NCBI GenBank assembly: GCA_021513695.1
Contig: CP084166.1
Location: forward strand, 32,001-96,000
Length of the DNA stretch: 64,000 bases
Reading direction: 5' to 3'
Source of the DNA: Candidatus Heimdallarchaeum aukensis
GTDB taxonomy: Archaea; Asgardarchaeota; Heimdallarchaeia; Heimdallarchaeales; Heimdallarchaeaceae
Part shown: one piece after another, positions 1 to 64,000 of the stretch
Layout of the letters: each line of letters starts with the position of its first letter
Position numbering within the stretch: the stretch's first letter is position 1
The notes under the pieces: generated by a model
Database searches by the model: none
Told to the model about the DNA's origin: nothing
What the model saw: only the letters and a program-made list of their open reading frames with translations
Position numbers and translations under genes: made by a program

Positions 1-225
1 TTCTCCCTCTCTTACTTTCTCTCGGTTCCTCTTTCACCAGTTTCTTAAGGAAAGGTTCATTAATGCTTATGAATTCTCTTGCTTTGTGGGGGTCTATGAT
101 CTGAAAGTAAGCCATACTTCCGACATAAACCCCCACATTAATAAAAATTAATTTTTGGGCATGCTTCTTAAGTTGATTAATGATCTATCTTAAAATTATT
201 CTTTTTAATTATCTAATTAATAGAA

Positions 226-240
226 AATATTAATATATAA
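226..240 (+). promoter_or_regulatory. Putative archaeal TATA box / BRE for a leaderless transcript of the 259-3147 gene
   Basis: AATATTAATATATAA is centred about 25 nt upstream of ATG 259, the spacing expected between an archaeal TATA box and a TSS at or next to the start codon. Confidence 0.3.
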
Positions 241-258
241 GGTGGAAATAAACTGAAT

Positions 259-3147
259 ATGGCTATCAAAACCAAAAAAAACTCCACAAAGAAGAATTTA
301 ATTACTGTTTTTGTAATTTTCTTGGTTTGTTTTAGTTTTATAAATTGTTTAACCTCTAACTTGTTAACTGTAGTAGCTTCAGGAAGCGGAGATTTTCCAC
401 CTCCAAGTAGTGGAGAATGGACAATATCTCAAGAAACAATAGTTAATTCTGAAGTTATTTATATTAATGATTCAGTTTCAATAGAAAGTGGAGGATCTTT
501 AGTATTAGAAAATTGTGTAATAGAAATGAATGGTAATGAAGATGACAAAGCTAATTTTATAGTTAATAATAATGGTAATCTTACAATAATTAATTCTAAA
601 ATAGAAGCTTTTTCTGATTATTCATGGTACATCGAAGCAGAAGAAGGAGCTTCACTTAAAATTACTGACTCAACCCTAATAAACTTCAAAGGAAGCCAAT
701 ATACATCAGTAATTACACTCTATAACAATTATTCTGAAATTACAAACAATAGTATCTCAAACTTCAAATATAAAGCCATTTTTGCTAGATTTACTAGTCA
801 TCATAATAATATTACAAAAAACAAAATAAGTGGAGGGCTTGTTGGTTTTGAAGTAGTCGATGGATGGTACAACGAGATAAATGATAATGAGTTTCACTTA
901 CTATCACAATTTGCGATTGCTATTAATAATGGTAGTTTTTCAAATATTCTTCGAAATAAAATATTTAATGTTTCTTCTATCGCAATCAATTTCCAAAAAT
1001 CAAAGAATGTTTTATGCAATAACAACAATATTTCTACGTCTAAAACTGCAATTGAGTGCTATTCAATCTATAATAGTAGTATCTCTAATAATATGTTCTC
1101 TAATATTCATGATTATTCAATTAGAGTATATACAGGGAATAATGTCACAATATCAAACAATTCAATTGATAATAGCGATTTAGCAAAAGGCATTATTAAT
1201 TCAGCTATTAGCCTGAGTGCGTGTAATAATTTTTCTATTAATGAAAATTCAATAATAAATACCCCAAGAACAGCTCTAGAAATTTTAAGTTCAACAAATT
1301 GTAGAATTTTTAACAATGTTTTTTCCATTAATAATTACTCTATCTTTATCTCTAGTTCTAATTATCTTGAAATTAAAAACAATTTACTATCTTATTCGAA
1401 TGATTATTCTATGTGGTTTATTAAATCAGATTTTTCATTGTTTGAAAACAACACAGTTAATTTTGGTCAATCTTGTGGAATTAGACTAAGTAGCTGTAAC
1501 AATAATTCTATATTAAGGAACATCATATTCAATAATAGTAAATATGGTATCGATATTTCTTCAAGTAATAATAATACGATACTGGAAAATGTTTTTGTTT
1601 TAAACAATAATGGTTCTATTCAAGCTTATGATAATGGATTAAATAATAGCTGGTATAGTAATTTAGAATCTGTTGGTAATTTTTGGAGTGATAATAATGG
1701 ATCATCTTTCTATTTAATAAATGGTGAATCAGGTTCTATGGATATTTTTGCGAATTATTCTGATTACGATAAAGATTTTATTCCTGATTATTATGAACTT
1801 GAAGTTGGTTTAGATATAACAATAAATGATGCTAATGACGACTTAGATGGGGATGGTTTGTCAAACTTCGAAGAATTTACTCTGGGTACTTTTCCTAATG
1901 ATCCTGATAGCGATGATGATGGTTTAATTGATTCAGTAGAAGTAGACTTGAAAACTGATCCTATGTCTAATGATACAGACAATGACAACCTTATTGATGG
2001 GTTAGAAATTCAATATGGATGTGACCCCTTTTCAAATGATACAGACATGGATGGACTAGATGACTGGTCAGAGATATTCTACTACTTCACTGACCCTTTA
2101 GATTATGACACTGATGGTGATGGGTTATCTGACTCTGATGAAGTTTATGCATATAATACAGACCCATTGGACGCTGACACTGATGATGATGGCTTAAATG
2201 ATGTAACTGAAGTACTAGGTTATGGTACTGATCCCAATGATGCAGATACAGATGGAGATGGATTAACAGATTACGAAGAAGTGATTGAATATTTTACTGA
2301 TCCTACGGATGTTGATACTGATGGTGATGGTTTAACAGATTATGAAGAGGTAAAATATTATGGAACAAATCCTAGGAAAGCTGACACTGATGGTGATGGA
2401 ATTTCTGACAATGATGAATTAATTCAAGGAAAAGATCCATTAGTCAATGAGAAACAAAGAAATGTAAGGATAATAATTATTGTATTTTCTGCTTTAGGTT
2501 CTGGTATACTGTTTATAGGATTAACTGTGCTGTTGATACTATTCCTGATAGAAAAGAACAAAAATAAAGAACAAGCATTGTTATCCCTTTTCAAGAAAAA
2601 AATTAGAGAACTAGAAAAGAAAATTAATATTATTGAAACAACAAAAATTGAAGAACTTATGTCTAAGACAGAAGAAAGAGCGAAAATTGATACTTTTTTC
2701 AATGAATTCCTTGAGGTTTTAGTGGACTTCGCAACATATTTTCTGGAAAATGAGGAATTAATTGAGAATAAAAAATGGTTACAAGCCAAAAAGAAGCTAA
2801 ATGAAGAATTAGATAAAGTGAGAGATTGGATTAATAAAAATCTACGTGCTCTAAAGGAATATGATATTTATGACAAACTAGTAAACCAGATAGATGGATT
2901 AGAAAATAAAGAAGAAATTAAGATTAGCAAGTTAGAAGCTTATAAGGAGATTGAAATTGCAAAAGGTATTTTGAGAGAATTCAAAAAAGTAGTAGAGAAA
3001 ACTTCTCCTTTTATCAACAAATTTTCCTATTCTACTTTAACTAAATATTGGGAGATTACAACTGAACTTATATTTGCTAATATGACACAGCTAGAAAAAA
3101 TTGAGGAAAAAATAAAAGATCTACTGGAAAGAGAGAAAACTCTATAA
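259..3147 (+). CDS. Type I membrane surface protein: N-terminal signal/anchor, parallel beta-helix (PbH1/NosD-like) repeats, thrombospondin type-3-like Ca-binding repeats, single TM helix, ~210-aa K/E-rich cytoplasmic coiled-coil tail
   Basis: 962-aa ORF. N-terminal hydrophobic stretch [18 protein letters not shown]. About 500 aa of N/I/S-rich beta-helix repeats ([51 protein letters not shown]). DxDxDGLxDxxE repeats ([36 protein letters not shown]). [29 protein letters not shown] followed by KNKNK and a heptad-like E/K-rich C-terminus. Confidence 0.85.
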
Positions 3148-3149
3148 TC

Positions 3150-3200
3150 TTAATGTTGTTTTTTTCTATTTTTCTTCTTTTACTATTTCTTTTTTAGTTA
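3150..3200. terminator. T-rich bidirectional terminator-like tract between convergent surface-protein genes
   Basis: tgtttttttctatttttcttcttttactatttcttttttag immediately after stop 3147. Archaeal terminators are oligo-T tracts. Confidence 0.4.
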
Positions 3201-3497
3201 AATATTAATTTTAAACTTTGTAACTAGTTTTTCTTGAGAAAGGACTCTTCTCCAGTGAAAAAAACCATCTTCTTGGAATTTGGTCATAATAAAAACATAC
3301 TACCTTTTCGGCAATGGAAATTACCTTTTTTTCCTCTGAAAAGTGGATGCAAATTTATTTATGTGAAGTACTCATTAACCGTCCTAAACGTTTTTTCAAT
3401 GTTCTACCTATGTTTACAAAATATCAGAAATATGTAAAAAGAATAATAAAAGCAAAATAAAAGTAAAAAGAACAAGAAAAAAAGATATAAAAAGATA

Positions 3498-6400
3498 TTA
3501 TTTTCTAGATCTATTTGTTTTTATTGCAAGAATGGTCAAGCCTAAGAGTCCTAGAACGAAATAGAGGAAACTGAATGGATTTTTGGTTGTAGTCTCTTCT
3601 GGATGACTGTTTGAGTCAATAGGGTTAAAACCATTAGACGCTTCGTATCCATCAGTCCAACCATCTCCATCAGTGTCATTATTATGAGGATCAGTATTCC
3701 AATAGAATTCATCTCTATTAGTTAAACCATCTTCATCAGGATCTTCATTAGCATCATCTACTAAAGGATCTAAGTTGTTGTCTACTTCCCAACCATCAGG
3801 CATACCATCATCGTCGGTATCACTGTCAGTAGGGTCGGTGTTATTTGTATATTCTCCTAGATTTGATAAACCATCACTGTCTTTATCATCAGACCCATCA
3901 TCTGTTAATGGGTTTAATTCATATTTTAGTTCCCATCCATCGTCCATTCCATCTCCATCAGTATCTGCGTCAGTGCTTTGAGTGCCTAAAACTACATCTT
4001 CAAGGATATCATCTAAACCGTCTCCATCTATATCAGTTCCACTTATTGGATAAAGATCGACTGAAGAAGCCGTTCCTTGAATATTGGTATAAGTTCCTGT
4101 TGTTCCATTGTAGTCTGACCAATAGTTACCTACTTTTATTTCATCATTATACCATAGATTATTTGACCCATCATCTATAGCTAAAGTAATTTGGTCAAAG
4201 AATAAATAAGAAGCTGAAACGAAATAATTTTGATAGATTAGAGCATTAGAAATCGTAGAAGATAGTGAGATTAAGCAATAAATTTGCCTAATTTCTCCAT
4301 TAATATCAATTATGTCGAATATTTTATTGTACGTAATAATTGCTCCATCAATATCTCCATCTAAACGAATCCCTGCATTAGATACCGTGTTTTCTATGAT
4401 ATTTATAACATTTCTAGTAATCTCGAGATTTTCCCATTGTCCACGAATGTATATTCCTATAGTTCCTCCAGAATTTATTTCATTGTTGTCTATAACAAAA
4501 TTATTTCCTCCATCATTGGCGAAATAAATACCACTGTAAGATGATCCTAGATTTGTTGTTATTTGGTTATATGAGATAGTTATATTGTTGAAGATATTAC
4601 CACTAGCAACATAAATTCCTTTATTACAGTTGCTTATTTGGCTATTAGTTATTATTACATTGTCTACTTTTCTAGCATAATCAGCATAAAGTTCAATTCC
4701 TGAATCTACATTGGAGATGATGGTGTTATTTATTATTAAGCCGTCTGCGGCATAGACATCAATAGCGATTTCTTCATAATTTGATATTATTACATTTTTT
4801 ATTGTAAGATTTTCACTATCAAAAATATATATTGCTTTTGTTGATGTACCATCATGTAAATTTAGGTCTTCAAGAAAAACATTTTTTGAAGTATCAATAC
4901 TTATACTTCCATGTTCAATCTCTGCATTTACAAAAGTAATATTGGTAACTTCGTAAAAGTTTGAGGTACCTGAAAGGGTGTTACTTGTTATTTCGAAATT
5001 ACTAGAATAAGAAATGTAAAACGAGGTATTGGATGACAATATAGCATTATTTGTTATTTCTGTGAACTTTTCTGGCAGATTTGCAATAGTAAAAGCTCTA
5101 TCTACATTTTCAATATAATTGTTGGTAATGTATGTATTTCCTTCCAAAGCGTTACCATAAGAGGAAGTTATTGTGAAAACTTTTTCTGAATCTGAAATAT
5201 CGTTATTATCAAAAGTGACATTACCCACGTAAATTAGATCAAAAGCGGTATTATTAGCGTCTACTATCTCATTATTCACTATTGTAATATTATCATTTAT
5301 TACATAATTTGTGTTATATTTTTTATTTATATCAAGACCGTAAGATACACCTTCTATTATGTTATCTTTAAAAGTCAGAGTAATATTTGCAGTAGTAGAA
5401 TAATCTAAACACATTCCTTTATTTGCTTCATTAATAGTATTTCCTGTCACATTTAATGATTTCGTGTCATATACTATAATTCCATTATAGGCGTTGATAA
5501 ACTCGTTAGAAATTATAATTATTTCTTCATCAGCATATTGATCAATAGGATTCATAATATAAATCGCATTATCGTAAATATTTTCGAAACCGTTACCGGA
5601 AACAGTAATACTTTTTGAATCTTTAATTAAAATTCCTAAATCTGTATTTGATATAGAAAGTGATTTAATGTTAATATTAGTACAATCAATTAGAAATATC
5701 TGACCATAAATGTTAGTGTCAATATTTTTCGTATCGTTGCTAACAAAATAACCTACTTCTTTATTATTTACTTTGTTTCCCTTTACTATTATTGTATTAG
5801 CTTTTTCTTTAAGTGGTGCTAAAAACATCCCATCATTTACTAAAGTATTATTAACAATCTCAATAGTATCTGTTGTTTCCTTAGCAAGATAGATTCCATA
5901 TCCTTTATTTGACTCTATTGAATTATTTGCTATTATTTCATCATTTGATCCACCATTAATTAACAATCCAATATCATCGTTATTATTTATTGAATTATTT
6001 GCAATAGTAATAAAGTCTCCAGTAATATCTATACCTTTATTGTTGAATGAACAGTTATTTCCAGTTATAATTACGTTGTTTGAACCAGTTGAATAAATCC
6101 CTGCGTTACTATTAGATGAACAGGTATTATTTGCAATTATTGCGTTATTAACACCGTAAATGTTTATTCCATTATTACTTCCTGTTATGGTATTATTTAT
6201 TATCTTCTGACTATTAGTCATATAAACATTAATTCCATCTTCATTTCCACTTACAGTGTTTGATTCAATAGTTGCGATTCCATCAGCCACAGATACAATA
6301 TATATTCCCTTTCTAGATGCTTCAATAGAACAATTGACTATCTTAAAGTAAGCTGTTACGCTTAAACTATGAATATAAATTCCATAGTCTGATGATGTCT

Positions 6401-6614
6401 GTATTTTTAAGTTACTGATTATGTAAGGATCGTCTACTGTACCTGCTCCATCAACAACACCATTAGCTGAAGTAAAATCACTATCTGAAGCAATTACTAT
6501 TGGGTCATGTGTTGTGTATATTTTCAGTTTAGACTGTACGTTATTTAAACTTACAATCAATCCACTGCTAATTACAAGCATTATTAAAAACAATGATTTA
6601 TAGTTTTTCATCAA
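3498..6614 (-). CDS. Secreted/anchored surface protein: signal peptide, long parallel beta-helix repeat region, TSP3-like Ca-binding repeats, C-terminal TM + basic tail (PGF/PEF-CTERM-like archaeal sorting anchor)
   Basis: 1038-aa ORF. N-terminus MMKNYKSLFLIMLVISSGLIVSLNNVQS. Beta-helix repeats such as NNTITGSNNGINIYG and NNTCSSNSNAGIYSTGSNNVIITGNNCSFNNKGIDITG. C-terminal DxDxDG repeats (DTDGDGMDDGWE, DSDTDDDGMPDGWE, DTDGDGWTDGYE). Ends NPFSFLYFVLGLLGLTILAIKTNRSRK. Convergent with the 259-3147 gene. Confidence 0.85.
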   Translation of the reverse strand: MMKNYKSLFLIMLVISSGLIVSLNNVQSKLKIYTTHDPIVIASDSDFTSANGVVDGAGTVDDPYIISNLKIQTSSDYGIYIHSLSVTAYFKIVNCSIEASRKGIYIVSVADGIATIESNTVSGNEDGINVYMTNSQKIINNTITGSNNGINIYGVNNAIIANNTCSSNSNAGIYSTGSNNVIITGNNCSFNNKGIDITGDFITIANNSINNNDDIGLLINGGSNDEIIANNSIESNKGYGIYLAKETTDTIEIVNNTLVNDGMFLAPLKEKANTIIVKGNKVNNKEVGYFVSNDTKNIDTNIYGQIFLIDCTNINIKSLSISNTDLGILIKDSKSITVSGNGFENIYDNAIYIMNPIDQYADEEIIIISNEFINAYNGIIVYDTKSLNVTGNTINEANKGMCLDYSTTANITLTFKDNIIEGVSYGLDINKKYNTNYVINDNITIVNNEIVDANNTAFDLIYVGNVTFDNNDISDSEKVFTITSSYGNALEGNTYITNNYIENVDRAFTIANLPEKFTEITNNAILSSNTSFYISYSSNFEITSNTLSGTSNFYEVTNITFVNAEIEHGSISIDTSKNVFLEDLNLHDGTSTKAIYIFDSENLTIKNVIISNYEEIAIDVYAADGLIINNTIISNVDSGIELYADYARKVDNVIITNSQISNCNKGIYVASGNIFNNITISYNQITTNLGSSYSGIYFANDGGNNFVIDNNEINSGGTIGIYIRGQWENLEITRNVINIIENTVSNAGIRLDGDIDGAIITYNKIFDIIDINGEIRQIYCLISLSSTISNALIYQNYFVSASYLFFDQITLAIDDGSNNLWYNDEIKVGNYWSDYNGTTGTYTNIQGTASSVDLYPISGTDIDGDGLDDILEDVVLGTQSTDADTDGDGMDDGWELKYELNPLTDDGSDDKDSDGLSNLGEYTNNTDPTDSDTDDDGMPDGWEVDNNLDPLVDDANEDPDEDGLTNRDEFYWNTDPHNNDTDGDGWTDGYEASNGFNPIDSNSHPEETTTKNPFSFLYFVLGLLGLTILAIKTNRSRK

Positions 6615-6910
6615 TATTCATAGAAGTTCCTTTAACGTATTTTATAAAGATATTTAAAAAACAAATATATGTTTAAAAATTTTAAGACATTATCAAACAA
6701 TTATAAACTTATAACAACAAAAAAAGGCATAAAAAAAAGTTTTAATCTTTTTTTAAATTAGGTGATGTGGAAATAACAAATTTGTTATTTTTATTGAAAT
6801 TTTGAACCTTCTCCCTCTAGACTAAATTTGAAGGAAATAAAAAATGGTTAAATTTCACAAGGAACAATCTTTTGTACTAAAATTTTTATAGCAATGTTAA
6901 CATTTTTTCA

Positions 6911-7594
6911 ATGATAAAAATGAATATTGAGGGAATTGATTTTCACTGGTTAGGACACGATAGTTTTCTTATCCAAGCCAAAGGTAAGAATATCTATATT
7001 GATCCTTATAAATTAACAAAAAAAGATCTTCCAGAAGCTGATATAATAATCACAACACATGATCATTTTGATCATTGTAATCCAGAAGCTATCGAACAGA
7101 TATGTGGTGAAAAAACTATTTTAGTTGGTCCTAAAGTAACAATAGATAAACTCAATGATATCTCCAAAAAGAAAAAGGTAATTGAACTTAATCCTTATGA
7201 TGAAAAGGAAATTGATGGAATAAAAATTAGTGCAATTCCTGCTTATAACACTCACCGTTTCCGTGATCCAGAAACAAAAACACCTTTTCATCCCAAGGAA
7301 TCAGGACATATAGGACCTATTATTGATGTTGATGGTGTAAAAATTTATCACGCTGGAGATACAGATAAAATACCAGAAATGGAGGACTTAAAGCCACATA
7401 TTGCATTAATTCCAGTTAGTGGTACATACGTAATGGATGTTCCAGAAGCAGTTGAAGCTGCAAAAGTAATTAGTGCTAAAATAACTATCCCAATGCATGT
7501 TGGAAGGGGAATTGGAGAATTATCTTATAGAGAAGAATTTAAAGAAAAACTTGAAAACATGGAAGTAATCCTCTTAGATTTAGAAGAAAGTTAG
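6911..7594 (+). CDS. Metallo-beta-lactamase-fold metal-dependent hydrolase
   Basis: 227-aa ORF with HxHxDH-type motif (TTHDHFDHCNP) and downstream His/Asp residues (HAGDTD, PMHVG) typical of the MBL superfamily. Confidence 0.7.
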   Translation: MIKMNIEGIDFHWLGHDSFLIQAKGKNIYIDPYKLTKKDLPEADIIITTHDHFDHCNPEAIEQICGEKTILVGPKVTIDKLNDISKKKKVIELNPYDEKEIDGIKISAIPAYNTHRFRDPETKTPFHPKESGHIGPIIDVDGVKIYHAGDTDKIPEMEDLKPHIALIPVSGTYVMDVPEAVEAAKVISAKITIPMHVGRGIGELSYREEFKEKLENMEVILLDLEES

Positions 7595-7680
7595 CTTCTT
7601 TTTGCTTTCTTTTTTTCTCATTTTTTTCGTTTCAAATAATTGTTTATAAATAAGCTATTTTTTTTTAATCTCGAAGTCTT

Positions 7681-9105
7681 ATGGATGATTATGTGACAGT
7701 AGTAGATAAAAATGTTGAACCTACTAAAATTGAGGCTAAAAGAACTCATTTCGGTAATGTTTTTCTATGGTCTTCCTATGATGCTGCTGATACTCTTTTT
7801 TCTCAAGGAATAATTAGTATTGTTTTTCAACCCTTTGTTTTATTATTAGCTTATGAACAAGGTATAACTAATTATTGGACTGCTTTTGCTTTAATGTCAG
7901 CATTTATGGCTTTTTCAAACTTACTTGTAGCTATTTTTGGTCCAATAATTGGATCTATTAGTGATACGATAGGAAAACGAAAATCTGCCGTTCTTATTTC
8001 AGCATCATTAATGGTTATTTCGACACTAGCTTTCCTCATTTGGAGGAACTTTTGGTGGCTTTCAATAATGTTCGTTTTTGCTAACTTTGGTTATCAAGCA
8101 GGACGAATGTTTTACGATTCAATGATACCTTTCATTTCAAAAACAGATCAAAGAGGAATAACATCTGGTATTTCTGGTTCTCTTAGTTTTATTGGGACTT
8201 TTGCTGCCATTGGATTGGCTCAAGTAGCTTATTCAATATGGGGTAAGTTCTCAGAACCTGGAAAGGTATTTGAAGAAGGTGCATCAATAAGTTATACAAG
8301 CTTAGAATGGTTGACTGTTATAGTTATAGCAGGAATATTAGTTTTTACGATACCCTTTCTATTTTCAAAAGAAAAAGAGAATCCAAATTCATTTTCCTTC
8401 AAACAGAACTTAAAACAAGCTAGACTTGAATTTAAAGACACTTTGAAAGAGATTTTCAAGTACAAGAACGCTTTATTGTTTATTTTGGGTTGGTTTTTTG
8501 TAACTGATGCAAGTAATACTACAATTTTATACATGCAACTTGTAATGATTGATGGTGTAGGAGCTGATCCTGGTCAAGCATTAATGATTATTGCAATGGG
8601 TGGACTTTTATCAATGATTGGAGCAATTATTGTAGGTGTGCTTTTAGATAAACTTGGACCAAAGAAAAATTTCATTATCAACATATTCGCTTGGTTTATT
8701 GCAGTAAGTATAGCTATTATTGCATGTATTGAGGTAGATGGAAAACACATCGTTCCTTGGCAAATAATGTTCTTAGTTGGATTCTTTATTGGAATAGGAT
8801 TCGGAGGAATATGGCTTATCGGAAGACAATTTGTTTTTGAAGTTGCTCCTCCGAAGAAAGTTACTCAATATCAAGGATTTAAACAAATTGCAGGAAGAGT
8901 AAGCGCCATTATAAGCCCAATTATGTTCTTGTTGATGCTTGGTTTAGGTGCTAAACTTGGTTTGAGTATTTCCAATCAATATGCAATTGCTCTTGCTCCT
9001 CTCTTAATATTCTTTACAATTGGACTAATAATTGTTCTAAAATATGTTGATGTTCATAAAGAATATCTAGCTGGAGAAAGAGCTCCATATAAGAAATTAC
9101 AATAA
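7681..9105 (+). CDS. MFS-type transporter (polytopic membrane protein)
   Basis: 474-aa ORF with about 12 hydrophobic segments in a 6+6 arrangement and a central hydrophilic loop (KEKENPNSFSFKQNLKQARLEFKDT). Followed by a T-rich terminator-like tract. Confidence 0.65.
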   Translation: MDDYVTVVDKNVEPTKIEAKRTHFGNVFLWSSYDAADTLFSQGIISIVFQPFVLLLAYEQGITNYWTAFALMSAFMAFSNLLVAIFGPIIGSISDTIGKRKSAVLISASLMVISTLAFLIWRNFWWLSIMFVFANFGYQAGRMFYDSMIPFISKTDQRGITSGISGSLSFIGTFAAIGLAQVAYSIWGKFSEPGKVFEEGASISYTSLEWLTVIVIAGILVFTIPFLFSKEKENPNSFSFKQNLKQARLEFKDTLKEIFKYKNALLFILGWFFVTDASNTTILYMQLVMIDGVGADPGQALMIIAMGGLLSMIGAIIVGVLLDKLGPKKNFIINIFAWFIAVSIAIIACIEVDGKHIVPWQIMFLVGFFIGIGFGGIWLIGRQFVFEVAPPKKVTQYQGFKQIAGRVSAIISPIMFLLMLGLGAKLGLSISNQYAIALAPLLIFFTIGLIIVLKYVDVHKEYLAGERAPYKKLQ

Positions 9106-9112
9106 TAATCTA

Positions 9113-9152
9113 AACCCCTTCTTTTTTTCTTTAATTTTAATTACTTTTTTCT
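9113..9152 (+). terminator. T-rich terminator-like tract after the MFS transporter gene
   Basis: ccccttctttttttctttaattttaattacttttttc. Confidence 0.35.
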
Positions 9153-9233
9153 ATAGTTAAAAGATTAGGATAAGAAAATAACGTAGATTGTTTACTATTT
9201 AAAATTAGAAAAAATATGTATTTTTAAATTAAA

Positions 9234-10496
9234 TTATTTATATTCACGAATAACTGGTAGAGTAACTACGCTTTCTATCCATGGTAATTTAGCTATAGAT
9301 TTCCTTATCAAGTTGTAAGCTTTTCCAATATTTCTTAATCTTATTGAAATTATTAAATCATAAACTCCTGAAGTATAAGCGACAGATTCTATACCCCTTA
9401 TTTGAGATAATTTTTCTAAATCGATTTTCTCTCCAATTTTTATTTTAGCAAAGATCAATCCTCTAGTTTCAGACATAGATAAGGTAACTACACCTATTAA
9501 AATAAGGATCGAACCTGATATTTTAAGGATTATACCTACTATATCATTTCCTCCTGAACTGAATATTGCTGGAAACCAAATTGCAAAAATAGCTGCCAAA
9601 GGATAAGTGGAGATAACGCTTATACTGTTTAAAGCTCTTACAATAGACATCTTCCCCATCGTAAGTGCTCTAGTGTAAGCAATTACACCAAGATAAACCA
9701 ATAACATTGAGCAAATTACAGGAACTAAAGAGGGTCTCCAATTTTCTTTTATCTCATTAAAACCTACTCTGTAGATACTAGGAAGCGATGCTATTACTTG
9801 CCCTGCTGTCATAATAAAAAGTGTCCATATTCTTAGACTTAGCGTATCTATCTTTCTTCCTTTATCATTTTTTGTTACTAAAGCTTTCTTTTGAAAAACA
9901 GTATATAATGCCGAAAATAAAGCAAATGGACCAAAGATAAGTAAAATACCTATAGCATCTAATTTTCCACCAGAAATTGTAGAAATCATTACTCCTACAG
10001 CTATCATTGTAATTGATTGGATTTCAATTGCAACAGGTTTTTCTCTTTCTGAAATAGAATCAGCAATAAGCAAGTAAACGAGAACAAATTGGCTAAATGG
10101 CATTATTAGAGATGCATCATACTTTTCTAAAAGAACAAAATAGAGTATAGTGTTTCCTGTAGCAAAAAGACCAGCAAGAAGGGTATATAGTAAAACTTTG
10201 CCTTTAGGAAACATTATTCCTTGAAAATTAGGGTCAAAATAGTAACCCAGAGTTTTCTTAAATTCTTTATCTTTGTTTGGTAGAGGAATAGAAAGAATAA
10301 GTATAAGAATTATTGACACTATTAAACCTACAACCATCTCATATGCTCCAAAAAGATAAGGATCAGTAATGAAACTGTTGCCAATTGCATCTAGTACTAC
10401 CCACAGGCTAGTGATTAAACCAGATCCCAAGGCTAGTAGATAAAACGTACTTTTTCTTCTAATTTTACTAAATTCTCTATGGGCTGCAATTGACAT
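9234..10496 (-). CDS. DMT/EamA-like 10-TM membrane protein fused to a C-terminal Lrp/AsnC-type RAM (amino-acid-sensing) domain
   Basis: 420-aa ORF. About 340 aa of hydrophobic TM segments, then a C-terminal ~80 aa (IRGIESVAYTSGVYDLIISIRLRNIGKAYNLIRKSIAKLPWIESVVTLPVIREY) with the beta-alpha-beta-beta-alpha-beta RAM-domain pattern of Lrp/AsnC regulators. Confidence 0.7.
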   Translation of the reverse strand: MSIAAHREFSKIRRKSTFYLLALGSGLITSLWVVLDAIGNSFITDPYLFGAYEMVVGLIVSIILILILSIPLPNKDKEFKKTLGYYFDPNFQGIMFPKGKVLLYTLLAGLFATGNTILYFVLLEKYDASLIMPFSQFVLVYLLIADSISEREKPVAIEIQSITMIAVGVMISTISGGKLDAIGILLIFGPFALFSALYTVFQKKALVTKNDKGRKIDTLSLRIWTLFIMTAGQVIASLPSIYRVGFNEIKENWRPSLVPVICSMLLVYLGVIAYTRALTMGKMSIVRALNSISVISTYPLAAIFAIWFPAIFSSGGNDIVGIILKISGSILILIGVVTLSMSETRGLIFAKIKIGEKIDLEKLSQIRGIESVAYTSGVYDLIISIRLRNIGKAYNLIRKSIAKLPWIESVVTLPVIREYK

Positions 10497-10508
10497 ATAA
10501 AACTCTCC

Positions 10509-10760
10509 TTATTCTTCTCCAATTATTTCTTTCTCTACAATACAAGTTTGTGTACTTTCAAGACCTGGGATGAGATGTATGCACTCTGAAGTAATGTTGT
10601 AAAGTTCTTCTAAATCTTTAACTTTGATAGTAGCAACAATGTCCCACTCACCAGTAACAACAGCACAACTTGTTATCGCATGAATTTTTCTTAATTCATT
10701 GACCACTTCTTGAGTCTTACCTAATTTTACTGTCATAAGAATATATGCTGTGATTATCAT
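10509..10760 (-). CDS. Stand-alone Lrp/AsnC RAM-domain protein (small ligand-binding regulator domain)
   Basis: 83-aa ORF MIITAYILMTVKLGKTQEVVNELRKIHAITSCAVVTGEWDIVATIKVKDLEELYNITSECIHLIPGLESTQT, matching the RAM-domain pattern (V..A..VTGE.D....V...L..L......I.....V....T...). 12 nt from the upstream transporter-RAM fusion on the same strand. Confidence 0.6.
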   Translation of the reverse strand: MIITAYILMTVKLGKTQEVVNELRKIHAITSCAVVTGEWDIVATIKVKDLEELYNITSECIHLIPGLESTQTCIVEKEIIGEE

Positions 10761-10898
10761 TAAATTTTCAAAAGACTTTTTACCCTAAAAATCTTACTTT
10801 CATTTACGAAGATAAAAATATTTTAGCCTTTATTCTTCAGAAAAAGAGTCTTCGTTATACCAATAATTACAAATATATCTAATTCTGGAGTATTTCAT

Positions 10899-12053
10899 AT
10901 GATTAATAAAAGAAAAAAAATATTGATGCTTGTTTTGAGTACAGTTAACCCCGATGTCAGAGTAGAAAAAGAAGCAAGATATTTGGCATCAAAAAATTTT
11001 GATGTTTCTGTTATTGGAATAACAAGACCAAGTTTAGATTTACCAAAAAAAGAAGAAAGAGATGGTTATACTATATATAGAGTTGAAATCAAGAAAAAAT
11101 TATTTTTCAAGTATTTTGAATTTTATCGTAAAGTAAAGAAACTTGTTGGTTCTGAAGTATATGATTATATCCATTTCCATGACCTAAATGCTTTACCAGC
11201 TATTTCTAAATTAAAGAAAAATGGAAAAATATTTGTTTATGATTCTCATGAAAACTTCCCAGAACAAATGTCTGAAACTTTTGGTTTACCCGCTCAAATA
11301 GTTTATACTTGGGTAGAACGACATTTCATCAAAAAAGTTGATTATGTTTTTACACCAGGAAAGACTTATTCAAATTTACTTGAGAAAAAATACAAAGTTA
11401 AAGCTTCAGTTATTTCTAACTATCCTTCAAAAGAGGATGTAGATAAAGGCCATGAGATTGAAATTCCTAAAGAGTTAGAAAAAAAAGCCAGATTTCGAGT
11501 AGTCTATTTTGGAGTAATGTATGCAAATTTAGGATACGATGTTACAGTAGAAGTAGCAAAACTTATACGAGATCATTATAATTTGAAGCCTTCAGATATA
11601 GATTTTCTCATAATAGGTGACGGTTCTGCATATGAACCAATGAAAAAGATGATAGAAGAAGAAAAGCTCTCTCCTTATTTTATTCTAACAGGATGGATGG
11701 ATTATCATTTAGCACTTTCTGTGTTAAGAACAAGTGATGTAGGACTCATTCTCTTCCAACCAGGAAAAAACAATTTTAGGCGAATTCCTAATAGACTATA
11801 TGAGTATTTTTCAGCTGGGGTTCCTTTTATTGGTTCAGATTTTGAAGGATTAAGAGAAGGAGCAAAGTATGATAAACAACTAGGTTTCTTTGTTAATCCT
11901 CAGTCTCCAGAAAAAATAGCAGAGAGAATAATTAAATTGTTTAAAGATACAAAAACGTTAGAACAACTAAAGAAAAACGCTGAAGAAGCATACAAAACTA
12001 GATTTAATTGGGAAACTGAAATAAAGAAAATAGATAAAATCTATAAAAAGTAA
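10899..12053 (+). CDS. Glycosyltransferase, GT-B fold (GT4/group 1 family)
   Basis: 384-aa ORF. C-terminal half has group-1 glycosyltransferase signatures (ILTGWMDYH, GLILFQPG, YEYFSAGVPFIGSD, E-x7-E-like region). Confidence 0.65.
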   Translation: MINKRKKILMLVLSTVNPDVRVEKEARYLASKNFDVSVIGITRPSLDLPKKEERDGYTIYRVEIKKKLFFKYFEFYRKVKKLVGSEVYDYIHFHDLNALPAISKLKKNGKIFVYDSHENFPEQMSETFGLPAQIVYTWVERHFIKKVDYVFTPGKTYSNLLEKKYKVKASVISNYPSKEDVDKGHEIEIPKELEKKARFRVVYFGVMYANLGYDVTVEVAKLIRDHYNLKPSDIDFLIIGDGSAYEPMKKMIEEEKLSPYFILTGWMDYHLALSVLRTSDVGLILFQPGKNNFRRIPNRLYEYFSAGVPFIGSDFEGLREGAKYDKQLGFFVNPQSPEKIAERIIKLFKDTKTLEQLKKNAEEAYKTRFNWETEIKKIDKIYKK

Positions 12054-12073
12054 AAGTTAATCAAAATACTTGT

Positions 12074-12928
12074 TTAAAACCAACTTATTACATTGTATAT
12101 TTGTTCTTCTACATCTTTTACTTTATCACTTATTTCTGATACATCATTTATTGAATCGAAGAATTTGTTCAAAATGTTTCTTATTTTTTCTATACCATGT
12201 GCAATATCTTGATATTCAAAAGGATAAGCTAGAGCAACAATACAATAATCCTTACCTTCTAATCTCTTATCTAATTGATTTTTGTCTTTAACAATATATA
12301 GAAGACTTGTAGCATAATAGTCTCTCATTTTAGGGATTCTAACAGGCCCCGAGATTATGGATGAACTTTCAAGTTTATCTATCTCTCCCATTCCAAACAA
12401 AGTGTAAAGCATAACGCCCAAGGATAAAATGACTGTTTCTTTTATGTCTTCATATTCTTCTGGAATTCTGTTTACATATATAGGTTCAGTTCCAGAGGTT
12501 CCAAAACGATAAAAAGCTAAGAATATTTTGTTTTTATCATAACGAGATTTCTTTTTTTTGATGTTTTCAATAATTTCTGGTATTTTACTGAAAAATCTTC
12601 CTCTTTTCACAATATAATCTTGAGCGCCCATTTTCATAGCTTTGACAGCTACTTCTTCAGATCCTTGTCCTGTAATTATAAGGACAGGAATATCAGTTAT
12701 TTTTCTGATCTCTTCCAAAATGTCCAAACCTGTAATGTCTCCTAAAAGATAGTCTAGCAATATTATATCGAAGTCATATTTATATTCTTGAAGAATGTTT
12801 AATGCCTCTTCTTTTGTCTGAGTTATATGTACTTCTACATCATGAAAAGCCTTAATTATATTGATTTTGATAAGAAAGGCTATGTCACTGTCATCCTCCA
12901 CAAGTAGTACACGTAGATCATTAGACAT
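12074..12928 (-). CDS. Response-regulator receiver (REC) domain protein with uncharacterised ~165-aa C-terminal domain
   Basis: Likely ATG start at 12928; the ORF track starts at GTG 12958. N-terminal CheY-like REC: LRVLLVEDDSDIAFLIK...DFDIILLDYLLGDITGLDILEEIRKITDIPVLIITGQGSEEVAVKAMKMGAQDYIVK (phospho-acceptor Asp in LLDY, conserved T and K). The rest has no recognisable output domain. Confidence 0.75.
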   Translation of the reverse strand: MSNDLRVLLVEDDSDIAFLIKINIIKAFHDVEVHITQTKEEALNILQEYKYDFDIILLDYLLGDITGLDILEEIRKITDIPVLIITGQGSEEVAVKAMKMGAQDYIVKRGRFFSKIPEIIENIKKKKSRYDKNKIFLAFYRFGTSGTEPIYVNRIPEEYEDIKETVILSLGVMLYTLFGMGEIDKLESSSIISGPVRIPKMRDYYATSLLYIVKDKNQLDKRLEGKDYCIVALAYPFEYQDIAHGIEKIRNILNKFFDSINDVSEISDKVKDVEEQIYNVISWF

Positions 12929-13094
12929 TGTTTGTTCCTCGAAGTATAAGAAATACACTTTCTTTCCTTTATAATAAAATATAAATTATAAGTTTTAACA
13001 TTTGTGGAATTTCTCATGTATTATGATTCTTTTTTTTGTAGTATGCTTCTAATCTTATGCAAAAGTGAAAGTTTTAATACTTTTTTTATTAATG

Positions 13095-13170
13095 AAGGCT
13101 GATGGGTTGAGGATTGTCATGCACTACGTTGATATGTGATAGAAGCTTAGGGATGAAACCCATCTTTCTA
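13095..13170. ncRNA. Candidate structured element: 8-bp inverted repeat (GATGGGTT ... AACCCATC) enclosing 48 nt, G+C-richer than flanks
   Basis: Stem arms at 13101-13108 and 13157-13164. Lies in the 330-nt spacer between the Arf-like GTPase and REC-protein genes. Followed by a T-rich tract on the plus strand (ctttctatttt). Confidence 0.2.
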
Positions 13171-13261
13171 TTTTAATTAATAAAGAAACTGATTTTTTCT
13201 TGTTTTAAATTTTTATTTAAATTTAGCTAACTACTTTATTTAAATAAAAGTTATTATAGGC

Positions 13262-14251
13262 TTAATGTTCAATAAATTCTTTCTCGCTTATAACTTTACA
13301 TGTTAATGTTTTAGCAGCAAAAGGTATGAAACTTTTTTCTAGCTCCTTTTTAACCTTTTCAAAAATCAAATAGCGATTTTCTTCACTTGTTAGATCCAAA
13401 GTAATGATTTCAGTTAAATTTTCTATTAATGTAAGCAAAGGACCTTTTTCTATTAGTACATACTCTGTTGTTACTAATAAAGCAATGTTATGATAACTAA
13501 TAAACAGTAGTTTATATTCCTCAAAGTTAATTTCTTCCATTGAACTAAGTTGTTTTTTGTTTGTTGAATTTAGCCACTTATTCTCATAAGCACTAATTAT
13601 GTTCTTAACTTTTTCTCTGGTTCTTGTATTATCGTGTATATGAAGATTAACTCCGTCTTTTTTAATGAAAATATCTACCGATAAAATGTTTGGCATTAAT
13701 CCTGTTTTTTTACTAACCAACTTGCTTATTAACCAATTCATCGCATCGCTTATGTATTCGCCTGTTTTGACTGAAATGAAAAAGAATCGAAAACTCATCT
13801 GACTTTCAATTGAAATTAATTTGTTAAGTTCAAATCCTTTAACAATTTCTTCAATAACTCTTTCTTTTTCTGTAATTAAGTCCATCTTATTACCTAGAAA
13901 AAGCACTGGTATATCTTTGTTTTTTATCCATTCTAAAATAGTATAGAACCATTCTTTACTTTCTGGTAAACTTTCTAAATTTGAAGCGTCAAAAATGAAA
14001 ATTAAAGCAGAGGAAAGATTAATGTAATTTTTCCAAATGTGCTTTCTGAATGCTTGGTGTCCCCCCATATCCCAAATTTGAAGGGGAAAACCTTGGTACT
14101 CGGTAAATTCTACATCAACACCTAAAGTCGGAGGAGAAGAAACAAAGGTTCCCGATAGTAACCTTTGGGTAAAGCTAGATTTTCCGGCTTGTGGAAGGCC
14201 AGTTATAGCAATAGAGAATCTTGTCATTTTTGAGTTCACTTCAATTAGCAC
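13262..14251 (-). CDS. Arf/Sar-family-like small GTPase with ~150-aa C-terminal extension of unknown function
   Basis: 329-aa ORF. P-loop GLPQAGKSS. PTLGVDVEFTEY resembles Arf PTIGFNVETVEY. Switch II WDMGGHQ (Arf WDVGGQ) followed by RKHIWKNY (Arf RPLWRHY). IFIFDASN (Arf IFVVDSND). NKMD (NKxD). C-terminal G5-like SVKTGEYISDAMNWLISKL (Arf ATSGDGLYEGLDWL). Confidence 0.8.
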   Translation of the reverse strand: MLIEVNSKMTRFSIAITGLPQAGKSSFTQRLLSGTFVSSPPTLGVDVEFTEYQGFPLQIWDMGGHQAFRKHIWKNYINLSSALIFIFDASNLESLPESKEWFYTILEWIKNKDIPVLFLGNKMDLITEKERVIEEIVKGFELNKLISIESQMSFRFFFISVKTGEYISDAMNWLISKLVSKKTGLMPNILSVDIFIKKDGVNLHIHDNTRTREKVKNIISAYENKWLNSTNKKQLSSMEEINFEEYKLLFISYHNIALLVTTEYVLIEKGPLLTLIENLTEIITLDLTSEENRYLIFEKVKKELEKSFIPFAAKTLTCKVISEKEFIEH

Positions 14252-14376
14252 TAAAAACTATCTTTAATTTGTTATAAAAGTTTAGTTATTTATAATAGTA
14301 GTTCAATTAATTCTTTAAAATTCTAAATTTATCATGTTAAAGAGAACATATAATTGAAAAATAAAAAATCATAATT

Positions 14377-14844
14377 CTATAATTTAGTCTTTTGTTCAAC
14401 TTTAACATCGATGGGTATTCCTTCTTCAATACTAGTTGAAGCTATACAATAGTTTCTAAAAATTTTCAAACACTGATCTAGTTTTTGCTTATCTTCTTCT
14501 GGAATATTTAAAACAGGATTAATTTCTACTTCTATCTTTTTAATTCTCCAAAAACCTTCTTCATTTCTTTGTCTTGTGAGCTTAACTTTTGTCTTTAAAT
14601 CTTTAATTTCTGCTCTTTTTTTCATCATACAGAAAGTTAAGGATGCAGATAAGCAATTACCGACTGCTGCTGCGATTAACATTGAAGCTGTTGGTCCAAG
14701 TTCTTCTCCTCCCGGAACAGATTTATCTTCGTCCATGAGTAAGTTAGGAATAGTTTCTTTTCCAAAATCAACAATGAATTTGAAATTGCTAATTCGACTC
14801 AAATTTAGTTCATATTCAAAACTTTTTTGCTTTTTTTCAGTCAT
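14377..14844 (-). CDS. OsmC/Ohr-family peroxiredoxin-like protein
   Basis: 155-aa ORF with GPTASMLIAAAVGNCLSASLTF, which matches the OsmC core (GP.P.ELLLAALAGC), and a C-terminal conserved Cys (NYCIAS). Confidence 0.6.
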   Translation of the reverse strand: MTEKKQKSFEYELNLSRISNFKFIVDFGKETIPNLLMDEDKSVPGGEELGPTASMLIAAAVGNCLSASLTFCMMKKRAEIKDLKTKVKLTRQRNEEGFWRIKKIEVEINPVLNIPEEDKQKLDQCLKIFRNYCIASTSIEEGIPIDVKVEQKTKL

Positions 14845-14966
14845 ATGTTTGTTTTGGACATACCTTTTTTATGCATTTTGAAATTTCAAATAATGATGCT
14901 TTGAGAAATTTTTTGTTCAAAATAAATATTAAAAAGGGAGTGTTTTAACAAAAACATGAAAAGAAA

Positions 14967-15227
14967 ATGTCATTAGTTCATCCTTTCGCTAAATCAATAA
15001 TTCAGAATTGTCAAAAAGATAATAGTTGGTTGATTATGCTTAAATGGTCAAAAATTGATGAAGTAAAGAAAATACTTGAAGACAGATGCGACTTTATAAG
15101 TAGTGTTGGCAGTTTTATATTAAAATACAAGTATAAAGGAGTTGACATTTCTTTTTACAAAAATGGTAAACTTATTTTCACTAATGTAGAAAATATTGAA
15201 ATTATTATAAAAGATCTATTAGGTTAA
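14967..15227 (+). CDS. Hypothetical small protein
   Basis: 86-aa ORF ending 5 nt upstream of iscS. No recognisable motif. Confidence 0.35.
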   Translation: MSLVHPFAKSIIQNCQKDNSWLIMLKWSKIDEVKKILEDRCDFISSVGSFILKYKYKGVDISFYKNGKLIFTNVENIEIIIKDLLG

Positions 15228-15231
15228 AAAA

Positions 15232-16443
15232 ATGAAGAAAGTAGATGGATTGTTAGAAGAACATGGGCGTTCTAAGATAGAAGTATATGTTGACTGGGAA
15301 AATGGAAATTATGTTCCAAAAGAAGTATTTGAAGCAATGAAACCTTTTTATCTAGAGCGAGGTTTTGCTAATCCTGCCATAACACATCGTTTAGGTTGGG
15401 AAACTTACGAACTTTATGTAGAAACAAAAGAAAAATTAGTTCAACCTTTGAATATTTCTCCTCAGGATTTCTATATTACACATGGTTTAACTGAATCCAA
15501 TAATATTGCTATTCGAGGGGTTGCCAAAGCAAATAAAAAGAGAAAGAAAATAATTACTTCTTCTGTAGAACATCTAAGTGTTATTCATTCTAGCAGATTC
15601 ATGGAAAGTCAAGGATATAAGATAGAAGAGATACCTGTATATAGTAATGGAATTATTGATTTAGACAGATTACAAGACATAATTGACGAAGAAACGCTTA
15701 TAGTAAGTGTGCAGTTAGCAAATCATGAAATTGGTTCAATTCAACCATTACGCGAAGTTATTGAAATCGTGAAGGACAAGAATAAGGATATTCTTGTTCA
15801 CTCTGATATGTCTGCAGCTTTTGGAAGAATGAAAATTGATCTAAACAAATTAGATATTGATTTAGCTACATTTGACAGTTCAAAGATTTTAGGTCCTAAA
15901 GGCGTTGGAGGTCTATTCGTAAAAGAAGGGGTACATGTTAAACCATTGCTTGAAGGTCAATTAAGTGTCGAAATTCTCTCTCCTGAAGTAGAAATTATGC
16001 CCTTGATTGCAGGTTTTGCAAAAGCAGTTGAATTACAATTTGAGAACTTTGATGAACATATTTCGAGTTTAACTAAATTAAGAAACAAACTTCTATATGG
16101 TCTTTATACAACTATTCCAAAAACATTAATTAATGGAGCAGAGGGTGAAAAGAGAATAGCTGATAATGTCAATTTAAGCTTCATAGGTTGTGAGGGCGAA
16201 GCTTTAACAGTAGAATGTAGCATGAATGGTATTTATACCTCAAGTGGAAGCGCGTGTTCTAGTAGAATTCTAATGCCAAGTCATATCTTAACAGCAATAG
16301 GTAGGCGACCAGAGGAAGCCCATGGTAGCCTTTTAATGAAGATAAGTCGTCTAAATACAGAAGCGCAAATTGAGTATATTTTAGAAACAATGCCTAAAGT
16401 AGTTACAAGACTTAGAAAAATTACAGGAAGTATTGAGCTATAG
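15232..16443 (+). CDS. iscS: Cysteine desulfurase (class V aminotransferase, IscS/NifS-like)
   Basis: 403-aa ORF. HGLTESNNIAIRG (IscS SGGTESNNLAIKG), HSDMSAAFG, DSSKILGPKGVGGLFVK (PLP-Lys region), and the active-site Cys loop TSSGSACSSRILMPSHILTAIG (IscS [21 protein letters not shown]). Confidence 0.85.
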   Translation: MKKVDGLLEEHGRSKIEVYVDWENGNYVPKEVFEAMKPFYLERGFANPAITHRLGWETYELYVETKEKLVQPLNISPQDFYITHGLTESNNIAIRGVAKANKKRKKIITSSVEHLSVIHSSRFMESQGYKIEEIPVYSNGIIDLDRLQDIIDEETLIVSVQLANHEIGSIQPLREVIEIVKDKNKDILVHSDMSAAFGRMKIDLNKLDIDLATFDSSKILGPKGVGGLFVKEGVHVKPLLEGQLSVEILSPEVEIMPLIAGFAKAVELQFENFDEHISSLTKLRNKLLYGLYTTIPKTLINGAEGEKRIADNVNLSFIGCEGEALTVECSMNGIYTSSGSACSSRILMPSHILTAIGRRPEEAHGSLLMKISRLNTEAQIEYILETMPKVVTRLRKITGSIEL

Positions 16444-16483
16444 AAAATAATAAAAAATTAAATTAAAAGAAAAGGTGAAAAAG

Positions 16484-16987
16484 ATGTCAAGTAGAATTCC
16501 TCTACCATATTCGCAAAGAGTGATAGAACTCTTTAAGAATCCAGTAAATTTAGGAAAAATGGATGATGCAACAGTATTTGCACAAGCAGGTTCTCCAGCA
16601 TGTGGAGATATGATTGCTTTTTATCTTAAAATAGATGAAAAAAAAGAAAAAATCACAAAATCCTCTTTTGAAAGCTTTGGTTGTGCATCAAATATCGCAG
16701 CAGCAAGTGAAGTAACTATAATGATCCATAATAAAACTTTGAAAGAAGCATGGAATATCAGTTGGAAAGACGTTTCTGATGCTCTTGGAGGGTTACCAAA
16801 AATAAAAAATCACTGTGGGACTCTTGCAGTTGGTGCATTACAAAGAGCTATTAGAAAATACTATACAACCATTAAGAAAGAAATACCCGATTGGTTACCC
16901 AAAGAATACACAAAAGATGAAAAACATGCTATGGAAGAAGAAGAGTTAGCAAAGAAACTTGCCAAAAAATATAACCTTTCAATCTAG
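16484..16987 (+). CDS. iscU: IscU/NifU-like Fe-S cluster scaffold protein
   Basis: Conserved scaffold cysteines in context: GSPACGDMIAFYLKID, FESFGCASNIAAAS, IKNHCGTLAVGALQRAI. SD-like AAAGGTGA 5 nt upstream of ATG 16484. Immediately downstream of iscS. Confidence 0.85.
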   Translation: MSSRIPLPYSQRVIELFKNPVNLGKMDDATVFAQAGSPACGDMIAFYLKIDEKKEKITKSSFESFGCASNIAAASEVTIMIHNKTLKEAWNISWKDVSDALGGLPKIKNHCGTLAVGALQRAIRKYYTTIKKEIPDWLPKEYTKDEKHAMEEEELAKKLAKKYNLSI

Positions 16988-17053
16988 TGTAGTTTATTTT
17001 AGTATAATGTTTTTTTTCTACTTCCAAAATTTATTTTATCGTAAATTTAAAAA

Positions 17054-17983
17054 TTAAATTGAAAGTAAAATCGAACCACAGACAATACTAACTACACCTA
17101 ATAACTGAAGTTTAGATATTTTCTCTTTTAAGAAAACAGAACCTAATAATAAAACGAAGAAAGGAGATATTGAAGAAATTGGTGTGCTTCTAGCTGCGCC
17201 AATAAGAGTAACAGCAGTGAAGAATGATATTCCTCCTGCCCCCCAAGTTACAATTCCCCCTAGTATAAGAAATGACAAATCTTTTTTGCTTGTAAGTTTT
17301 TTATCTATTTTATTAAGTTTATTTCTTAAATATGAAATACTAATCCCGATTCCAGCAATTAAAATCATTATACCATTTCTTATTCCAAGCATCGGAATAA
17401 CATTAATTCCATCAAAACTGAGAAGTATTTTAGTAAAGACTATAGTGAAACCCCATGCTAAAGCTGCTAATATTGCGAATATCATCCCTTGTAAATTATT
17501 TCTCTTTTCTTCTTGAGATTTTTCTAAACCATTTTCATCTTTTCTGTTTGTTTGAAAAGAAATAATTCCTGCACCAATCACATTTAACAATGTACCAATT
17601 ATTATTTGTGTTGTGACTTTCTCAATTCCTCCAATTAAGAGTATTATATTTGTAAATAATGGATAAGTAGCAGAAATAGGTTGTGATATTGAAGCGTCTA
17701 GTTTTTTCATTGAGAAAAGAGAAAAAAAATCGCCTAATGTAATTGTAATTGCTGAGAGAATTAACCACAAGCTTGCTTCGCCTTTAAAGAAAACTGTTAA
17801 TGATTCAATTCCATAAAGTAGAACTGATATTGTTATGATTAATGGAATAGCCACTAGTCCTCTCAAGAATGTTGCAGTTAAAGGATCAGTACTTTTTACT
17901 CCTAGTTTATATGTGATAAATCCTATTCCCCAACCAAAGGCTGCTAAAAAGGATAAACCTATTCCTAAAGCGAAGGCTGTCAT
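17054..17983 (-). CDS. EamA/DMT-family transporter
   Basis: 309-aa ORF with 10 predicted TM segments in two 5-TM halves separated by a hydrophilic loop (QTNRKDENGLEKSQEEKRNNLQGM). Confidence 0.6.
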   Translation of the reverse strand: MTAFALGIGLSFLAAFGWGIGFITYKLGVKSTDPLTATFLRGLVAIPLIITISVLLYGIESLTVFFKGEASLWLILSAITITLGDFFSLFSMKKLDASISQPISATYPLFTNIILLIGGIEKVTTQIIIGTLLNVIGAGIISFQTNRKDENGLEKSQEEKRNNLQGMIFAILAALAWGFTIVFTKILLSFDGINVIPMLGIRNGIMILIAGIGISISYLRNKLNKIDKKLTSKKDLSFLILGGIVTWGAGGISFFTAVTLIGAARSTPISSISPFFVLLLGSVFLKEKISKLQLLGVVSIVCGSILLSI

Positions 17984-18036
17984 TTTTCAAAAAAAGAAAA
18001 AACAATTCGTTAAAAAATGTTTTGAAATAGCAAATA

Positions 18037-18612
18037 TTAGATTTTTGAAATTGAGATTATCTTTTGAACGATGTCATCTAAATTGTTACCAACTGCTAAA
18101 ATACCATGATCACGAAGAATTACAAAATCATTGCTTCCTAAAGCTTTAGTAGCTTCTCTTGCTAATTCCCAAGTTCCATATGGATAAGATTCTTTTGTGA
18201 TTGGAAATCTATTAAGTAGTTGTAATTTTTCAAGATTTGGTAGATGTAAATGTAGACAATATCTTACATCTGGACGATTTTGATAAACTTGTAAATGCAT
18301 TGGTGTTTCACTACTTGGTATCTTGGAACCATAATACCTGATAATGTCTCCACCTAGAGTATTTTCTACAACTTTAGAAAGATCTTGGGGAACCATAAGA
18401 TTCTTTAATTTTGAGCGAGTTGCAGAAATTAAAATTCCATCACTTAATCTCGCAGAAATATTTCCTGTCACTCCTTCAAGAGTCTCAGGAGGTAATTCAG
18501 AAAGAGCTTTTTGAAGTTGTAATGCTATTTCATTTAATGAACTGTTGAACTCCAATTCTCCCTCTTTCACGTGCCTAAACTTGACACCTACATATTCTTC
18601 AGTATAACCCAT
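18037..18612 (-). CDS. Class II aldolase/adducin-family protein (MtnB/fuculose-phosphate-aldolase-like)
   Basis: 191-aa ORF. GNISAR motif (family GN[IV]S.R). SSETPMHLQVYQNRPDVRYCLHLHLP (family SSE...H..IY..RPD..AV.HTH.P). HGILAVGNNLDD (HG.L..G..L..A). Confidence 0.7.
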   Translation of the reverse strand: MGYTEEYVGVKFRHVKEGELEFNSSLNEIALQLQKALSELPPETLEGVTGNISARLSDGILISATRSKLKNLMVPQDLSKVVENTLGGDIIRYYGSKIPSSETPMHLQVYQNRPDVRYCLHLHLPNLEKLQLLNRFPITKESYPYGTWELAREATKALGSNDFVILRDHGILAVGNNLDDIVQKIISISKI

Positions 18613-18809
18613 GTTTTATTCACCTATTTCTTTAATACGTGTTATTAATACATATTAGTTTCGGTTTACATATTAACAGCTTATATAATAAATATAATAA
18701 TATTATGATTAAGAATCATATTTATAAATTAATCTAAATCATATTTAATAAAATATGTGTGATTGTAAAAGAGTTTTTAAAGAGTGATTTATAGCTTAGT
18801 GTGATATAA

Positions 18810-19148
18810 ATGAGTAGAAAAATTCCAATGAAAGTTGAAAGAAAGGAAGAAACTCCACAATATTATGCAGAAAGTGTTCAGGTAGTTTATAATATTAGCG
18901 GATTTAAGATGATAATTTTCAATGATATTGCTGAATATTCTTCAGATTCTAGCGTGGGCCCTGAAGCATTAGTTCCTAAAACAGTGATTAAAAGAATACA
19001 AGCAGAGATCGCTCTTTCTCCACAACAGATGAAAATACTCTCTTCAGTGATAAACAATCAATTGCAAGCATATGAAAAACAATTTGGTGAAATAAAAATT
19101 CCTAATATCCAAGCGAAACATGATAGTTCAAGCGCTTCATATGTTTAA
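18810..19148 (+). CDS. DUF3467-like small protein
   Basis: 112-aa ORF. PQYYAESVQVVYNISGFKMIIFNDIAE ... VIKRIQAEIALSPQQMKILSSVINNQLQAYEKQFGEIK resembles the DUF3467 pattern (YANLA.I.HS..EF.LDF ... RI.L.PQHAKRLL.AL..NI..YE..FG.I), as recalled from memory. Confidence 0.45.
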   Translation: MSRKIPMKVERKEETPQYYAESVQVVYNISGFKMIIFNDIAEYSSDSSVGPEALVPKTVIKRIQAEIALSPQQMKILSSVINNQLQAYEKQFGEIKIPNIQAKHDSSSASYV

Positions 19149-19165
19149 AATTAAATTGTTTTCAA

Positions 19166-19564
19166 TTATTTCTCCTTTTTTCGTTTTTCTATGATTTGGT
19201 TATAAACCCTTACCAATTCATCCAAAGAGAAAGGTTTTCTTAAGAAGTATTTAATACCTAGTTCATTTACATCTTGTCTTGTTAAAGCTTCATCTGCAGT
19301 TGCAATAATTATTTGATCTTTAAGATCTGGATTTATTTCTATTATTCTCTTTGCAACTTCAATACCGGAAGTTTCAGGAATCCTATTGTCAATCAAAAAT
19401 ACTTTTTCTGAGAGTTCATCTTCTGACTCTTCAATTTTTTCTATTGCTGTTTGACCATTGTATAGTATAGTATCGACTTTTACTCCCTCTCTTTCAAATA
19501 GTAATTTATATAGATTAGTTATATCTCCTTCGTCTTCGATTATTATTAAATCTAACTTCTTCAA
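19166..19564 (-). CDS. Single-domain response regulator (CheY-like receiver)
   Basis: 132-aa ORF: KLDLIIIEDEGD...VFLIDNRIPETSGIEVAKRI...IIIATADEALTRQDVNELGIKYFLRKPF, with acidic pocket, phospho-acceptor Asp (LIDN), T/A and K (RKP) positions. Confidence 0.75.
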   Translation of the reverse strand: MKKLDLIIIEDEGDITNLYKLLFEREGVKVDTILYNGQTAIEKIEESEDELSEKVFLIDNRIPETSGIEVAKRIIEINPDLKDQIIIATADEALTRQDVNELGIKYFLRKPFSLDELVRVYNQIIEKRKKEK

Positions 19565-19727
19565 TAGACCACCAGCTTCTCTAATATCGTATTACCATAA
19601 ATAGGAATATAAGATTTTCCTTTTTTTTTAACCTAATTTTAGAAAATTTAAATTCCTTTATTGATATCTATTGGAGAAAAATTAAATACTAGTTGTTTTA
19701 TTCTTCTTTGAAGTCAAAAAACTATAA

Positions 19728-20999
19728 ATGGGTTTTGCATTGAAACAAAAAAAGATTCCCAGTTTTGTAATTATTCTACTTCTTTTTTCCTCTCTCATCG
19801 TTCTTGATGTTGTACGTCAAGGAAAATTTAGATCAGAGAAAAACGAGATTATTCTACGGATGTTATATACTAGCGAAAAAAAAGCTTGGATAAACACTGT
19901 CACTGTGGATTTTCCTGAGTGGTTTTCTTCTCGGAATCCAGACCTATCTGTTCATCTGGAGTTTGAAGTTTTAGGTACTAGATCCTCTATGATTTCAATT
20001 TTGTCAGGAGAGAGTAAACCTGTTATCTGGAGTCCAGCTTCTAGTGTTTGGGTTCCCCTTCTTGATTGGTCTTGGAAGAAAAAATTTGGTTTTTCTATCA
20101 TTGATGAAGAAAAAGTGAAATCACTTGTTTCTTCTCCTATAATTATTGGTGTTTGGAAGAGTTACGCTGAAAAACATAATTTAACATCATGGTCTGACCT
20201 ATATACTTTATCCTTTAAGGACCTTAAACTTGCACATACTTCTGCACAAGAATCAAATTCTGGTTATATGGCGGTTTTATTGGAAATCGCTGCTGCTAGT
20301 GGAAAACCTCCAAATGAAATAACTTTAGATGATCTAAAAAATTCGACTATCCAAAACTGGTTAAAACAAGTAGAATCTTCTGCAGTGTTATACGGCTCTT
20401 CTACTGGCTTCTTAGCAAAACAAGCTGTTCAGTTAGGTCCTGCAGGAATAAATGTTATGATATTATATGAGAATTTAATAATTGAAACTGCAAAAGATGG
20501 CGAAGCTTATGCAAAATGGAACGATAGTATCATTGCTGTTTATCCTTCTGAAGGAACATTATGGAGCGATCATCCAATTGTATTATTGAATGCTAGTTGG
20601 GTTTCTCCTGAAGAATATTTTGCTGCAACAGAATTTGAAAAATTTTTATTAAGTAAAGAAATACAGAAAAAAGCTATTCCTTTTGGTTTTAGACCTGGAA
20701 ATCAATCAATCATTAATGATATTGATGTGTTAGAGGAAATAAACTCTATCTTTAAAGAAGAGAACGGTGTAAAACCTACACTTTCCATTCCACTTTTTAA
20801 AACACCAACTGATGGAGAAGTTCTTGACAGAATTCCTGATTTATGGCTAAAAACAAGGGCAACATCACTTGAAAGCCCAGAAAATAACACGGATGTTCAA
20901 CTAGGTTTCTCTCCTTATTCAACCTATTTAGTTTTTCTAATCGCTTTTCTACTGTTAATTCCCATAAAAAATCGAAAAAATAGGCGGGTGAAAGACTAG
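19728..20999 (+). CDS. ABC transporter substrate-binding protein with N-terminal anchor and C-terminal TM + basic tail
   Basis: 423-aa ORF preceding the permease and ATPase genes. N-terminal hydrophobic segment (FVIILLLFSSLIVL). Trp-rich binding-protein body. C-terminal FSPYSTYLVFLIAFLLLIPIKNRKNRRVKD anchor, as in many archaeal solute-binding proteins. Confidence 0.65.
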   Translation: MGFALKQKKIPSFVIILLLFSSLIVLDVVRQGKFRSEKNEIILRMLYTSEKKAWINTVTVDFPEWFSSRNPDLSVHLEFEVLGTRSSMISILSGESKPVIWSPASSVWVPLLDWSWKKKFGFSIIDEEKVKSLVSSPIIIGVWKSYAEKHNLTSWSDLYTLSFKDLKLAHTSAQESNSGYMAVLLEIAAASGKPPNEITLDDLKNSTIQNWLKQVESSAVLYGSSTGFLAKQAVQLGPAGINVMILYENLIIETAKDGEAYAKWNDSIIAVYPSEGTLWSDHPIVLLNASWVSPEEYFAATEFEKFLLSKEIQKKAIPFGFRPGNQSIINDIDVLEEINSIFKEENGVKPTLSIPLFKTPTDGEVLDRIPDLWLKTRATSLESPENNTDVQLGFSPYSTYLVFLIAFLLLIPIKNRKNRRVKD

Positions 21000-22717
21000 T
21001 GTTTAAAACTGATAAAGAAAATATTGAACTATTCTTCAGGAAAACAAGGTTAAAGATTGAAACTTTTCTTTCGCGAAATTCAGTCTTGCTAATTGGAAAA
21101 ATAATTACAATTTCTATTTTTATTCTAATAATTATTGGACCTATTTTTTACCTACTATTACAAATTTTCTTACATTGGGGCGAAATTTATTCTAAGGTAT
21201 TTAATGACCCAATTCTAGGGAACGAAGCTTTTCTAATGATGCTTCGTTCAATAGGTTTGTCATTAAAAGTTGCTGGAATTGTTACCTTTTTCGATTTAAT
21301 TGTAGGAATACCAATAGCTTGGGTATTGGCAAGATACAATTTTAAAGGAAAAAAGATTTTGGACACTCTTGTAGATATGCCTATGGCTGTACCAACAAGT
21401 GCGCTCGGTTTTTCTATCTATCTTTTTTGGGGAACAAATAATGGTATATCACGTTTATTAAATTCTAATGTCGGATTAGTTTCTCAAGGAACTCTTTTAA
21501 TTATACTTACTCACATAGCTTTTACATTTCCGTATGTTACGAGATCTATCAAGGGAATAATTGCAGATTTAGACATTAACATAGAGAAAGCTGCAAAAAC
21601 ATTAGGAGCTCCTCCTTTTACAATTGCAAGAATGATTTCTCTTCCTATGGTTAAAGAGTCTTTATTAGCAGGGACTGTTCTGGCCTTTACTCGTTCTTTA
21701 GGAGAAACAGGTGCAACATTAATTGTGAGTGGAGTTTACCAAACAGCTCCTGTTGTAATTGTTAGTTGGATGAAAGGATTAAAGATTCCCACCACTGCTT
21801 TTCTTTCTCTGATCTTAATAATTATCAGTTTACTGTTACTTACTGCTGTTAGGTTATTTGCTCGAAAGGTAGGTCTTCCTTGGAACAAAGTTTTTCCAAG
21901 ATTTGAAAGAAAAATTAGTTCAAAAAAAGTAGCGAGAACTAGAGATAGTTTATCTATTACTCTTTTCTTTATTTTTGTCTTTATACCCGCCCTCTTTGTT
22001 GTTATTTACTTGTTTCAATGGTGGAATAAATCTCCTTTTTCTGGAGACCATGAAGCTGGGATGATTTATCAAGTGTTTCAAGCTCCAGATAAAAAAATTG
22101 ATTCAATAGTTCATGCTTTCGTTACATCAGTAGAAGTAGCATTGATAGTTACAATTGTTAATCTGGTAATTGCTACACCTATGGCTCTACTTATTTCAAA
22201 AACTAAGAATGATAAACTTAAAGGACTTCTTGATACATTGATTGATATCCCTTTAATTATTCCTAGTTCTGCACTTGGTTTTAGCATATTCTTCCTCTGG
22301 GGATCAAATGGTCTGCATCTCCTTTCACCAGGATTTATGATGATTATTGTTTCTCATATCTCTTTCACCTATGCCTATTGTGTCAGACCTCTCGTTGGTG
22401 CTTTTGATGCAATCCCAACAATGTATGATGAAGCTGCTTTCGCCTTTGGTTCATCTAGACTTACAGCTTTTAGGACAGTCACCATGCCTTTCCTAAAAAG
22501 TGGATTAATTGCAGTTTCTATTATGACTTTTACTCGCTCTATGAGTGAAACTGGTGCAACAATAATCGTTCAAGGAGTAGAAAGAACAATCCCTGTTTTG
22601 CTGGTTGATTTCTTTGAAGCTTCTACTTTTCCTGCTGCAGCTTTTGCTGCTTCTTTGTTAATATTGATTTCATTCCTTTCATTGCTTCTGCTTCGATATG
22701 TTTCTAAGGAGAGATAG
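20999..22717 (+). CDS. ABC transporter permease, fused duplicated transmembrane domains (FbpB/ThiP-type architecture)
   Basis: 572-aa ORF with GTG start overlapping the upstream stop. Two ~280-aa halves each carry the EAA-like binding-protein-dependent permease loop (FTRSLGETGATLIVSG and FTRSMSETGATIIVQG). Confidence 0.75.
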   Translation: MFKTDKENIELFFRKTRLKIETFLSRNSVLLIGKIITISIFILIIIGPIFYLLLQIFLHWGEIYSKVFNDPILGNEAFLMMLRSIGLSLKVAGIVTFFDLIVGIPIAWVLARYNFKGKKILDTLVDMPMAVPTSALGFSIYLFWGTNNGISRLLNSNVGLVSQGTLLIILTHIAFTFPYVTRSIKGIIADLDINIEKAAKTLGAPPFTIARMISLPMVKESLLAGTVLAFTRSLGETGATLIVSGVYQTAPVVIVSWMKGLKIPTTAFLSLILIIISLLLLTAVRLFARKVGLPWNKVFPRFERKISSKKVARTRDSLSITLFFIFVFIPALFVVIYLFQWWNKSPFSGDHEAGMIYQVFQAPDKKIDSIVHAFVTSVEVALIVTIVNLVIATPMALLISKTKNDKLKGLLDTLIDIPLIIPSSALGFSIFFLWGSNGLHLLSPGFMMIIVSHISFTYAYCVRPLVGAFDAIPTMYDEAAFAFGSSRLTAFRTVTMPFLKSGLIAVSIMTFTRSMSETGATIIVQGVERTIPVLLVDFFEASTFPAAAFAASLLILISFLSLLLLRYVSKER

Positions 22718-22720
22718 ATA

Positions 22721-23821
22721 ATGACAGAGATACAATTTAAACATGTGACAAAAATTTTTGGAAGAAAAGTAGAAGCAGTTAAGGATTTATCTTTCATCAT
22801 AGAAGATGGAGAATATGTTTCGCTCATTGGACCTTCAGGTTGTGGGAAAACAACTACTCTTCGTCTTCTGGCTGGAACAGTTTTACCAACAAGAGGAAAG
22901 ATTTTCTTTGACAATAGAGAAGTAGAGAATCTTCCAATTCAAGAAAGGAATCTAGGGTTTGTTTTCCAACATTTTGCTATTTTTCCTCATATGAATGTAT
23001 GGGAAAATATAGCTTATGGTCCAACTGTAAAAGGAAAGAAAAAAAGTGAAATTGAAGAGTTAGTAGAACATTCTCTCTCTTCTGTTCAGATGAAAGAAAG
23101 AGCAGAATCTTTTCCTTCTGAATTGTCAGCACCAGAACTACAAAAAGTAGCTTTAGCAAGAGTAATAGCTGCTGAAGCAAAAATACTTCTCTTAGATGAA
23201 CCTTTAGGAGCATTAGATCAAAAAATAAGAGAAGAATTTCAATTTTTCTTACGTGATTTTGTTAAAAAGCAAGGCCTTACAGCGATACATGTTACACATG
23301 ATCAAGCAGAAGCTCTTTCAATCAGTGATAAAGTAATAGTGTTGAATAAAGGCCAATTAGTTCAGATGGGTACTCCTGATGATCTGATATTTTCTCCAAC
23401 AAACTTGTTTACTTCATTTTTTGTTGGAGAAAGCGATTTTATTGAAGGATATGTCCTTGACGATTCTTCTCGGTTTTCAAAAGTCAGAGTAGGTTTAGAA
23501 AGTATAAATGTACAAAATGCTGGAATACATAAGGGAGAACATGTAGTTATAGCAATTAGAAGAGAGTTCTTCGATGTTAGAAAAGCAGATCAAAATAATG
23601 AGAACTTTTTAACTGGAAAAGTAATTAGTGACCAATTTTTGGGACTGTTTCGAAGAGTCAAAGTTTTATTAAAAAATCAGCAGATAATTGAAGCTAAAAT
23701 TCATGCTAAAAGTCCTTTAAAATTTGAAGAAAATGAAACAGTTCATGTTATTATAGACCCAGCTAGAACTAGATGCTTTGAATTTCCGAAAGAAGGAATA
23801 AAAAAATCATTGGAGATGTAA
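22721..23821 (+). CDS. ABC transporter ATP-binding protein with C-terminal TOBE-like regulatory domain
   Basis: 366-aa ORF. Walker A GPSGCGKTT. Q-loop and signature region LSAPELQKVALARV. Walker B ILLLDEPLGALD. H-loop HVTHDQ. About 120-aa C-terminal extension. Confidence 0.85.
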   Translation: MTEIQFKHVTKIFGRKVEAVKDLSFIIEDGEYVSLIGPSGCGKTTTLRLLAGTVLPTRGKIFFDNREVENLPIQERNLGFVFQHFAIFPHMNVWENIAYGPTVKGKKKSEIEELVEHSLSSVQMKERAESFPSELSAPELQKVALARVIAAEAKILLLDEPLGALDQKIREEFQFFLRDFVKKQGLTAIHVTHDQAEALSISDKVIVLNKGQLVQMGTPDDLIFSPTNLFTSFFVGESDFIEGYVLDDSSRFSKVRVGLESINVQNAGIHKGEHVVIAIRREFFDVRKADQNNENFLTGKVISDQFLGLFRRVKVLLKNQQIIEAKIHAKSPLKFEENETVHVIIDPARTRCFEFPKEGIKKSLEM

Positions 23822-23824
23822 GAA

Positions 23825-24979
23825 ATGGTTTCTGTGCGAATGGAGAACGTTACTAAAAAATACGGAAAAGTTATTGGCATCAAAGATTTATCTCTGTCTA
23901 TAAATGATGGAGAATATGTTGCCATATTAGGCCCAACTGGAGCTGGGAAAACTACAACAATGTATATTCTTGCAGGATTAATTTCTCCTTCATCAGGGAA
24001 GGTTTTTTTTGATGATGTTGATGTTACGGATGTTCCTGCTGAAGATAGACAAATTGGTTTTGTTTTTGAAGAATATAATCTCTTCCCAAGAATGAACGTG
24101 GAGAAAAATATTTTATTTGGTCCAATTGTAAAAAATCTAGATCTTTCGGTATCAAGAAAGGTTGCACTTGAATTGTTGGACTTGTTAAATATTAAAGGAA
24201 AAGAAAAGAATTATCCTAATGAAATTAGTGGAGGACAAAAACAACGTGTAGCACTAGCTCGAGCAATAGTTTCAAATGCTAAACTATTAATTATGGACGA
24301 CCCTTTACGAGCTTTAGATGCAAAAATAAGAGATATTTTACAAGTTGAACTTAGAAAGTTAGTTAAGGATCTTGGTTTAACTTGTATTCACGCTACTCAT
24401 GATACTCATGAAGCCATGAGAGTTGCTGACCGTATTCTTGTTTTTAAGGATGGGCAAATAGTTCAAGATGGAACACCCGAGGAGATCTACAATAATCCAA
24501 ATTCCATTTATGTTGCAGATTTTCTTGGAGAAAATGTTTCATTTCGAGGAGAAATCTTTGAAGAGAAAGAAGAGAGATATCTTTTAACAGAAAACAACCT
24601 AAAATTAAAAGTTCAAACAAATTATCTCACTGGAACAAAAGTTGTAGCTTTAGTTCCTTTAGAGCTTATAGATGTATATCCTAAAGAAGAATCAAATAGT
24701 TTAAACTACGATAATATCATTTCTGGTAAATTAATTAAATCAAAACTAATAGGTGAATTTTTTGAATTAATTCTTGAAATTTCAGGAATGAAAATAAAAG
24801 CTTATGAGTTAATTGGAAAGAAAAACATTCCAACAACTCCTAATTCAGATATTGTAATTGCTATGGATAAAGATGATTTCAGAATTTTTGAATTAGAAAA
24901 TGAAAAAGTAATAAATAATGAAAAAAGTATAGAGAGTGAAGAAGATGAATCAAAAAGAACTAAAAAGCTGGTTGAGTAG
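23825..24979 (+). CDS. ABC transporter ATP-binding protein (second, divergent paralogue) with C-terminal extension
   Basis: 384-aa ORF. Walker A GPTGAGKTT. Signature ISGGQKQRVALARA. Walker B LLIMDDPLRALD. H-loop HATHD. Confidence 0.85.
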   Translation: MVSVRMENVTKKYGKVIGIKDLSLSINDGEYVAILGPTGAGKTTTMYILAGLISPSSGKVFFDDVDVTDVPAEDRQIGFVFEEYNLFPRMNVEKNILFGPIVKNLDLSVSRKVALELLDLLNIKGKEKNYPNEISGGQKQRVALARAIVSNAKLLIMDDPLRALDAKIRDILQVELRKLVKDLGLTCIHATHDTHEAMRVADRILVFKDGQIVQDGTPEEIYNNPNSIYVADFLGENVSFRGEIFEEKEERYLLTENNLKLKVQTNYLTGTKVVALVPLELIDVYPKEESNSLNYDNIISGKLIKSKLIGEFFELILEISGMKIKAYELIGKKNIPTTPNSDIVIAMDKDDFRIFELENEKVINNEKSIESEEDESKRTKKLVE

Positions 24980-25613
24980 AAGAAGAGAATCAAGGATTTT
25001 AGATAGAATTCGTGAGCATTTAGTTCATGTAAATAATACAATTCTAAAAGCTATGGATTTCTTTCAATTTTGGTTAAAAAAAGACGAATCTGCAGCTACT
25101 CACATTTTTGATTTAATACACCAAGAGGAAAAAACAGCAGATGCTATTGAAGCAGAAATAGTTCAAATGCTTTCAGAAGGAGAAACTCCTGATTATGTAC
25201 GAACAGATTTGCTAAACTTTATTCGTTTGGCAGATAAAGCAGCTGGTGGAATAAAGAGAGGATGTGATAATTTGCTATTGATTATTAACCATACTTACCC
25301 TGAAACTATTCAAAATGTTATAAAAGAAATCTTTGATAAGTTAACTAAAGAATCTGTTAGCTTTTTCGAAGCATTTGATAACATGTTTAAACTTTCTAAA
25401 GAGCAGCTTAAAGATAAAATAACTGAAGTAGACTTGATGGAATCAGAAATAGATAAGTTATACAAACAAATGAAATATGAAATAGCATACTCCACAGAAA
25501 ATGTTCCTGCAGGAGCATTAATAATTCTAGATCATGCTATTAGAGATATAGAGGAAGTATCAGACCTGTTAGAAGATTGTGCTGACTTAATTAGAAGTAT
25601 AGCGATACTTTAG
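24936..25613 (+). CDS. DUF47 / PhoU-like phosphate-transport-regulator family protein
   Basis: 225-aa ORF overlapping the 3' end of the ATPase gene. Two helical repeats with pattern E...D.IE..I...L (HQEEKTADAIEAEIVQML and LMESEIDKLYKQMKYEIAY), typical of the TIGR00153/DUF47 PhoU-like fold. Confidence 0.6.
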   Translation: MKKMNQKELKSWLSRRRESRILDRIREHLVHVNNTILKAMDFFQFWLKKDESAATHIFDLIHQEEKTADAIEAEIVQMLSEGETPDYVRTDLLNFIRLADKAAGGIKRGCDNLLLIINHTYPETIQNVIKEIFDKLTKESVSFFEAFDNMFKLSKEQLKDKITEVDLMESEIDKLYKQMKYEIAYSTENVPAGALIILDHAIRDIEEVSDLLEDCADLIRSIAIL

Positions 25614-25710
25614 GCAAAAGCTTTTTTTCTTTTCTTATTTCTTCTCTGCTTCTTTAATAAATAATGTTTAAATCTGATTAATTAATTTTGAATATAAGTA
25701 GGTGAAACTT

Positions 25711-26022
25711 ATGTTTGATGATGAGCATGAAGCTGTGAACTTCAGATATGATGTACAATGTATGATAAAAGGAGAAAATCTCTCTCGAAAAGATAAGAAT
25801 CTAATAAGAGACAGAATAATGAAAGAATGCGTAGGAGATTGTCTTTTAGTAATAGGAATGCCAGGTCATATTAAAGTTCATTTCCATACAGATCAACCAG
25901 AAGAACTTTTTAAGATTCTAGAAGAATATGGAACTTTTGAAATGAAAGCAATTGAAGATATGAAAGAACAATATGAAGCTTTTAAAGCAAAGAAACAACA
26001 AGAAAAAAAAGAAAAAAGCTGA
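25711..26022 (+). CDS. Hypothetical protein
   Basis: About 103-aa ORF. ATG at 25711 is preceded by AGGTGA 5 nt upstream; the ORF track begins at GTG 25702. K/E-rich tail. No recognisable domain. Confidence 0.4.
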   Translation: MFDDEHEAVNFRYDVQCMIKGENLSRKDKNLIRDRIMKECVGDCLLVIGMPGHIKVHFHTDQPEELFKILEEYGTFEMKAIEDMKEQYEAFKAKKQQEKKEKS

Positions 26023-26202
26023 ATATTGATAGTATTTCCTTTTTTTATTGAAATTGTTTAATTTTTTTATTAACAATTGTTTTTTTTTAATCAATATTTA
26101 ATTATCAATTTTCTAACTGTTTAACCCTATAATACTATTCTACAATTAAATATAAAAATAAGAAAAGAATATTGTTATTAAGAGGTTACTGGAGGCAACT
26201 AT

Positions 26203-28710
26203 GTGAAAAAAGTTAATTTAGCGAGACAATGGGTGTTGTCAACAATTTTGACTGTTTCTTTTTCACTCTTTATAATAATGGGTTCAAACACTTTAATTTT
26301 AGAGACACGAATTCAAGGATTGACTCAATCTACTTTTGATAAATATCTCGAATCAAAAATTGAAAGCATGGAGCTCTCCAGTTATCAATTTGCATCTTCA
26401 ATAGATTCACTCTTTGAAGGATATATAGTCTCTCTGAATAACACAGCAAAGTATATTTCTCATCAACTTTACTCTAATGAATCACTGGAAATTTATGAAA
26501 AAAACTATTTAGAATTCACAAATAGTGATGAAACCCTATATCTAAATGGTTTAATAAATGCTAGTGTAAGGCGAGAAGAAAAAATTGGTTACTTAGACTT
26601 CTATAATGATGGAACAAACATTATGGATACTCCAGGATTAGTTATCACTGGAAAAATTAAAAATACAATCTCAATACAAGGAATTATAACAGTTCAAACA
26701 AATGCTTCATTATCTGGAGAACTTGCATTAAATTCTTCTTTGCTTCTTTTTTACTCTGAACCTAATTCTAGTTTGTTCTCTGTTGATATTTCAGATTTAT
26801 TTCAAAGTTATTTCAACAACTCATTTAATGTTACTCTTCTTGGTTCATGGAATGAAGATCCAAATTTGATTCCTCAAGTAATAAAGTCTAGGATTAATTT
26901 TACAGAGTTTAGTTTCTTTAAAGAGTATTATGTTTTAAATTCGCCTAAAATGTCAAATATTACCTTAACAAAAGAATTAGAAATCTCAAAAATTGATGGC
27001 TGTATTGAGGGTTATATCTTAGGGCAGTATAAAGGTATATTAAAAGGAAACATTAATGGAGTTTTAAGTGGTTCAATTGATTTGCGTCCTAAATATATTT
27101 ATCAACATTTTCCTTCTCTACGTCAATCTTTTTTGCAATGGGTTTATTATGCAACACCAAATTATTTTATCATTTATCCATATTATCCTAACTATTTTGA
27201 CCCTGAGCATTTATTAGCTTTAACTATCGAATTTAATTGGTTAAAAAGACCTTGGTATAATGAAATATTGGCTCAAGAAATAAATGAAACAAGAAAGGGC
27301 GTAAAAGCACATTTTTCTAGTTTAGGAGTAGACTATGTGTTAAAAAATTTATTTATTAGTCTAGGGCAAGCAATTTATAATTCCACAGATTACCAAGGCC
27401 TTTTAGTACAAGATTTCAATTTAGATTTTTTGAAAAATGCTTTAGAACTTAGGATCACTCAAGAAGATTTTAATTGGCTTGTAGACAATTCAGGAAATAT
27501 TCTTTATTCTCCTGAATACTTTGAAAAAGAGAATGTATTCATTTTAACTCCCTATCCTACTTCTAATGTTTTTAAATTAAACAACAGTGCTCTCTCTAAT
27601 TCATTTCTAGCTGCTAAAGCAGGTGAATTGTCTCATATTGAGTTAACCTTCAACGAAACATCATACTTAGTTTTTTATAGAGAACTTGCTTCGCCAGATT
27701 GGTGGATGATTCACTTTTCACCCGTGGATTTAATTCTTGAAGAAATACAACCATTAATTAATGAAATGGAGAAAAACTTCAGAAATGTAGAAGTTATGCT
27801 CTTAGTTACATTGTTTGTTATACTATCTATTGTTGGGAGTATTGAAATATTCTTGACTAGAAATTATACAAAAAACTTAACTAAACTTAGAAACGCTATA
27901 GATCGGGTTTCTAGTGGAGATTATAGCGTTTCTTTTGACTTTAATAGAGAAAAATTAAATGAAATTACTGAAGTATTCTTCCTATTTGAAGAAATGGCTA
28001 TCAAATTAAACGATTCAATTGAAAAAGAAAAACAATCGACAATTTTAGCAAACCTTGCTCTTGACTTGTTTATTCATGATATAGGCAATTATTTGCATGC
28101 TCTAAATGGTTATTTGGAATTAGTTTCATTAAGGTCGGAAACTGAAGAAATGAAATCTCTTCTAGAGAAAATACGAAGAGTATTAGAAAAGACTGAACGG
28201 TTAAGGGATAGAATAATTGTTCTCCGTTCTTTAAGCAGTAAAAAAATGACTTATGCAAAAGTGAATCTAAAACAACAAATAGTAAAAGCACTAGAAAACG
28301 TAAAAATCTTTTATCCACAATTCATGATAGATTATGTTCAGCTTTTTGAAGATGATTTTTCAATTTATGTTTGTAATTACTTCACTGATTTACTAGAAAA
28401 CATATTTGAATTCTTTGTAAAACAATCTCAAACTAAAAAAGTTTCACTTCAGATAGATGCAATAGAAAAAGAAAAACATCTAGAATTAATAATTGAAGGA
28501 AAAGGAAAAGGTTTAAGCTATAGCAGAAAAATTCAGATACAAGAAGAGTTAGCTACAGGTAGAAGACTTTCTGATTTTAATTTAATTACAGCATATATGA
28601 TTGTTAAAAGATCTGGCGGAAGTATGGTTATTGAGGATATGGTTGAAGGAAAACCAGAAGAAGGTTCTAAGCTAATTCTTAAATTACCTAAAAATACACA
28701 GAAAATATGA
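26203..28710 (+). CDS. Sensor histidine kinase with large (~500 aa) extracytoplasmic sensor domain
   Basis: 835-aa ORF. GTG start 7 nt after GGAGG. TM1 (VLSTILTVSFSLFIIMG), then a long N-glycosylation-sequon-rich extracellular region, then TM2 (MLLVTLFVILSIVGSIEIFL). HAMP-like linker. H-box LFIHDIGNYLHALNGYLELV. C-terminal HATPase_c-like region (IIEGKGKGLSY, VKRSGGSMVIED). Confidence 0.8.
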   Translation: MKKVNLARQWVLSTILTVSFSLFIIMGSNTLILETRIQGLTQSTFDKYLESKIESMELSSYQFASSIDSLFEGYIVSLNNTAKYISHQLYSNESLEIYEKNYLEFTNSDETLYLNGLINASVRREEKIGYLDFYNDGTNIMDTPGLVITGKIKNTISIQGIITVQTNASLSGELALNSSLLLFYSEPNSSLFSVDISDLFQSYFNNSFNVTLLGSWNEDPNLIPQVIKSRINFTEFSFFKEYYVLNSPKMSNITLTKELEISKIDGCIEGYILGQYKGILKGNINGVLSGSIDLRPKYIYQHFPSLRQSFLQWVYYATPNYFIIYPYYPNYFDPEHLLALTIEFNWLKRPWYNEILAQEINETRKGVKAHFSSLGVDYVLKNLFISLGQAIYNSTDYQGLLVQDFNLDFLKNALELRITQEDFNWLVDNSGNILYSPEYFEKENVFILTPYPTSNVFKLNNSALSNSFLAAKAGELSHIELTFNETSYLVFYRELASPDWWMIHFSPVDLILEEIQPLINEMEKNFRNVEVMLLVTLFVILSIVGSIEIFLTRNYTKNLTKLRNAIDRVSSGDYSVSFDFNREKLNEITEVFFLFEEMAIKLNDSIEKEKQSTILANLALDLFIHDIGNYLHALNGYLELVSLRSETEEMKSLLEKIRRVLEKTERLRDRIIVLRSLSSKKMTYAKVNLKQQIVKALENVKIFYPQFMIDYVQLFEDDFSIYVCNYFTDLLENIFEFFVKQSQTKKVSLQIDAIEKEKHLELIIEGKGKGLSYSRKIQIQEELATGRRLSDFNLITAYMIVKRSGGSMVIEDMVEGKPEEGSKLILKLPKNTQKI

Positions 28711-29495
28711 AAAAACTAGCGATAATAGGCCTTGGTTTTATTGGAGAAACTGTAATTGATGCAATAATTAGTCAGAAAATTGATTTTGAAATACAAGCTA
28801 TTTATGATATAAATGAAAAAGTGCTAAAAAAAGTACAAAGACACTTAAAAAATGTAAGAATAATGAAAAACTTAACTGATTTTTCTGATTGTGATGTAGT
28901 AATAGAATGCGCGGTTCAATCAGTTGTTGAAGAAATATTTGATAAAGTATTGGAAGATAATATCTATTTTATACCAATGAGTATTGGTGCATTTGTAACA
29001 AATGAATCTCTTTACTTGAAGTATCAAAATTTGGATGAAGAGAAGAAAAAACTTATTCTTCTTCCTTCTGGGGCAATAGGGGGTTTTGATAGCATTGATG
29101 CAATCGCTTTGGAAGGATTAAACAGTGTTTTGTTAGAAACAAGAAAACCCTATCATGTTTTCGAAAAAAGTGCATATGCAATAAAAAATGGTATTAAATT
29201 AGATAAAAATAAAGAGACAATAATTTTTGAAGGAAACGCAAAAGAAGCAGCGAAAGAATTTCCACGTAGTATAAATGTCGCAGCTAGACTCTCGTTAGCT
29301 ACACTCGGGAGAGAAAAAACAAGAGTAAGAATTCTTTCAGATCCTTTAATTAATCAAAACATTCATCGAGTTTTTATTGAATCAAATGTTGGTTTATATG
29401 AATTCACATTTAAAAATAAACCTTCTCCTTCCAATCCAAAAACTTCTTGGTTAGCTGCTCTTTCTCTTATATCATTTTTGAAAAAGATTCAGTAA
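28707..29495 (+). CDS. nadX: L-aspartate dehydrogenase (NadX-like)
   Basis: 262-aa ORF. N-terminal Rossmann fold MKKLAIIGLGFIGETV. C-terminal DUF108-like half with the conserved PSGAIGGFD and NVAARLSLA motifs. ATGA overlap with the upstream kinase gene. Sits in the NAD biosynthesis neighbourhood. Confidence 0.75.
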   Translation: MKKLAIIGLGFIGETVIDAIISQKIDFEIQAIYDINEKVLKKVQRHLKNVRIMKNLTDFSDCDVVIECAVQSVVEEIFDKVLEDNIYFIPMSIGAFVTNESLYLKYQNLDEEKKKLILLPSGAIGGFDSIDAIALEGLNSVLLETRKPYHVFEKSAYAIKNGIKLDKNKETIIFEGNAKEAAKEFPRSINVAARLSLATLGREKTRVRILSDPLINQNIHRVFIESNVGLYEFTFKNKPSPSNPKTSWLAALSLISFLKKIQ

Positions 29496-29502
29496 TTTTA
29501 AA

Positions 29503-29805
29503 TTAATTTGTTTTTTCTTCTTTTTCTTTTTTGAGCTGTTCGATTTCTTGCTTTATATTTCTCCGTAATGGAATTATTACACTAAATATTAGTAGAATCG
29601 TAATTAGTAAAGTAAGGTAAGACCATAGAGATTGAAAATATCCAATTCCGTTATTCAAATCGATAATGTTGAAAATTGCTGAAACAACCCAAATTGTTAG
29701 AATACTTATTGAAAGAAGGATTTTTCTAATTAATGTTATTTTCATGTATTTTTTACTGTTTCTTATATCAGCTATATTTTCTTTCTCGTTTGTGTTTTCT
29801 GCCAT
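29503..29805 (-). CDS. Small two-TM membrane protein (hypothetical)
   Basis: 100-aa ORF with two hydrophobic helices (ILLSISILTIWVVSAIF, LTLLITILLIFSVIIPL) and a K/E-rich C-terminus. Confidence 0.4.
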   Translation of the reverse strand: MAENTNEKENIADIRNSKKYMKITLIRKILLSISILTIWVVSAIFNIIDLNNGIGYFQSLWSYLTLLITILLIFSVIIPLRRNIKQEIEQLKKEKEEKTN

Positions 29806-29975
29806 CTTAAATTCTCTGATTTGTTTGTTAATATATATTTTTCCTTTTTGTTACTTCTAAAATATAATTTCTAAAAAAAAATATATAATGAATTTAAGCT
29901 TCTAAATTAACTATTGATTGTCAATAACAAAACGTTAAAAATAAAATTGAAAAGAATATTTTTAGGTAGATAAAA

Positions 29976-31031
29976 ATGGTAAACGAAGAATTTTTAAAAA
30001 AACTTGTTATAACACCAAGGGCTACAGGATACGAGTTTGGAGCTCAACAAATAATTAAGGAATATCTTGAGAAAGATGTAGACGAGATTTATGCAGACAG
30101 AGTGGGAAATCTTTATGCTGTTATTAATCCAGAAAGTCCATTTAAAGTGATGTTAGCAGGGCATATAGATCAAATTGGTTTCCAAATTAGCTATATCGAT
30201 GATAATGGTTTCTTATGGTTTAAACCTCTAGGTGGTTTCGATACTTCTACTTTACCTGGAAAGAGAGTAAAAGTTATAGGGAAAGGAGGGACATTTTTAG
30301 GAGTAATAGGCAAGAAAGCCATTCACTTGATGAAACCAGATGAAAGGAAGAAAGCACCTGAAATGGAAAAACTCTTCATTGATATTGGATGTAAGGATAA
30401 AGAAGAAGCTTCAACTAAAGTTCAAGTGGGAGACTTTGCTGTTTTTGATTATGGCTATGATAGATTAGGAGAACACAACTATGCAGTTTCTGCTGGTTTT
30501 GATGACTCTATAGGCTCATTTATTGTAGCAGAGATAATGAAAGAACTTGCCAAAGACAAAAACTTTTACGCTGGCGTGTATGGTGTTTCTACTGTTCAAG
30601 AAGAGATAGGATTACGCGGAGCTATTGTTGCAGCAAAGAAAATCAGTCCTGATGTGGGAATAGCTTTTGATGTAGGCTTTGCTTCTGATGCACCAGAGAT
30701 TGATAAAAAAGATGTAGGAGAAGTTAAACTTGGTGAAGGACCTATTATCTCTATTGGACCAAACCTAAACCCTGTACTAGTTAAAAGAATAATAGAAATA
30801 GCCGAGAAAAATGAAATTCCCATTCAACCTCATGCTGCTAATAGAGGAACAGGGACAGATGCAAATGCTATACAGCTATCAGGAGCAGCTACAGCTTTAG
30901 TTGGTATTCCAAATAGGTATATGCATACAGCTTCTGAAGTAATCTCTCTTGATGATGTAAAAAATATTGTAAAATTAGTAGTAGAAGTAATTAAATCAAT
31001 AACTGAAGAAGATACATTTATTCCATTCTAA
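29976..31031 (+). CDS. M42-family (TET/FrvX-like) aminopeptidase
   Basis: 351-aa ORF. Metal-ligand contexts GHIDQIGF, GFDDSIG, EEIGLRGA and a C-terminal His (MHTASE), the M42/TET aminopeptidase pattern. Confidence 0.8.
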   Translation: MVNEEFLKKLVITPRATGYEFGAQQIIKEYLEKDVDEIYADRVGNLYAVINPESPFKVMLAGHIDQIGFQISYIDDNGFLWFKPLGGFDTSTLPGKRVKVIGKGGTFLGVIGKKAIHLMKPDERKKAPEMEKLFIDIGCKDKEEASTKVQVGDFAVFDYGYDRLGEHNYAVSAGFDDSIGSFIVAEIMKELAKDKNFYAGVYGVSTVQEEIGLRGAIVAAKKISPDVGIAFDVGFASDAPEIDKKDVGEVKLGEGPIISIGPNLNPVLVKRIIEIAEKNEIPIQPHAANRGTGTDANAIQLSGAATALVGIPNRYMHTASEVISLDDVKNIVKLVVEVIKSITEEDTFIPF

Positions 31032-31043
31032 TTTCCTTTTTTT

Positions 31044-31880
31044 TTATTCAATTAGCATTGAAAGATCAAAGTTTTTTACCGAATGAGTTAAGGAACCAGA
31101 AGAAATATGGTTAACATTCTCTAATTCAAAATCTTCAATGTTGTCAATTTTTATGTTACCACTTAATTCAATAAGTATATTTTGGTTTATTTCTCTAATC
31201 TTTTTAACAACATGTTTTGCTTGTATTGGTTTAAAGTTATCAAGCATAATTATATCTGCTCCAGCTTTTGCTGCTTCAATAGCTTCCTCTTCATTTTTTA
31301 CTTCTACTTCTATTTTTTTACTAAAACTTACAGTTTCTTTTGCTTTTGCTATAGCTTCTGTTATTGAACTAAAAAGAGATAAGTGATTCTCTTTTAACAA
31401 AACCATGTCAGAAAGATTAAATCGATGAGTATCTCCACCACCTATTGTAACAGCATATTTATCATATTTTGCTAAACCAGGAACAGTCTTTCTAGTGGCG
31501 CATATTTTAAGGTTTGGGTTAATTTTTCTCGTTTTTTCTATCATTTGAGCAGTAGTTGTTGCTATTCCAGACATTCTACCAAGTATATTCAAAGCGATTC
31601 TTTCTCCTTGAAGAAGACTCTTGATGTTACCTTTGATTTCTGCAATAACTTGTTTTTTACTAACTTTTTGCCCCTCTTGCACATTTGCGTTCCATTCTGC
31701 TCCAAGAAGAGTAAAGATTTTTTCTGCAACTGTTAAACCTGCAATAATACCTTCCTGTTTAGCGAAAATTTTTGCTTTTACTTTTTTATCTGGAAGAAGA
31801 TTAGTTGTAATATCCCAATAAGGGATATCCTCTTTTAACCATTCTTTGATATCTTCTTCAATAAGAATCTCTGGTATCAT
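31044..31880 (-). CDS. nadC: Nicotinate-nucleotide pyrophosphorylase (quinolinate phosphoribosyltransferase)
   Basis: 278-aa ORF. N-terminal EDIPYWDITT, type II PRTase core (TRKTVPGLAKYDKYAVTIGGGDTHRFNLSDMVLLKENH) and C-terminal IMLDNF...ELSGNI. Adjacent to nadA. Confidence 0.85.
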   Translation of the reverse strand: MIPEILIEEDIKEWLKEDIPYWDITTNLLPDKKVKAKIFAKQEGIIAGLTVAEKIFTLLGAEWNANVQEGQKVSKKQVIAEIKGNIKSLLQGERIALNILGRMSGIATTTAQMIEKTRKINPNLKICATRKTVPGLAKYDKYAVTIGGGDTHRFNLSDMVLLKENHLSLFSSITEAIAKAKETVSFSKKIEVEVKNEEEAIEAAKAGADIIMLDNFKPIQAKHVVKKIREINQNILIELSGNIKIDNIEDFELENVNHISSGSLTHSVKNFDLSMLIE

Positions 31881-31899
31881 TGTGAAAACCAGATTTTTT

Positions 31900-32931
31900 C
31901 TAGTATTTTAGCATATTGTTTACTGCGTTGAAAGCTCGTTTTCTGATTCCTTCTTCAATTTCTATTATATTTTCTTCCTTTGGATTTTCTAAACACTCTA
32001 AAATATTAATAAGATTACTTTGTTTCATCATAGGGCAAATCATATTACTGTCTACAAACTTCAGATGGGGATATTCTACTTTCATTCGATCAATGAAACC
32101 TTGTTCAGTAACAAACAACACTTCTTTCGATGTCTTACTTGATTTAGAAAATCTGTGCATATCTCCTGTTCCCCCTACTAAATCAGAAATCTCAACAACT
32201 TCAGGTTTACACTCAAAATGAGAAAAAACTAAAGTGTCTTCATTTTTCTTTAGTTGCTCTAGTTTTTCTTTTGTAATTCTATCATGTGTTCTGCAATGTC
32301 CTCTGTAAGTGATAATCTTCTTTCCTGTAACTTTAGCTAAGTTTACTCCCATATTGTAATCAGGGACGAAAATAATTGTATCACTATCTAATTTCTCAAT
32401 AATTTTTCTTGCATTTGCAGAGGTACAACAGACATCAGCTTCAGCTTTTACATCAGCAGTTGTATTGACATAGCAAACAACAGGAGCTCCAGGATATTTC
32501 TTTTTTAATTTTCTAACATCCTCCCCAGTTATTGAATCTGCTAAAGTGCAACCTATTCCTCTTTTTGGAACTAAAACAGTTTTTTCAGGATTAAGAATTT
32601 TGGCTGTCTCAGCCATGAATTCTACACCACAAAAGAGAATAATGTCTTCTTTAACTTCAGTTGCTTTCTTGGATAATCCTAAACTATCTCCTACATTATC
32701 TGCAATACCAAAAATAATATCTGGAGTCTGGTAAGAATGAGCTAGAATATGTACTCCTTTTTTCTTCTTGAGTTTGTTAATTCTTAAAGTTAAAGGAGCG
32801 ATATCTAAACAGTCATTTAACGTCCATCCTAAATGACCTAGCTTTGAATATAGTCTCTGTACTTCATTTTCTATTTCATCTTGTGTAAAGCCAAATGTAA
32901 TCTGTTCAATCTGATTTTCAATAACTACCAT
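31900..32931 (-). CDS. nadA: Quinolinate synthase A
   Basis: 343-aa ORF with three-repeat NadA architecture and conserved Cys residues (e.g. GIGCTLAD, HCRTHD), ILAHSYQTPD and CYVNTTADVKAEADVCCTSANA. Confidence 0.8.
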   Translation of the reverse strand: MVVIENQIEQITFGFTQDEIENEVQRLYSKLGHLGWTLNDCLDIAPLTLRINKLKKKKGVHILAHSYQTPDIIFGIADNVGDSLGLSKKATEVKEDIILFCGVEFMAETAKILNPEKTVLVPKRGIGCTLADSITGEDVRKLKKKYPGAPVVCYVNTTADVKAEADVCCTSANARKIIEKLDSDTIIFVPDYNMGVNLAKVTGKKIITYRGHCRTHDRITKEKLEQLKKNEDTLVFSHFECKPEVVEISDLVGGTGDMHRFSKSSKTSKEVLFVTEQGFIDRMKVEYPHLKFVDSNMICPMMKQSNLINILECLENPKEENIIEIEEGIRKRAFNAVNNMLKY

Positions 32932-33345
32932 TTTTTAGACCAAGTAACGCTTCAATGAAGGTATATAAAGGAAATATGCTTTAGGAAAATATTACAAGAT
33001 TTTTTTGAAAAGAACTAATGTAACATAGAAAATAAATGCATTTTTAGAAAAATACAAGCAAAAATTGCCTAAATATAATAAAAAGGTGTTTTTTATTTTA
33101 AGGCATATCTAAAGAACTCTTGAGAATACTACTAATCGTTAAATTATTTAAAAATTATATACTCCCATTAGTATAAATTATAATCTTTTATTATAGGGTT
33201 ACAATTCTATAGATTTGAAGCATTGTTATTTTTTGTTATTTCTAGCTATCATTCTATTAATAATTAAACACAAGATAAATAAATAAAATTACAAACAATA
33301 AAATGATTAACTAACATAATTGTAAGTAGATTATTTGGTGTGAAA

Positions 33346-34392
33346 ATGAACATATTAATGGTTATAGCTGAAGAAGAAGTTTTTAGAAACTTTGCTGATA
33401 CAATTAAAGAACAATTAACAAGTAATTCAGATAATATCTCCTTTTCAGAAATTACAGAAAGTGAACTCGACACAACTCTACAAAACTCTACCTATACAAG
33501 AAATATTAAAACAACAGATCTTGTCATTTCTGTTGGAGATACAGGGACATTCTTAAAATCTATCTTTTTGTCAAATGGAGAAAAACCCGTTATTGCAGCT
33601 TCTTCAGAAAAGATTAGTTTCTTTACTGAAATGACACCCAACAATCTTGAGGAAGCTGTAGCTTCAATATTATCTAAAAGTTACACAATAGATGAATATA
33701 ATAGAGTAGTTCTACAAGATGCAGTGTCAAATGAATACTTGCCCGCATTAAACGAAATAGCTATTTTTCCAAATCGGTCAGCACAGCTAATGAGCTATAC
33801 ACTAACATTAGATAATAATTATATATATAGAGGAAGAGCTGATGGTATTATTGTTTCAACTCCCTTAGGTTCTACAGGCTATGCACTCTCTGCCAATGGT
33901 CCAATTGCTTATGGAAATCCAGACATTACTCTAATTGTACCTGTAAATCCTTTGAATAAAGATCACCATCCTGTTGTTGCCCCTGCGGAGTCTATCATAT
34001 CAATAACTAATTTAAAAGCGAAAACCCAAATAGAAGTTATAATAGATGGTCAAATTAGGAAGAAAATAGATGGACAAACAATTAAAATATTGAAAGCTAG
34101 AAAGAAAGCAAAAATAGTAAGAATTAGCAAAAATATAAATATTGTATCTAGATTAAGAAATAGGTTAGTAGAACTTGACCTACAATCATTAGAAGGTGTT
34201 CCTCCTTCAGCAAAATACATTTTTAAGTTACTACATACAGAGGGAGAAATGACACAAAGTGAAATAATACAAAGTACAGGTTTACCTTCAAGAACAGTTA
34301 GAAATGCACTCAAAATACTTAGTGAAAAAGGGTTAATTGGAAAAAGGAGATATCTACATGATGCAAGACAATCTATTTACTTTTTAATATGA
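33346..34392 (+). CDS. nadK: NAD kinase (NadK/PpnK-like) fused to a C-terminal winged-helix DNA-binding domain
   Basis: NadK signatures DLVISVGDTGTFL (GGDGT-like), DGIIVSTPLGSTGYALSANGPI (GSTAYS.SAGGP) and the beta-sandwich C-lobe. The extra ~70 aa (LLHTEGEMTQSEIIQSTGLPSRTVRNALKILSEKGLIGKRR) are MarR/TrmB-type wHTH-like. ATG 33346 is preceded by GGTG. Confidence 0.7.
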   Translation: MNILMVIAEEEVFRNFADTIKEQLTSNSDNISFSEITESELDTTLQNSTYTRNIKTTDLVISVGDTGTFLKSIFLSNGEKPVIAASSEKISFFTEMTPNNLEEAVASILSKSYTIDEYNRVVLQDAVSNEYLPALNEIAIFPNRSAQLMSYTLTLDNNYIYRGRADGIIVSTPLGSTGYALSANGPIAYGNPDITLIVPVNPLNKDHHPVVAPAESIISITNLKAKTQIEVIIDGQIRKKIDGQTIKILKARKKAKIVRISKNINIVSRLRNRLVELDLQSLEGVPPSAKYIFKLLHTEGEMTQSEIIQSTGLPSRTVRNALKILSEKGLIGKRRYLHDARQSIYFLI

Positions 34393-34602
34393 CAAGCATA
34401 TTTATTATAAGACACCTCTCTAGAACAACATACTTTTTATTGGTTTTTAAAAATATTGTTTGTATTACTATTATTACAAAAATTATTATTTGTTTATATA
34501 CTAACAATATACCTCGAAGAAAGGCAAAAGACTGTTTTGCCTTACATGATTTTTAAACTTTAAATTTGACTGCTAAAAATGCAACTTTTCAAGGCTTGTA
34601 GT

Positions 34603-34618
34603 ACATTTTATATATTAA
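34603..34618 (+). promoter_or_regulatory. Putative TATA box upstream of the giant-protein operon
   Basis: ACATTTTATATATTAA in a 300-nt intergenic region, about 95 nt upstream of ATG 34710. Confidence 0.3.
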
Positions 34619-34709
34619 TTATCGTATAGTACTCTTTAGAGTTCTGGGATTGGAATTGGGGCTATTATTTCCTGGAGTAAGTAATTGAAAATTGAAAAGA
34701 AGTGTAAAA

Positions 34710-37700
34710 ATGAAAAAAAGTAAAATTAAAGTTATTTCTATTATCGCTATTTTTCTTCTCATCTTGAACGTCTCGACGATATACGTTCAAGGTCAGATGG
34801 TAGGTAATGAAACTAAATTAATGATGACTGGAAATCCTACAGAAGTTTATGAAGATCAGATAGCGATTCTGTATGATCCATTTAATGATATGACAAGAGA
34901 ACTAGCAAATTCGATTTATGAGACTGTTCATATGTTTTATTCTAACGTGAAAATGGTCAAAGTTTTCAATTTAGATTCATTTAACAGAGCTTTTTATGAT
35001 GATGATTGGATTAAAATCTATGTTTTCGACTCTGACTTAAAAGGAATAAAATTTGCTGGTTGGACAATGTCATGGAGAAAACTAACTGGATACTACAATG
35101 TTTTCAAAGATACAAGGCACATTGGAGTTTATGGAAACTCATACAAGATGGGTCCATATCTTAAGACTGAAAACTGTTATATAGAAAATACAGAGATTCT
35201 AGATTATCGTATTGCTTACATTCATGTATTGTGGTCATTATATGATATTTTTACAGAAAAAGAAGATGAAATTCTTCAACAAATAGGAGAAAATTTCAAA
35301 TTAATAGCAATTAAATATTTTGGAGATTCATTTGAAGAAATAATGTCTGCCGAGTTTGATCCACAAGGATTAGGTGTTGTTGACCCAAAAAAGGCAGAAG
35401 AAAGATTACAAGATTCAATGGACCAATATCCAAAGAGATTAAATAAAGTTAATCCATATACGGGTGAGTTAGTTGATCCAACAGCAGAGATTGAAGGATT
35501 TAATCCTGTAATGGATATTAAACCCAAAGCAGCGATAGATGAAGATGACATTGTTTTAGGTGAGTTTCCGTTCTTATCTTCGATTCCTGGAGCTGCAGGT
35601 GACGTTATTAAAATAATTTTAGAGTTTATAGGTGTCGAGATACCAGAAGGTTTATTGACTGTAGGTAAAGAATATGGGGGGCAGATCGTCGCAATAATTA
35701 AAGAGATACCTAAAATTATTGGTTTCTTTAAGGATCCAAGTGCAAGTAGTGCTATTGAACTATTTTTTGATGTAGCAAAAGAAATGTTTCCCAGTATAGA
35801 AGAATATAAGCCCTACTTCGATATAGTAGTGAAAGCCCTATTTTCGATAAAAGATATTGCTTCAGGGGATCTTACTCCTTTAATTGATATATCAATGGAA
35901 CTTCTACGATTTATAATTCCTGATAGTGTAGGAGATTTTGTTGACGATGTTTTTGATGCTTTAAACATATCAAGTGCCCTTTCTGATATTATTAGTGGAG
36001 TTACTAATGTTGGTGATTATCTTAAGAGTTTTCTCAATAGGCAACTAATTACAAATTTAATGAAGAAATTTATTGAACAGACTTTAGATCTAGGGGGAGA
36101 ATCCCAAAAATGGATAGATACCATTTCAGAGATTATTATGATTGCTTATGAAATTGCCAGCACTCGAGATATGGATCACATAATAGCGGATGTCTTTCCA
36201 CGATTAGGAAAATTAGTTTACAAGAACATCTTAGATATGACCTATGATGAAAATGTAGAAAATACCTTCAAAGGAATTGCTGTTGCAATTAAGATGGGTT
36301 TTGGAGCTGCTGGAATCATTGATGTTAATCTTAAGGATTCATTTATGGATTTAATAGGCTTCTTCTTCCCTGACCTCGTTGAGACAGTTAATGATGTTAA
36401 ATTCTTTGTTTCAAGTATTAGGTCTCAAATTGATTCCTTTATGGATCTTGTTAAAGATGTTTCAGAAGGTAAAAATCTAGATGTAAACAACGTTCATGAC
36501 CAAATTATATCTTTAATTACTGAGCTTAGTTCATTATCAGGTCATTCTCTCGATGCAAATAAGATAAATGTACTCTCTCAAGCTGTTTTGATGGCTTTAG
36601 CTCTAATAAATGGTGATTTTGAAGCTTTAAGTGATACTAGCTGCCTAACAAGTCTAGTTGATGGATTTCTAGAACATTTTATTGGACTAGAAGAAGGTCC
36701 TAGAGAAATTGTACAAAAGGCAATAGAAGCTGGAGCAGCTATTTTACCTTTCATTACTGGGAAAAAGAGTTTGAAAAAATATATTATGGGAAGACTTGAA
36801 GATTTTGCTGACAAATTCAAGAATCCTGGAGAAATAATTGAAAAGGTTCTTTATTATTTCCTAAGCAAGTACAACGCAAGTACTCAACTTTACCAACTTA
36901 TTGGAAAAATTGTAGGAATAGTCATTGACATCTTTTCTGGAGGATTTGACTTTTCTGTTCAAAATGTTATTCAGACAATAATCTCAATGGCAGTTGTAGT
37001 TTTGAACATGTTAGATGTCAATATTCCGTTAGAAGCAATGTACAAGAGTTTTCAACTTCTATGGGAAGAGGGGCCAGAATTTTCCAATGTTGTAAAAGTA
37101 GTTCAAGATATTATGGGATTACTTGGAGGAAGCATTGACCCAACAATTAAAACTACTGTAGAAACAGTTCTTACTTTTCTAGGAGGAGCAAAGAATATCT
37201 TCAAAGATGGAATAAAATGGATAATGAACCAACTTGTAGGTTGGGCAGCAGGGCAGATTGCTAATTTATTAAATATGCTTACTGATAAATTAAATGAACT
37301 GTTCCAATCTCTTGGTGATTTGGTAAGTTATGATTCTGAATTCCCAATTGGTTTCGGAAGTTTTACTGCCTTCCAGATGCGAGTATTCTTCTCTTTAAGT
37401 CCTGGATTCGAAATTAACCCTGAACCAATTCAAGAGCTCATTATGAGTATGATTTTTGATGGGTCAAAGGTTTTTGATCTCGATAATATCGGAGAATTGT
37501 TTAAGCTTATCTTAAAATCAATTTCAATTATTCCTATTTTCAAAGCTGGACTTGAAATCAAAGCAGGAACGTCTGGAAAGAACGACTTAATGAAGATGCT
37601 CCTTGATTCTCTTGGTCTGGAACTTTCATTCTCTGGCTCTGCAGGACTAACACTGCAATTAATGAAGATTTCTAATGGTAAAATAAGTACTAGTGATTTC

Positions 37701-40700
37701 TTCAAAGTAATAGAATTCTTCTTTAAATTCCAGATATCAATAGCTAAAACATTCCCATTAGCAGAATTTCTAGGTCCAGGAGGAGCAGTTTTAGCTAAAG
37801 TTGCAGAATTCTTAGGTTTAGGTGGAATTTACCTAAAGATAGAGTTCTTTATAGCAATAGAAATTGTTAAACGATGTGAGACACCTACTCAGAAGGCTGC
37901 AGATATTTTAACAATTGTAATAGGAATAGGTGTTTCTGTAATTATTGATATCGACTTGGTAATTGTTGGAATAAAAATAACTATAGGTTTTGTAGTGACG
38001 CTGACGTTTATCCAGGACTTCTTGGCGGACGCACCGCTGCAAGTGATACTCGAGATAGAGTTCACTGTAGCGGTGAAACTGACGTTCTTGTTCGTCGACT
38101 GGACAGGAACAGCGTCATGGGGTCCAGATCCAATTTATCTGGCAGGAGGACCGGATGATGAAAGCACAAAAGACGAAATGAGCGGCTTGGACGCAGATGG
38201 GGATGGGTTACCTGATTCATATGAGTTAGGAGTTCCAGGAATGAAAGTAGACAGCGATGACAGTGATGGAGACGGTTTATCAGACCAATTCGAAGTGAAA
38301 ACGAGTAAAACAGACCCTATCACTGCAGATTCTGACGATGATGGTCTAGATGATTACATGGAATATGAAGTCTTAAAGACCAATCCTCTACAAGTAGATA
38401 GTGACTATGATGGTTTAACTGACTATGAAGAAGTTGTTATCTATGGAACTGATCCTAATGCACAAGATACAGATGGTGATCAATTAGATGACTATTACGA
38501 AGTAAATACTGCATGGAATATCACTGGAATAACTCCAAGTGTAAGATTTGTTACAATTGGGGGAGTAGAGTATAAAGATCATACTGATCCTCTTAATCCT
38601 GATACTGATGGTGATGGACTTCTAGATGGACAAGAAGGAGAATTTGGGGCTTATTATGGACCAGAATTGTATAACACTTCAGACCCAAGTTGGGATCCCT
38701 ATCCAATATTCTACAATCAAGGATATACTCATCCATTAGATAATGATACCGATGATGATTCTTATAAACAATTAGCAAATGGAACTATAGCTCCAGATCG
38801 TCAGTTCTTAATCTATATGTCTGATAAGGTAGAAATAGATGGACAATGGGTTATTTTCATTGAAGATGATGAATTAATGGGTAGAGTAGTTAGAACTAAC
38901 CCAATTAACCCTGATACTGATGGTGATTCAGCAGTAATGGATAAATCTTGGAGAGGTGATGGGGCTCCTCTTGACTTTTTCCTGAAGTCTGATGGTTACG
39001 AACTCTGGTTAGATCCGCCGACAGACCCGAATGACGCGGATATGGACGATGATGGATTAATTGACGGTTTAGAGGGTTGGGGTAATAAGATCAGTAATCA
39101 TACTGATCCTCGTAATCCTGATACTGATGGTGATGGACTTGGAGACCTGCAAGATATTCTACTCGGTTCGGATCCTTTGAACCCTGATAGTGATATGGAT
39201 GGAATTCTAGATGGTGAGGAGTTCTTCAAGTATGGAACTAACCCCGCTTATGAAGATACAGATCATGATGGGCTTTTGGATGGTGAGGAAGTTTATCTAT
39301 TCCACACAAACCCTCTGGCGGTAGATAGCGATGGAGATGGGATAGATGATGGAATGGAGGTATTAGTTTATGGTTCAGACCCGATGGATGAAGATATGGA
39401 TAACGACGGTCTAACAGACTGGGAAGAGATTTTCTACTACTTTACCAATCCTAGAGATTACGACTCAGATGATGATGGTCTAAGTGATGCTATGGAGGTT
39501 TTAGATGAATATGCTATATACACTGACCCATTGAATTGGGACTCTGATAATGATTCAATCACATATCCTAATGAAAACGGAAATTATACTTTCCCACTTT
39601 CTGATGGAGATGAAGTACTAATTTACGGAACTGACCCATTGACAAGCGATACTGATGGAGATGGATTGCACGATTCGTTTGAACTATATCTTGGTTCAGG
39701 TTTAATTTACAACTTTACTCCTGTACCTTTGGATCCGTTATCTAACGATACTGATGGAGATGGAATATATGATGCAAATGAATACCACATTGCAAATGTC
39801 TCTAACATCATTTATCCTTATGTTAGTTTTATCATCACCCAACCTTACAATACTTCTCCAGTAGATCCAGACTCTGATGATGACGGGATTATCGATGGAG
39901 ACGAAGTCTATGTATATGGAACTATGCCAGATATGAAAGATACAGATGGAGATGGACTAGACGATTGGAGTGAACTTAATATTATGTATACTAACCCTCT
40001 GAGTTCGGATACGGACAATGACTATCTGACAGATTGGGAAGAATGGTATGCGGGTTTTGAACATCCAGGATATCTACTTGATCCTAACGACCCTGATTAT
40101 GATAATGATATGCTGCCAGATGGGCCAGAGTTACTACTTTACGGTTCTAATCCTAATAATGCCTATGAGATTGATCCAAGTTCAGGAAAAGTCGATGGTC
40201 TGTTGATGGATTGGGACCATGATGGTCTAGAAGATGGTTTAGAGTTCTTTGTATACAACACTAGTTATGTAGCAGGAGGAGGAGTCACCCAGCCAGATAG
40301 TGATAGAGATGGTTTGATGGATGGTGCAGAAGTATATGTTCATGGTACAGTCCCCACGAATTGGGATACTGACAATGATACATATAGTGATGGATTAGAA
40401 GTGATGTTAGGACTAGATCCTCTTACATATACAACAGAAGAGGAATTTATAGCAGCTCTATCTGCAAATCAAGATATGCTAGAAGCAGGAGTACTAGTTA
40501 TCTCACCAATAGAAGGTGGAATTTACTCTCCTTCTAACTATACTTTCATCCTCTATAACGTGACAGAACTACTGGGCGTACAATATCAAATGAAGAAGAA
40601 CAAACAAGATTTCGGAGACAACATGAGTATGTACTATGATGATGTTTCAAGGACGTGGATAACTCAAGGAGATTATATTGGACCTGGAGATTATATCGTC

Positions 40701-49113: not shown

Positions 49114-49791
49114 ATGTTGATGGTACCTACTCAGATGAAAAAAATAACCATACTAGGGACAACTGGTAGTGGAAAGACCACCTTTTTAGAAGCTTTATTT
49201 GGTGATTTTGAAAAAAATGATGTTAAAAGAGATTTGAGTAAAGAAAAAAGTTCAAATTGTGATTTTATTCCTTTGAAAAATAATACATTCAAAGAAAGTA
49301 CAACAACAATAAGTTTGAATGTCATTAATTCATTGCTTTATTTGACTACATTTAATCGATTAGGTTTAGAAAAGTTCGAAAATAGAGACAATATTGACTT
49401 TGAAAATGTTGAAGAGATTTATCAAATAGTTTTCAATGATCCTGCAGGACAAGAAAGATTTGATTTCATGCAAGAGATAGCAGTAAGAGGAGCAAACCTA
49501 GTAATTATAATGGCTGATGGCACAAATATCTCGAGTTTAGAAAAAGTAGTTCATTATATTTCGTTGGTAAAAATTGAAGAAAATCTATCTAAAAAGAAAA
49601 TACCGACTATTATTTTCATCAACAAATCTGATTTAAAGGAAAAGGGTGTTTATTTAGGAAAAAATGTAGCTGAGCAGATTATTTATTCAAGCATTCTTGA
49701 TGAGAAATTACTTATTTATGAAACTTCTAACCTTAAGAGAGAAACATATGATGAACCTTTGAGGATTATTTTTAACTATCTTTCATACTAA
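49114..49791 (+). CDS. Ras-superfamily (Rab/Ras-like) small GTPase
   Basis: 225-aa ORF. P-loop GTTGSGKTT. Switch II DPAGQERF (Rab/Ras DTAGQE). NKSD (NKxD). About 70-aa insertion between G1 and G3. Real start may be the internal Met (MKKITILG) at 49135. Confidence 0.75.
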   Translation: MLMVPTQMKKITILGTTGSGKTTFLEALFGDFEKNDVKRDLSKEKSSNCDFIPLKNNTFKESTTTISLNVINSLLYLTTFNRLGLEKFENRDNIDFENVEEIYQIVFNDPAGQERFDFMQEIAVRGANLVIIMADGTNISSLEKVVHYISLVKIEENLSKKKIPTIIFINKSDLKEKGVYLGKNVAEQIIYSSILDEKLLIYETSNLKRETYDEPLRIIFNYLSY

Positions 49792-49843
49792 ATATTTTTT
49801 GTTGATGAAAAAACCTTTTATTTTATAAATCTATTTCTAAGTT

Positions 49844-50818
49844 ATGAGCGTAAAAATAACCTCAGAATATATAGAGCTGCTGAATAAAGCAGTTGCAAGA
49901 GAATTACAAGTTTCTGTTCAATATTTTCTACAACACGCTAAAATTGAAAAAATAATGAGAAAAGTTAAAGCTGAAAATATTTTACTTGATTCCACAACTT
50001 ACGACCAGATAGGTCAGATTTTAAAGAAACTAGCAATAGAAGAAATGAAACATGCAGGATCAATCGTTGAGAGAATTTATTATTTGGGAGGCAAGGCAAC
50101 AACTAAAGCTTTTAAACCTAAAATAGGAGAAAATATGCAAGAATTTATGAAATATGGCTTTGAAGCTGAAGAAGAAGCTTTAGAATTATATCGTGAAATA
50201 ATCCGCGAGGCAGGTAAATTAGGAGATTATGATACTAAAGAACTCTTTAGGAAAATCTATAGAGAGGAAGAAGAACATCTTTATACGTTTCAAGAATATT
50301 TAACAATTAATATTAGTGAACCTGGAGAGACAGCACCAAAGTCCGAATGGAGAAAAGTTTTTGACGACGAATACTTTGCTCTATTAAACAAAGCCTTAGC
50401 TTCAGAACTGTCTGCTATTATTCAGTACATAACCCAACATGAAAAAGCGAGTGCAATCAATCTTAGGAAAAAAGAAACGCCTTTAGAAGTAATTACCAAT
50501 ACAAACAAAGCGCAAGTTATTAGTAACATGTTAAAGAAAATCTTTATGCAAGAAATGGAACATTACGAAAAGATTTCTGAAAGAATATACATGTTGGATG
50601 GAGAATGTACATTGGATCCTGATCCTTTGCCAAAAGTTGGTGAGAGCGTAGAAGATTTCTTGAAACTGGGTCATCAAGCTGAAGATGAAGCTATTGTTCT
50701 TTATCGTAAAATCATAGAAGAAGCTACTAAGAAGGGAGATATAACTACTAAGAAGATGTTTGAAGAAATATTGATGGAAGAAGAAGAACATTACTGGATG
50801 TTTGATGACTACTTGTAA
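49844..50818 (+). CDS. Tandem-duplicated ferritin-like (bacterioferritin/rubrerythrin-fold) diiron protein
   Basis: 324-aa ORF with two ~150-aa halves. Each carries ferroxidase-type E...QY/E..H ligand motifs (ELQVSVQYFLQH + EEMKHAGSIVERIYYLGG; ELSAIIQYITQH + QEMEHYEKISERIYMLDG) and the conserved E-x-x-H second pair (EEEHLYTFQEYL; EEEHYWMFDDYL). Confidence 0.7.
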   Translation: MSVKITSEYIELLNKAVARELQVSVQYFLQHAKIEKIMRKVKAENILLDSTTYDQIGQILKKLAIEEMKHAGSIVERIYYLGGKATTKAFKPKIGENMQEFMKYGFEAEEEALELYREIIREAGKLGDYDTKELFRKIYREEEEHLYTFQEYLTINISEPGETAPKSEWRKVFDDEYFALLNKALASELSAIIQYITQHEKASAINLRKKETPLEVITNTNKAQVISNMLKKIFMQEMEHYEKISERIYMLDGECTLDPDPLPKVGESVEDFLKLGHQAEDEAIVLYRKIIEEATKKGDITTKKMFEEILMEEEEHYWMFDDYL

Positions 50819-50888
50819 TCTAAAACTAAAATATTTTTTCTCTTTTTTGGAAAAGGATTATAAGCTGTAAGGTTGAAGTAATTTAAGA

Positions 50889-51254
50889 ATGAGTAATATA
50901 AAGAAACTCACTTTTTCTGTAAATCAAAGTAGAAGAGTGATTCGTGCAGCAGAAAACAAGAAAATTGAACCTAAAGAATTGCTTAAAGGTTATGAGCTTA
51001 TGGTAAATACCCTCTTTAAGCATTGGAAAGAAGAATATGCTGAAACTATGGAAATTGACTTTCAAACATTTTTTTATGAAATAATGAAATATGCTGAAGT
51101 TAAATATAGATTAGAAAAGACCAAGTCTGATCTAAAAAAAATAAAAGAAATGTCAGAGTTGTTAAACGAAGCCATTGAAGAATATAAAGAAGATTATACA
51201 ATTTTGAAGGCTATAGAAGATAGTTTGAGAAATATGGGTGTTGAGTGGGTTTAA
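50889..51254 (+). CDS. Hypothetical protein
   Basis: 121-aa K/E-rich ORF with no recognisable domain. Directly abuts the next ORF (stop/start TAAATG). Confidence 0.4.
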   Translation: MSNIKKLTFSVNQSRRVIRAAENKKIEPKELLKGYELMVNTLFKHWKEEYAETMEIDFQTFFYEIMKYAEVKYRLEKTKSDLKKIKEMSELLNEAIEEYKEDYTILKAIEDSLRNMGVEWV

Positions 51255-51704
51255 ATGAAATTGAATATTACCCAATTTAAGATTAAATTCAAGGATAAAA
51301 TAGAAATTGAAAATGAAGAGAAATTTGCAGATAATATAATCTATTATTATCCGTTTTTTCAATCTTTAGATAAAAATGAGTTAGAGAAGTCTCTTCAATC
51401 AATAAGAGAAGAAAAAAAAGTCTTGGAGAAAAAATTCAAAAAAATAAAAGAAGAGTTCTCAGATATACTGGGAGAGATAGCAAAAATACGTTTCACAGCT
51501 AATGAATTATATAATCAAAATAGGGTTATAGCTCTGACTACAGGGTTATTAAGACATAAGCTGATAGATTTACATAATAATAATGTTGAACTTCCTTTTG
51601 ATTATGAGGAAACACTTAAGTTTGTAGAACATTTTATTTATAGATATTTAACTAAAAAAGAAGATAAAAGACTTGTTGCCCAGCTACCTTTTAAAGAGAT
51701 TTGA
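51255..51704 (+). CDS. Hypothetical protein
   Basis: 149-aa ORF with no recognisable domain. Upstream of the serine recombinase gene. Confidence 0.4.
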   Translation: MKLNITQFKIKFKDKIEIENEEKFADNIIYYYPFFQSLDKNELEKSLQSIREEKKVLEKKFKKIKEEFSDILGEIAKIRFTANELYNQNRVIALTTGLLRHKLIDLHNNNVELPFDYEETLKFVEHFIYRYLTKKEDKRLVAQLPFKEI

Positions 51705-51783
51705 GAAAATTCACACTTTTTCTATTTGGAATAGTAATACTAAGTTTTATATTAAAAATAGAGAACCTTATTGCAAGGTCAAA

Positions 51784-52506
51784 ATGATTCGTTGTGTTAT
51801 TTATGCTCGTACATCTACAGCTGATCAAACTAGTGGGTTAGAAACACAGATTGAAGATGTAACGGCTAAGATATATCAAGCTGGAGATAGAGCAATAGTA
51901 AGAATAATTAAAGATCAAGATATTGCAGGCGATAGTGACCCTGAATATAGACCCGGATTTAAAGAAATCCTAGAAATGGCAAAGAATAATCAATTTGATG
52001 AGTTATGGTCTCAATCAAGAGACAGATTGTCAAGAGACGTTGATATTTTGGGTTATATTCGCATTCTTCTAAAAAAGAATAATGTTTCTATAGTTTGTTT
52101 AGATGATGAAGAAAACAAGGTTATTTCTAGAGTTAAAGACCTATTTGGTGAAATGGAACTTCAAAAATATAGAGAAAAAAGATACAAAGGAATGATGAGA
52201 AGACTAAAGGAACAAAAAGTAATGTCAAGACCTCCTTTTGGTTATAAAGTGAATGAGGAAGGAAAATTAGTTGTAGATGAGGAAAAAGCAGCAATAATTA
52301 GAAGGCTCTTTTCTGAATTTGACAACCCTTTGGCTTCTTTGAAAAGTTTAAGTTTGAAATATAATTTATCTGTCTCTACACTGCGAAATATTCGTTCAAA
52401 CCCAATTTATCGAACTGGTGAAGTACGTTGGGCAGGAAAAATTGCTTATTATGTTGATCCTATTGTCCCTGAAAATAAAGATCAAAAACTTAAGTTAGAC
52501 GACTAA
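51784..52506 (+). CDS. Serine recombinase (resolvase catalytic domain + partial 'recombinase' domain; truncated large-serine-recombinase-like)
   Basis: ATG 51784 (MIRCVIYARTSTADQ = Y.R.ST..Q catalytic-serine motif). RDRLSRD (SRLSR-like). Downstream recombinase-domain pattern RPPFGYKVNEEGKLVVDEEKAAIIRRLF ... STLRNIRSNPIYRTGEV. The protein ends about 60 aa later, with no zinc-ribbon or coiled-coil region. TATA-like TTTTATATTA about 35 nt upstream. Confidence 0.7.
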   Translation: MIRCVIYARTSTADQTSGLETQIEDVTAKIYQAGDRAIVRIIKDQDIAGDSDPEYRPGFKEILEMAKNNQFDELWSQSRDRLSRDVDILGYIRILLKKNNVSIVCLDDEENKVISRVKDLFGEMELQKYREKRYKGMMRRLKEQKVMSRPPFGYKVNEEGKLVVDEEKAAIIRRLFSEFDNPLASLKSLSLKYNLSVSTLRNIRSNPIYRTGEVRWAGKIAYYVDPIVPENKDQKLKLDD

Positions 52507-52520
52507 TTTTAGTATTTAGA

Positions 52521-53429
52521 TTAACTATACACCTTTTTTATGATATTTTCAGAAAGAGTATACTTTTCTCCTATAGGTTTTTTGTTAAGTCCTTTCTCAC
52601 TTATGTATCCACTTATTAGCTCTCGAGGGATTTTCTCAAAATGAACATCAACTACTTCCAAATTGGGATCATACTCTGTATTCCACAAATCAGTGCTTTC
52701 TGAAGGCATTATTTTGCCTATTACATCTATTTCTTTGAGCATAACCTTTTTCGCTGTTGCACCCACAATGAAAGGAATACTGTATTCTTCAGCTAACTTT
52801 GCCAAAATGTAACTCCCCGCCTTGTTAACTACTTCTCCTTGAGGAAAGATACTGTCTGCTCCAATAATTGCTAAAGTAGGTTTATATTTGTCAAACATAA
52901 CCTTCATTGCTGCATCAAAACTATAACGAACTTTATGTCCTATTTTCAGTAGTTCCTCTGCTAATGTTTTGCCTTCTTTCTTTGGACTAGATTCAAATAT
53001 AATAACTTCTAGTGGCTGTTTATAGAGTTCTTTTCCTACTCTTAACGATTCAAGTACAGTGCTTGCTCTGGAAAAAGTAATTATTGTCTTCTCTTCGAAG
53101 ATATGTTTAGAAATGTTTTGAGCGAGTATTTTCTTACTATTGTTTAATTTTTCAAGTTGTATAGACGGTATTTTCTCTAATTCTACTCCATTTTCCAGAA
53201 GTGACAAAAATTCTAGAACCAAATTTCGGAGGATAATCATATTTTTATTAATGTTAATGATCGGTAATAACTGATCAATTTTCTCATTTGTTGAATAATT
53301 ATCCCAAAGAGTAAAGTTTTTTTCAATTTCTTCTTTTAATATGAGTAAAACTTTTTCTGTTATTTCCATTGCTCCACTTGTTTTATCATCTCTTAAACTT
53401 TCAATCTCTTTGAAAAAGAATCCACTCAT
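52521..53429 (-). CDS. eIF-2B alpha/beta/delta-like family protein (ribose-1,5-bisphosphate isomerase / MtnA-like isomerase)
   Basis: 302-aa ORF with C-terminal family signature IIGADSIFPQGEVVNKAGSYILAKLAEEYSIPFIVGA (IF-2B fold: GAD.I..NG.V.NK.GT...A..A....IPF.V.A). Confidence 0.7.
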   Translation of the reverse strand: MSGFFFKEIESLRDDKTSGAMEITEKVLLILKEEIEKNFTLWDNYSTNEKIDQLLPIININKNMIILRNLVLEFLSLLENGVELEKIPSIQLEKLNNSKKILAQNISKHIFEEKTIITFSRASTVLESLRVGKELYKQPLEVIIFESSPKKEGKTLAEELLKIGHKVRYSFDAAMKVMFDKYKPTLAIIGADSIFPQGEVVNKAGSYILAKLAEEYSIPFIVGATAKKVMLKEIDVIGKIMPSESTDLWNTEYDPNLEVVDVHFEKIPRELISGYISEKGLNKKPIGEKYTLSENIIKKVYS

Positions 53430-53562
53430 ATAAAGATTAGATTAAGATAAAATAAAAAAGGTTACTAATTTTTTTTCTTATTTTTTAAATTGTCCAGATT
53501 TTTTGAGTGAACGTTTTAAATAAAAATTTAAAAGTAAGCGTTAATGAACGAACTCTAGAAAA

Positions 53563-54327
53563 ATGAAACAAGAAAACTCTGTTCCTTTCTTCACTGTTGC
53601 TGCAGGATTTAGCAATTATACTCGAGAATATCCTGCATATGTTGAAAAATTTGGAAAAGAAAATGTAGAATGGGCTTGTTATGCTGATAAATATACAACT
53701 GAAGAGCATATTGAGGAAATAAAGACACATTTTCCAAATGGTCGTCCATTTATTTTAATTGGTCATTCCTTAGGTGGATCATTAATTATTGAGATGTTGG
53801 CTAGAGAAAAGATGCCATCTGAGTGTAAAGGTATTGTTTTAGTAGGTGCAAGTAGAAGATTGTATCCTCACCCTGCTTTGAATTTTGCCTTCAGGTTGCC
53901 TGTTCCTCTCATTTATGCTTTCTCAGCTTTTCTTATGTTGATTTTTCCAATATTTTTAGTTGCTTACAAGTTCAACTTGCATAAAGCTTTTCATGCATCT
54001 TTTGAGGGATTTTGGAGATTAGTTGAAAATGGAGCAAAAAGGATGAAGAAAGAGTTTAACTATTGTTTGAGAGATATAGGAAAAAATGTTAGCGATATTC
54101 TTGAAGAAAATAAACACATTCCTGTACTTTTCATCAGATTAAAAAAAGACATAATGATAAGAGAAGAGGACGTTGAAGAAACAAAAAGCTTTTTCCACAA
54201 GCACAAAGAAAGAATTATTCCAATTGACACTATACATCTAAACCACGAGTTTGATAGTGTTGTAGCTGACATAATCAATGAAGAATTACCCTTTTTTGGT
54301 TTTGAAAGTTTCCAAAAAGGGAACTAA
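53563..54327 (+). CDS. Alpha/beta-hydrolase fold protein
   Basis: 254-aa ORF with nucleophile elbow GHSLGG and C-terminal Asp/His candidates (PIDTIHLNHEFD). Confidence 0.6.
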   Translation: MKQENSVPFFTVAAGFSNYTREYPAYVEKFGKENVEWACYADKYTTEEHIEEIKTHFPNGRPFILIGHSLGGSLIIEMLAREKMPSECKGIVLVGASRRLYPHPALNFAFRLPVPLIYAFSAFLMLIFPIFLVAYKFNLHKAFHASFEGFWRLVENGAKRMKKEFNYCLRDIGKNVSDILEENKHIPVLFIRLKKDIMIREEDVEETKSFFHKHKERIIPIDTIHLNHEFDSVVADIINEELPFFGFESFQKGN

Positions 54328-54480
54328 ATAATAATCAGGTTAAAAGAAACTCAACCCCTTAAATTGAAAATTAAATATAATTACAAATTCCATTTCTTTT
54401 TTTTAAATTTGAAAATCAATATTTAGTTACCGCTTTACTCTTTCAGAAAAAGTAAAAAAGCCCATCGAAATTTGAATTTA

Positions 54481-55401
54481 ATGGTTTCTATAACTTTCAT
54501 ACTTGCAATAATTTTTGGACTGATCTCTTATGCAGCTTATAACTTAGGTTTTGCATTGGAAAAAGAAGTTGTTGATAAAATAGATGAAAAAGATAAGAAA
54601 CCATTTTCAAAATACTTACTGCGTTTATTGAAAGAAAAAAGATGGCTAGCTGGCCTTTTCTTGACTTTCTTAAGTGTTCCATTTTATTATATTGCTTTGA
54701 TTTGGGTTCCTTTAGTAGCTATCTCCCCCTTATCTGGTTTTGGACTGGTTGTGTTAGCTATATATGCTCATGTTAAAGTTAAAGAAAAAATTAGTGTAGT
54801 TGAATTAAGTGCAATAGTTTCTGCTATAATAGGTATAAGCTTATCTTCTATTATTACAAGTAAGTATTCGATTACAATTACCCACGATGAATGGACAAAT
54901 TCTGTAATATCGCTTAAAGGTTTATTTTTAGGAATAAGCGTTTTAATATCTTTTCTGCTTTGCGCTCTTGTTTCGATATTTTCTAAAAAAAATAACTTAA
55001 AATTAATTTCTTTAGCACTGATTTCTGGATTATCTGCTGGAATTCAAGCAATAATTGTTAAAGGCATAGGTTCTTTAATTTATGATTATGGATTGACTAA
55101 TGTTTTTCTGTTATTTGTTTATTTAGCTCTATTAATTATTACTGCAGCTATTTCTACTTTAGTTCTTCAAATAGCTTTTAAATATGGAAAGGTTTCCACT
55201 TCTATGGCAATTTATAATGGACTAGTAACTATTTTACCAATCTGTTTTGCAGGTATTTTGTTAAACGAATGGCGACCAATTCCTTTGCTTTCTAAATTTA
55301 TTCTGGCTATTGCAATTTCTTTGACTGTCTTTGCTATCGTCTTATTAAGTTTAAGCCACTTAAAACACAATAATAGTGAAGAAAAAACCAAAAAAAAATG
55401 A
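54481..55401 (+). CDS. NIPA-like (DUF803) DMT-superfamily membrane protein, putative Mg2+ transporter
   Basis: ATG 54481 (track start TTG 54472). LLKEKRWLAGLF...VPLVAISPLSGFGLVVLAIYAHVKVKEKIS aligns with the NIPA core ([12 protein letters not shown]...[30 protein letters not shown]). Later LVTILPICFAGILLNEWRP matches NIPA ...AILFKEW. 9 TM segments. Confidence 0.55.
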   Translation: MVSITFILAIIFGLISYAAYNLGFALEKEVVDKIDEKDKKPFSKYLLRLLKEKRWLAGLFLTFLSVPFYYIALIWVPLVAISPLSGFGLVVLAIYAHVKVKEKISVVELSAIVSAIIGISLSSIITSKYSITITHDEWTNSVISLKGLFLGISVLISFLLCALVSIFSKKNNLKLISLALISGLSAGIQAIIVKGIGSLIYDYGLTNVFLLFVYLALLIITAAISTLVLQIAFKYGKVSTSMAIYNGLVTILPICFAGILLNEWRPIPLLSKFILAIAISLTVFAIVLLSLSHLKHNNSEEKTKKK

Positions 55402-55417
55402 TTGAATTAAAAAAGAA

Positions 55418-56776
55418 CTAGTCATCTTCTTTTTTTAGCAATCTTAATGTTTTTTTCTCTACCTCTTCTAGCACTTTTTCAATAATAATGGAATCAAAGT
55501 CATAATTCTTAATGACTATTTTTCCATTAACAATTACGTTTTTTATTTCTGAACCATTCATTGAATAAGCAAAATGACTCAATAATGAATCAGAAGAGAT
55601 AGCAGGAGTTAAATGTGGTTTTTTAAGATCAATTGTAACAATATCTGCGAGTGAATCTTGTTCTAAACTTCCTATACCCTTCCATCTTAAAGCTTTTGCT
55701 CCTCCAATCGTAGCTAACCAAAATGTATCCTTTGCTTTTATTACTTCTGGGTCAGAAAGTAATCCCTTATAAAATAAAGCTAAATACCTTACAGTATCAA
55801 AAATATTTAATGTATTGTTACTTGCTGGTCCATCAGTCCCTAATCCCAAATTTTCTATTTTTCTTATCATCTTATCCAATGGAGGCATATGATTTCCAAG
55901 TTTTGAGTTAGATAAAGGATTTACAATAACTCTAACTTTGTTTTTTCGAAGTTTAACGATATCTTCTCTTGAAACATGAATACAGTGGGCAGTTAACAGG
56001 TATTCATGTAATAATCCTATTTTTTCCATTAATTCTACTGAAGAATTGACATCAGGAAAATCTTCATTTTTATTGAGGTTAAACTTTTTAGCTTGAGTTA
56101 ATTCATCTTCTGGTTCTGCTAAATGGGTATGGATGAGTAATTTGTCTACATCTTCGCATTCTTGATTTCTGTTTAGTATATATTCATTTGCTTCAACAAA
56201 GTCAGAAATTGTTACTGTATAAGGAGAATGCAAAGATAAAGCAGCTCGGACTCTTCCTTTCTCTGAATTATGAAGTTTAGTTGCAAGAGAAAGAGAATTT
56301 TTCAGATTATTCATCCCAGAAATAACAGGAGGACCAACCATTCCTCTTATTAGAGTATCTTTAATTGCCTTTGCTTCTTCTTCAGGATACCAATACATTG
56401 AATTGATTGTAGTTACTCCAGCAAGTAAAGATTCTATAGCTCCTAATTTGGCACCATAATAAACATCTTCTGCTGTCAATTTTCTTTCCATTGGCCAAAT
56501 ATGATCTTGAAGCCAGATATTAAGAGGTAAGTCATCAGCTATTCCTCTAAACAAAGTCATTGCCAAATGGGTATGGCCATTAATTAACCCAGGGATAAGT
56601 AATTGATTTTCATCTCCTACTTTGTCATGTCCTACAACATCTTTTTTGACTTCAGAATATTTTCCTATATTTACAATCCTTTCTTGTTCAACCACTATTC
56701 CAGGATCTTCAATAAAATGGAGTTTTAAATCTGAAGAAAAGTAGAGAGCATATTTTCCTCTTATTACTAGTTCCAT
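55418..56776 (-). CDS. Amidohydrolase-superfamily deaminase (MtaD/5'-deoxyadenosine-S-adenosylhomocysteine deaminase-like)
   Basis: 452-aa ORF. Metal-binding LIPGLINGHTHLAMTLFRG (HxH). IHTHLAE. GLGTDGPASNNTLNIFD (His/Asp ligands). Overall MtaD/TRZ-ATZ-family length. Confidence 0.7.
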   Translation of the reverse strand: MELVIRGKYALYFSSDLKLHFIEDPGIVVEQERIVNIGKYSEVKKDVVGHDKVGDENQLLIPGLINGHTHLAMTLFRGIADDLPLNIWLQDHIWPMERKLTAEDVYYGAKLGAIESLLAGVTTINSMYWYPEEEAKAIKDTLIRGMVGPPVISGMNNLKNSLSLATKLHNSEKGRVRAALSLHSPYTVTISDFVEANEYILNRNQECEDVDKLLIHTHLAEPEDELTQAKKFNLNKNEDFPDVNSSVELMEKIGLLHEYLLTAHCIHVSREDIVKLRKNKVRVIVNPLSNSKLGNHMPPLDKMIRKIENLGLGTDGPASNNTLNIFDTVRYLALFYKGLLSDPEVIKAKDTFWLATIGGAKALRWKGIGSLEQDSLADIVTIDLKKPHLTPAISSDSLLSHFAYSMNGSEIKNVIVNGKIVIKNYDFDSIIIEKVLEEVEKKTLRLLKKEDD

Positions 56777-56912
56777 AAATTCTATTTATTCTACTTTTTT
56801 CAAAAATTTTTGGGTAAAAAATATTTAAGTTGTATAACATTCGGTTGCCTTTGAACAAATAATTAAATATGTTTTAACTATAATACTATATAGAAATTTC
56901 AGAGATGATTTT

Positions 56913-58769
56913 ATGAATAAAATAAATATTATATTAACCTATTTAGTGGTTTCTAGTTTTCTTATCCTCTCTGGATCTGTTTATGCTGCCGATGTTTCTG
57001 GTTCAACAATTGAAGCTTCACCTTCTGATATTTATGAGTATCAGATAACTAGTATTACTGTTACTTCAAAGAATGGAGTAGGTACTGCACTTGGAGGAGT
57101 AACTGTAAATATCTCTGCTCAAGAAGGTTCCTTTGTTGAAAATGAGATGAAGTACATAATCTTAACTACAAATGACAATGGTATTGCTTCCGCTGATTGG
57201 AAAGCTCCTGAAGCTAAGAGTGCAGTAGAAGCTAAAGAAGTTACAATAACTGCTGTATTCACTTCTGGTAGTGATACAGCTACAAAAGAATTAAATGTAA
57301 CTGTTCATCCTCTTTCTTTTGATACAAGTACTATAACTATAAGCCCAGATCCAGTTTACGAGACACAGAATTCAACTATTGAGATAACTGCAAAAGGTAC
57401 ATACGGAACCATTGCAGAAGCAAATGTTCATCTAACTTGTGACGATGGAGTGTTTCCAGATTCTGATACTTTCGAGATAGATGTCCAAACAGATTCAGAT
57501 GGAAAAGTTCAAGTTATCTGGAATGCTGATTTAACTACATTAGTTTCTGAACTAAACTATGTTAACTTTACTGCTACAGTAACTTATAGCGGTTCTACAG
57601 CCACTAAAGACTTGACTGGAACTATTTATGTTAATGAACTAGATTTGAGTAGTTCAACAATGGTTGCGTCAAGTACGGATGTAGGAGGAGGGACACATGT
57701 TTCTATTGTTGTTACTGCAGAGGGAGCTTTAGGAGTGATTTCTAACGCAAGAGTAGAGTTAGACGCTCTTGATGGTAAATTCTCCAATAACGAACAAGAT
57801 ATTACAGGATATACTAACTCTTCAGGAATGTATGAGACAGAATGGATAGCTCCTGATGTTTCAAATGCTATTGACATTATAATCTCAGGAACAGTTTCTG
57901 TTGATAACACTCTCGCAACTAAGGATCTAGATGATATAACAATTACTGTTAATCCTATAGTTCACAACTTCACAATAAGTTTAGATGCAAATGCTACAGA
58001 AATAACAGCTGGAGAACCTGTAGAATTAACTGTAACTTTGACTAATGAATTAGGTTATACTGTAGAAGATGCAGAGATTACTTTCAATGCTATGGAAGGA
58101 GAATTTGTAGGTTTTGATGCTCTAACTGCTAAGATTAACAGTTCATCTGAAGGAATTGCTTCTGTAGTATGGAATACAACTGATTTATCTCCACCAATAC
58201 CTAATGGACAGGATTATCCTATAACTATTAATATAGTTAAAGAATTCTATAATTCTGAAGAAGATTCAATAGATATACATGTTAATCCTATTATCCTTAA
58301 ACTAAGCTCTAGCACTACTCCAGATAAGACAACTATAACTCAAGGAGAAAATGTTACATTTACTGTTTTTGTTAGTGCTGGAGAACAAGGAGTAGAAGGA
58401 GCAACTGTAACTATAACCGCTCTAGCAGGTACTTTTGCCAGCAGTGGGAATCAAATTACTTCACTAGAAACAAATTCCACTGGATATGTTACTTTTGTAT
58501 GGATAACAGAAGATATGACAGTAACAACTGCAAAGAACTATACATTTACTATCGATGCAGCCCTTCCAGGATATGATTCATCAGAACAAGAAACAGTTAC
58601 TATATTAGTTAATCCAGTTGATACAGGAGGAGCAGAACCTACACAAACTACTACTCCTACAGGAGGATTGTCTACAATGACTAAACTAGGTATCCTTCTT
58701 GGAGCACTTGGAGGAGTGGTTCTATTAGGAGGTTTAGGTTACTTCTTAATTAGTAGACGAGGTATATAA
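56913..58769 (+). CDS. Secreted surface protein with about 5-6 tandem Ig-like (Big/invasin-like) domains, T/P-rich stalk and C-terminal TM anchor
   Basis: 618-aa ORF. Signal peptide INIILTYLVVSSFLILSGSVYAADVSG. Repeated ~100-aa beta-sandwich modules (TKDLTGTIYVN..., TKDLDDITITVNP..., SIDIHVNPI...). C-terminus PTQTTTPTGGLSTMTKLGILLGALGGVVLLGGLGYFLISRRGI. Stop is 1 nt before the next gene. Confidence 0.8.
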   Translation: MNKINIILTYLVVSSFLILSGSVYAADVSGSTIEASPSDIYEYQITSITVTSKNGVGTALGGVTVNISAQEGSFVENEMKYIILTTNDNGIASADWKAPEAKSAVEAKEVTITAVFTSGSDTATKELNVTVHPLSFDTSTITISPDPVYETQNSTIEITAKGTYGTIAEANVHLTCDDGVFPDSDTFEIDVQTDSDGKVQVIWNADLTTLVSELNYVNFTATVTYSGSTATKDLTGTIYVNELDLSSSTMVASSTDVGGGTHVSIVVTAEGALGVISNARVELDALDGKFSNNEQDITGYTNSSGMYETEWIAPDVSNAIDIIISGTVSVDNTLATKDLDDITITVNPIVHNFTISLDANATEITAGEPVELTVTLTNELGYTVEDAEITFNAMEGEFVGFDALTAKINSSSEGIASVVWNTTDLSPPIPNGQDYPITINIVKEFYNSEEDSIDIHVNPIILKLSSSTTPDKTTITQGENVTFTVFVSAGEQGVEGATVTITALAGTFASSGNQITSLETNSTGYVTFVWITEDMTVTTAKNYTFTIDAALPGYDSSEQETVTILVNPVDTGGAEPTQTTTPTGGLSTMTKLGILLGALGGVVLLGGLGYFLISRRGI

Positions 58770-58770
58770 T

Positions 58771-61494
58771 ATGTTTAGGAAGAAGAGAGGAGTTTCTCCT
58801 GTAATTGCAGTTGTTCTGATACTTGGTCTTACCTTAGCTGCAACTGCAATTGTTTTTCTAGTTGTACTTCCAATGGTAAATCAAAGAAATGCTCCTGAGT
58901 TATACATTGATGAGACTTCAGCACCTTTGTTTATGGATTACGATAATGATGGAAAATGTGACTATATAACTGTCCAAGTTGGAAATATCGGTGGGAGTGC
59001 GTTTAATGTTACTAATATAACGATCGTAGCTTCCAAAGATAGTTCGTCCAACTTCTACACTTGGGAGTTAATGGATAATGTAAATGGGACAATAGGTGTA
59101 AATGATCGTGTTCTATTAAAGATGAGGGCTGCTGTAGATGATACTGATGAAATAGATGATGGTTCAAGTCTAATTTTAACACTAATAAATGACCAATATA
59201 TTGTAGGTCTAGAACTTGGGACAATTACTGTTGAACAAGGAGAACCACTATCTATTGAATTTACTGATTCTTCAGGAGATCCTGTTGTTGGTTCTAATAT
59301 TTATTTCTACTATTCCACAGGAGAATTTGCTTACACAGGGGAACCAACATCTGTTAGTGGTGTTTCAAACACTTATCTATTTCCAGGGACTTACTATGCA
59401 AAAGCTCAATCTGGAATGCAATTCTACACCACAGATGTTTTTATTCATCCAGGAACACCCCAATTACATTTAGAGATGTCTGGAGGAACTTTAACTGTTA
59501 AAGTTAAATCAGGTACAACACCTTTAAGTGGTGTAAGAACTTATTTGTATGATACCTATAGCCATTATTTGAATAAATACTCTGATACTAATGTTGATGG
59601 ACTAGCTACTTATTCTCTTGATGATGGAGTGTATAAGATCAGAGCAGATGTTTCTGGAATAGTCTATTATTCAGAAAATATAAACTTCCCAAATACAACT
59701 TATATAGAAATTGACACAGGAGGAGGTACTGTTTATGCTCACGTAATTGATGGAGGAAATAATCCAATAGTCAACACTCGTGTCTATCTTTTCACCTCAA
59801 GTGGAAGCTACACTGGTAAATACGGTAACACCAATGCTACAGGGTATGCTGAATTTGCTGCAGTTTCAGGAGGAACTAATTATAAGTTTAGAGTAGATTA
59901 CTTGGCTTATAGAATCTGGAGTCAAACCTTTGGAGCTTCAGATGGGGCAGTTATTGATGTTAATGTAGGAGGAGGAACAATATATGTCAATGTAACTGAT
60001 GGTGACGGCAATCCAATAAAGAACACTCGTACATATCTCTTTACTTCAAGCGGAAGTTATACTGGTAAATACTCGAATACAAATACAAGTGGAATAGCCA
60101 CTTACAGCTCTATAGCTGCTGGAGATTACAAGATTAGAATTGACTATCTTGCTCAAAGATTCTGGAGCCCAGTTTTCACTGCTTCAAATGGATTAATAGT
60201 TAATGCATCTATAGGAGGAGGAACACTTTATGGAAATATTACTGTGGCTGGAAATGCTTTAGTTAACACTCGTGTTTATCTTTTCACTTCAAGTGGAAGT
60301 TATACCGGTAAATATGGAAATACAAATGCTTCTGGAATAGTAACATTTGTTGGAATAGGCACTTCTAACTATAAGTTAAGGGTAGATTACCAAGCAGATC
60401 GTCATTGGTCAGATGTTTTCTATTTCAATGAAACAATGGTTTATCACTTTGAACTAGGTGGAGGAACAGTTTATGCCAATGTCACTGCTGGAGGGGTACC
60501 AGTTGTCAATACTAGAGTCTATGTATTCACTGATAGCGGAAGTTATACAGGAACTTATGCAAACACTAATGCTTCAGGAATAGCAACATTCAACACATTA
60601 AGCAGTGGAGACTACAAATTCAGAGTTGACTACCTCGCAAAAAGATTCTGGAGTGATGTATTCACTGCCAGTGATGGTTTAGTTGTAGATGTTGATTTAG
60701 GTGGAGGAACAATATATGTCCATTTGACTAATACCTATGGTGTAGATATTGCTAATGTACGTCTCTATCTCTTCACTTCAAGTGGAAGCTACACAGGTAA
60801 GTATACAAACACAAATGCTACGGGTTGGGGAGTTTTTGCAGGAATAGGAGAATCAGACTATAAAGTACGTGCAGACTATCTAGCAAAAAGATACTGGTCA
60901 AACGTATTTACTGCAACCGACGGATTAAATGTAGATTTCAATATAGGTGGAGGAATAGTTTGGTTACATGTGTTTGACGGAAGTGGGACAAATATAAGCG
61001 GACCAAGAGCTTATCTCTTTACTGAGAGCGGAAGTTATACTGGAATCTACAGAAACCTGGATGCTAATGGATATCTGAACTTTACTGGAATAGGTGATGG
61101 TAACTTCAAATGGAGAGTCGACTATCTTGCAAAAAGATTCTGGTCTGATGTTTTCTCTGCGACAAACGGTACAACTTTAGAATTCAACATCGGTGGAGGA
61201 ACAATATACGTTCATCTAACAGTTAATGGTGCTGATGTTAATAACGGAAGAATATACTTGTTTACAGATACTGGTAGTTATACTGGAAAATATGCAAATA
61301 CAAACTCTACAGGTTGGGCAGTGTTCTATGGAATTGGAGCAGGAGATTATAAGTTGAGATATGATTATGATGGAACACGTTATTGGAAGAATTTCTCCGC
61401 AGATGCAGATTTACAGGTAGGGTTTGCTATTGTAACCACAATGACCCTTTCTGTATTAACAGTTCAACCTTCTAAGTCAAAAGAAAATTATTAA
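58771..61494 (+). CDS. Large (907 aa) protein with archaeal class III (type IV pilin-like) signal peptide and 8 tandem ~83-aa beta-sandwich (carboxypeptidase-regulatory-domain-like) repeats
   Basis: N-terminus MFRKKRGVSPVIAVVLILGLTLAATAIVFLVVLPMV matches the archaeal pilin/class III signal pattern ([KR]-G-[VA]-S-P-V-I-A + hydrophobic). Eight repeats such as GGGTIYVNVTDGDGNPIKNTRTYLFTSSGSYTGKYSNTNTSGIATYSSIAAGDYKIRIDYLAQRFWSPVFTASNGLIVNASI. Confidence 0.85.
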   Translation: MFRKKRGVSPVIAVVLILGLTLAATAIVFLVVLPMVNQRNAPELYIDETSAPLFMDYDNDGKCDYITVQVGNIGGSAFNVTNITIVASKDSSSNFYTWELMDNVNGTIGVNDRVLLKMRAAVDDTDEIDDGSSLILTLINDQYIVGLELGTITVEQGEPLSIEFTDSSGDPVVGSNIYFYYSTGEFAYTGEPTSVSGVSNTYLFPGTYYAKAQSGMQFYTTDVFIHPGTPQLHLEMSGGTLTVKVKSGTTPLSGVRTYLYDTYSHYLNKYSDTNVDGLATYSLDDGVYKIRADVSGIVYYSENINFPNTTYIEIDTGGGTVYAHVIDGGNNPIVNTRVYLFTSSGSYTGKYGNTNATGYAEFAAVSGGTNYKFRVDYLAYRIWSQTFGASDGAVIDVNVGGGTIYVNVTDGDGNPIKNTRTYLFTSSGSYTGKYSNTNTSGIATYSSIAAGDYKIRIDYLAQRFWSPVFTASNGLIVNASIGGGTLYGNITVAGNALVNTRVYLFTSSGSYTGKYGNTNASGIVTFVGIGTSNYKLRVDYQADRHWSDVFYFNETMVYHFELGGGTVYANVTAGGVPVVNTRVYVFTDSGSYTGTYANTNASGIATFNTLSSGDYKFRVDYLAKRFWSDVFTASDGLVVDVDLGGGTIYVHLTNTYGVDIANVRLYLFTSSGSYTGKYTNTNATGWGVFAGIGESDYKVRADYLAKRYWSNVFTATDGLNVDFNIGGGIVWLHVFDGSGTNISGPRAYLFTESGSYTGIYRNLDANGYLNFTGIGDGNFKWRVDYLAKRFWSDVFSATNGTTLEFNIGGGTIYVHLTVNGADVNNGRIYLFTDTGSYTGKYANTNSTGWAVFYGIGAGDYKLRYDYDGTRYWKNFSADADLQVGFAIVTTMTLSVLTVQPSKSKENY
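59482..61440 (+). repeat. Eight near-tandem coding repeats, unit 243-249 nt, encoding the ~83-aa modules of the pilin-signal protein
   Basis: Recurrent unit starts (ggaggagga/ggtggagga...ac..t.tatg..) at 59482, 59719, 59968, 60214, 60457, 60700, 60946 and 61192. Spacings are 237/249/246/243/243/246/246 nt. Confidence 0.85.
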
Positions 61495-61496
61495 TT

Positions 61497-61530
61497 ATCT
61501 CTTTCTTTTTTCTTTTTTCCTTTTGCAATT
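61497..61530 (+). terminator. T-rich terminator-like tract after the pilin-signal repeat-protein gene
   Basis: ttatctctttcttttttcttttttccttttgc after stop 61494. Confidence 0.35.
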
Positions 61531-61570
61531 CTATTTATAAGAAATTGTTTGTTATAAATTCTCTTAAAAA

Positions 61571-62638
61571 TTAATTTTTGTTTTTGATTTCGTTTACTCT
61601 TCTATAGGGGTAAATAGGTATTTCTTCTAAACAGTTAGGACATTTTAAATCTACTGTCATATTGGTATAAGTTACTGACATTAGATCTCTCTTTACTAAA
61701 AGTTCAGAGCAAATAGGACAAAAAGTATTCTGTAGAGGATGACCAGGAACATTTCCGAGATAAACATACTTCAATCCTTCATTTTTTGCAATAGAATGAA
61801 CTTTTTGAAGAGTATCTATTGGAGTTGCAGGTATTTCAAACAAATAATGTGGAAAATATCTAATAAAATGAACTGGTGTATAAATTGAAAGATTTTGTTT
61901 TATTTTTTCTACAAATTCTATAATTTGTTCTTCTTCATCGTTAAATTCTGGAATAACTAGATATACAATCTCTATATGGACGCCAGATTGATAGGCTGAT
62001 TTAACATTTTTCCAGATTTTTTCAAATTTAACATCAAGATTATGTTCTATTTTTTCACTAATTCCCTTAAAAGAGACCGTCATTCCGTTCATTCCAGCAT
62101 CTATGAGTAAATCTAAAGCATAAGGTGACATATATCCATTTGTCACATAGTGTTTGTAATAGGTAGGATCAATATTCTTGAAAACATCAACAGTATATTC
62201 TAATGAGAGCGTAGGCTCATTGAAAGAAAAAGAAATTCCTTGAATACTAGGGTTTGTTCTAATAGTTTCAATGACTCTCTCAATAGAAAGAAGACTAGAA
62301 TTAAGAAAATCTTGCGGAGGAGGACGTTTTGAAATTTCAAAATTCTGGCAAAATTCACAAGGAAAATTACATCCCCAAGAACCAAGAGTAAGAGCTGTGG
62401 ACGTTGGATAGTAATGATAAGCAGGTTTTTTTTCTATTGGATTTAAGTTATAGCTTGAAATATCTGAATATTCAATACTATATAGCTTTCCTTCATAATT
62501 TGCTCTTACCTTGCAGTAACCTAGTTCTCCTTTTTCTATAATGCAAAATCTGTTACAAGTTAGACACTGTACTTTAGAATCATCGAGTTTTTTGTATAAG
62601 TAAGCTTCTTTAATTCTTGGGTCAGTCATAGAGTTCAT
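61571..62638 (-). CDS. Radical SAM enzyme, AmmeMemoRadiSam-system type (pyruvate-formate-lyase-activase-like)
   Basis: 355-aa ORF. N-terminal Cys cluster CLTCNRFCIIEKGELGYC. Canonical Cx3Cx2C in GSWGCNFPCEFCQNFEIS. Overall TIGR04337-like layout. Confidence 0.7.
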   Translation of the reverse strand: MNSMTDPRIKEAYLYKKLDDSKVQCLTCNRFCIIEKGELGYCKVRANYEGKLYSIEYSDISSYNLNPIEKKPAYHYYPTSTALTLGSWGCNFPCEFCQNFEISKRPPPQDFLNSSLLSIERVIETIRTNPSIQGISFSFNEPTLSLEYTVDVFKNIDPTYYKHYVTNGYMSPYALDLLIDAGMNGMTVSFKGISEKIEHNLDVKFEKIWKNVKSAYQSGVHIEIVYLVIPEFNDEEEQIIEFVEKIKQNLSIYTPVHFIRYFPHYLFEIPATPIDTLQKVHSIAKNEGLKYVYLGNVPGHPLQNTFCPICSELLVKRDLMSVTYTNMTVDLKCPNCLEEIPIYPYRRVNEIKNKN

Positions 62639-62786
62639 TCAAATAAACAGTAAAGAAAAATGATATTTAAATCAATTGTTCAACTTTGTTTTCTAAAAAA
62701 TCCATTAACTTTTTCTTTATAGAAAGAAGTAAAAACAGCAAGCTCTATTCTGAGTAACAAAAGAAAAAAAGTGTTAATTAGTAAGA

Positions 62787-63404
62787 TTATCTGGCTTTTC
62801 TAATCATTCCCCATACTTGAACATTTGAATTAGGAATCTTTTCAGAAATAGCAACCTCGAAACCAAAATGCTCGTAGAGTGAAATGTTTTCCTCGTTTTC
62901 TGTTTCTAAATAACAAATCTCCTTTTGGGAATCAAAGAAATCTAATGCAGGTCTTAGCAACTTTGAAGCGAATCCTTTGTTCTGGTGCGGAGGATCTACA
63001 GCAATTGAATTTAAATACCAGTGTGGACTATCTATTGCTCTTTCATGTATTTCATCAATAAACTTTTGCATTTTCATTGGTTTTCTCCAATTCATAATAA
63101 AAGGGATGATATATCCTTTACTCTTTAATAAAGCCAAAATGTTGTCTTTCTCTTTTTTTGGAGGAGTTAGAACCATTAAACCTTCAATTTTTTTGGATGT
63201 AGCCACAATATAACCATAATTCATCGCGTAATTTAAGCTGACGTAAAACATGTAGTACATTTTTTTTCTTTTTTTAATGTTAGGAAATAGGTACTTAAAT
63301 AAAGGATCTTCAAAAAAAGCCCTTGTTAGAACGGTACAAGCTTTTTTAATATCTTTTTTTTTGACCGTGTATAGAGAGTCAAAAAATAATGAATTATTTT
63401 TCAT
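62787..63404 (-). CDS. GNAT-family N-acetyltransferase
   Basis: 205-aa ORF with acetyl-CoA motif A-like IAVDPPHQNKGFASKLLRPAL and C-terminal YEHFGFEV. Confidence 0.65.
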   Translation of the reverse strand: MKNNSLFFDSLYTVKKKDIKKACTVLTRAFFEDPLFKYLFPNIKKRKKMYYMFYVSLNYAMNYGYIVATSKKIEGLMVLTPPKKEKDNILALLKSKGYIIPFIMNWRKPMKMQKFIDEIHERAIDSPHWYLNSIAVDPPHQNKGFASKLLRPALDFFDSQKEICYLETENEENISLYEHFGFEVAISEKIPNSNVQVWGMIRKAR

Positions 63405-63488
63405 TAATTTAATTTCTCTTCTTAAAATAATAAACTGTTCCTTGAAATGAAATTATTTAAATCAAAAATAAAAAAAAGAAAAGTGTTA

Positions 63489-64000
63489 TTAGTTCAGATA
63501 GAAGTAAGCACCTGTGTTTCCGTCAAATTGTTGGGGTGTGTCTCCACCGCTGTAAGGATAAGCGTTGAGGGCATAGTTGAATATTGTTTCTAATGCTGTA
63601 GAAGAAGATCCTCCGTAGTAGTTAATCCAGGAGTATTCCAAGAAGTAATATGTCCATGCTCCATTTTGATGTGTAGAATCATCATATCCATAACCGTTTT
63701 CTGTACAAGTTGTTGTTAAGTAAACGTTGCTTTTATTGGGCATGTTCATTAAGTTATCTCCAAAACCGCCACTGAAACAATGATCCAAGAAAACGAATAT
63801 TTTCTCAGCTACTGCATCATCTAGTATTACAGCTAGTTCGGTATCATAAAGGCTACCATCTTCTCCGTTTTCTCCAGAGTTGCAGTCCCACATGCATAAG
63901 TAAGAGCTTCCAGAACCATCTCCAGAACCATGTCCTGAGCTTATGTAAGCAATAACATCATCTGCATCAGCGGTGCCAACTAGCCAGTTTAGAGCTTGTT
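63489..64000 (-). CDS. Clan CD (caspase/gingipain-like) cysteine peptidase domain protein, 5' end beyond window (partial)
   Basis: The minus-strand frame stays open to the window edge (...VGTADADDVIAYISSGHGSGDGSGSSYLCMWDCNSGE...). His-Gly dyad context (ISSGHGS) and catalytic Cys context (VFLDHCFSGGF) match the caspase-like fold order His...Cys. Confidence 0.55.
   Translation of the reverse strand, partial: QALNWLVGTADADDVIAYISSGHGSGDGSGSSYLCMWDCNSGENGEDGSLYDTELAVILDDAVAEKIFVFLDHCFSGGFGDNLMNMPNKSNVYLTTTCTENGYGYDDSTHQNGAWTYYFLEYSWINYYGGSSSTALETIFNYALNAYPYSGGDTPQQFDGNTGAYFYLN

Follow-up and report, generated by a model that had tools for sequence, protein, structure and literature searches.

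The origin of the 64-kb stretch of DNA analysed here (the window) was in question, as was whether its mixture of archaeal and eukaryote-like genes is ordinary for its source. An initial annotation had inferred a Lokiarchaeia-like Asgard archaeon, without taking the window alone as proof of the lineage.

Identity and lineage of the window

Twenty-three of the 28 window ORFs that were looked up were identical at every residue to GenBank proteins of Candidatus Heimdallarchaeum aukensis, and three further ORFs fell into clusters of at least 90% identity with a Ca. H. aukensis entry that is annotated shorter. The identical proteins, including those of 2,669, 2,067, 1,037, 962, 907 and 835 aa, span UJG40887–UJG40930 and are collinear with the window, from UJG40887 at position 259 to UJG40930 at position 61571. 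They are carried on a chromosome of 3,081,793 bp. Ca. H. aukensis PM71 genes tagged K9W45_00280 to K9W45_00370 lie inside the window, and the whole segment would correspond to about genes K9W45_001xx to K9W45_0038x. No difference from PM71 was detected; ORF lengths (e.g. 329 vs 321 aa) vary through mechanical choice of the start codon. Positions 21900-42931 were 100% identical to Logan contig SRR15988954_468 which, together with the exact proteins, indicates that identity with PM71 probably extends to the DNA level. It is almost certain that the window represents about 64 kb of the Ca. H. aukensis PM71 chromosome, or of the same population, and that its source is an Asgard archaeon of the class Heimdallarchaeia. 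It is an ordinary stretch of an already published chromosome and holds nothing new.

Metagenome contigs from related samples (L002-L006) carried the same locus at 97.9-99.95% identity, indicating that microdiverse populations exist, and the window might accordingly derive from a conspecific strain, or from a different assembly within this species' population, instead of the PM71 record itself. This is improbable, however, as the variant contigs differ by 0.05-2%, enough to change proteins as long as the six listed above, all of which are residue-identical to PM71 entries.

Low GC does not separate Lokiarchaeia from Heimdallarchaeia; the window's GC content of about 31% is also near that of published Lokiarchaeia genomes. 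Lokiarchaeia (e.g. Prometheoarchaeum syntrophicum MK-D1) likewise are Asgard archaea with many small GTPases and archaeal pilins, features common to all Asgard classes. They belong to a different class, however, and were absent from the best 80 NadA loci and from the named relatives of the Arf-like GTPase and of the NAD-kinase-like protein described below. The exact protein matches to a Heimdallarchaeaceae genome refute a Lokiarchaeia-like source, which retains practically no probability. The NCBI lineage of Ca. H. aukensis likewise reads Promethearchaeati (Asgard), Heimdallarchaeota, Heimdallarchaeia, Heimdallarchaeales, Heimdallarchaeaceae. The assignment to Asgard archaea was thus borne out, while "Lokiarchaeia-like" was wrong at class level. 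The closed genome, enriched from Auka hydrothermal vent sediment, was published in 2022 (PMC8813620) and was placed in the Heimdallarchaeia lineage using 76 concatenated markers (Wu et al. 2022, Nat Microbiol, PMC8813620). The phylogenetic position is taken from this literature; it is not derivable from the window alone, because the 64 kb contain neither rRNA or tRNA genes nor genes for ribosomal proteins, and the lineage call rests on identity to a genome that others placed.

Metabolic genes and surface proteins

Every feature named in the initial annotation was present in the window at identifiable coordinates. The metabolic and related genes were as follows.

15232-16987 (+), Fe-S cluster assembly pair: cysteine desulfurase of IscS/NifS type (Aminotran_5, 1.4e-48) and IscU/NifU scaffold (NifU_N, 1.4e-36), with NCBIfam matches; exact to UJG40898
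19728-25613 (+), ABC importer operon: solute-binding protein (SBP_bac_11), fused permease (BPD_transp_1), two ATPases (two ABC_tran) and PhoU_div protein; exact to UJG40906
28707-29495 (+), L-aspartate dehydrogenase, NadX-type, first step of de novo NAD synthesis (Asp_DH_C, 6.8e-31); exact to UJG40911
29976-31031 (+), M42 (TET-type) aminopeptidase (Peptidase_M42, 2.2e-83)
31044-31880 (-), nadC, quinolinate phosphoribosyltransferase (QRPTase_C, 9.6e-60)
31900-32931 (-), nadA, quinolinate synthase (NadA, 4.3e-101); exact to Ca. H. aukensis
33346-34392 (+), NAD-kinase-like protein with a C-terminal winged helix-turn-helix, NadK-wHTH (NAD_kinase_C, 3.3e-22; MarR_2/HTH_24); exact to UJG40916
49844-50818 (+), double-ferritin-fold protein (dFTN) of 324 aa, two Ferritin PF00210 stretches; K9W45_00330
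51784-52506 (+), serine recombinase of 240 aa (Resolvase PF00239, 2.3e-20); exact to UJG40923
52521-53429 (-), divergent IF-2B/MtnA-family protein (PF01008, 1.3e-30); exact to UJG40924, "hypothetical protein"
54472-55401 (+), NIPA-like membrane transporter of the DMT superfamily (Mg_trans_NIPA PF05653, 34.7 bits, cut-off 26.2)

The segment encodes a de novo NAD cluster (nadX, nadA, nadC and the NadK-like-wHTH gene), IscS/IscU, the ABC importer and two-component signalling proteins. The NadX-type dehydrogenase was recognized as annotated; it narrowly missed the equivalog cut-off of NCBIfam TIGR03855 NAD_NadX (203.8 bits, cut-off 206.55) and reached 204-224 bits against the NCBIfam aspartate dehydrogenase models, slightly under their equivalog cut-offs. 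The M42/TET peptidase was likewise found, its best NCBIfam model being archaeal lysyl aminopeptidase with a score under cut-off. The "IF-2B-like isomerase" proved to be a member of the IF-2B family, but no specific activity, that of an isomerase included, can be assigned to it, since all NCBIfam equivalogs remained far below cut-off (best 93 vs 339 bits). NadX, M42 and IF-2B proteins are not exclusive to archaea. The NIPA-like protein covers positions 7-289 of the 295 of the profile, confirming the annotated transporter nearly over its full length.

The NadK-wHTH gene is divergent to nadA–nadC. Its N-terminal NAD_kinase domain scores under cut-off, and a motif alignment showed GDTG in place of the GGDG motif. 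The NAD-kinase-like assignment also draws on a PDB alignment. The family comprises 113 proteins from Heimdall, Thor, Nitrososphaerota and Vulcanisaeta; the closest named relatives are from Heimdall, with no Lokiarchaeia among those named.

In the database comparison of NadA among GTDB species representatives, the best archaeal loci outside the genus were from Heimdallarchaeota or Hodarchaeota MAGs (50-54% identity) and one Micrarchaeota MAG (53%), and the best 80 loci contained no Lokiarchaeia. The second tier was taxonomically mixed, comprising Micrarchaeota, Peribacteria and many bacteria, so NadA alone would not place the lineage. Such bacterial-looking second-tier relatives, seen for many metabolic genes, and the name of the matching Pfam TSP3 model, "Bacterial TSP3 repeat", would suit a non-Asgard archaeon or bacterium that acquired its GTPase and surface-protein genes horizontally, or a chimeric sequence. 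An origin of this kind is extremely unlikely: the exact matches run collinearly from the first ORF (259) to the last with a successful look-up (61571) along one closed genome, synteny with the sister species is kept and no composition break occurs across the window. Taken overall, the window's best matches did not fall in Euryarchaeota, DPANN or bacteria.

The surface proteins were encoded at four places.

259-3147 (+), surface protein with beta-helix and TSP3 (Beta_helix, NosD, TSP3_bac); exact to UJG40887
3498-6614 (-), surface protein with beta-helix and TSP3 (Beta_helix, NosD, TSP3_bac); exact to UJG40888
34710-48922 (+), tandem giant surface proteins of 2,067 aa (TSP3) and 2,669 aa (FG-GAP/VCBS); exact to UJG40917 and UJG40918
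58771-61494 (+), surface protein of 907 aa with an archaeal class III (type IV pilin) signal peptide (Pilin_N PF07790, 5.2e-9, 37.3 bits, cut-off 25.2)

The first two genes are convergent; in each product, a right-handed beta-helix and TSP3 repeats of the calcium-binding kind are accompanied by a signal or anchor segment. Both proteins have an N-terminal hydrophobic segment; a C-terminal one is found only in the 3498-6614 protein, whereas that of 259-3147 has an internal one (residues 734-768). Both giants carry a signal-like N-terminal segment and a C-terminal membrane anchor, as judged from their hydrophobic termini. The 2,067-aa giant matched TSP3_bac (3.7e-23) and the 2,669-aa giant FG-GAP_3 (2.3e-16), the latter with 60.6 bits (cut-off 26.9) in ORF 40913-48922, in agreement with the annotated FG-GAP propellers. 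Thrombospondin type 3 repeats were likewise detected in three ORFs (259-3147, 3498-6614 and 34692-40913), which DNA-level repeat families confirmed. Prokaryotes, too, commonly carry FG-GAP/VCBS repeats and NIPA-like DMT transporters; the TSP3, FG-GAP and NIPA matches represent families not restricted to eukaryotes and are no eukaryote-type signature.

The annotated class III pilin signal, RGVSPVIAVVLILGL, maps to 58786-58830 (+), N-terminally in ORF 58771-61494, and is followed by Ig-like (Big_1) and CarboxypepD_reg domains. The gene contains six internal repeats (D2, D3) of about 245 nt each, and its product is exactly UJG40929, named "type IV pilin" in Ca. H. aukensis. Beside this pilin-like protein, the segment encodes several large surface proteins that are calcium-binding and membrane-anchored, the double ferritin and two eukaryote-like small GTPases. 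Such a mixture of archaeal and eukaryote-like genes is normal for the lineage.

Small GTPases

The two Ras-superfamily GTPases that had been proposed, one of them Arf-like, were both recovered.

13262-14251 (-), Arf-family small GTPase with a C-terminal domain of about 146 aa (Arf PF00025, 2.2e-28)
49114-49791 (+), second, divergent Ras-superfamily small GTPase (Ras PF00071, 3.8e-11; also Roc and Arf Pfam matches)

The GenBank start of the Arf-like GTPase is at 14227, giving 321 aa. Its 27 homologues of about 320 aa include no Lokiarchaeia among the named ones, all of which are from Heimdall. Unlike Arf, which has Gln in switch II, it has His, and it is without the N-terminal amphipathic helix. 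In the AF2 model (pLDDT 84), the structures nearest to the G domain were HodArfR1 8ouk (TM 0.83 on target, 29% identity) and then Arl1/Arf1. RagA, Gtr1 and LokiRagO (8yl2) could be aligned with the two-domain layout of the model along about 300 columns; Pfam Gtr1_RagA gave no match to the protein. The C-terminal domain alone showed ββ-α-βββ-αα topology, which is that of longin (ββαβββαα); PDB matches to longin and roadblock domains were weak and not significant (best E 4e-3). As modelled, this domain resembles a longin or roadblock fold, and the overall architecture appears Rag-like. Asgard GTPases annotated as Arf yet structurally Rag-like, fused to longin or roadblock domains, have been described (Tran et al. 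2024, PMC10933270), and Lokiarchaeia small GTPases include GTPase-roadblock and GTPase-longin fusions (PMC10933270).

The gene of the second GTPase lies directly 3' of the giant genes. Its motifs read G1 GTTGSGKT, G3 DPAGQ and G4 NKSD; an insertion of about 60 aa lies between the first two. The protein falls in the same cluster as UJG40919, and its best PDB sequence matches were eukaryotic Ypt7/Rab7, Arl8 and Ran (E 5e-7 or weaker).

Synteny with Ca. H. endolithica and composition

Across the 21 kb compared, the genes follow the same order in Ca. H. endolithica PR6 (CP084167.1). Nucleotide identity was 85.8%, indicating a different species and agreeing with the published ANI of 88% between the two (PMC8813620). 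Protein identity was 83-95% (NadA 91%, M42 95%, the syntenic giants 92-95%). Ca. H. endolithica also has the recombinase, the dFTN position, the pilin and the EamA-RAM fusion. It differs by an indel of 37 nt between nadA and nadK and, by accession numbering, by about three extra genes between giant gene and pilin. Both halves of the dFTN matched bacterioferritins in PDB. It is the positional orthologue of K9W46_01370 (Hend-dFTN), which has been solved by cryo-EM and whose family is reported to be restricted to Asgard and TACK (bioRxiv 10.64898/2026.08.25.747088).

Aloposons have been described in Heimdallarchaeum (PMC8813620), and the tandem giant genes at 34710-48922, with the serine recombinase 2.9 kb 3' of them, could be taken for such a mobile element. 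This is very unlikely. The giants comprise 2,067 and 2,669 aa, as against 3,000-6,000, no tRNA occurs in the whole window, and the NadK-wHTH gene lies upstream of the giants instead of a MinD/ParA ATPase set. The giants and the nadA-M42-nadX-HK order are kept in the comparison locus L007. Two small coiled-coil ORFs (50889-51254 and 51255-51704) lie 5' of the recombinase; orthologues of the recombinase and of the 121-aa ORF with at least 90% identity (UJG43847 and UJG43849) are found at the syntenic Ca. H. endolithica site, numbered between giant gene and pilin, and the dFTN orthologue has the intervening locus tag K9W46_01370. The window is core chromosome and not a mobile element.

The annotated bias towards A/T and A/T-ending codons was reflected in a GC content of 31.6% and a GC3 of 21%. 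Coding density was 92%, and genes ended in TAA (29), TAG (10) or TGA (5). Diagnostic cues among the annotated markers are confined to the archaeal signal of type IV pilins, both small GTPases and the T-tracts. The enrichment of T-tracts downstream of genes, annotated as terminators, is real: 30 of the 44 genes had a run of at least five T in the 60 nt downstream of them, against 12% of coding-sense and 24% of antisense 60-nt windows; of the 44 upstream regions, 14 had one.

Species identity and class placement

The lineage of the window was settled by exact-sequence look-up of ORF translations. Residue for residue, 23 of the 28 translations were identical to GenBank proteins of Ca. H. aukensis. 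A first set comprised UJG40887, 40888, 40891, 40893, 40894, 40898, 40900, 40906, 40910 and 40911, and a second set UJG40916-40918, 40920-40924 and 40927-40930 plus NadA; the largest proteins matched in this way measured 2,669, 2,067, 1,037, 962, 907 and 835 aa. All matched UJG entries came from one Ca. H. aukensis contig of 3,081,793 bp, and the accession order from UJG40887 to UJG40930 paralleled the order in the window, from position 259 to 62638. Three other ORFs, i.e. both GTPases and an MFS transporter, clustered at 90% identity or more with a Ca. H. aukensis entry whose annotated length is shorter. The remaining two had no exact match in the look-up, probably because of start-codon choice, as for the three ORFs differing in length.

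Nucleotide comparisons were carried out with the segment 21900-42931, which was 100% identical to the Logan contig SRR15988954_468 over 21,032 nt. The same locus showed 97.9-99.95% identity in the metagenome contigs L002-L006 (JGI 3300033141 and 3300033148-50; Logan SRR15988958), indicating microdiversity among strains of the Ca. H. aukensis population; the species boundary was taken as about 95% ANI. The 21-kb locus of the sister species Ca. H. endolithica aligned collinearly with the window, 85.8% of the nucleotides being identical, in agreement with the 88% ANI published for the two Heimdallarchaeum species (PMC8813620).

Scans for a phylogenetic marker found no rRNA, tRNA, tmRNA, ribosomal protein or Rfam family in the 64-kb window, and the class placement is thus borrowed from the matched genome, which had been placed by 76 concatenated markers (PMC8813620), and from its NCBI lineage (Promethearchaeati, Heimdallarchaeota, Heimdallarchaeia, Heimdallarchaeales, Heimdallarchaeaceae). 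The initial annotation, a by-eye reading of the sequence, had proposed a Lokiarchaeia-like Asgard archaeon. For calibration, it was right in the superphylum, since the proteins are exactly those of Ca. H. aukensis within the Promethearchaeati, and wrong in the class, the source genome belonging to the Heimdallarchaeaceae of the class Heimdallarchaeia.

The closest gene relatives, tested with NadA, the Arf-like GTPase and a NAD-kinase-like protein with a fused winged HTH (NadK-wHTH), lay in the same class. In a collection with one genome per species, the best NadA locus was that of Ca. H. endolithica PR6 (91% amino-acid identity). Beyond the genus, the 80 best loci comprised MAGs of Heimdallarchaeota/Hodarchaeota (50-54%) and a single one of Micrarchaeota (53%), followed by CPR and other bacteria. 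Lokiarchaeia were absent from these 80 loci and likewise from the named relatives of the Arf-like GTPase and NadK-wHTH. Due to the mixture of Heimdall, Hodarchaeota, Micrarchaeota, CPR and many bacterial hits outside the genus, NadA alone was rejected as a lineage marker; it backs the exclusion of Lokiarchaeia and yields no clean phylogeny. For the window as a whole, the best hits did not fall in Euryarchaeota, DPANN or bacteria, the groups that the initial annotation had named as speaking against its reading. A closed Ca. H. aukensis genome with a taxonomic placement is already in the literature and has been mined for eukaryotic signature proteins, and nothing in the window falls outside known kinds.

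Gene content and value of the lineage cues

The gene set consisted of 44 non-overlapping ORFs, all of which were scanned against Pfam. Coding sequence made up 92% of the window and GC content was 31.6% across the 64 kb without a composition break; the segment is core chromosome. With 21% GC at third codon positions, the A/T-rich composition and A/T-ending codons noted previously were borne out, and TAA was the main stop codon. The T-tracts could also be recognized: runs of at least five T occurred within 60 nt 3′ of 30 of the 44 genes, compared with a background of 12% of coding-sense and 24% of antisense windows of 60 nt. Genes without downstream oligo-T were mostly located within operons.

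Among the genes were a de novo NAD cluster, the IscS/IscU pair and an ABC importer accompanied by a PhoU-like gene, besides transporters; signalling was represented by an 835-aa sensor kinase and two response regulators. Individual features were as follows.

9234-10496, reverse strand: EamA/DMT transporter of about nine hydrophobic segments, carrying a Lrp/AsnC ligand-binding (RAM) domain as a C-terminal fusion
26203-28710, forward strand: 835-aa membrane sensor with faint HAMP and HisKA matches, named histidine kinase in UniRef
61571-62638, reverse strand: AmmeMemoRadiSam-system radical SAM enzyme (TIGR04337, 221 bits, cut-off 220)

The EamA-RAM fusion is shared with Ca. H. endolithica (UJG43879) and suggests a transporter whose gating would depend on a small molecule bound by the RAM domain. 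AMMECR1 and Memo, the usual partners of the AmmeMemoRadiSam-system enzyme, were not found within the window. The stop codon of the 835-aa sensor gene overlaps the start of nadX (28707), and in one near-identical Logan contig (L004) two ORFs of 695 and 130 aa take the place of this single gene. A Pfam scan at E up to 10 covered the ORFs still unassigned, of 121, 149, 100 and 134 aa, as well as the C-terminal domain of the Arf-like GTPase; only noise-level matches were obtained, with no ESCRT, actin, ubiquitin or roadblock model among them.

Every individual feature named in the initial annotation was recovered. A class III pilin signal, RGVSPVIAVVLILGL, is encoded at 58786-58830 (forward strand) at the N-terminus of a 907-aa ORF. 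Two Ras-superfamily GTPases were present, one at 13262-14251 on the reverse strand (Arf, 2.2e-28) and one at 49114-49791 on the forward strand (Ras, 3.8e-11). Three large proteins contained thrombospondin type 3 (TSP3) repeats, FG-GAP repeats were present in the protein of 2,669 aa, and a NIPA-like transporter was encoded at 54472-55401. The M42 peptidase corresponds to the ORF at 29976-31031, and the NadX-type aspartate dehydrogenase to that at 28707-29495, its score lying slightly below the NCBIfam NadX equivalog cut-off. For the IF-2B-like isomerase only the family held: the protein at 52521-53429 belongs to the IF-2B family and scored far under every curated NCBIfam equivalog, so that the label isomerase exceeds the data.

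These cues differed in their value. FG-GAP/VCBS repeats and DMT/NIPA-like transporters are common in prokaryotes too, and the matching Pfam TSP3 model itself bears the name 'Bacterial TSP3 repeat'. NadX, M42 and IF-2B-family proteins are present in bacteria and archaea alike, and their NCBIfam hits included both bacterial and archaeal models. Neither the 'eukaryote-like' cues TSP3, FG-GAP and NIPA nor the 'archaeal' cues NadX, M42 and IF-2B therefore discriminate. Asgard archaea are indicated by the occurrence of the class III pilin signal together with Arf/Ras-type small GTPases.

The Arf-like GTPase and the NAD-kinase-like protein

The Arf-like GTPase (13262-14251, reverse strand) is annotated with a length of 321 aa, of which only the first ~175 residues constitute the G domain; Arf PF00025 matched with 99.3 bits (cut-off 22.3). 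All 27 detectable homologues were ~320 aa long and every named one was from Heimdall. An AlphaFold model computed from the homologue alignment had a pLDDT of 84, and the top Foldseek matches of its G domain were Hodarchaeal ArfR1 (8ouk) and eukaryotic Arl1 and Arf1, with a TM of 0.83-0.89 on the target. In the annotated protein the G1 motif already begins at residue 10, so that an N-terminal extension is absent. The switch II sequence is WDMGGHQ; where Arf has its catalytic Gln, it carries a His, and this His is conserved in the family consensus. The protein thus differs from the Arf family in having neither the N-terminal amphipathic helix with its myristoylated Gly2 nor the switch II Gln. 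Sar1 likewise has a His at the position of the Arf catalytic Gln.

Comparison of the full-length model with RagA, Gtr1 and LokiRagO, a Lokiarchaeal RagA-like GTPase, gave 297-335 aligned columns with a TM of 0.45-0.50; Pfam Gtr1_RagA had no match in the Arf-like GTPase. A separate model of the last 146 residues (pLDDT 87) showed the arrangement ββ-α-βββ-αα, which is the longin topology. Fold searches with this isolated domain consistently retrieved longin proteins (TRAPP subunits, Ykt6, Sec22b and VAMP7) together with roadblock proteins (LAMTOR and the RagA C-terminal domain). These matches were weak and none was significant (E 4e-3 or higher, TM 0.41-0.48), and the domain was therefore assigned to neither fold. 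As modelled, the protein comprises an Arf/Sar-like G domain and a ~146-aa C-terminal domain that resembles the longin or roadblock fold. Such an architecture has already been described for Asgard GTPases annotated as Arf by sequence (PMC10933270), and the Arf-like GTPase consequently belongs to a known kind.

The genes around the NAD-kinase-like protein were located as follows.

31044-31880: nadC
31900-32931: nadA
33346-34392, forward strand: NadK-wHTH, the NAD-kinase-like protein fused to a winged HTH

NadK-wHTH was inspected for the GGDG catalytic motif, NE and DGxxxSTPxGSTAY. The C-terminal NAD-binding motifs, ALNEIAIF and ADGIIVSTPLGSTGYALS, were intact. At the GGDG position the sequence is GDTG, a site that varies within the wHTH-fused family, and the N-terminal Pfam domain scored 24.5, below the cut-off of 25.5. 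About 113 similar proteins were found in Heimdall, Thor, Nitrososphaerota and Vulcanisaeta, making the family a widespread one among Asgard and TACK archaea, and Heimdall names were the only ones among the top 36 matches. The gene and nadA-nadC are transcribed divergently in both Heimdallarchaeum species; its counterparts in other Heimdall and Hodarchaeota MAGs do not adjoin nadA. A block of ~150 nt 5′ of nadA, within the intergenic region 32932-33345 and including the element TTTATATA, is conserved with Ca. H. endolithica. When the 414 bp between nadA and the NadK-wHTH gene were searched for palindromic operators, only AT-rich inverted repeats of low information were obtained. From these sequence features, NadK-wHTH might be an NAD(P)- or ATP-sensing transcription factor controlling nadA-nadC rather than a housekeeping NAD kinase, a role we consider rather unlikely. 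If true, it would represent a regulator architecture with an NAD-kinase fold, shared by Asgard and TACK archaea and analogous to bacterial NrtR or NadR. Both the Arf-like GTPase and the NadK-wHTH families are kinds of protein that have previously been described or annotated.

Giant proteins, recombinase, double ferritin and pilin-like protein

The large proteins of the window showed N-terminal hydrophobic segments and, in most cases, a C-terminal membrane anchor; from these segments they are read as putative surface proteins. Two giant genes and their neighbours were arranged as listed.

34710-49791, forward strand: tandem membrane-anchored giants of 2,067 aa (TSP3) and 2,669 aa (FG-GAP/VCBS), with a divergent small GTPase directly 3′
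49844-50818, forward strand: dFTN, a double ferritin of 324 aa with two PF00210 stretches, both halves matching bacterioferritins
51784-52506, forward strand: serine recombinase of 240 aa, preceded by ORFs of 121 and 149 aa, the set spanning 50889-52506

The adjacency of giant and GTPase genes was also observed in Ca. H. endolithica and in another Heimdallarchaeaceae MAG (consecutive entries MHA1868465 and MHA1868466). The spacer contains 1.9 tandem copies of a 30-nt unit (48975-49031).

The giants and the recombinase were considered as a mobile element of the aloposon type. Aloposons are giant-gene transposons of Heimdallarchaeum with tandem genes for 3,000-6,000 aa, a downstream tRNA integration site and, upstream, a set of four genes, among them one for a MinD/ParA ATPase (PMC8813620). 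This reading was rejected on the published definition. In contrast to aloposons, the giants of the window, with 2,067 and 2,669 aa, stay under 3,000 aa, a tRNA is absent from the whole 64 kb, and the NadK-wHTH gene lies upstream instead of a MinD/ParA set. Moreover, the giant block is flanked by the same neighbours in Ca. H. endolithica, i.e. it is syntenic.

A recent insertion of the recombinase was likewise rejected, because at the same, syntenic site Ca. H. endolithica carries orthologues of this gene and of the 121-aa ORF with at least 90% identity. The serine recombinase thus looks like a resident rather than a mobile gene. The 121- and 149-aa ORFs preceding it encode charged, coiled-coil-like proteins without a family match.

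The dFTN ORF lies between the GTPase and the 121-aa ORF, the site occupied by K9W46_01370 in Ca. H. endolithica, and is by position orthologous to the double ferritin encoded there (Hend-dFTN). Hend-dFTN forms a dodecameric cage, the cryo-EM structure of which was posted in 2026, and the dFTN family was reported by the same authors as restricted to Asgard and TACK archaea (bioRxiv 10.64898/2026.08.25.747088).

The N-terminus of the 907-aa ORF, MFRKKRGVSPVIAVVLILGLTLAATAIVFLVVLP, shows a class III signal with basic stretch, cleavage motif and hydrophobic helix, and Pilin_N PF07790, the model for N-termini of archaeal type IV pilins, matched it with 37.3 bits, above the cut-off of 25.2. No prepilin peptidase gene was seen within the window. 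The C-terminal half of this protein is encoded at 59779-61220 (forward strand) by six tandem repeats of ~245 nt (~82 aa) with 61-78% mutual identity.

Follow-up and report, generated by a model that had tools for sequence, protein, structure and literature searches.

To our knowledge, RAM domains have been described almost exclusively in Lrp/AsnC transcription factors, of which they form the effector-sensing half. Among transport systems, the MetNI methionine ABC importer carries C-terminal C2/NIL domains of ferredoxin-like beta-alpha-beta-beta-alpha-beta fold, which bind the amino acid at the domain interface and switch transport (trans-inhibition); these regulatory domains are homodimeric and act without a separate free partner protein. 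AmtB and GlnK are encoded by a conserved two-gene operon, GlnK being a small soluble ferredoxin-like metabolite sensor that docks on the cytoplasmic face of the channel and regulates flux. AmtB itself has no fused sensor domain, and GlnK is a PII trimer with a T-loop, its ligands being ATP, ADP and 2-oxoglutarate.

Within the Lrp/AsnC family, the regulator PA2577 of Pseudomonas aeruginosa represses the divergent EamA gene PA2576 (PMC8707732). Archaea also encode many stand-alone (DM1-type) RAM proteins, whose physiological role has been called unclear (PMC2995911). DM1, one such protein, joins the RAM ring of FL11 in vitro to form a DM1-FL11 hetero-octamer (PMC2995911). RAM pockets are formed by separate dimers (reviewed in PMC2995911), and in the Grp structure the T-x-T strand, which binds the ligand carboxylate, is donated in trans to the neighbouring dimer (PMC2504300).

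Here we describe a locus in a 64-kb window of the Candidatus Heimdallarchaeum aukensis genome (the window being the whole stretch of DNA that was analysed), where a DMT transporter ends in a RAM domain and a second, free RAM protein is encoded directly beside it. A literature search found no published description of a RAM-tailed DMT transporter with a free RAM protein, which agrees with the view of an earlier note on this DNA that the architecture is not commonly described.

Architecture of the two-gene locus

The earlier note had read the locus as a transporter fused to a RAM domain, next to a stand-alone RAM protein. Both ORFs could be placed exactly on the minus strand, at 9234..10496 (420 aa; DMT/EamA membrane domain followed by a C-terminal RAM domain) and 10509..10760 (83 aa), with the free RAM gene 12 nt upstream of the fusion gene (Table 1). 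Pfam scanning bore out the domain assignments, with RAM matches in both proteins and an EamA/DMT match in the membrane part of the larger one, all above gathering cut-offs. The two ORFs share a reading frame, with a single TAA between them; despite this shared frame, free RAM and fusion are separate genes in all relatives examined. The divergent intergenic region upstream presumably holds the promoter, and the convergent region downstream, which has oligo-T runs, is a likely terminator region. No Rfam element, riboswitch or other known RNA was found near the operon. In the 64-kb window, no ORF beyond these two matched the free-RAM HMM, and no HTH-bearing Lrp-type regulator was found.

Table 1. 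Features of the locus, with positions counted from the first letter of the window
Feature	Position	Strand	Basis
Convergent intergenic region, 128 nt, with oligo-T runs after the fusion stop	9106..9233		sequence
Fusion residues 343-420, cytoplasmic RAM tail (stop 9234-9236)	9237..9470	-	Pfam, model, Foldseek
Tail V410-V-T412, degenerate T-x-T equivalent, first Thr lost	9261..9269	-	homolog alignment
Tail-specific basic motif R388-N-I-G-K392	9321..9335	-	invariant in homolog tails
Tail G377-V-Y-D380, kept G-x-x-D half-site	9357..9368	-	near-invariant, alignments A1 and A2
Fusion residues 1-342, 10-TM DMT/EamA-like membrane domain	9471..10496	-	Pfam, hydropathy, model, Foldseek
Spacer, 12 nt, with GGAG Shine-Dalgarno-like motif (10505-10508), 8 nt before the fusion ATG	10497..10508	-	sequence
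Free RAM gene, 83-aa stand-alone RAM protein (stop TAA 10509-10511)	10509..10760	-	ORF and Pfam
Free RAM T70-Q-T72, T-x-T strand, putative ligand carboxylate half-site	10545..10553	-	Grp pocket code (PMC2504300)
Free RAM G37-E-W-D40, G-x-x-D loop, putative ligand amino-group half-site	10641..10652	-	alignment to FL11, Grp pocket code
Divergent intergenic region, 138 nt, AT-rich, between the free RAM gene and a GT4 glycosyltransferase gene	10761..10898		sequence

The 83-aa protein, which is 100% identical to an annotated Ca. Heimdallarchaeum aukensis protein, proved to be what had been suggested, essentially a RAM domain alone. It matches AsnC_trans_reg (PF01037; Pfam gathering cut-off 25 bits) at 58 bits over residues 8-75 (E = 8.8e-16), has no HTH or other domain, and its size fits DM1-type stand-alone RAM proteins (~75-90 aa). 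Among solved structures, the FL11/PH1519 RAM domain (2cyy, 1ri7) and the 75-aa stand-alone 2e1a are nearest to it, and its best PDB matches include stand-alone proteins of 75, 83 and 92 aa (2e1a, 2cvi, 2zbc, 2djw). Its RAM fold was read from full-length sequence alignment to FL11 and DM1-type structures.

The membrane domain of the fusion protein matches Pfam EamA (PF00892) at 44.9 bits in two stretches, the gathering cut-off being 28.2; distant members of the fusion family fall below the EamA HMM, yet match the family profile end to end. The hydropathy profile gives 10 TM helices in an N-in/C-in arrangement with consistent positive-inside loops, a topology that places the RAM tail in the cytoplasm. 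In the AlphaFold2 model (mean pLDDT 76.4), 10 long helices lead into residues 342-416, which fold as a beta-alpha-beta-beta-alpha-beta domain. Foldseek searches with this model returned TPT (5y78), LicB (7paf), SLC35B1, CST and YddG (5i20), and 5y78, 7paf, 9i20, 6oh3 and 5i20 were matched at probability 1.0 with target-normalised TM-scores of 0.57-0.80. These DMT matches share 11%-18% sequence identity with the fusion protein, and a substrate can therefore not be transferred from them. No Foldseek match spanned both domains (DMT matches covered ~325-375 columns and RAM matches ~80-125), and no NCBIfam model or equivalog was found for the fusion protein.

TM10 continues into the RAM tail with no linker between them. 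The tail matches AsnC_trans_reg at 30.0 bits over residues 361-418 (E = 5e-07; profile positions 16-73), or at 33.7 bits when scanned alone, against the cut-off of 25, and the tails of distant family members score 30-38 bits across the whole profile. In the model it comprises a strand (342-352), a helix (360-364), two strands (369-374 and 381-389), a helix (393-402) and a final strand (407-416), and it superposes on FL11 2znz with an rmsd of 2.7 A over 81 columns (2.7-2.9 A for 2znz and 2cyy in Foldseek). Tail and free RAM are 28% identical (E = 1e-10).

Neither Pfam nor NCBIfam placed an HTH domain in the fusion protein or the free RAM, and the NCBIfam Lrp/LysM/AsnC models were matched by their C-terminal halves only, far below cut-offs. 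Given that neither protein has an HTH, the name "Lrp/AsnC family transcriptional regulator" carried by family members is a misannotation, and many members stand in public databases as transcription factors.

Conservation of the fusion and of gene adjacency

A survey of the fusion in other genomes, which the earlier note had suggested, recovered ~30 clusters at 50% identity, with the fusion kept from 99% down to ~26% identity. The uninterrupted architecture is present in >100 independent contigs, including the complete genome CP084167.1. All named sources are archaeal, mainly Asgard lineages with a few DPANN and other MAGs. Broken genes occur at some MAG loci (L041, L093 and L102). The homologs also include relatives of roughly 340 aa that lack the tail.

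In 93/93 evaluable loci, a free RAM gene lies immediately next to the fusion gene and shares its strand. In the Asgard set it is adjacent in all 43 evaluable loci, upstream in 31 and downstream in 12, the latter being labelled Thorarchaeota in 11 cases and uncultured archaeon in one. Adjacency also holds throughout the distant second clade (50/50 evaluable loci), where the two genes mostly share a 4-nt ATGA overlap, and spacing among relatives ranges from a 4-nt overlap to ~38 nt. MFS/ATG22-like, AstE_AspA-like, MBL-fold and OsmC neighbours recur among the closer Heimdall relatives only and are wholly replaced in other clades. The pairing has outlasted both a swap in gene order and a full turnover of the surrounding genes. 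Gene neighbourhood was also considered as a guide to substrate and dropped, since the neighbours differ from clade to clade. Divergence runs in parallel among free RAM, tail and membrane domain (r = 0.93-0.94), which is weak evidence by itself because it is expected for any adjacent, vertically inherited gene pair.

Pocket motifs and the proposed sensor

With the 83-aa protein as query, a word-index homolog search gave only 5 proteins, and free-RAM homologs were drawn from the loci instead. Judged by sequence, the free RAM carries the complete amino-acid backbone pocket code (G37/D40 with T70/T72), and this code is almost fixed in its relatives. The glycine and aspartate of G-x-x-D are each present in 91/91 sequences (42/42 in clade 1, 49/49 in clade 2), and the two threonines of T-x-T in 88/91 and 89/91 (41/42 and 42/42 in clade 1, 47/49 each in clade 2).

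The fused tail, by the same reading, keeps the RAM fold but carries only half of the pocket code, the canonical combination of G-x-x-D and T-x-T being incomplete. Both G-x-x-D residues are kept in 82/83 tails (glycine 40/41 and aspartate 41/41 in clade 1; 42/42 and 41/42 in clade 2). At the first T-x-T position threonine occurs in none of the 83 tails (0/41 in clade 1, 0/42 in clade 2), the 39 clade 1 tails that cover it all having Val or Ile. The second position is Thr or Ser in 36/41 clade 1 tails and in 0/42 of clade 2, where the T-x-T positions are occupied by Tyr/Phe and Trp; these aromatics might act as a built-in pseudo-ligand. The tails have a basic motif of their own, with an invariant Arg equivalent to R388 (41/41 and 42/42, 83/83 overall) and an invariant Lys/Arg at the K392 position (41/41 in clade 1, 42/42 in clade 2); the residues found at these two positions in free RAM proteins are Glu, Asn, Asp or Lys. 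Net charge of free RAM versus tail is -5.8 versus +3.2 in the Asgard set and +0.9 versus +4.2 in the second clade. Electrostatic complementarity as a general interface signature was therefore dropped, the charges being opposite in the Asgard set only.

We propose, at a probability of roughly 0.55, that the two genes form a module in which the free RAM and the RAM tail make up a hetero-oligomeric cytoplasmic sensor gating the DMT transporter. Domain architecture, fold, conservation, strict adjacency and motif asymmetry are all shown by the results above. In the mechanism that we infer, from physical interaction and stoichiometry to ligand class, gating and transport direction, the free RAM, made from the same operon as the 10-TM DMT/EamA-type secondary transporter, would form a hetero-oligomer with the tail beneath the transporter. 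In the canonical pocket of Lrp/AsnC proteins, formed in trans, the G-x-x-D loop of one subunit holds the amino group of the ligand and the T-x-T strand of a subunit in the neighbouring dimer holds its carboxylate. Since the tail keeps only G-x-x-D, tail copies would make no complete pockets with one another, and the T-x-T of the free RAM would be needed. A hetero-oligomer predicts complementary pocket motifs, and those of the two RAM types fit this prediction; the motif asymmetry thus offers a testable reason for needing two different RAM proteins. The earlier note had suggested that the fused RAM domain gates an amino-acid or metabolite exporter and that the free RAM could hetero-oligomerise with it, and the domain, conservation and motif results support this reading.

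The hetero-oligomer would bind a cytoplasmic amino acid or similar small metabolite, and its ligand-dependent assembly or rearrangement would be relayed through the rigid TM10-beta1 junction, and possibly also through conserved cytoplasmic loops, to turn transport on or off. A transporter would thereby come under feast/famine control at the post-translational level. Characterised prokaryotic members of the EamA family are mostly exporters, which makes export somewhat more likely as the direction of transport. Against this stands the importer LicB, one of the nearest structural matches.

A more demanding form of this proposal, which we hold only tentatively and at less than even odds, is that an obligate hetero-oligomer of the two RAM types sits, as an amino-acid-binding ring or stack, at the cytoplasmic face of the DMT transporter. 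Only mixed pockets, combining tail G-x-x-D with free-RAM T-x-T, would then be functional, and their occupancy would open or close the transporter.

The two RAM domains could instead serve as an oligomerisation or capping scaffold, which would dimerise, cluster or stabilise the transporter with neither ligand sensing nor metabolite regulation. RAM domains are strong oligomerisation modules, the Grp octamer persists without ligand (PMC2504300), and part of the ligand motif is gone from the tail. For some archaeal RAM proteins, moreover, amino-acid binding is predicted to be absent altogether, which counts against the proposed sensor. Nonetheless, we regard a pure scaffold as unlikely, because the near-invariance of G-x-x-D and T-x-T in ~90 distinct free RAM sequences, together with the G-x-x-D retained in the tails, is hard to explain without ligand binding.

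It is similarly improbable, in our view, that the transporter works chiefly as a transceptor, its tail capturing or releasing the free RAM according to flux or ligand, and the released protein joining full-length Lrp/FFRP factors so that the output would be transcription. The hetero-octamers of DM1 with full-length FL11 formed in vitro, which have been proposed as the reason for stand-alone RAM proteins (PMC2995911), lend this some weight, as does the FL11 RAM domain being the closest solved relative of the free RAM. However, the strict 1:1 adjacency, the ATGA overlaps and the translational coupling frequent among these loci point to the tail as the dedicated partner, and the window offers no HTH-bearing regulator of the Lrp type for a released protein to join. 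Membrane sequestration and direct gating could coexist.

Finally, an artefact is practically excluded: the modest margin of the tail over the Pfam cut-off, its partial profile coverage and the broken MAG loci notwithstanding, a frameshift or assembly error of the kind raised in the earlier note is refuted by the recurrence of the fusion across so many independent assemblies and such deep divergence, and a chance RAM match is ruled out by the full predicted fold of the tail, its superposition on FL11 and the Pfam matches of distant members.

Comparison with known systems

The membrane domain has its 10-TM fold in common with YddG (5i20), TPT (5y78), LicB (7paf) and the SLC35 nucleotide-sugar transporters. 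For the free RAM, the closest parallel is DM1 of Pyrococcus horikoshii, which likewise consists of one RAM domain, of equal size and with the same pocket motifs. In contrast to the DM1-FL11 pair, the free RAM would here pair with a transporter tail and not with a DNA-binding regulator, and the pairing is hard-wired in an operon. One stand-alone RAM family thereby gains a specific, genetically fixed partner in the RAM tail of a DMT transporter. Should the obligate mixed-pocket ring hold, feast/famine switching would take place at the membrane and bypass transcription, and a stand-alone RAM family would have its first defined physiological role.

The module differs from MetNI in transporter class, MetNI being driven by an ABC ATPase, and in the family of its regulatory domain, and both protein families of the AmtB-GlnK pair are unrelated to the DMT and RAM families found here. 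If the proposed gating is correct, RAM would join CBS, RCK/TrkA_C, STAS, the NIL/C2 domains of MetN and the PII-AmtB system as a cytoplasmic sensor that regulates transporters directly.

As at PA2577/PA2576, a RAM sensor domain and an EamA-type transporter are encoded side by side and would be functionally linked. In PA2577-type systems, however, the RAM domain belongs to an HTH DNA-binding protein that controls how the transporter gene is transcribed, whereas here no HTH is present and the transporter itself carries a covalently attached RAM domain, so that control, if any, would be post-translational. Asgard and other archaea would then have a post-translational counterpart to the bacterial pairing of an Lrp regulator with an EamA exporter gene.

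Domain composition and fold of the two proteins

ORF calling confirmed both genes that the earlier note had placed side by side, and its assignment of a RAM domain (the Lrp/AsnC ligand-binding domain) to both products, with a DMT/EamA-like membrane domain in the larger one, was borne out by a Pfam scan (PF01037, PF00892). The 420-aa fusion protein matched EamA in two stretches (44.9 bits; cut-off 28.2) and AsnC_trans_reg over residues 361–418 (30.0 bits; cut-off 25), and the 83-aa free RAM protein matched AsnC_trans_reg with 58 bits. Pfam and NCBIfam scans detected an HTH domain in neither protein, so they are not Lrp/AsnC transcription factors. NCBIfam Lrp/AsnC/LysM models reached just the RAM half of the 83-aa protein, far under their cut-offs, and no NCBIfam model matched the fusion protein. 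The two ORFs share one reading frame with a single TAA between them, and their spacer is 12 nt, with GGAG 8 nt ahead of the downstream ATG.

Coordinates in the window of the two RAM-domain genes and of other genes described here
Feature	Position	Strand	Description
Fusion gene	9234–10496	−	420 aa (ORF call)
Free RAM gene	10509–10760	−	83 aa (ORF call)
Transporter gene	7681–9105	+	MFS_1/ATG22-like (vacuolar amino-acid effluxer-like); convergent with the fusion gene
Response-regulator gene	12074–12958	−	Receiver domain fused to ~170 aa without Pfam match; beside the small GTPase gene
Small GTPase gene	13262–14251	−	Arf/Ras/Roc-like (residues 7–177), with an uncharacterised C-terminal extension of ~150 aa
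Giant ORF	34692–40913	+	2,073 aa, bacterial TSP3 repeats
Giant ORF	40913–48922	+	2,669 aa, FG-GAP-like repeats; abuts the preceding ORF

The free RAM protein, which is 100% identical to an annotated Ca. Heimdallarchaeum aukensis protein, aligned end to end with the RAM domain of the solved archaeal Lrp-type regulator FL11 (PH1519) and also with the stand-alone RAM structures 2e1a, 2cvi, 2zbc, and 2djw; its identity to the fusion tail is 28%. Hydropathy gave ten transmembrane (TM) segments in the fusion protein, and Lys/Arg enrichment at the N-terminus and in loops 2–3, 6–7, and 8–9 indicates an N-in/C-in topology with a cytoplasmic RAM tail. An AlphaFold2 model built from a family alignment of 27 sequences (mean pLDDT 76.4, pTM 0.71) has ten long helices, the last being H319–340, followed at once by a complete beta-alpha-beta-beta-alpha-beta domain (E342–352, H360–364, E369–374, E381–389, H393–402, E407–416), such that TM10 is joined to the tail without a linker. 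The S342-E343 junction is nearly invariant in the Heimdall-clade alignment, and the topology model puts most of the polar positions that are invariant in the membrane domain (D88, E158, D217, R222, R276, and K282) on the cytoplasmic side. In Foldseek searches against the PDB, the membrane part matched the DMT transporters TPT (5y78), LicB (7paf), SLC35B1, the CMP-sialic acid transporter, and YddG (5i20), the tail matched the FL11/PH1519 RAM domain (2znz, 2cyy; rmsd 2.7–2.9 Å over ~80 columns), and no single solved chain among the matches spanned both.

Distribution of the fusion and linkage of the gene pair

Ca. Heimdallarchaeum endolithica PR6, whose genome is complete (CP084167.1), has a counterpart with 98% identity to the fusion gene. 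A word-index search returned 37 full-length relatives (37%–99% identity), every one of them in a Heimdall or Asgard MAG, and a profile search over 1.84 billion representatives gave 175 matches, ~30 of them full-length including the RAM tail. A lower tier of ~340-aa matches (P0080, P0083, P0086, P0087, P0093, and others) covered the membrane domain only (profile positions ~11–346), with no RAM tail and no Pfam match. All named sources of the fusion were archaeal, comprising Asgard lineages (Heimdall, Hodarchaeales, Thor, Odin, Baldr, Njord, Hermod, and Asgardarchaeum), DPANN (Woesearchaeota and Nanohaloarchaea), and other MAGs labelled Thermoplasmatota, Thermoprotei, or Nitrososphaerota, labels beyond Asgard being possibly unreliable. 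The RAM tail is kept across the whole family, and even distant members score above the Pfam cut-off for it; on this basis a frameshift artefact was rejected, and the fusion is real and old. A few MAG or metagenome loci carry a fusion gene broken into two ORFs, with the free RAM gene still beside it (L041, 406–1632; L093, 769–1587; L102, 546–1720); the break is an apparent frameshift or else an error of sequencing. Several members (P0020, P0032, P0046, P0072, P0199, and P0205–P0209) are publicly named "Lrp/AsnC family transcriptional regulator" or "DNA-binding Lrp family transcriptional regulator", which, for ten-TM proteins without an HTH, looks like systematic misannotation.

Every ORF in 46 loci of clade 1 (Asgard-type) was scanned for RAM domains, and a distant second clade (clade 2) comprised 61 metagenome loci, including clusters labelled Thermoplasmatota; many loci come from MAGs or related samples and are partly non-independent, with 42 and 49 distinct free-RAM sequences, respectively. 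In 43 of the 46 clade 1 loci, the fusion gene has a free RAM ORF of 81–101 aa as its immediate same-strand neighbour, and in the remaining three (L033, L035, and L040) the contig ends exactly at the expected partner position. Gene order is swapped between lineages while adjacency is kept: the free RAM gene lies upstream in 31 clade 1 loci (Heimdall, Odin, Baldr, Njord, and others) and downstream in 12, of which 11 are labelled Thorarchaeota (within L028–L046; for example, L037, fusion 3001–4260 and free RAM 4281–4535) and one only "uncultured archaeon". It is upstream in all 50 evaluable clade 2 loci, most commonly with a 4-nt ATGA overlap of its stop and the fusion start (for example, L047, 2265–2504 and 2501–3745). 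The wider neighbourhood varies from clade to clade, and the conserved unit is therefore the gene pair. The free RAM, the tail, and the membrane domain are correlated in their pairwise identities (r = 0.93–0.94), which fits co-inheritance as a unit, although such correlations are weak evidence by themselves.

Among the neighbouring genes, the convergent MFS_1/ATG22-like arrangement also occurs at L005, L008, and partly L004, and is absent from other clades. The trio of glycosyltransferase, response regulator, and GTPase also flanks the module at L004, and at L001, L005, L006, and L008 the glycosyltransferase/response regulator pair recurs with a third gene that lacks any Pfam match. Elsewhere in the window, the stretch with the two giant ORFs, probably encoding giant secreted or surface proteins, has a GC content of 0.33–0.40 against a background of ~0.30.

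Pocket motifs and a proposed hetero-oligomeric sensor

In the Grp-glutamine structure, the amino group of the ligand is bound by D102 and the 99–102 loop (G-x-x-D motif), and its carboxylate by T132 and T134, which a symmetry-related subunit contributes (T-x-T motif) (PMC2504300). In archaeal Lrp proteins, distinct dimers supply the strands and loops of each pocket, and each dimer-dimer interface accommodates two ligands (PMC2995911). We aligned all free RAMs and tails to FL11 and counted these residues.

Occurrence of ligand-binding motif residues in free RAM proteins and fusion tails
Residue	Free RAM, clade 1	Free RAM, clade 2	Tail, clade 1	Tail, clade 2
G of G-x-x-D	42/42	49/49	40/41	42/42
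D of G-x-x-D	42/42	49/49	41/41	41/42
First T of T-x-T	41/42	47/49	0/41 (Val/Ile)	0/42 (Tyr/Phe)
Second T of T-x-T	42/42	47/49	36/41 (Thr/Ser)	0/42 (Trp)

The two clade 2 free-RAM exceptions look like tail pieces from truncated fusion genes. All 83 tails carry an Arg (R388) and a Lys/Arg (K392), free RAMs having different residues there, and the Tyr/Phe and Trp replacing T-x-T in clade 2 tails might act as a built-in pseudo-ligand.

Because the carboxylate-binding half is missing, the tail is unable to complete canonical pockets with its own copies; a mixed pocket, with G-x-x-D from the tail and T-x-T from the free RAM, would be complete. The simplest interpretation of these motifs is a sensor in which tail and free RAM hetero-oligomerise at the cytoplasmic face of the transporter. 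Such a sensor would bind an amino acid or related metabolite, and its ligand-dependent association or rearrangement would act on the transport domain by way of the TM10-beta1 junction, which has no linker. Ligand-driven dimer/octamer shifts are documented in the RAM family, as is the joining of the free RAM protein DM1 and FL11 in a hetero-octamer (PMC2995911). Sequestration, by which released free RAM would modulate Lrp-type transcription factors, seems unlikely to us, and it could coexist with direct gating. That tail and free RAM form a purely structural scaffold is similarly improbable and fits poorly with the near-invariant ligand code.

Comparison with known systems

In its proposed working, the module is comparable to AmtB-GlnK and to the MetNI C2 domain. 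Full-text searches, with a coverage that takes in few subscription journals, brought up neither a RAM-transporter fusion nor a fusion/free-RAM operon. Transporters with a regulatory sensor domain are already known, but no description of this domain family, proposed partner requirement, or motif asymmetry came up there. The closest known RAM-EamA relationship is transcriptional, as in Pseudomonas, where the Lrp/AsnC regulator PA2577 represses the divergent EamA gene PA2576 (PMC8707732).

Follow-up and report, generated by a model that had tools for sequence, protein, structure and literature searches.

The window analysed here is a stretch of 64,000 nucleotides from Candidatus Heimdallarchaeum aukensis, in which two large genes follow each other on the + strand. 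The first encodes protein A, an open reading frame of 2,067 amino acids (aa) that runs from an ATG at 34710 to 40913; the choice of this ATG rests on the orthologues, whose alignments begin there. The protein opens with a Sec-type signal peptide (34710..34796, aa 1-29, MKKSKIKVISIIAIFLLILNVSTIYVQGQ), which has a basic n-region followed by an uncharged h-region of 19 residues with a Kyte-Doolittle 19-residue mean (KD19) of 2.55, and which is kept in orthologues. The predicted features that follow, all on the same strand, are a flavodoxin-like three-layer alpha/beta sandwich (34851..35429, aa ~48-240), a linker (35430..35591, aa 241-294) with the conserved motif P287..G294, FPFLSSIPGAAGD, an alpha-helical repeat region of about 30 helices (35592..37307, aa 295-866) and a beta module (37323..38144, aa 872-1145). 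In the beta module, about 10 long amphipathic strands are predicted to follow one another in an up-and-down meander, and strands beta6-beta9 make up a hydrophobic block (37809..38099, aa 1034-1130). Asp-rich TSP3-type calcium-binding repeats, presumed to form a stalk, occupy 38157..40409 (aa ~1150-1900). A C-terminal transmembrane anchor is placed at 40773..40847 (aa 2022-2046), within an uncharged Gly/Ala/Val-rich stretch (aa ~2020-2047, KD19 1.84) that is followed by a short basic tail, and most full-length relatives have an equivalent hydrophobic segment at their C-terminus.

The product of the second gene (40913..48922, +), protein B, has 2,669 aa and is a type I membrane protein of the FG-GAP/beta-propeller kind. 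It matches Pfam FG-GAP_3 (E 2.3e-16) and, weakly and each time under the Pfam cut-off, PQQ_2 and the models Beta-prop_ACSF4/Beta-prop_BBS7. The two genes are translationally coupled, the ATG of B sharing one base with the TAA of A (TAATG), with a GGAGGTG a few bases upstream. Directly downstream of A, a B homologue (a beta-propeller of 2,700-2,900 aa) is present in each of the six loci open to such a check (L002-L005, L008 and L009), P0006 and P0100 carry A and B as a fusion, and the pair is conserved down to about 25% identity. Gene order and fusion suggest that A and B form one surface complex.

Judged by sequence, residues 1-1145 of protein A (34710-38144), hereafter the head, are members of an undescribed family, so far known only from Asgard archaea. 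An exhaustive profile HMM search, from which the family emerged, retrieved 87 cluster representatives at E <= 1e-3, 40 of them at <= 1e-30; a word-indexed homologue search was much poorer, with three matches for the head and two fragments for a profile of the beta module. Family members with a named source are all Asgard (Heimdallarchaeaceae, Hodarchaeales, Kariarchaeaceae, Promethearchaeota and other Asgard MAGs) and mostly Heimdallarchaeia, and the named members are annotated as hypothetical protein. Full-length members are mostly 2,000-2,300 aa long and have a common layout; four genomes have full-length orthologues of 2,044-2,086 aa, the one of Ca. Heimdallarchaeum endolithica being 93% identical. 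The N-terminal ~1,140 aa have no match in Pfam, NCBIfam or PDB sequences. At E <= 1, a Pfam search with protein A and 21 family members gave only scattered single-member noise for the head, and NCBIfam matched neither the head nor protein B. Against PDB sequences, the head as a single sequence gave one chance match and no homologue, the family profile matched only de novo designed helical repeat proteins, and a profile of the beta module matched nothing. Literature searches on surface proteins of Asgard archaea (giant, integrin-like, TSP3 or FG-GAP) turned up no account of the family. The first-pass annotation had called the region an orphan with no recognisable family. The databases are indeed blank even with family profiles, and the word orphan is right in the sense of lacking a described family; with this many relatives, the head is not an ORFan.

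Pfam places the known part of protein A in its C-terminal half. The TSP3 match (PF18884) scores 81.6 bits where the cut-off is 25 (E 3.4e-23), and the repeats all lie after aa ~1150, the top-scoring one at aa 1184-1204; they assign protein A in its entirety to PF18884, though not its N-terminal head. Asp accounts for 19% of the residues of the TSP3 region, the most conserved part among the orthologues (50-70% invariant columns). The repeats also give NCBIfam matches to CglD and MtsD, below the cut-offs (160 bits vs 400). CglD and MtsD are myxobacterial adhesion/cohesion proteins, and the TSP3 half of protein A shares with them and with MtsC its Asp-rich calcium-binding repeats. The likeness to such prokaryotic TSP3 surface/adhesion proteins is limited to the repeats, and the head has no counterpart in them. 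As for them, a surface location is predicted for protein A, and its signal peptide, TSP3 repeats and C-terminal anchor together argue for a surface role.

The fold of the head was predicted with AlphaFold2. The model from a 47-sequence alignment (pLDDT 78.6, pTM 0.60) has three modules, and prediction and family statistics together indicate a flavodoxin-like alpha/beta domain, a helical array of ~570 residues and a beta-meander of ~270 residues. An earlier run with 4 sequences (pLDDT 36.8) was too poor for fold search; its secondary-structure layout is identical. The region had been annotated at first pass as a helical domain of ~1,100 residues. That description has to be replaced, as the model confines the helices to aa 295-866, after ~240 aa of alpha/beta domain at the start and before ~270 all-beta aa at the end. 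The domain end set at 38000 (aa 1097) would cut strand beta8; the end of the module lies at about aa 1145 (nt 38144).

The N-terminal domain is predicted as an alpha/beta sandwich at pLDDT >90 and, of all parts, is conserved most widely across the family, with W175, P218, G222 and an HIxxxGN motif among its conserved positions. To our knowledge, these correspond to no recognised signature of flavodoxin-like families. Fold search matches the domain to receiver and periplasmic-binding folds. It has no sequence match to such flavodoxin-like domains (the CheY receiver, the half-domain of periplasmic-binding/LacI proteins), and unlike them it lacks a phospho-acceptor context and is predicted to be extracellular. 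In the linker (pLDDT 50-65), conservation among the 47 members is at least 90% for both P287 and G294. The helical region is modelled with pLDDT mostly 80-90 from aa ~350 onwards and closes with a helix of 39 residues (828-866), and the family-averaged hydropathy has helical periodicity there. It is the least conserved part of the protein (8-18% invariant columns among five orthologues) and contains weak internal repetition, the highest hhalign probability among its thirds being 88.8%, for aa 290-480 against 680-870. A Foldseek search of the model against viral structures gave nothing meaningful.

The beta module (pLDDT 54-88 in the 47-sequence model) carries short amphipathic helices in three loops, and hhalign found no internal repeat between its halves (probability 1.6%). 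All its strands are amphipathic, and one face of the 10-strand sheet is almost purely aliphatic/aromatic: I/L/V/F make up 71% of this greasy face, with 19% F, 3% W and 1% Y, and these are not clustered at the strand ends. Each strand has 7-8 alternate hydrophobic residues spanning 13-15 residues, or ~33-38 A. The hydrophobic block, which the first-pass annotation correctly placed directly before the TSP3 repeats, reaches a maximum KD19 of 2.49, spans aa 1061-1130 in a narrower delimitation, and is conserved, with KD19 >= 1.6 in the aligned block of 33 of 34 family members. Of 2000 shuffles, 602 reach the 19-residue hydropathy maximum and 43 the 40-residue one, and the hydrophobicity by itself is not far above chance for such an I/L/F-rich composition. 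The non-random features of the block are its period-2 amphipathicity and the conservation of this pattern. The period-2 moment is 1.60 vs 0.72 +/- 0.19 in shuffles (4.6 sd), the helical moment is at chance, and the residue-by-residue alternation of hydropathy is also present in the family average. Both AlphaFold2 runs model the block as strands of 16-19 residues. The four strands alternate strictly between an I/L/V/F face and a polar face, which argues for a sheet and against a transmembrane helix, and the block is predicted to consist of long two-faced beta-strands rather than membrane-spanning helices.

The first-pass annotation had suggested that the block is a membrane segment, re-entrant or multi-pass, midway along a surface protein, a reading taken here in the usual alpha-helical sense. 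The KD19 of the block, up to 2.49, is above the usual 1.6, as it is at or above that value in nearly all relatives, and in some family members the block has charge-free runs of 25-43 residues. In protein A the longest such run is 14 aa, D1080, D1082 and K1089 interrupt the block, and no stretch of at least 19 consecutive uncharged apolar residues without beta periodicity is found. Together with the period-2 pattern, the strands of both models, the extracellular-type domains that flank the block on both sides and the amphipathic strand pattern that begins already at aa 872, this makes a helical membrane segment highly improbable. Fold searches point to outer-membrane beta-barrels, and the module could in principle be a genuine membrane barrel with its greasy face outward, a pore or contact anchor in the cell's own membrane or in that of a partner or prey. 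This we hold to be unlikely. Outer-membrane barrels (BtuB, CymA, PgaA, BamA/TamA, autotransporter translocators) have no sequence similarity to the module, and those among the best matches have mostly 12-24 strands vs ~10. The hydrophobic span of 13-15 residues per strand exceeds the ~9-11 of a transmembrane barrel belt, and no Tyr/Trp girdle is seen. Unlike outer-membrane barrels, the module has extracellular domains on both sides, within a protein anchored at its C-terminus, in a host with one membrane. The belts of outer-membrane barrels measure ~24 A, Asgard archaea in culture have only one membrane, and no barrel-insertion machinery is known from Asgard archaea. From the ~33-38 A span, the scarcity of Tyr on the face and the single-membrane host, we infer that burial of the greasy face is more likely than its exposure to lipid.

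A second set of structural matches concerns large lipid transfer proteins. The top three matches of the whole model in a Foldseek search of the PDB are microsomal triglyceride transfer protein (MTP; 6i7s, two chains, E 6.6e-4 with probability 0.84 over 797 columns, and E 1.6e-3 for the second chain) and lipovitellin (1lsh, E 7.4e-4), and honeybee vitellogenin (9enr, E 0.038) is next in the list. The fold searches point weakly to lipid-carrier proteins. In vitellogenin/lipovitellin, MTP and apoB, large amphipathic beta-sheets come after a helical solenoid, which is also the order of modules in the modelled head, and one face of its sheet covers ~48 x 55 A as estimated from strand number and length. 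Helical array and sheet might enclose a large hydrophobic cavity for the extracellular transport of lipids or other hydrophobic molecules. In this reading, to which we give a small chance, the head would act in the manner of large lipid transfer proteins, through analogy or very distant homology. Neither protein A nor the 21 family members have a Pfam match to Vitellogenin_N/lipoprotein N-terminal domain at E <= 1, and in the place of the N-terminal beta-barrel that precedes the helices of large lipid transfer proteins, protein A has its confidently predicted alpha/beta sandwich. The looser suggestions of the first-pass annotation, that the region binds lipid or forms a pore, are compatible with the greasy sheet face and with the fold matches. 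A paper on Asgard lipid transfer deals with START domains only. An integrin-like heterodimeric adhesion receptor, with the FG-GAP propeller of B in the position of integrin alpha, is also conceivable from the gene pair: A and B both have the type I topology and a short tail, the two genes are translationally coupled, adjacent at every checked locus and sometimes fused, and protein A begins with a well-predicted Rossmann-like domain. In that case this domain would be the I-like domain of a beta subunit and the remaining head a scaffold. The DxSxS metal-ion site of the integrin I-like/VWA fold was not found in it, and we regard this receptor model as quite unlikely.

For the function of the head as a whole, which we can only infer, the preferred reading is a soluble binding module: on balance, residues 30-1145 probably form the membrane-distal head of a family of giant type I surface proteins. 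The TSP3 repeats (~750 residues) and the C-terminal anchor would be the stalk that keeps the head off the cell. The greasy face would be buried against the amphipathic helices 828-866, 904-935, 959-968 and 1017-1034, perhaps leaving a hydrophobic cavity. With this face packed on helices, the head would be soluble, suited to adhesion or hydrophobic-ligand capture, and not membrane-embedded. A conserved VKR|AAS loop is a possible cleavage site. In a cultured Asgard archaeon, cryo-ET revealed an irregular coat of globular proteins tethered to the membrane (bioRxiv 10.1101/2025.07.22.663070).

A bolder and rather improbable version would make the head a new extracellular module that engages hydrophobic ligands or membranes, with a greasy face of ~35-40 A held on a calcium-stiffened stalk beside the propeller of B, with which Heimdall-group Asgard archaea would extract or exchange the lipids of neighbouring cells or insert into them, as a contact or lipid-traffic device. 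Among known archaea, the Asgard lineage and above all its Heimdall group stand closest to eukaryotes. Models of eukaryote origin give a central place to the surfaces of these cells and to their contacts with partners, and their surface proteins are nearly all uncharacterised. What was found is a conserved two-gene surface module, so far Asgard-only, with a head of ~1,100 residues and an unusually large, one-sided hydrophobic beta-sheet. If the sheet binds lipid or membrane, the module would be a concrete candidate for a role in contact or lipid exchange between cells. If the sheet is only a buried core, the head would still be a new domain family, and it would warn against trusting hydropathy plots, which call too many membrane segments in the I/L/F-rich proteomes of low-GC genomes. 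The peptides quoted in the first-pass annotation are present in protein A. The composition given there, rich in G/A/I/L/D/F, has to be corrected: aa 290-1000 have I 12%, L 11%, G 8%, S 8%, V 7%, F 7%, D 7% and K 7%, and Ala reaches only 5%.

The gene encoding protein A comprises 2,067 codons (ATG at 34710 to stop at 40913, + strand) in a window with a GC content of about 30%. The protein opens with a Sec-type signal peptide (aa 1-29) and a stretch of about 1,115 residues without a database match. Asp-rich TSP3 repeats of the calcium-binding type (Pfam PF18884, E 3.4e-23) take up approximately the next 750 residues, and a small membrane-proximal region lies between them and the C-terminal transmembrane anchor (aa 2022-2046), which is followed by a short basic tail. 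Uncharged runs of at least 19 residues occur in the signal peptide and likewise in the anchor. The closest genomic match is Candidatus Heimdallarchaeum endolithica, with 93% protein identity and shared neighbouring genes.

The head of protein A, which precedes the TSP3 repeats, had been described in the first-pass annotation as an orphan domain of no recognisable family. The second part of this description was borne out: the first 1,140 residues of protein A and 20 relatives match no Pfam family even at E <= 1, NCBIfam gave no match for the head, and searches of PDB sequences with phmmer and two family profiles returned de novo designed helical repeat proteins only, or nothing. The orphan status was not. 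A word-indexed search with the head found three close relatives only; an exhaustive HMM search with the alignment of these relatives as query, run against 1.84 billion cluster representatives, identified 87 proteins at E <= 1e-3, 40 of them at E <= 1e-30. Most full-length members measure 2,000-2,300 aa and share one arrangement of parts, running from the signal peptide to the C-terminal anchor. All source-named members are annotated 'hypothetical protein' and come from Asgard MAGs (Heimdallarchaeaceae, Hodarchaeales, Kariarchaeaceae, 'Heimdallarchaeota', 'Asgardarchaeia', Promethearchaeota and one labelled Thorarchaeota); this Asgard-only range holds for the named subset, because many members are metagenome records without names. 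Among five full-length orthologues, invariant columns make up 8-18% of the helical middle, 43-56% of aa 950-1100, which include the hydrophobic block at the end of the head, and 50-70% of the TSP3 region. The head defines an undescribed domain family, Asgard-restricted among named members, within a conserved two-gene surface module, and we rate protein A itself among the giant archaeal surface proteins, a known kind.

AlphaFold2 with four sequences gave a pLDDT of 36.8, and with a 47-sequence family alignment a mean pLDDT of 78.6 (pTM 0.60) and three modules. An alpha/beta sandwich (residues ~48-240, pLDDT 90-97) is the part of the family most widely detectable by the exhaustive HMM search, and contains the near-invariant W175, P218 and G222 of the 47-sequence alignment. 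It also carries a conserved motif, HIxxxGN ... ExxDA (aa 137-165, nt ~35118-35204), whose H137, G142, N143, E162 and D165 do not vary among close orthologues and make up the consensus across the wider family, and which could mark a putative binding site. A linker of low confidence, in which P287 and G294 are conserved, leads into a module of about 30 helices (residues 295-866, pLDDT mostly 80-90 from aa ~350), which shows weak signs of internal repetition and ends in a 39-residue helix (828-866). The beta module (residues 872-1145, pLDDT 54-88) is predicted to meander up and down through about 10 strands, 8-19 residues long and mostly 14-19, with short amphipathic helices in three of its loops. 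The domain end proposed earlier, 38000, cuts a beta-strand, and the module extends to about aa 1145 (nt 38144). Over aa 290-1000 the prevailing residues are I, L, G, S, V, F and D; the Ala enrichment reported earlier is not borne out, Ala being only 5%.

The hydrophobic block and the peptides quoted in the first-pass annotation are present in protein A. The block is conserved: in the aligned region, Kyte-Doolittle 19-residue means reach 1.6 or more in 33 of 34 relatives (median 2.0). The peak is unremarkable because the sequence is so rich in I, L and F: same-residue shuffles matched the 19-residue maximum in 602/2000 cases and the 40-residue maximum in 43/2000. The periodicity is far from chance, with a period-2 moment of 1.60 against 0.72 +/- 0.19 in shuffles, reflecting strict residue alternation, and a helical moment at chance level. 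Family-averaged hydropathy likewise has period 2 throughout the beta module and about 3.6 across the helical region. Both AlphaFold2 runs place strands in the block, namely beta6 (1040-1055), beta7 (1064-1082), beta8 (1086-1103) and beta9 (1111-1126). The block is therefore modelled as beta-sheet, not transmembrane helix. The re-entrant or multi-pass helical segment suggested at first is not supported, given the alternation, these strands and the charged D1080, D1082 and K1089 inside the block, whose longest uncharged run is 14 residues; we consider a helical membrane segment very improbable. The beta6-beta7 loop (aa 1053-1063, nt ~37866-37898; columns ~200-212 of the family alignment A5) has the sequence VKRCETPTQKA in the window protein, against VKRAASAxGPE in most of the family; its conserved, exposed dibasic site could, as an idea only, be a candidate for proteolytic processing.

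When every strand was split by residue parity across the family, one face proved hydrophobic (I 22%, L 21%, F 19%, V 9%; charged 5%) and the other polar (G/A/S/T 44%; charged 29%). The greasy face would be buried, either in a core or in a cavity under the amphipathic helices 828-866, 904-935, 959-968 and 1017-1034, and on a rough weighting we hold this direction, which is inferred, to be somewhat better than an even bet. A membrane barrel with a lipid-exposed greasy face would agree with the local Foldseek matches of the beta module to FepA and autotransporter barrels (probability 0.97-0.99), and the small residues of the polar face would also suit a barrel lumen. Several features instead favour a buried face: the hydrophobic alternation covers 13-15 residues of each strand, or about 33-38 A, and exceeds the ~24 A belts of outer-membrane barrels; Tyr makes up 1% of the hydrophobic face and aromatics are not clustered at strand ends; Asgard archaea, with their single membrane, are not known to have a barrel-assembly system; and module and anchor lie at opposite ends of a presumed 750-residue stalk. 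We regard the barrel as quite improbable.

The best whole-model Foldseek matches were microsomal triglyceride transfer protein and lipovitellin (E ~7e-4), followed by honeybee vitellogenin (E 0.038). Like the head as modelled, these lipid carriers have a helical solenoid followed by large amphipathic sheets, which in the carriers line a lipid cavity. They start with a beta-barrel domain, whereas the N-terminal domain of protein A is alpha/beta, and neither Pfam searches of the relatives nor the PDB-sequence profile search gave a sequence signal from the head to lipid carriers or barrels; for these two reasons we do not read the fold matches as pointing to common descent with either. A true lipid-carrying cavity seems unlikely; our weights do not treat the readings as exclusive of one another, and this one overlaps with the buried face, since a buried face can include a hydrophobic cavity.

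Directly downstream lies protein B (2,669 aa; 40913-48922, + strand), a type I membrane protein with signal peptide, FG-GAP/other beta-propeller repeats and C-terminal anchor, for which FG-GAP_3 is the sole Pfam match above the family cut-off and NCBIfam gave no match. Its ATG overlaps the TAA of A by one base (TAATG), with GGAGGTG a few bases upstream, and B is translationally coupled to A. A B homologue directly follows A wherever downstream sequence suffices, at four orthologous and two distant loci (~25% identity); homologues lie at L008:7620-16250 and L009:16513-24846. In two independent assemblies (P0006 and P0100) A and B are fused into proteins of 4,348 or 4,360 aa, in which the two ectodomains are separated by the anchor of A, a linker rich in Lys and the N-terminal hydrophobic segment of B, a topologically consistent arrangement.

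Upstream of A is an NAD biosynthesis cluster (28707-34392) encoding aspartate dehydrogenase, quinolinate phosphoribosyltransferase, NadA and an NAD kinase with an unusual fusion to a C-terminal winged-helix (MarR/TrmB-like) domain. Synteny of the cluster with protein A is confined to close relatives (L001, L002 and L003); because gene order differs in L004, L005 and L009, the cluster is probably unrelated to A and B. Immediately downstream of the pair is a Ras/Roc/Arf-like small GTPase (225 aa; 49114-49791, +), a typical Asgard eukaryotic-signature protein; at L008 a SufBD gene, not a small GTPase, follows B.

The signal peptide, the TSP3 region (a presumed stalk) and the C-terminal anchor would place protein A on the cell surface. 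Consistent with this, the repeat region resembles, below the NCBIfam threshold, the myxobacterial adhesion/cohesion proteins CglD and MtsD, and cryo-ET of a cultured Asgard archaeon revealed globular proteins, tethered to the membrane, that make up an irregular coat (bioRxiv 10.1101/2025.07.22.663070). We infer that, together with B, the head most likely binds another surface or a hydrophobic ligand. Much less probably, the sheet could engage lipids or membranes of neighbouring cells, which, if shown, would make the head of much higher interest.

Elsewhere in the window, ORFs of 835 aa (26203-28710, +; conserved in Ca. H. endolithica at L002:1504-4011) and 618 aa (56913-58769, +) have no Pfam match at E <= 1e-4. 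A 324-aa protein (49844-50818, +) has two ferritin-like domains (Pfam Ferritin, two stretches, E 6e-45) and may be an orthologue of the dodecameric Asgard archaeal protein with a double ferritin fold described in a 2026 preprint whose text mentions Heimdallarchaeum endolithica (bioRxiv, 10.64898/2026.08.25.747088). At 50889-52506 (+), two small ORFs (121 and 149 aa, no Pfam match) precede a gene for a serine recombinase (Resolvase N-terminal domain, E 2e-20); together they may form a small mobile element or inversion system. Another large surface protein, of 907 aa (58771-61494, +), carries the N-terminal signal of archaeal type IV pilins (Pilin_N) ahead of CarboxypepD_reg and Big_1 Ig-like domains.

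Follow-up and report, generated by a model that had tools for sequence, protein, structure and literature searches.

Within the 64,000-nucleotide (64-kb) stretch of Candidatus Heimdallarchaeum aukensis DNA analysed here (the window), the gene for a giant surface protein contains a discrete block of 36 codons that ranks first in the whole 64 kb for GC, for GC3 and for codon rarity. This compositional outlier is under selection, its position recurs in distant lineages, and it coincides with a predicted RNA structure that goes beyond what codon-level null models produce. We give about an even chance to the explanation that a rare-codon cluster under selection, together with structure in the mRNA, would act at this point as a local brake on the translating ribosome. 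The features on which the argument turns are as follows.

34692 to 40913, plus strand: host gene (open reading frame list and translation; reading frame intact)
37995 to 38102, plus strand: core codon-choice island, codons 1102-1137, peptide VTLTFIQDFLADAPLQVILEIEFTVAVKLTFLFVDW (GC3, codon rarity and sister-species comparison)
38103 to 38215, plus strand: tail of the interval described earlier, comprising the junction and the first TSP3-like repeat (composition test)
38983 to 39065, plus strand: second, younger patch of G/C-ending codons, in H. aukensis only (codon rarity and sister-species comparison)

The preliminary description had judged by eye that 37994-38215 reaches about half G+C against about a third in its flanks. 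This proved accurate: at 0.523 the interval is the G+C maximum of the 64 kb, in which 222-nt windows have a mean of 0.315 and a standard deviation of 0.047 (z = 4.4). The switch to G/C-ending codons that was placed across the whole interval is sharper than claimed over 37995-38102 and only mild over 38103-38215. Within the 108 nt of the core island 28/36 codons end in G or C, against a mean of 7.4 (sd 2.7) and a maximum outside the island of 16 among 17,420 windows of 36 codons in 37 ORFs. GC3 is 0.78 where the peptide and the window's own codon usage would lead to an expectation of 0.21 (z = 9.0), and by a CAI-like score the island is the rarest-codon window among 18,678 codons (z = -9.0); the codons that it favours, GCG, CTG, CCG and ACG, each account for just 3-4% of their own synonymous family. 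The tail has a G+C content of 0.52 against 0.48 expected and a mild excess in GC3 (0.34 against 0.21), being G+C-rich mainly because it is made up of Gly, Pro, Ala and Asp codons, that is, through amino-acid composition.

The short motifs reported within the island, CTCGAG at 38049, GTCGAC at 38094 and the repeat CTGACGTT at 38001 and again at 38079, are all exact, and the repeat arises because the peptide motif L-T-F is written twice with the same rare codons. In a repeat search of the 64-kb window the island proved to be single-copy, the sole repeat families being TSP3 codon repeats, and a diversity-generating retroelement was dropped from consideration because that search gave no template-repeat copy. 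A scan of the window for tRNA and tmRNA genes found none. Avoidance of T-runs, which are archaeal terminators, was likewise rejected as an explanation, as it may account for a few TTC or CTG choices and not for 28/36, and orthologues of the A/T type avoid such runs with few changes.

The closed genome of H. endolithica (CP084167) and the JGI metagenome contig L007 (Ga0180301_10006506) both carry the island almost unchanged, with only three differences in 108 nt across the two closed genomes and the metagenome contig. Comparison of the two species shows how unevenly the synonymous sites have evolved: 1/27 of the synonymous G/C third sites of H. aukensis in the island has changed in H. endolithica, against a background of 42-52% (204/396 in the rest of the gene, 28/66 in the local flanks and 203/402 in the next gene; binomial P = 1e-7 and 7e-6, and Fisher 1.4e-4 against the flanks). 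The A/T third sites of the island have changed at the background rate (2/8), and the island is therefore not a recently exchanged identical segment. The sequence comparison thus indicates that purifying selection holds the G/C third positions of the island, which lies at the 5th percentile of sister-species divergence and is among the least diverged parts of the gene. In the tail, 3/10 G/C third sites have changed, which is the normal rate and points to no special constraint. A smaller patch of the same flavour reported at 39011-39055 is real, being the second-ranked rare-codon window (z = -4.0), but it belongs to H. aukensis only; H. endolithica and L007 have A/T codons there, and across 38983-39065 about ten synonymous A/T-to-G/C differences separate H. 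aukensis from both, with no amino-acid change.

More distant orthologues were reached via neighbouring genes and locus scans, a search with the island-bearing segment having given one partial protein, and in these other genomes a G/C-ending codon was taken as a proxy for a rare one. In L009, with an amino-acid identity of approximately 50-56% according to which columns are compared, the window of highest GC3 among 2215 codons falls on the same codons, with 27/36 G/C-ending (z = 4.5) and 19 in the next-best window. GC3 at the island codons is 0.57 against 0.28 in L013, a relative of L009, and 0.49 against 0.23 in L015. The island codons in L009, L013 and L015 differ from those of Heimdallarchaeum even though GC3 is raised at the same place. 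Between L009 and L013, synonymous swaps of G for C or C for G affect 5/29 sites in the island and 3/352 outside it (P = 9e-5), and G/C status is retained at 12/21 sites in the island and 35/112 outside. What is kept, judged by this proxy, is rarity rather than codon identity. The island is absent from six orthologous contigs of about five lineages, some of them with intact genes (L008/L010, 2072 codons), and is thus dispensable. An unrooted tree separates Heimdallarchaeum and L009 from L001 and L008/10 with 489/500 support, so that one event explains the pattern of the island among those four lineages.

The edges of the GC3 island match the closing stem of a predicted RNA fold, the parts of which are listed below.

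37995 to 38118, plus strand: predicted 124-nt RNA structure, a closing stem and three hairpins (minimum free energy, MFE, prediction)
37995 to 38002, plus strand: 5' arm of closing stem P1 (GUGACGCU), pairing with 38111-38118 (MFE structure)
38005 to 38031, plus strand: hairpin A, weaker, with CGUUU/GGACG and CCAGG/CUUGG (MFE structure)
38032 to 38075, plus strand: hairpin B, 18 bp with two 1-nt bulges and loop GAGAUA (MFE and consensus fold)
38084 to 38110, plus strand: hairpin C, 11 bp including three G-U pairs (MFE and consensus fold)
38111 to 38118, plus strand: 3' arm of closing stem P1 (AGCGUCAU) (MFE structure)

The fold has an MFE of about -60 kcal/mol and 47 pairs, eight of them G-U. 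RNA folding had been proposed as a check on the island, and synonymous recodings of the stretch fold far less stably than the structure itself: the three Heimdallarchaeum sequences reach -62, -61 and -57 kcal/mol, whereas recodings with an unchanged protein that either permute the codon pool or hold the G/C versus A/T class at each third site lie at -41 to -47. The z-score is -4.6 against synonymous-codon permutation, -4.5 to -5.7 against class-keeping resampling, and -4.1 to -5.7 when all null models that keep composition or codons are counted; over six tests on the three close sequences it ranges from -2.1 to -5.7, with recodings as stable in 0/300 cases in five tests and 7/300 in the codon permutation of L007. 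The fold ranks 1/235 among windows in the gene and 1/6,388 among windows on both strands of the 64 kb, of which it is still the top after GC correction (z = -5.5, runner-up -3.9). It is also specific to the sense strand, which is approximately 14 kcal/mol more stable than the antisense, the minus strand reaching just -46 kcal/mol. CTCGAG (38049-38054) covers the top of the hairpin B stem and its loop, and GTCGAC (38094-38099) is the loop of hairpin C; these XhoI and SalI palindromes are by-products of hairpins B and C.

Not all parts of the fold are equally secure. Hairpin A is the least certain because the consensus fold puts it elsewhere, and two copies of CUGACG vie for one partner (38111-38118), such that alternative folds would be possible. 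In P1 of H. endolithica a C-to-U change in the partner arm leaves the pair as G-U, and the two differences between the sister species in hairpin B are A/G at 38042, within a bulge, and A/G at 38069, which turns A-U into G-U. Six base pairs vary among the three close sequences, three through one-sided changes that keep the pair and three by being broken in one sequence, all in the weaker stems; the number of compensatory changes among just these three sequences is zero. The preference of G/C over A/T third positions for pairing (23/30 against 9/14) is not significant. Comparison with orthologues upholds the island in the sister genomes and, as raised GC3, in L009, L013 and L015, but not in the six contigs that lack it, nor does it extend to the fold outside the genus. 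The Heimdallarchaeum structure is not kept in L009, L013 and L015, which a covariance model fails to recover; fold z-scores are +1.0/+0.7 in L013, -1.9/-1.7 in L009, and -3.9/-2.5 in L015 with a different architecture.

The host gene encodes a 2073-aa surface protein in which, by hydropathy and Pfam, an N-terminal signal or anchor and an N-terminal region of about 1100 aa are followed by TSP3 (Ca-binding) repeats (TSP3_bac, E = 4e-23) and a C-terminal TM anchor. Its annotated start is probably the ATG at 34710, the H. endolithica orthologue (L002 3798..10001) being alignable from that position on. The preliminary description was correct that the reading frame is intact across the island and that the island codes for the last hydrophobic segment before the Ca-binding repeats, as judged from translation, Pfam and hydropathy. 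The strongest internal hydrophobic segment of the protein (aa 1075-1093, KD 2.49) ends nine residues before the island starts, so that it would be leaving the exit tunnel as the island is being translated. A module of long beta-strands closes the N-terminal region, and in an AF2 model the residues encoded by the island finish one long beta-strand and pass through a turn into the following strand of a beta-meander; the meander stops at about aa 1143, with the TSP3 region next (AF2 model, Pfam). The hydrophobic segments are modelled as long amphipathic beta-strands, not TM helices. A fold search with the AF2 model gave weak beta-meander matches alone (TM <= 0.43), and for this reason we assign the module to no fold family.

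According to the explanation that we favour, a cluster of genome-rare, G/C-ending codons would have been overprinted on an ordinary, vertically inherited coding segment and would be maintained by purifying selection at synonymous sites, while in the genus Heimdallarchaeum the G-versus-C choices would also give a very stable 124-nt, three-hairpin fold on the sense strand. Rare codons and a structure that needs unwinding would together slow the ribosome as it makes the final long beta-hairpin of the N-terminal module, just before the TSP3 repeats, and the pause would give the upstream module time to fold or to be handled by the export machinery. We infer both that the rare G/C-ending codons and the structure slow elongation here and that slowing is the selected effect; it should be noted that two-fold codons ending in C share their GNN tRNAs with those ending in U, and their decoding may not be slow. 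A local mRNA feature, pausing translation at a membrane-insertion or domain boundary, was among the explanations offered previously. Selection, structure beyond the null models and recurrence speak for such a feature, of which a pause would be the presumed consequence, but membrane insertion is doubtful in view of the modelled beta-strands.

Conserved rare-codon clusters were reportedly described by Clarke & Clark 2008. A later study characterises such clusters by conservation of rarity, not of codon identity, and reports them in archaea, bacteria and eukaryotes (Chaney et al. 2017, PMC5438181). By its rarity and positional conservation the island is best read as such a cluster, and would then be expected to slow elongation, to affect co-translational folding, or both. 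Like such clusters, it is made up of synonymous codons that the organism itself seldom uses, to a degree far above what random reverse translation gives. Homologues that carry it do so at the same place but with other codons, and the segment that it encodes falls inside or between small structural motifs, not in a linker. Unlike them, it is unusually extreme (28/36 codons, z = -9) and comes with direct sister-species evidence of purifying selection; it also coincides with the top RNA fold of the 64 kb, is lacking from about half of the sampled lineages, and resides in an Asgard archaeon, with a presumed effect on translation. Stretches of non-optimal codons after hydrophobic targeting segments reportedly favour recognition by SRP or insertion into the membrane (Pechmann, Chartron & Frydman 2014), and the nine-residue distance from aa 1075-1093 is reminiscent of them. 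The upstream segment here is, however, modelled as a beta-strand rather than a TM helix, making engagement of a TM segment by SRP or the translocon doubtful.

A competing explanation, which takes up the embedded regulatory RNA suggested in the preliminary description and which we regard as unlikely but to be taken seriously, is that the element within the coding sequence works as an RNA for its own sake, acting independently of elongation speed as an exonuclease barrier, processing site, protein-binding site or small RNA. The host gene, 6.2 kb long, runs into the beginning of the 8-kb gene downstream of it, which makes a transcript of more than 14 kb possible, and a processing site could give the two halves of such a very long mRNA different stabilities. 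Such a role would fit a fold that tops the 64 kb on either strand, is sense-specific, beats synonymous recodings and is nearly invariant between two species, and also the recent origin in H. aukensis of a second G/C-rich, moderately structured patch; the distant lineages, however, keep the G/C-ending status of the codons and not the fold, and the three close sequences show no covariation. Searches for a known or repeated RNA also speak against it. Rfam gave no match at the gathering threshold over the whole 64 kb, and in E-value mode (E <= 10, 401-nt query) just sR2 (E = 1.4) and the L19 leader (E = 7.8), both far under their gathering scores. The covariance model, built from the three Heimdallarchaeum sequences and run over 208 kb (the window and the loci), found its training sequences and the orthologous L001 site only, with no other copy; two scans of the hairpin sequences against viral contigs found no match, and the sequence after the element contains no T-run terminator. 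An archaeal C/D-box sRNA at 38151-38217 was rejected separately (13.4 bits against a gathering score of 42), its apparent boxes arising from GAT-GAT-GA (Asp-Asp) and CCT-GAT codons.

Two further precedents bear on this question. Local mRNA structure in coding regions is reportedly under selection (Katz & Burge 2003; Faure et al. 2016), and the island resembles such cases in folding below its synonymous recodings, in being sense-specific and in lying in a region that encodes ordered protein. Selected structure of that kind consists of genome-wide statistical tendencies of a few kcal/mol, whereas the island is one discrete 124-nt element some 15-20 kcal/mol beyond its null models. In A+T-rich archaeal genomes, G+C-rich ncRNA genes are said to have been seen as composition islands by Klein, Misulovin & Eddy 2002. 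Ours is similarly a stably folding island that stands out sharply in G+C from a genome averaging approximately 31%, but it lies wholly inside an intact, conserved reading frame and has no Rfam family, second copy, or promoter or terminator evidence. Its host, moreover, is no high-temperature organism and grows at 37-40 C (PMC8813620). The two lines of explanation could also be combined, in that the 124-nt element might be a genus-specific functional RNA device placed atop an older rare-codon cluster, serving as a programmed ribosome brake or as a switch in the processing or stability of the mRNA by which output of the giant surface protein is controlled. We consider this unlikely; if true, it would be the first coding-sequence-embedded element of such a type described in Asgard archaea.

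Less probable still is a bias without function, for instance a local recombination hotspot with GC-biased gene conversion, or mutation or repair that is skewed locally. Biased conversion would likewise preserve G/C third sites and allow swaps between G and C, thereby mimicking selection, and the clustered, one-way A/T-to-G/C synonymous changes at 38983-39065 (10 against 0) show such a pattern on a short time scale. Blocks of zero divergence near the island in the sister-species comparison suggest recombination between the two species. A bias toward G/C does not, however, predict G-versus-C choices worth approximately 20 kcal/mol over same-class recodings, and the island boundaries match the predicted closing stem. 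It would also require lineages that have diverged by about 50% to have a hotspot of 108 nt fixed on the very same codons, and such a hotspot is not known in archaea.

A recombinant or horizontally acquired patch, one of the possibilities raised originally, is very improbable. A homologue richer in G+C and not yet ameliorated would account for the sharp boundaries and for the amino-acid replacements relative to L001 that also run toward G/C-rich codons, but amino-acid identity to the outgroups has the same order in the island (0.68/0.54/0.51) as outside it (0.72/0.69/0.50), and the phylogeny of the island is congruent with that of its flanks. Sister divergence is at its lowest here, with G/C sites frozen while A/T sites evolve; GC3 is raised at the same codon positions in distant lineages, the sole G/C-type relatives found (L009, L013 and L015) use different codons, and no donor appeared in the viral collection or the loci searched. 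Hardly credible are an assembly or consensus chimera, also raised originally, for which the amplification of H. aukensis DNA by MDA before Nanopore sequencing (PMC8813620) could be cited but which is refuted by the same sequence in the separately assembled, closed H. endolithica genome and in the JGI contig L007, and an overlapping gene in another frame constraining synonymous sites, since although one antisense frame is stop-free across the core in H. aukensis, H. endolithica and L009, no start-to-stop ORF in another frame spans the core and the antisense ORFs (44-62 aa) split it in different frames and are of low complexity.

The island is an unusually clean natural case of selection on synonymous sites, a discrete 36-codon block whose G/C third positions are frozen while neighbouring synonymous sites turn over freely, and whose position recurs across deep lineages. 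It also cautions against taking every G+C island of an A+T-rich archaeal genome for an RNA gene, foreign DNA or a mis-assembly. Since enrichment cultures of these organisms exist alongside the two closed genomes, a ribosome pause or structured mRNA predicted at a defined site in a giant surface-protein gene is directly testable in a close archaeal relative of eukaryotes.

The G/C-rich stretch within the giant gene is best explained as a position-specific cluster of rare codons ending in G or C that is kept by selection. Its host gene (34692-40913, forward strand) encodes a 2073-aa protein of Candidatus Heimdallarchaeum aukensis, an Asgard archaeon from Pescadero Basin vent material enriched at 37-40 C (PMC8813620). 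Hydrophobic segments stand at both ends of the protein, a signal or anchor at the N-terminus and an anchor at the C-terminus; between them lie, in this order, a region of ~1100 aa without known family and TSP3 calcium-binding repeats of bacterial type (Pfam PF18884, E = 4e-23).

Every sequence statement of the preliminary description proved correct. The G+C content of 37994-38215 is 52.3% (window mean 31.5%), the highest of any 222-nt window in the 64 kb (z = 4.4), and CTCGAG (38049), GTCGAC (38094) and the two copies of CTGACGTT (38001 and 38079) are exact. Read codon by codon, the switch to G/C endings is sharper than had been stated, since codons 1090-1101 are A/T-ending throughout and codons 1102-1137 (37995-38102) then have G or C in third position in 28 of 36 cases. 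Among 17,420 windows of 36 codons from 37 ORFs the mean is 7.4 such codons (sd 2.7), and the best window outside the island has 16. The fraction of codons ending in G or C (GC3) is 0.78, compared with 0.21 expected from the amino acids of the island and the codon usage of the window itself (z = 9.0). The island codons GCG, CTG, CCG, ACG and GTG each account for 3-7% of their own synonymous family, and by a CAI-like score this is the rarest-codon window (z = -9.0; 18,678 codons). The codon-usage island, originally drawn as 222 nt, holds for this core and not for 38103-38216, where the G+C content (0.52) is nearly that predicted from the Gly/Pro/Ala/Asp-rich peptide (0.48) and GC3 is just 0.34.

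In a genome with a strong A/T bias, third sites that are G or C should turn over quickly. We compared synonymous third positions between H. aukensis and its sister species Ca. H. endolithica, splitting them by the base present in H. aukensis.

Synonymous third positions that differ between H. aukensis and H. endolithica
Region; G/C sites; A/T sites
Island core; 1/27; 2/8
Flanks (37500-38600); 28/66 (42%); 41/239 (17%)
Rest of gene; 204/396 (52%); 339/1412 (24%)
Next gene; 203/402 (50%); 373/1815 (21%)

The single change among 27 G/C sites of the island departs from the gene rate (binomial P = 1e-7) and from the flank rate (binomial P = 7e-6; Fisher against the flanks, 1.4e-4). The A/T third positions of the island change at the background rate, so that this is not merely a recently shared identical block; the G/C states are specifically preserved. 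The island is real and highly significant, and its G/C third positions are under selection.

Ten further orthologous segments were obtained, and those from more distant loci differ in whether they carry an island.

GC3 at the island position and in the rest of the gene in distant orthologues
Locus; description; island; rest
L009; ~50-56% aa identity; 0.73; 0.32
L013; 82% identical to L009; 0.57; 0.28
L015; Kariarchaeaceae MAG; 0.49; 0.23
L001; without island; 0.38; 0.27
L008/L010; without island, intact genes of 2072 codons; 0.24; 0.19/0.18
L014; without island; 0.35; 0.27
L016; without island; 0.32; 0.26
L017; without island; 0.49; 0.43

The top GC3 window of the 2215-codon L009 gene is exactly the island codons (27/36, against 19 in the runner-up; z = 4.5), that of L013 (547 codons) begins six codons upstream, and that of L015 includes the island. 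An unrooted tree of four taxa, computed from 281 residues in the flanks, grouped Heimdallarchaeum with L009 and L001 with L008/L010 in 489 of 500 bootstraps, so that one gain or loss is enough among those four lineages. The codons themselves differ from lineage to lineage. Between L009 and L013, G/C status is retained at 12/21 sites in the island and 35/112 outside (P = 0.03), and synonymous G-C swaps, normally the rarest change, occur at 5/29 sites inside as against 3/352 outside (P = 9e-5). Recurrence with different codons, together with these swaps, indicates that the deep conservation concerns G/C-ending status at this position and not the nucleotide sequence. The same pattern is described by Chaney et al. 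(2017; PMC5438181) for conserved clusters of rare codons in each of the three domains of life.

Two of these loci show broken reading frames. Relative to the window, L001 lacks 71 nt just upstream of the island (~505-510, corresponding to 37858-37928), so that the frame is shifted and the gene is called as two, and the L016 ORF also breaks (~860-920), ~60 codons past the island; pseudogenes, assembly errors or something programmed could account for either. L013 (JAGLOY010000192.1), a 1.6-kb contig encoding an orthologue fragment and labelled Candidatus Aegiribacteria, a bacterial bin, is probably mis-binned, given its 82% identity to the Asgard L009 protein.

Folding of the island RNA is predicted to be more stable than that of synonymous recodings. 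The 141-nt segment has a folding energy of -62, -61 and -57 kcal/mol in three Heimdallarchaeum sequences. Permuting synonymous codons, with protein and codon pool kept, gave -44 to -47 kcal/mol (z = -4.6, -3.8 and -2.1), and resampling third bases within the G/C or A/T class of each site gave about -41 kcal/mol (z = -4.5, -5.7 and -4.8; 0/300 in each case); the fold therefore depends on the choice of G versus C, beyond G+C content. In 130-nt scans the island came top among the gene's 235 windows (z = -5.4; best energy elsewhere -38.8) and first of 6,388 in the 64 kb on both strands, and after regression on G+C its residual z was -5.5 (next best -3.9). The antisense strand folds less stably by 14 kcal/mol, and 8 of the 47 sense-strand pairs are G-U, an indication of RNA and not of a DNA cruciform.

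Elements of the predicted fold
37995-38002 with 38111-38118, forward strand, closing stem
38005-38031, forward strand, hairpin A (weak)
38032-38075, forward strand, hairpin B, 18 bp
38084-38110, forward strand, hairpin C, 11 bp

The closing stem coincides with the edges of the codon island. The paired palindromes, present as described, are by-products, CTCGAG being the top and loop of hairpin B and GTCGAC the loop of hairpin C, and the repeat reflects the peptide motif L-T-F encoded twice by the same rare codons. Across the three close sequences, changes in hairpins B and C sit in a bulge or interconvert A-U and G-U pairs; in the weaker stems pairs are lost to three changes, and no compensatory change occurs. 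The fold is not kept outside the genus: it is absent from L013 (z = +1.0) and marginal in L009 (z about -2, rank 5/251 in that gene), and L015 has a different one (z = -3.9/-2.5). Rfam returned no match at gathering thresholds and chance-level matches only in a permissive search. One of these, a weak C/D-box sRNA-like match (sR2; 38151-38217, forward strand; 13.4 bits, E = 1.4), was judged a chance product of an Asp-rich repeat gene, its C box arising from GAT-GAT-GA (Asp-Asp codons) and its D box from CCT-GAT.

An AlphaFold2 model of aa 861-1260 (7-sequence alignment; pLDDT 73, pTM 0.50) renders the hydrophobic segments as very long beta-strands, not transmembrane helices.

Predicted beta-strands
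aa 1043-1061
aa 1070-1088
aa 1092-1109
aa 1117-1132
aa 1136-1143

On this model the island (aa 1102-1137) would span a strand end, a turn and the next strand, that is, the last long beta-hairpin ahead of the TSP3 region. Nine residues upstream of the island lies the end of the strongest internal hydrophobic segment (aa 1075-1093), which would thus be leaving the ribosomal tunnel during island decoding. Residues 1043-1143, encoded by 37818-38120, are predicted to form a meander with strands of 16-19 residues. Foldseek found only weak resemblance in the PDB, to beta-barrel meanders (TM <= 0.43), and we therefore assign the module to no family. These neighbours, beta-barrels of outer membranes and beta-domains of autotransporters, are unexpected for an archaeon with a single membrane.

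We suggest that the cluster is old in the gene family, some lineages having kept it and others lost it, and that in Heimdallarchaeum it has been driven to an extreme and reinforced by the stable predicted mRNA fold. Rare codons and fold together would most plausibly slow elongation locally at the end of the beta-module; this kinetic effect and its benefit are what we infer from the compositional, evolutionary and thermodynamic observations. The island represents a new and unusually clear case of a conserved rare-codon cluster joined with mRNA structure in a coding region; as a system it is of a known kind. The leading alternative, less probable but possible, is an RNA element acting independently of elongation, through stability, processing or binding. 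Biased gene conversion could imitate selection for G/C but leaves the structure-specific base choices unexplained. A recombined or horizontally acquired patch, as once proposed, is unlikely, because the amino acid identities of the island to L001, L008 and L009 (0.68, 0.54 and 0.51) keep the rank order found outside it (0.72, 0.69 and 0.50), sister-species divergence at the island is at the 5th percentile of the 23-kb syntenic block, no second copy occurs either in the window or across the 208 kb of related loci searched, and a viral collection gave no match. The suggested assembly chimera is excluded, since the island lies at the orthologous place in the independently closed H. endolithica genome (CP084167; locus L002, 94% aa identity across the giant gene; GC3 0.72-0.78) and in a separate metagenome contig, L007, with differences at 3 of 108 core positions.

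The smaller patch noticed downstream (38983-39065) is real, and is specific to H. aukensis rather than conserved. It comprises ~10 synonymous A/T-to-G/C changes (GAT to GAC, TAT to TAC, GCT to GCG and others). Changes the other way are absent, the amino acids are unaltered, and H. endolithica and L007 keep A/T codons here; among rare-codon windows of the 64 kb the patch ranks second. It is a young cluster and shows that patches of this sort can form quickly in the giant gene.

The neighbourhood offers several further observations. The host gene overlaps, stop to start at 40913, a second giant gene in tandem (34692-48922 in all), whose 2669-aa product, with FG-GAP/VCBS repeats, is identical to UJG40918.1 of the closed 3.08-Mb genome. 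A small GTPase gene (Ras/Arf/Roc-like, 49114-49791) follows, and this synteny is kept in H. endolithica and several Heimdallarchaeaceae contigs. Two more large TSP3-repeat genes, convergent (259-3147, forward; 3498-6614, reverse), supply through their repeat codons most long direct and inverted repeat families of the window. No nucleotide differs between the two species at 41544-42020 and 53438-54067 (block mean 13 per 108 nt), which suggests recent DNA exchange between them or extreme constraint. At 47919-48026, within the second giant gene (40913-48922), 35 of 108 nt differ, and 21 of these differences are G/C in H. endolithica and A/T in H. aukensis, a mirror image of the young patch.

What the first reader, a model, noticed from the sequence alone, without database searches (positions are those of the whole stretch)
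49114..49791. Rab/Ras-like small GTPase immediately downstream of the giant surface operon
P-loop GTTGSGKTT, switch II DPAGQERF (the DTAGQE hallmark of Rab/Ras/Ran) and NKSD are present, with an unusual ~70-aa insertion between G1 and G3. The gene follows the giant operon's T-rich terminator by about 190 nt on the same strand. Established knowledge: expanded Ras-superfamily GTPases are a signature of Asgard archaea and are rare in other archaea. Inference: it may link regulation or trafficking to the surface module. That link is speculative.
Basis: partly seen in the sequence, partly recalled or inferred. Interest (0 to 1): 0.6.

Follow-up and report, generated by a model that had tools for sequence, protein, structure and literature searches.

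The report
Rup3-type small GTPase of Heimdallarchaeia
The gene is a real, intact small GTPase of the already described Heimdallarchaeia-only 'Rup3' group (a Ras-like switch protein with two extra segments and unknown function), and its position next to the giant surface-protein genes is a recent, lineage-specific accident of gene order, not a conserved functional link.

The parts
48926..48948 (+). Oligo-T tract (T7, T7, T6) starting 4 nt after the stop codon of the 2669-aa giant gene. It resembles an archaeal terminator and separates the giant operon from the GTPase gene.
   Evidence: Sequence read. Archaeal RNA polymerase terminating at oligo-T runs is established knowledge. Function not tested.
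48980..49025 (+). Two exact copies of ATTTTCTTCATTTTTG (48980-48995 and 49010-49025) upstream of the GTPase promoter block. Role unknown.
   Evidence: 5 matches at up to 2 mismatches in the window against 0.71 expected; the only two exact copies are these. Also present in the 96%-identity relative L010.
49028..49055 (+). Conserved promoter-proximal block GATAGAATTACCA...TCTTATAAAAA, with a TATA-like box at 49047-49055, about 60 nt before the ATG.
   Evidence: the block aligns in the window, L008, L010, L001, L002 and L003 whether the upstream gene is the giant gene or NAD kinase. Promoter function is inferred.
49102..49106 (+). GGGGG, a ribosome-binding-site-like element 7 nt upstream of the ATG at 49114.
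   Evidence: GGGG conserved in 5 of 6 aligned loci. Inference.
49114..49791 (+). Rup3-type small GTPase gene (225 aa including the first ATG; stop at 49789-49791).
49156..49179 (+). G1 / P-loop GTTGSGKT (aa 15-22).
   Evidence: G15, G18, G20, K21 and T22 are at least 97% conserved in 173 homologues.
49201..49296 (+). G1-G2 expansion: the long switch I region (aa 30-61). It is about 24-25 aa longer than in H-Ras and contains the invariant R39 and E44.
   Evidence: Spacing, conservation. AF2 pLDDT about 46-63 in both models.
49297..49308 (+). G2 motif STTT (aa 62-65), which holds the presumed Mg2+-coordinating switch I threonine.
   Evidence: S62, T63, T64 and T65 are at least 97% conserved. Which Thr acts as G2 is not determined.
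49348..49407 (+). G2-G3 expansion: the tip of an elongated beta2-beta3 (interswitch) hairpin, with an extra short strand (aa 83-87) and helix (aa 88-93); aa 79-98.
   Evidence: AF2 pLDDT 86-89 in both models. The length is conserved but the sequence varies, apart from N81.
49438..49455 (+). G3 / switch II start DPAGQE (aa 109-114), including the catalytic-type Gln113. It is followed by the family-invariant RFxFM.
   Evidence: D109, G112, Q113, R115, F116, F118 and M119 are at least 97% conserved.
49621..49632 (+). G4 NKSD (aa 170-173), the guanine-specificity motif.
   Evidence: N170, K171 and D173 are at least 97% conserved.
49720..49728 (+). G5-like ETS (aa 203-205), after beta6.
   Evidence: E203 and T204 are at least 97% conserved. 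It aligns with the ETSAK region of Rab/Ras.
49795..49800 (+). T6 run 4 nt after the GTPase stop codon. It is followed by a TATA-like TTTTATAAAT before the ferritin-like gene (ATG 49844).
   Evidence: Sequence read. Terminator and promoter roles are inferred.

Best explanation
The gene encodes a cytosolic, monocistronic small GTPase of the Rup3 group, a Heimdallarchaeia-specific branch of the Ras superfamily. Shown: it has a complete Ras-type G domain with G1-G5. It has the catalytic-type Gln of DxxGQ and the NKxD guanine-specificity box. Inferred from these: it binds GTP/GDP with Mg2+ and cycles between two conformations, like other Ras-superfamily switches. It differs in two family-wide expansions placed in the nucleotide-sensitive parts of the fold. 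One is a switch I loop about 25 aa longer than usual, carrying an invariant Arg39 and Glu44. The other is a beta2-beta3 (interswitch) hairpin about 23 aa longer than usual, forming a rigid protruding arm. Inferred: together with the invariant switch II motif RFxFM and the invariant DGxN..S patch after beta4, these form an enlarged, Rup3-specific surface that depends on nucleotide state and contacts a partner or regulator that is still unknown. It has no lipidation signal or hydrophobic segment, so any membrane or complex association would be through a partner. It is transcribed from its own promoter and is not functionally tied to the giant surface-protein genes, which were inserted upstream in the Heimdallarchaeum lineage. 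The cellular role is unknown.
Against: I could not confirm at accession level that UJG40919.1 or its orthologues are in the authors' Rup3 list, because the stored supplementary tables are truncated and the journal version is not held. I ran no formal phylogeny here; separateness rests on score gaps and on the published tree. The G1-G2 expansion is modelled with low confidence (pLDDT about 46-63) even with 101 sequences, so its structure and the roles of R39 and E44 are unknown. GTP binding, hydrolysis and switching are inferred from motifs only. A few homologues carry non-Heimdallarchaeia labels (Odinarchaeota, Hermodarchaeota, Methanobacteriota). Their nearest relatives or synteny are Kariarchaeaceae- or Hodarchaeales-type, which suggests mislabelling but does not prove it. 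No partner was identified, so the effector-platform idea is untested.
Confidence: 0.8

Rival explanations
1. The GTPase regulates or traffics the adjacent giant surface proteins: a Rab-like switch functionally coupled to the TSP3/FG-GAP surface module.
For: Same strand, 191 nt downstream. The giant pair is also directly upstream of the GTPase in H. endolithica (L014), L008, L009/L010, L033 and probably L034, so the arrangement has persisted while GTPase identity fell to about 68-72%.
Against: About 13 Heimdallarchaeaceae loci at 61-66% identity have NAD kinase directly upstream and no giant genes. All of about 30 loci at 47% or less share no neighbour with the window. The window keeps the ancestral backbone QRPTase-NadA-NADK ... 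Rup3 ... p121-p149-resolvase-IF-2B, so the giant pair is an insertion. There is an oligo-T tract after the giant gene, and the promoter block upstream of the GTPase is conserved whatever gene lies upstream. The giant proteins are extracellular apart from cytoplasmic tails of about 5 and about 25 aa.
Confidence: 0.04
2. It is a bona fide archaeal Rab/Ras/Ran orthologue, a direct relative of eukaryotic trafficking GTPases, that has simply acquired an insertion.
For: The best sequence and structure matches are Rab11, Ypt7/Rab7, Rab8, Rab6 and Ran. The G3 region D[TP]AGQERF is Rab-like.
Confidence: 0.04
3. In Heimdallarchaeaceae the GTPase belongs to a four-gene functional module, Rup3-p121-p149-serine recombinase, for example a GTPase-controlled site-specific recombination or DNA-handling system.
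For: The order Rup3, p121, p149 (abutting or overlapping p121), Resolvase-domain protein is kept in about 15 species-level loci at 61-100% GTPase identity. The recombinase is unusually conserved, at 77-79% identity.
Against: The flanking housekeeping genes (NADK, IF-2B) are syntenic too, so this may be plain conserved gene order. The module is absent next to Rup3 in Kariarchaeaceae, Hodarchaeales and three Heimdallarchaeaceae loci. p121 keeps its own conserved upstream block, and a ferritin-like gene has been inserted between Rup3 and p121 in the window clade. No inverted-repeat recombination sites were found, and there were no PADLOC hits.
Confidence: 0.06
4. It is a generic prokaryotic MglA-, Era- or translation-factor-type GTPase, and the Ras-like appearance is superficial.
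Against: Ras and Roc are the top Pfam hits for all 29 members. Era and EF-G NCBIfam hits fall far below their cut-offs. G3 keeps Asp109, whereas MglA has Thr there (established knowledge). No Roadblock/MglB-type neighbour appears in any locus with Pfam annotation. There are no extra domains (KH, domain II). The published tree separates Rup3 from MglA1 and MglA2-5.
Confidence: 0.03

Closest known systems
[quoted passage not shown]
   Same: A Ras-superfamily G domain. Sequence expansions both between G1 and G2 and between G2 and G3. Found across Heimdallarchaeia lineages (Heimdallarchaeaceae, Kariarchaeaceae, Hodarchaeales). A discrete cluster separate from the other groups. No eukaryotic counterpart. 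Function unknown.
   Different: No difference found. Accession-level identity with the authors' list could not be checked. Added here: a structural model of the two expansions, the family-invariant residues, the lack of any conserved gene neighbour, and evidence for a promoter of its own.
Eukaryotic Rab GTPases (e.g. Rab6 1D5C, Rab11 3BFK, Ypt7 1KY2) and Asgard 'Thor-Rab' (7EZB)
   Same: The best sequence-profile and fold matches. A DTAGQERF-type G3 / switch II start, NKxD, and the ETS(A) G5 region. The same six-strand, five-helix core.
   Different: About 47 extra residues in switch I and the interswitch. The RabF1, F2 (Trp) and F5 motifs are not present. No C-terminal prenylation cysteines. 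14-25% identity. Published trees do not group Rup3 with Rab/RasL.
MglA (bacterial and Asgard polarity GTPase, e.g. 5YMX)
   Different: Rup3 keeps Asp in G3 (MglA has Thr). It has no Arg directly before the G2 Thr and no adjacent Roadblock/MglB partner. It scores lower than Rabs in sequence and fold searches.
ArfR / Arf family (e.g. HodArfR1 8OUL)
   Same: Also an Asgard small GTPase family whose mechanism centres on the beta2-beta3 interswitch. Weak Pfam Arf hits for 21 of 29 members.
G-alpha and EF-Tu-type GTPases (insertion or long effector loop between G1 and G2)
   Same: Extra sequence at the same topological site (after alpha1, before the G2 Thr). In G-alpha this region supplies a cis catalytic Arg, and Rup3 has an invariant Arg39 there.
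   Different: The Rup3 expansion is only about 25 aa and is predicted to be mostly loop. R39 lies 25 residues before the G2 Thr, not 3. No homology is detectable in the expansion. The analogy is a lead only.

Membership tests
Rup3 (Vargova et al. preprint) | Ras-superfamily GTPase domain with G1-G5 | tested here: met
Rup3 (Vargova et al. preprint) | [quoted passage not shown] | tested here: met
   K21->T64 is 43 aa in the window protein and 41-47 in 29 members, against 19 in H-Ras. Definition taken from the Fig. S2 legend.
Rup3 (Vargova et al. preprint) | [quoted passage not shown] | tested here: met
   T64->D109 is 45 aa in the window protein and 44-51 in 29 members, against 22 in H-Ras. A confident elongated hairpin in AF2.
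Rup3 (Vargova et al. preprint) | Present across, and restricted to, Heimdallarchaeia | tested here: met
   Named homologues are from Heimdallarchaeaceae, Kariarchaeaceae, Hodarchaeales / Hodarchaeum and generic 'Heimdallarchaeota' or Asgard labels. Three odd labels (Odin-, Hermod-, Methanobacteriota) have Kari- or Hod-type nearest relatives or synteny. No full-length bacterial or eukaryotic member was found among the named or titled records; the exhaustive search carries no taxon names.
Rup3 (Vargova et al. preprint) | Monophyletic and separate from the RasL/Rab, ArfR, ArfL, RagGtr and MglA groups | tested here: inconclusive
   A discrete score gap (at least 195 bits in one stretch, against 97 bits or less in two stretches) in an exhaustive profile search supports a separate cluster. 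No phylogeny with reference groups was run here. Separateness is taken from the paper.
Rup3 (Vargova et al. preprint) | Listed by accession in the authors' Tables S3/S5 | not testable with these tools
   The stored supplementary spreadsheet is truncated before the Heimdallarchaeia and Rup3 rows. The journal version is not held.
Eukaryotic Rab family | RabF1-RabF5 family motifs (IGVDF, KLQIWDTAGQE, RFRSIT, YYRGA, LVYDIT) | tested here: not met
   The Rup3 consensus is STTT.S.N in place of RabF1. There is no Trp before DxAGQ. RFxFMQ and (I/V)(K/R)GA partly resemble F3 and F4. ADGTN replaces YDIT. The RabF motif strings are from established knowledge; PMC10933270 names RabF1-RabF5 without giving the sequences.
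Eukaryotic Rab family | C-terminal cysteine prenylation motif | tested here: not met
   The window protein ends ...NYLSY. A Cys occurs in the last 6 residues in 4 of 173 members.
MglA | G3 with Thr in place of Asp (TxxGQ), an intrinsic Arg next to the G2 Thr, and a Roadblock/MglB partner gene | tested here: not met
   D109 is invariant. The residues before STTT are not Arg. No Robl_LC7 gene appears in the Pfam-annotated neighbourhoods. The MglA features are from established knowledge and PMC10933270.
Arf / ArfR | N-terminal amphipathic helix (often Gly2) coupled to an interswitch toggle; Arf-type G3 (DVGGQ) | tested here: not met
   Only 7 residues precede beta1. Gly2 occurs in 2 of 173 members. 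G3 is D[TP]AGQ. Pfam Arf (1.4e-6, C-terminal half only) is weaker than Ras.
Aloposon (for the upstream giant gene pair; PMC8813620) | Tandem giant genes of 3,000-6,000 aa, integration at a tRNA downstream, and four upstream genes including a MinD/ParA-like ATPase | tested here: not met
   The giant proteins are 2073 and 2669 aa. There is no tRNA in the window. The upstream neighbour is NAD kinase.

The most novel reading that the evidence does not exclude
In Heimdallarchaeaceae, Rup3 is the switch subunit of a conserved four-gene module (Rup3, two small Pfam-less proteins p121 and p149, and an unusually constrained serine recombinase). That would be a small-GTPase-controlled site-specific DNA recombination or DNA-handling system with no known parallel. 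A milder version: the invariant Arg39 and Glu44 in the long switch I act as a built-in catalytic or regulatory element, making Rup3 a self-timed switch in the manner of G-alpha.
Probability: 0.06. Interest if true: 0.75.

Novelty: already known. Interest (0 to 1): 0.3.

Why it matters
Heimdallarchaeia, and Hodarchaeales in particular, are the closest known archaeal relatives of eukaryotes, and their small GTPases are studied as precursors of eukaryotic trafficking switches. Rup3 is conserved across the class and under strong selection, has no eukaryotic descendant and has no known function. [quoted passage not shown] This analysis does not reveal a new family. It removes a tempting but wrong lead (coupling to giant surface proteins). 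It shows that gene neighbourhood will not identify the partner. It also points experiments at specific residues (R39, E44, STTT, Q113, the DGxN patch) and at the two expansions.

Tried and rejected
1. P0136 (179 aa) looked like a sister of Rup3 without insertions (96.6 bits; 36% identity over the C-terminal half). Rejected: it is a chimera on a single 703-nt contig. Residues 1 to about 77 follow an ordinary Rab-like Asgard GTPase (P0324), and residues from about 78 to 179 are nearly identical to a Hodarchaeales Rup3 (P0291).
2. An invertible DNA switch driven by the nearby serine recombinase. Only AT-rich inverted repeats at 71-87% complementarity were found between 33 and 54 kb, none convincing.
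3. The giant pair as an aloposon. It meets none of the three published criteria.
4. A defence-system or phage origin for the cluster. PADLOC gave only weak P-loop-level hits for the GTPase and none for its neighbours. PHROGs matched only the recombinase.
5. A conserved partner gene (GAP/GEF, Roadblock, longin, TPR). De novo clustering of neighbours in about 60 loci found no family that spans the subclades. The convergent TPR genes in L005 and L006 did not recur.
6. A deeper alignment (101 sequences) to resolve the G1-G2 expansion. The pLDDT stayed at about 57-60.
7. Accession-level confirmation in the Rup3 paper's tables and in the journal version. The tables are truncated and the journal version is not held.
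8. The afdb50 fold library was unavailable.

Full report
OBSERVATION. The ORF 49114..49791 (+) is present and translates to a 225-aa protein with GTTGSGKT (aa 15-22), DPAGQERF (aa 109-116) and NKSD (aa 170-173). It is a significant small GTPase: Pfam Ras 3.8e-11 and Roc 9.7e-9, and TIGR00231 'small_GTP' 1.2e-12, above its curated cut-off. The 2669-aa giant ORF ends at 48922, so the spacer is 191 nt on the same strand. It opens with T7, T7 and T6 runs at 48926-48948. The extra sequence is not a single insertion of about 70 aa. G1 Lys to G2 Thr is 43 aa (19 in H-Ras) and G2 Thr to G3 Asp is 45 aa (22 in H-Ras). That gives two expansions of about +24-25 and +22-23 aa, about 47 aa in all (the H-Ras numbering is from established knowledge).

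ORIGIN AND FAMILY. The protein is 100% identical to UJG40919.1 of Candidatus Heimdallarchaeum aukensis, on a 3.08-Mb contig; NCBI starts it two codons later. A word-indexed search found 136 homologues with E up to 0.001 (the best 120 listed); nearly all full-length ones are 220-260 aa, and every named one has an Asgard label apart from one labelled Methanobacteriota/Euryarchaeota. They come from Heimdallarchaeaceae (57-96% identity) and Kariarchaeaceae (about 45%), with generic Heimdallarchaeota or Asgard labels and one 'Odinarchaeota' label. An exhaustive profile search of 1.84 billion cluster representatives showed a discrete family. Twelve full-length representatives score at least 195 bits in one stretch. 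After them come only fragments, multi-domain eukaryote-like tandem Rabs whose scores add up, and ordinary Ras-like proteins at 97 bits or less that match in two stretches (G1, then G3-G5). Cluster look-ups added Hodarchaeales members (Ca. Hodarchaeum mangrovi WP_455142804.1 and a Hodarchaeota MAG). A scan of one genome per species returned 51 full or near-full loci. All were Asgard-labelled or unlabelled 'uncultured archaeon', and the bacterial and Nitrososphaerota hits were weak and partial. Two assemblies (JAOUKW01 and CAZYCQ01) carry two copies each. The 'Odin' protein is closest to Kariarchaeaceae sequences at 53%. The 'Hermodarchaeota' locus shares the Hodarchaeales-type YdjM neighbour. 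These labels are probably coarse or wrong.

WHAT IS KNOWN. Vargova et al. (bioRxiv 10.1101/2024.02.28.582541) define 'Rup3'. [quoted passage not shown] Their Fig. [quoted passage not shown] The family studied here meets every one of these criteria, so I file it as Rup3. One caveat remains. The stored supplementary tables are truncated before the relevant rows and the journal version is not held, so I could not check accessions. The same paper reports no Asgard sequences specifically sister to eukaryotic Rabs. Rab membership fails on the RabF motifs, the prenylation motif and the motif spacing. MglA membership fails on the G3 Asp and the lack of a Roadblock partner. Arf/ArfR membership fails on the N-terminal helix and the G3 type.

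GENOMIC CONTEXT. In Heimdallarchaeaceae whose GTPase is 61-66% identical, the order is QRPTase(-) NadA(-) NAD kinase(+) | GTPase(+) p121(+) p149(+) Resolvase-domain protein(+) | IF-2B(-). A tblastn of the window's neighbours against all 71 loci shows NAD kinase directly upstream in 13 species-level loci, and the p121/p149/recombinase run downstream in about 15. The window has the same backbone: 31044-31880(-), 31900-32931(-), 33340-34392(+), then the GTPase, then 50889, 51255, 51673 and 52521-53429(-). It carries two additions. One is the tandem giant genes, 34692-40913 (TSP3_bac repeats) and 40913-48922 (FG-GAP). The other is a tandem-ferritin gene at 49844-50818. The giant pair is upstream of the GTPase only in the close clade: H. 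endolithica L014 (95%), L009/L010 (96%), L008 (72%), L033 (69%) and probably L034 (68%). That is 3 of the 51 species representatives. The ferritin gene occurs only at 95% identity or more. Three Heimdallarchaeaceae loci and all of about 30 loci at 47% or less share no neighbour with the window. De novo clustering of neighbours found no gene family that spans the subclades. Upstream of the GTPase, a block GATAGAAyTACCA...TCTTATAAA (TATA-like, about 60 nt before the ATG) and a GGGG element are conserved whether the preceding gene is the giant gene or NAD kinase. A T6 run follows the stop codon. p121 keeps its own conserved upstream block, which lies downstream of the inserted ferritin gene in the window. 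The giant proteins have N-terminal signal-like segments and C-terminal TM helices that leave only about 5 and about 25 cytoplasmic residues. The adjacency to the surface module is therefore a lineage-specific insertion next to an independently transcribed gene, and the proposed regulatory or trafficking link is not supported.

MECHANISM. Shown: all five G motifs, the catalytic-type Gln113 and NKxD are invariant. The two expansions lie in switch I and in the interswitch hairpin, and both are conserved in length. Inferred: the protein binds GTP/GDP-Mg2+ and switches conformation. Both expansions sit in the nucleotide-sensitive parts of the fold. Together with the invariant RFxFM (switch II) and the DGxN..S patch, they probably form an enlarged, Rup3-specific binding surface that depends on nucleotide state and contacts a partner or regulator. 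The low model confidence for aa 30-66 fits a segment that orders only with nucleotide or partner. The invariant R39 could act as a cis catalytic or regulatory Arg, by analogy with G-alpha or MglA. It lies 25 residues before the G2 Thr, however, and its position relative to the active site could not be examined (speculative). The cellular role remains unknown, and gene neighbourhood gives no partner.

VERDICT. This is a real, functional gene and an orthologue of an already described, functionally uncharacterised family (Rup3). Its broad classification (Ras superfamily, Asgard signature) is right. Its specific 'Rab/Ras/Ran' reading and the surface-module link are not supported. Novelty: already known. 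Interest: modest (0.3), mainly because Rup3 has no assigned function.

Noticed in passing
window 13262-14251 (-): A second small GTPase in the window: 329 aa, Pfam Arf 2.7e-28 over aa 8-176, plus a C-terminal extension of about 150 aa with no Pfam hit. Probably an ArfR-type Asgard GTPase with an added domain.
   Followed up: partly
window 51673-52506 (+), with 50889-51254 and 51255-51704: A serine recombinase (Pfam Resolvase 2.3e-20; phrog_95 integrase 1e-34) sits in the same syntenic slot in about 15 Heimdallarchaeaceae species. It is 77-79% identical where the neighbouring GTPase is 61-66% and IF-2B only 34-37%. It is always preceded by two Pfam-less small genes, p121 and p149. It looks like a resident, strongly constrained recombinase and not a recent mobile element.
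   Followed up: partly
window 34692-48922 (+): Tandem giant genes (2073 aa with TSP3_bac repeats; 2669 aa with FG-GAP repeats; stop and start overlap at 40913) are a lineage-specific insertion between NAD kinase and the GTPase. Giant 2 is only 45-47% identical in the relatives whose GTPase is 69-72% identical. The pair does not meet the published aloposon criteria.
   Followed up: partly
window 49844-50818 (+): A 324-aa protein with two Ferritin-like domains is inserted between the GTPase and p121 only in the clade at 95% identity or more (window, H. endolithica, L009/L010). It is absent in L008 and all other loci.
   Followed up: partly
window 48980-48995 and 49010-49025 (+): An exact 16-nt direct repeat, ATTTTCTTCATTTTTG, occurs twice, 30 nt apart, just upstream of the conserved GTPase promoter block. 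It is also present in L010 and degenerate in L008. Possibly a regulator binding site.
   Followed up: partly
window 49613-49635 and 49789-49811: A 23-nt inverted match (83% complementary, with a perfect 14-mer TTTTCATCAACAAA / TTTGTTGATGAAAA) links the coding sequence for FINKSDL (the G4 motif) to the sequence just after the GTPase stop codon. Chance, a 3' structure or an insertion scar; not resolved.
   Followed up: no
P0136 (ENA contig of 703 nt): A chimeric small GTPase: the N-terminal part (about 77 aa) is from an ordinary Rab-like Asgard protein and the rest is from a Hodarchaeales Rup3. The junction lies in the conserved stretch after the DxxGQ motif, around aa 77. Probably an assembly artefact that could mislead phylogenies.
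   Followed up: yes
P0148 (228 aa, contig of 2.5 kb, no taxon name): A distant GTPase (E 3e-15 to the Rup3 profile) with a similarly long G1-G3 region and a TEVNR motif resembling the Rup3 EVxR. Its G3 is MglA-like (GTPGQ, no Asp). It may be a more remote relative, or a convergent expansion.
   Followed up: no
L005 7531-8001; L005 8700-9944 (-); L006 8813-9602 (-): In one distant member, a 156-aa Pfam-less gene ends exactly where the Rup3 gene starts, which suggests translational coupling. Convergent TPR-repeat genes lie directly downstream of Rup3 in two unrelated loci. Neither pattern recurred in the 60-locus neighbour clustering.
   Followed up: partly
L006 (GCA_048885365.1), L059 (DZ1M.253), L007/L064 (RMG28161.1): MAGs labelled Odinarchaeota, Hermodarchaeota and Methanobacteriota/Euryarchaeota carry Rup3 genes. 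Their nearest relatives or synteny are Kariarchaeaceae-, Hodarchaeales- or Heimdallarchaeia-type, so the taxonomic labels are probably wrong.
   Followed up: partly
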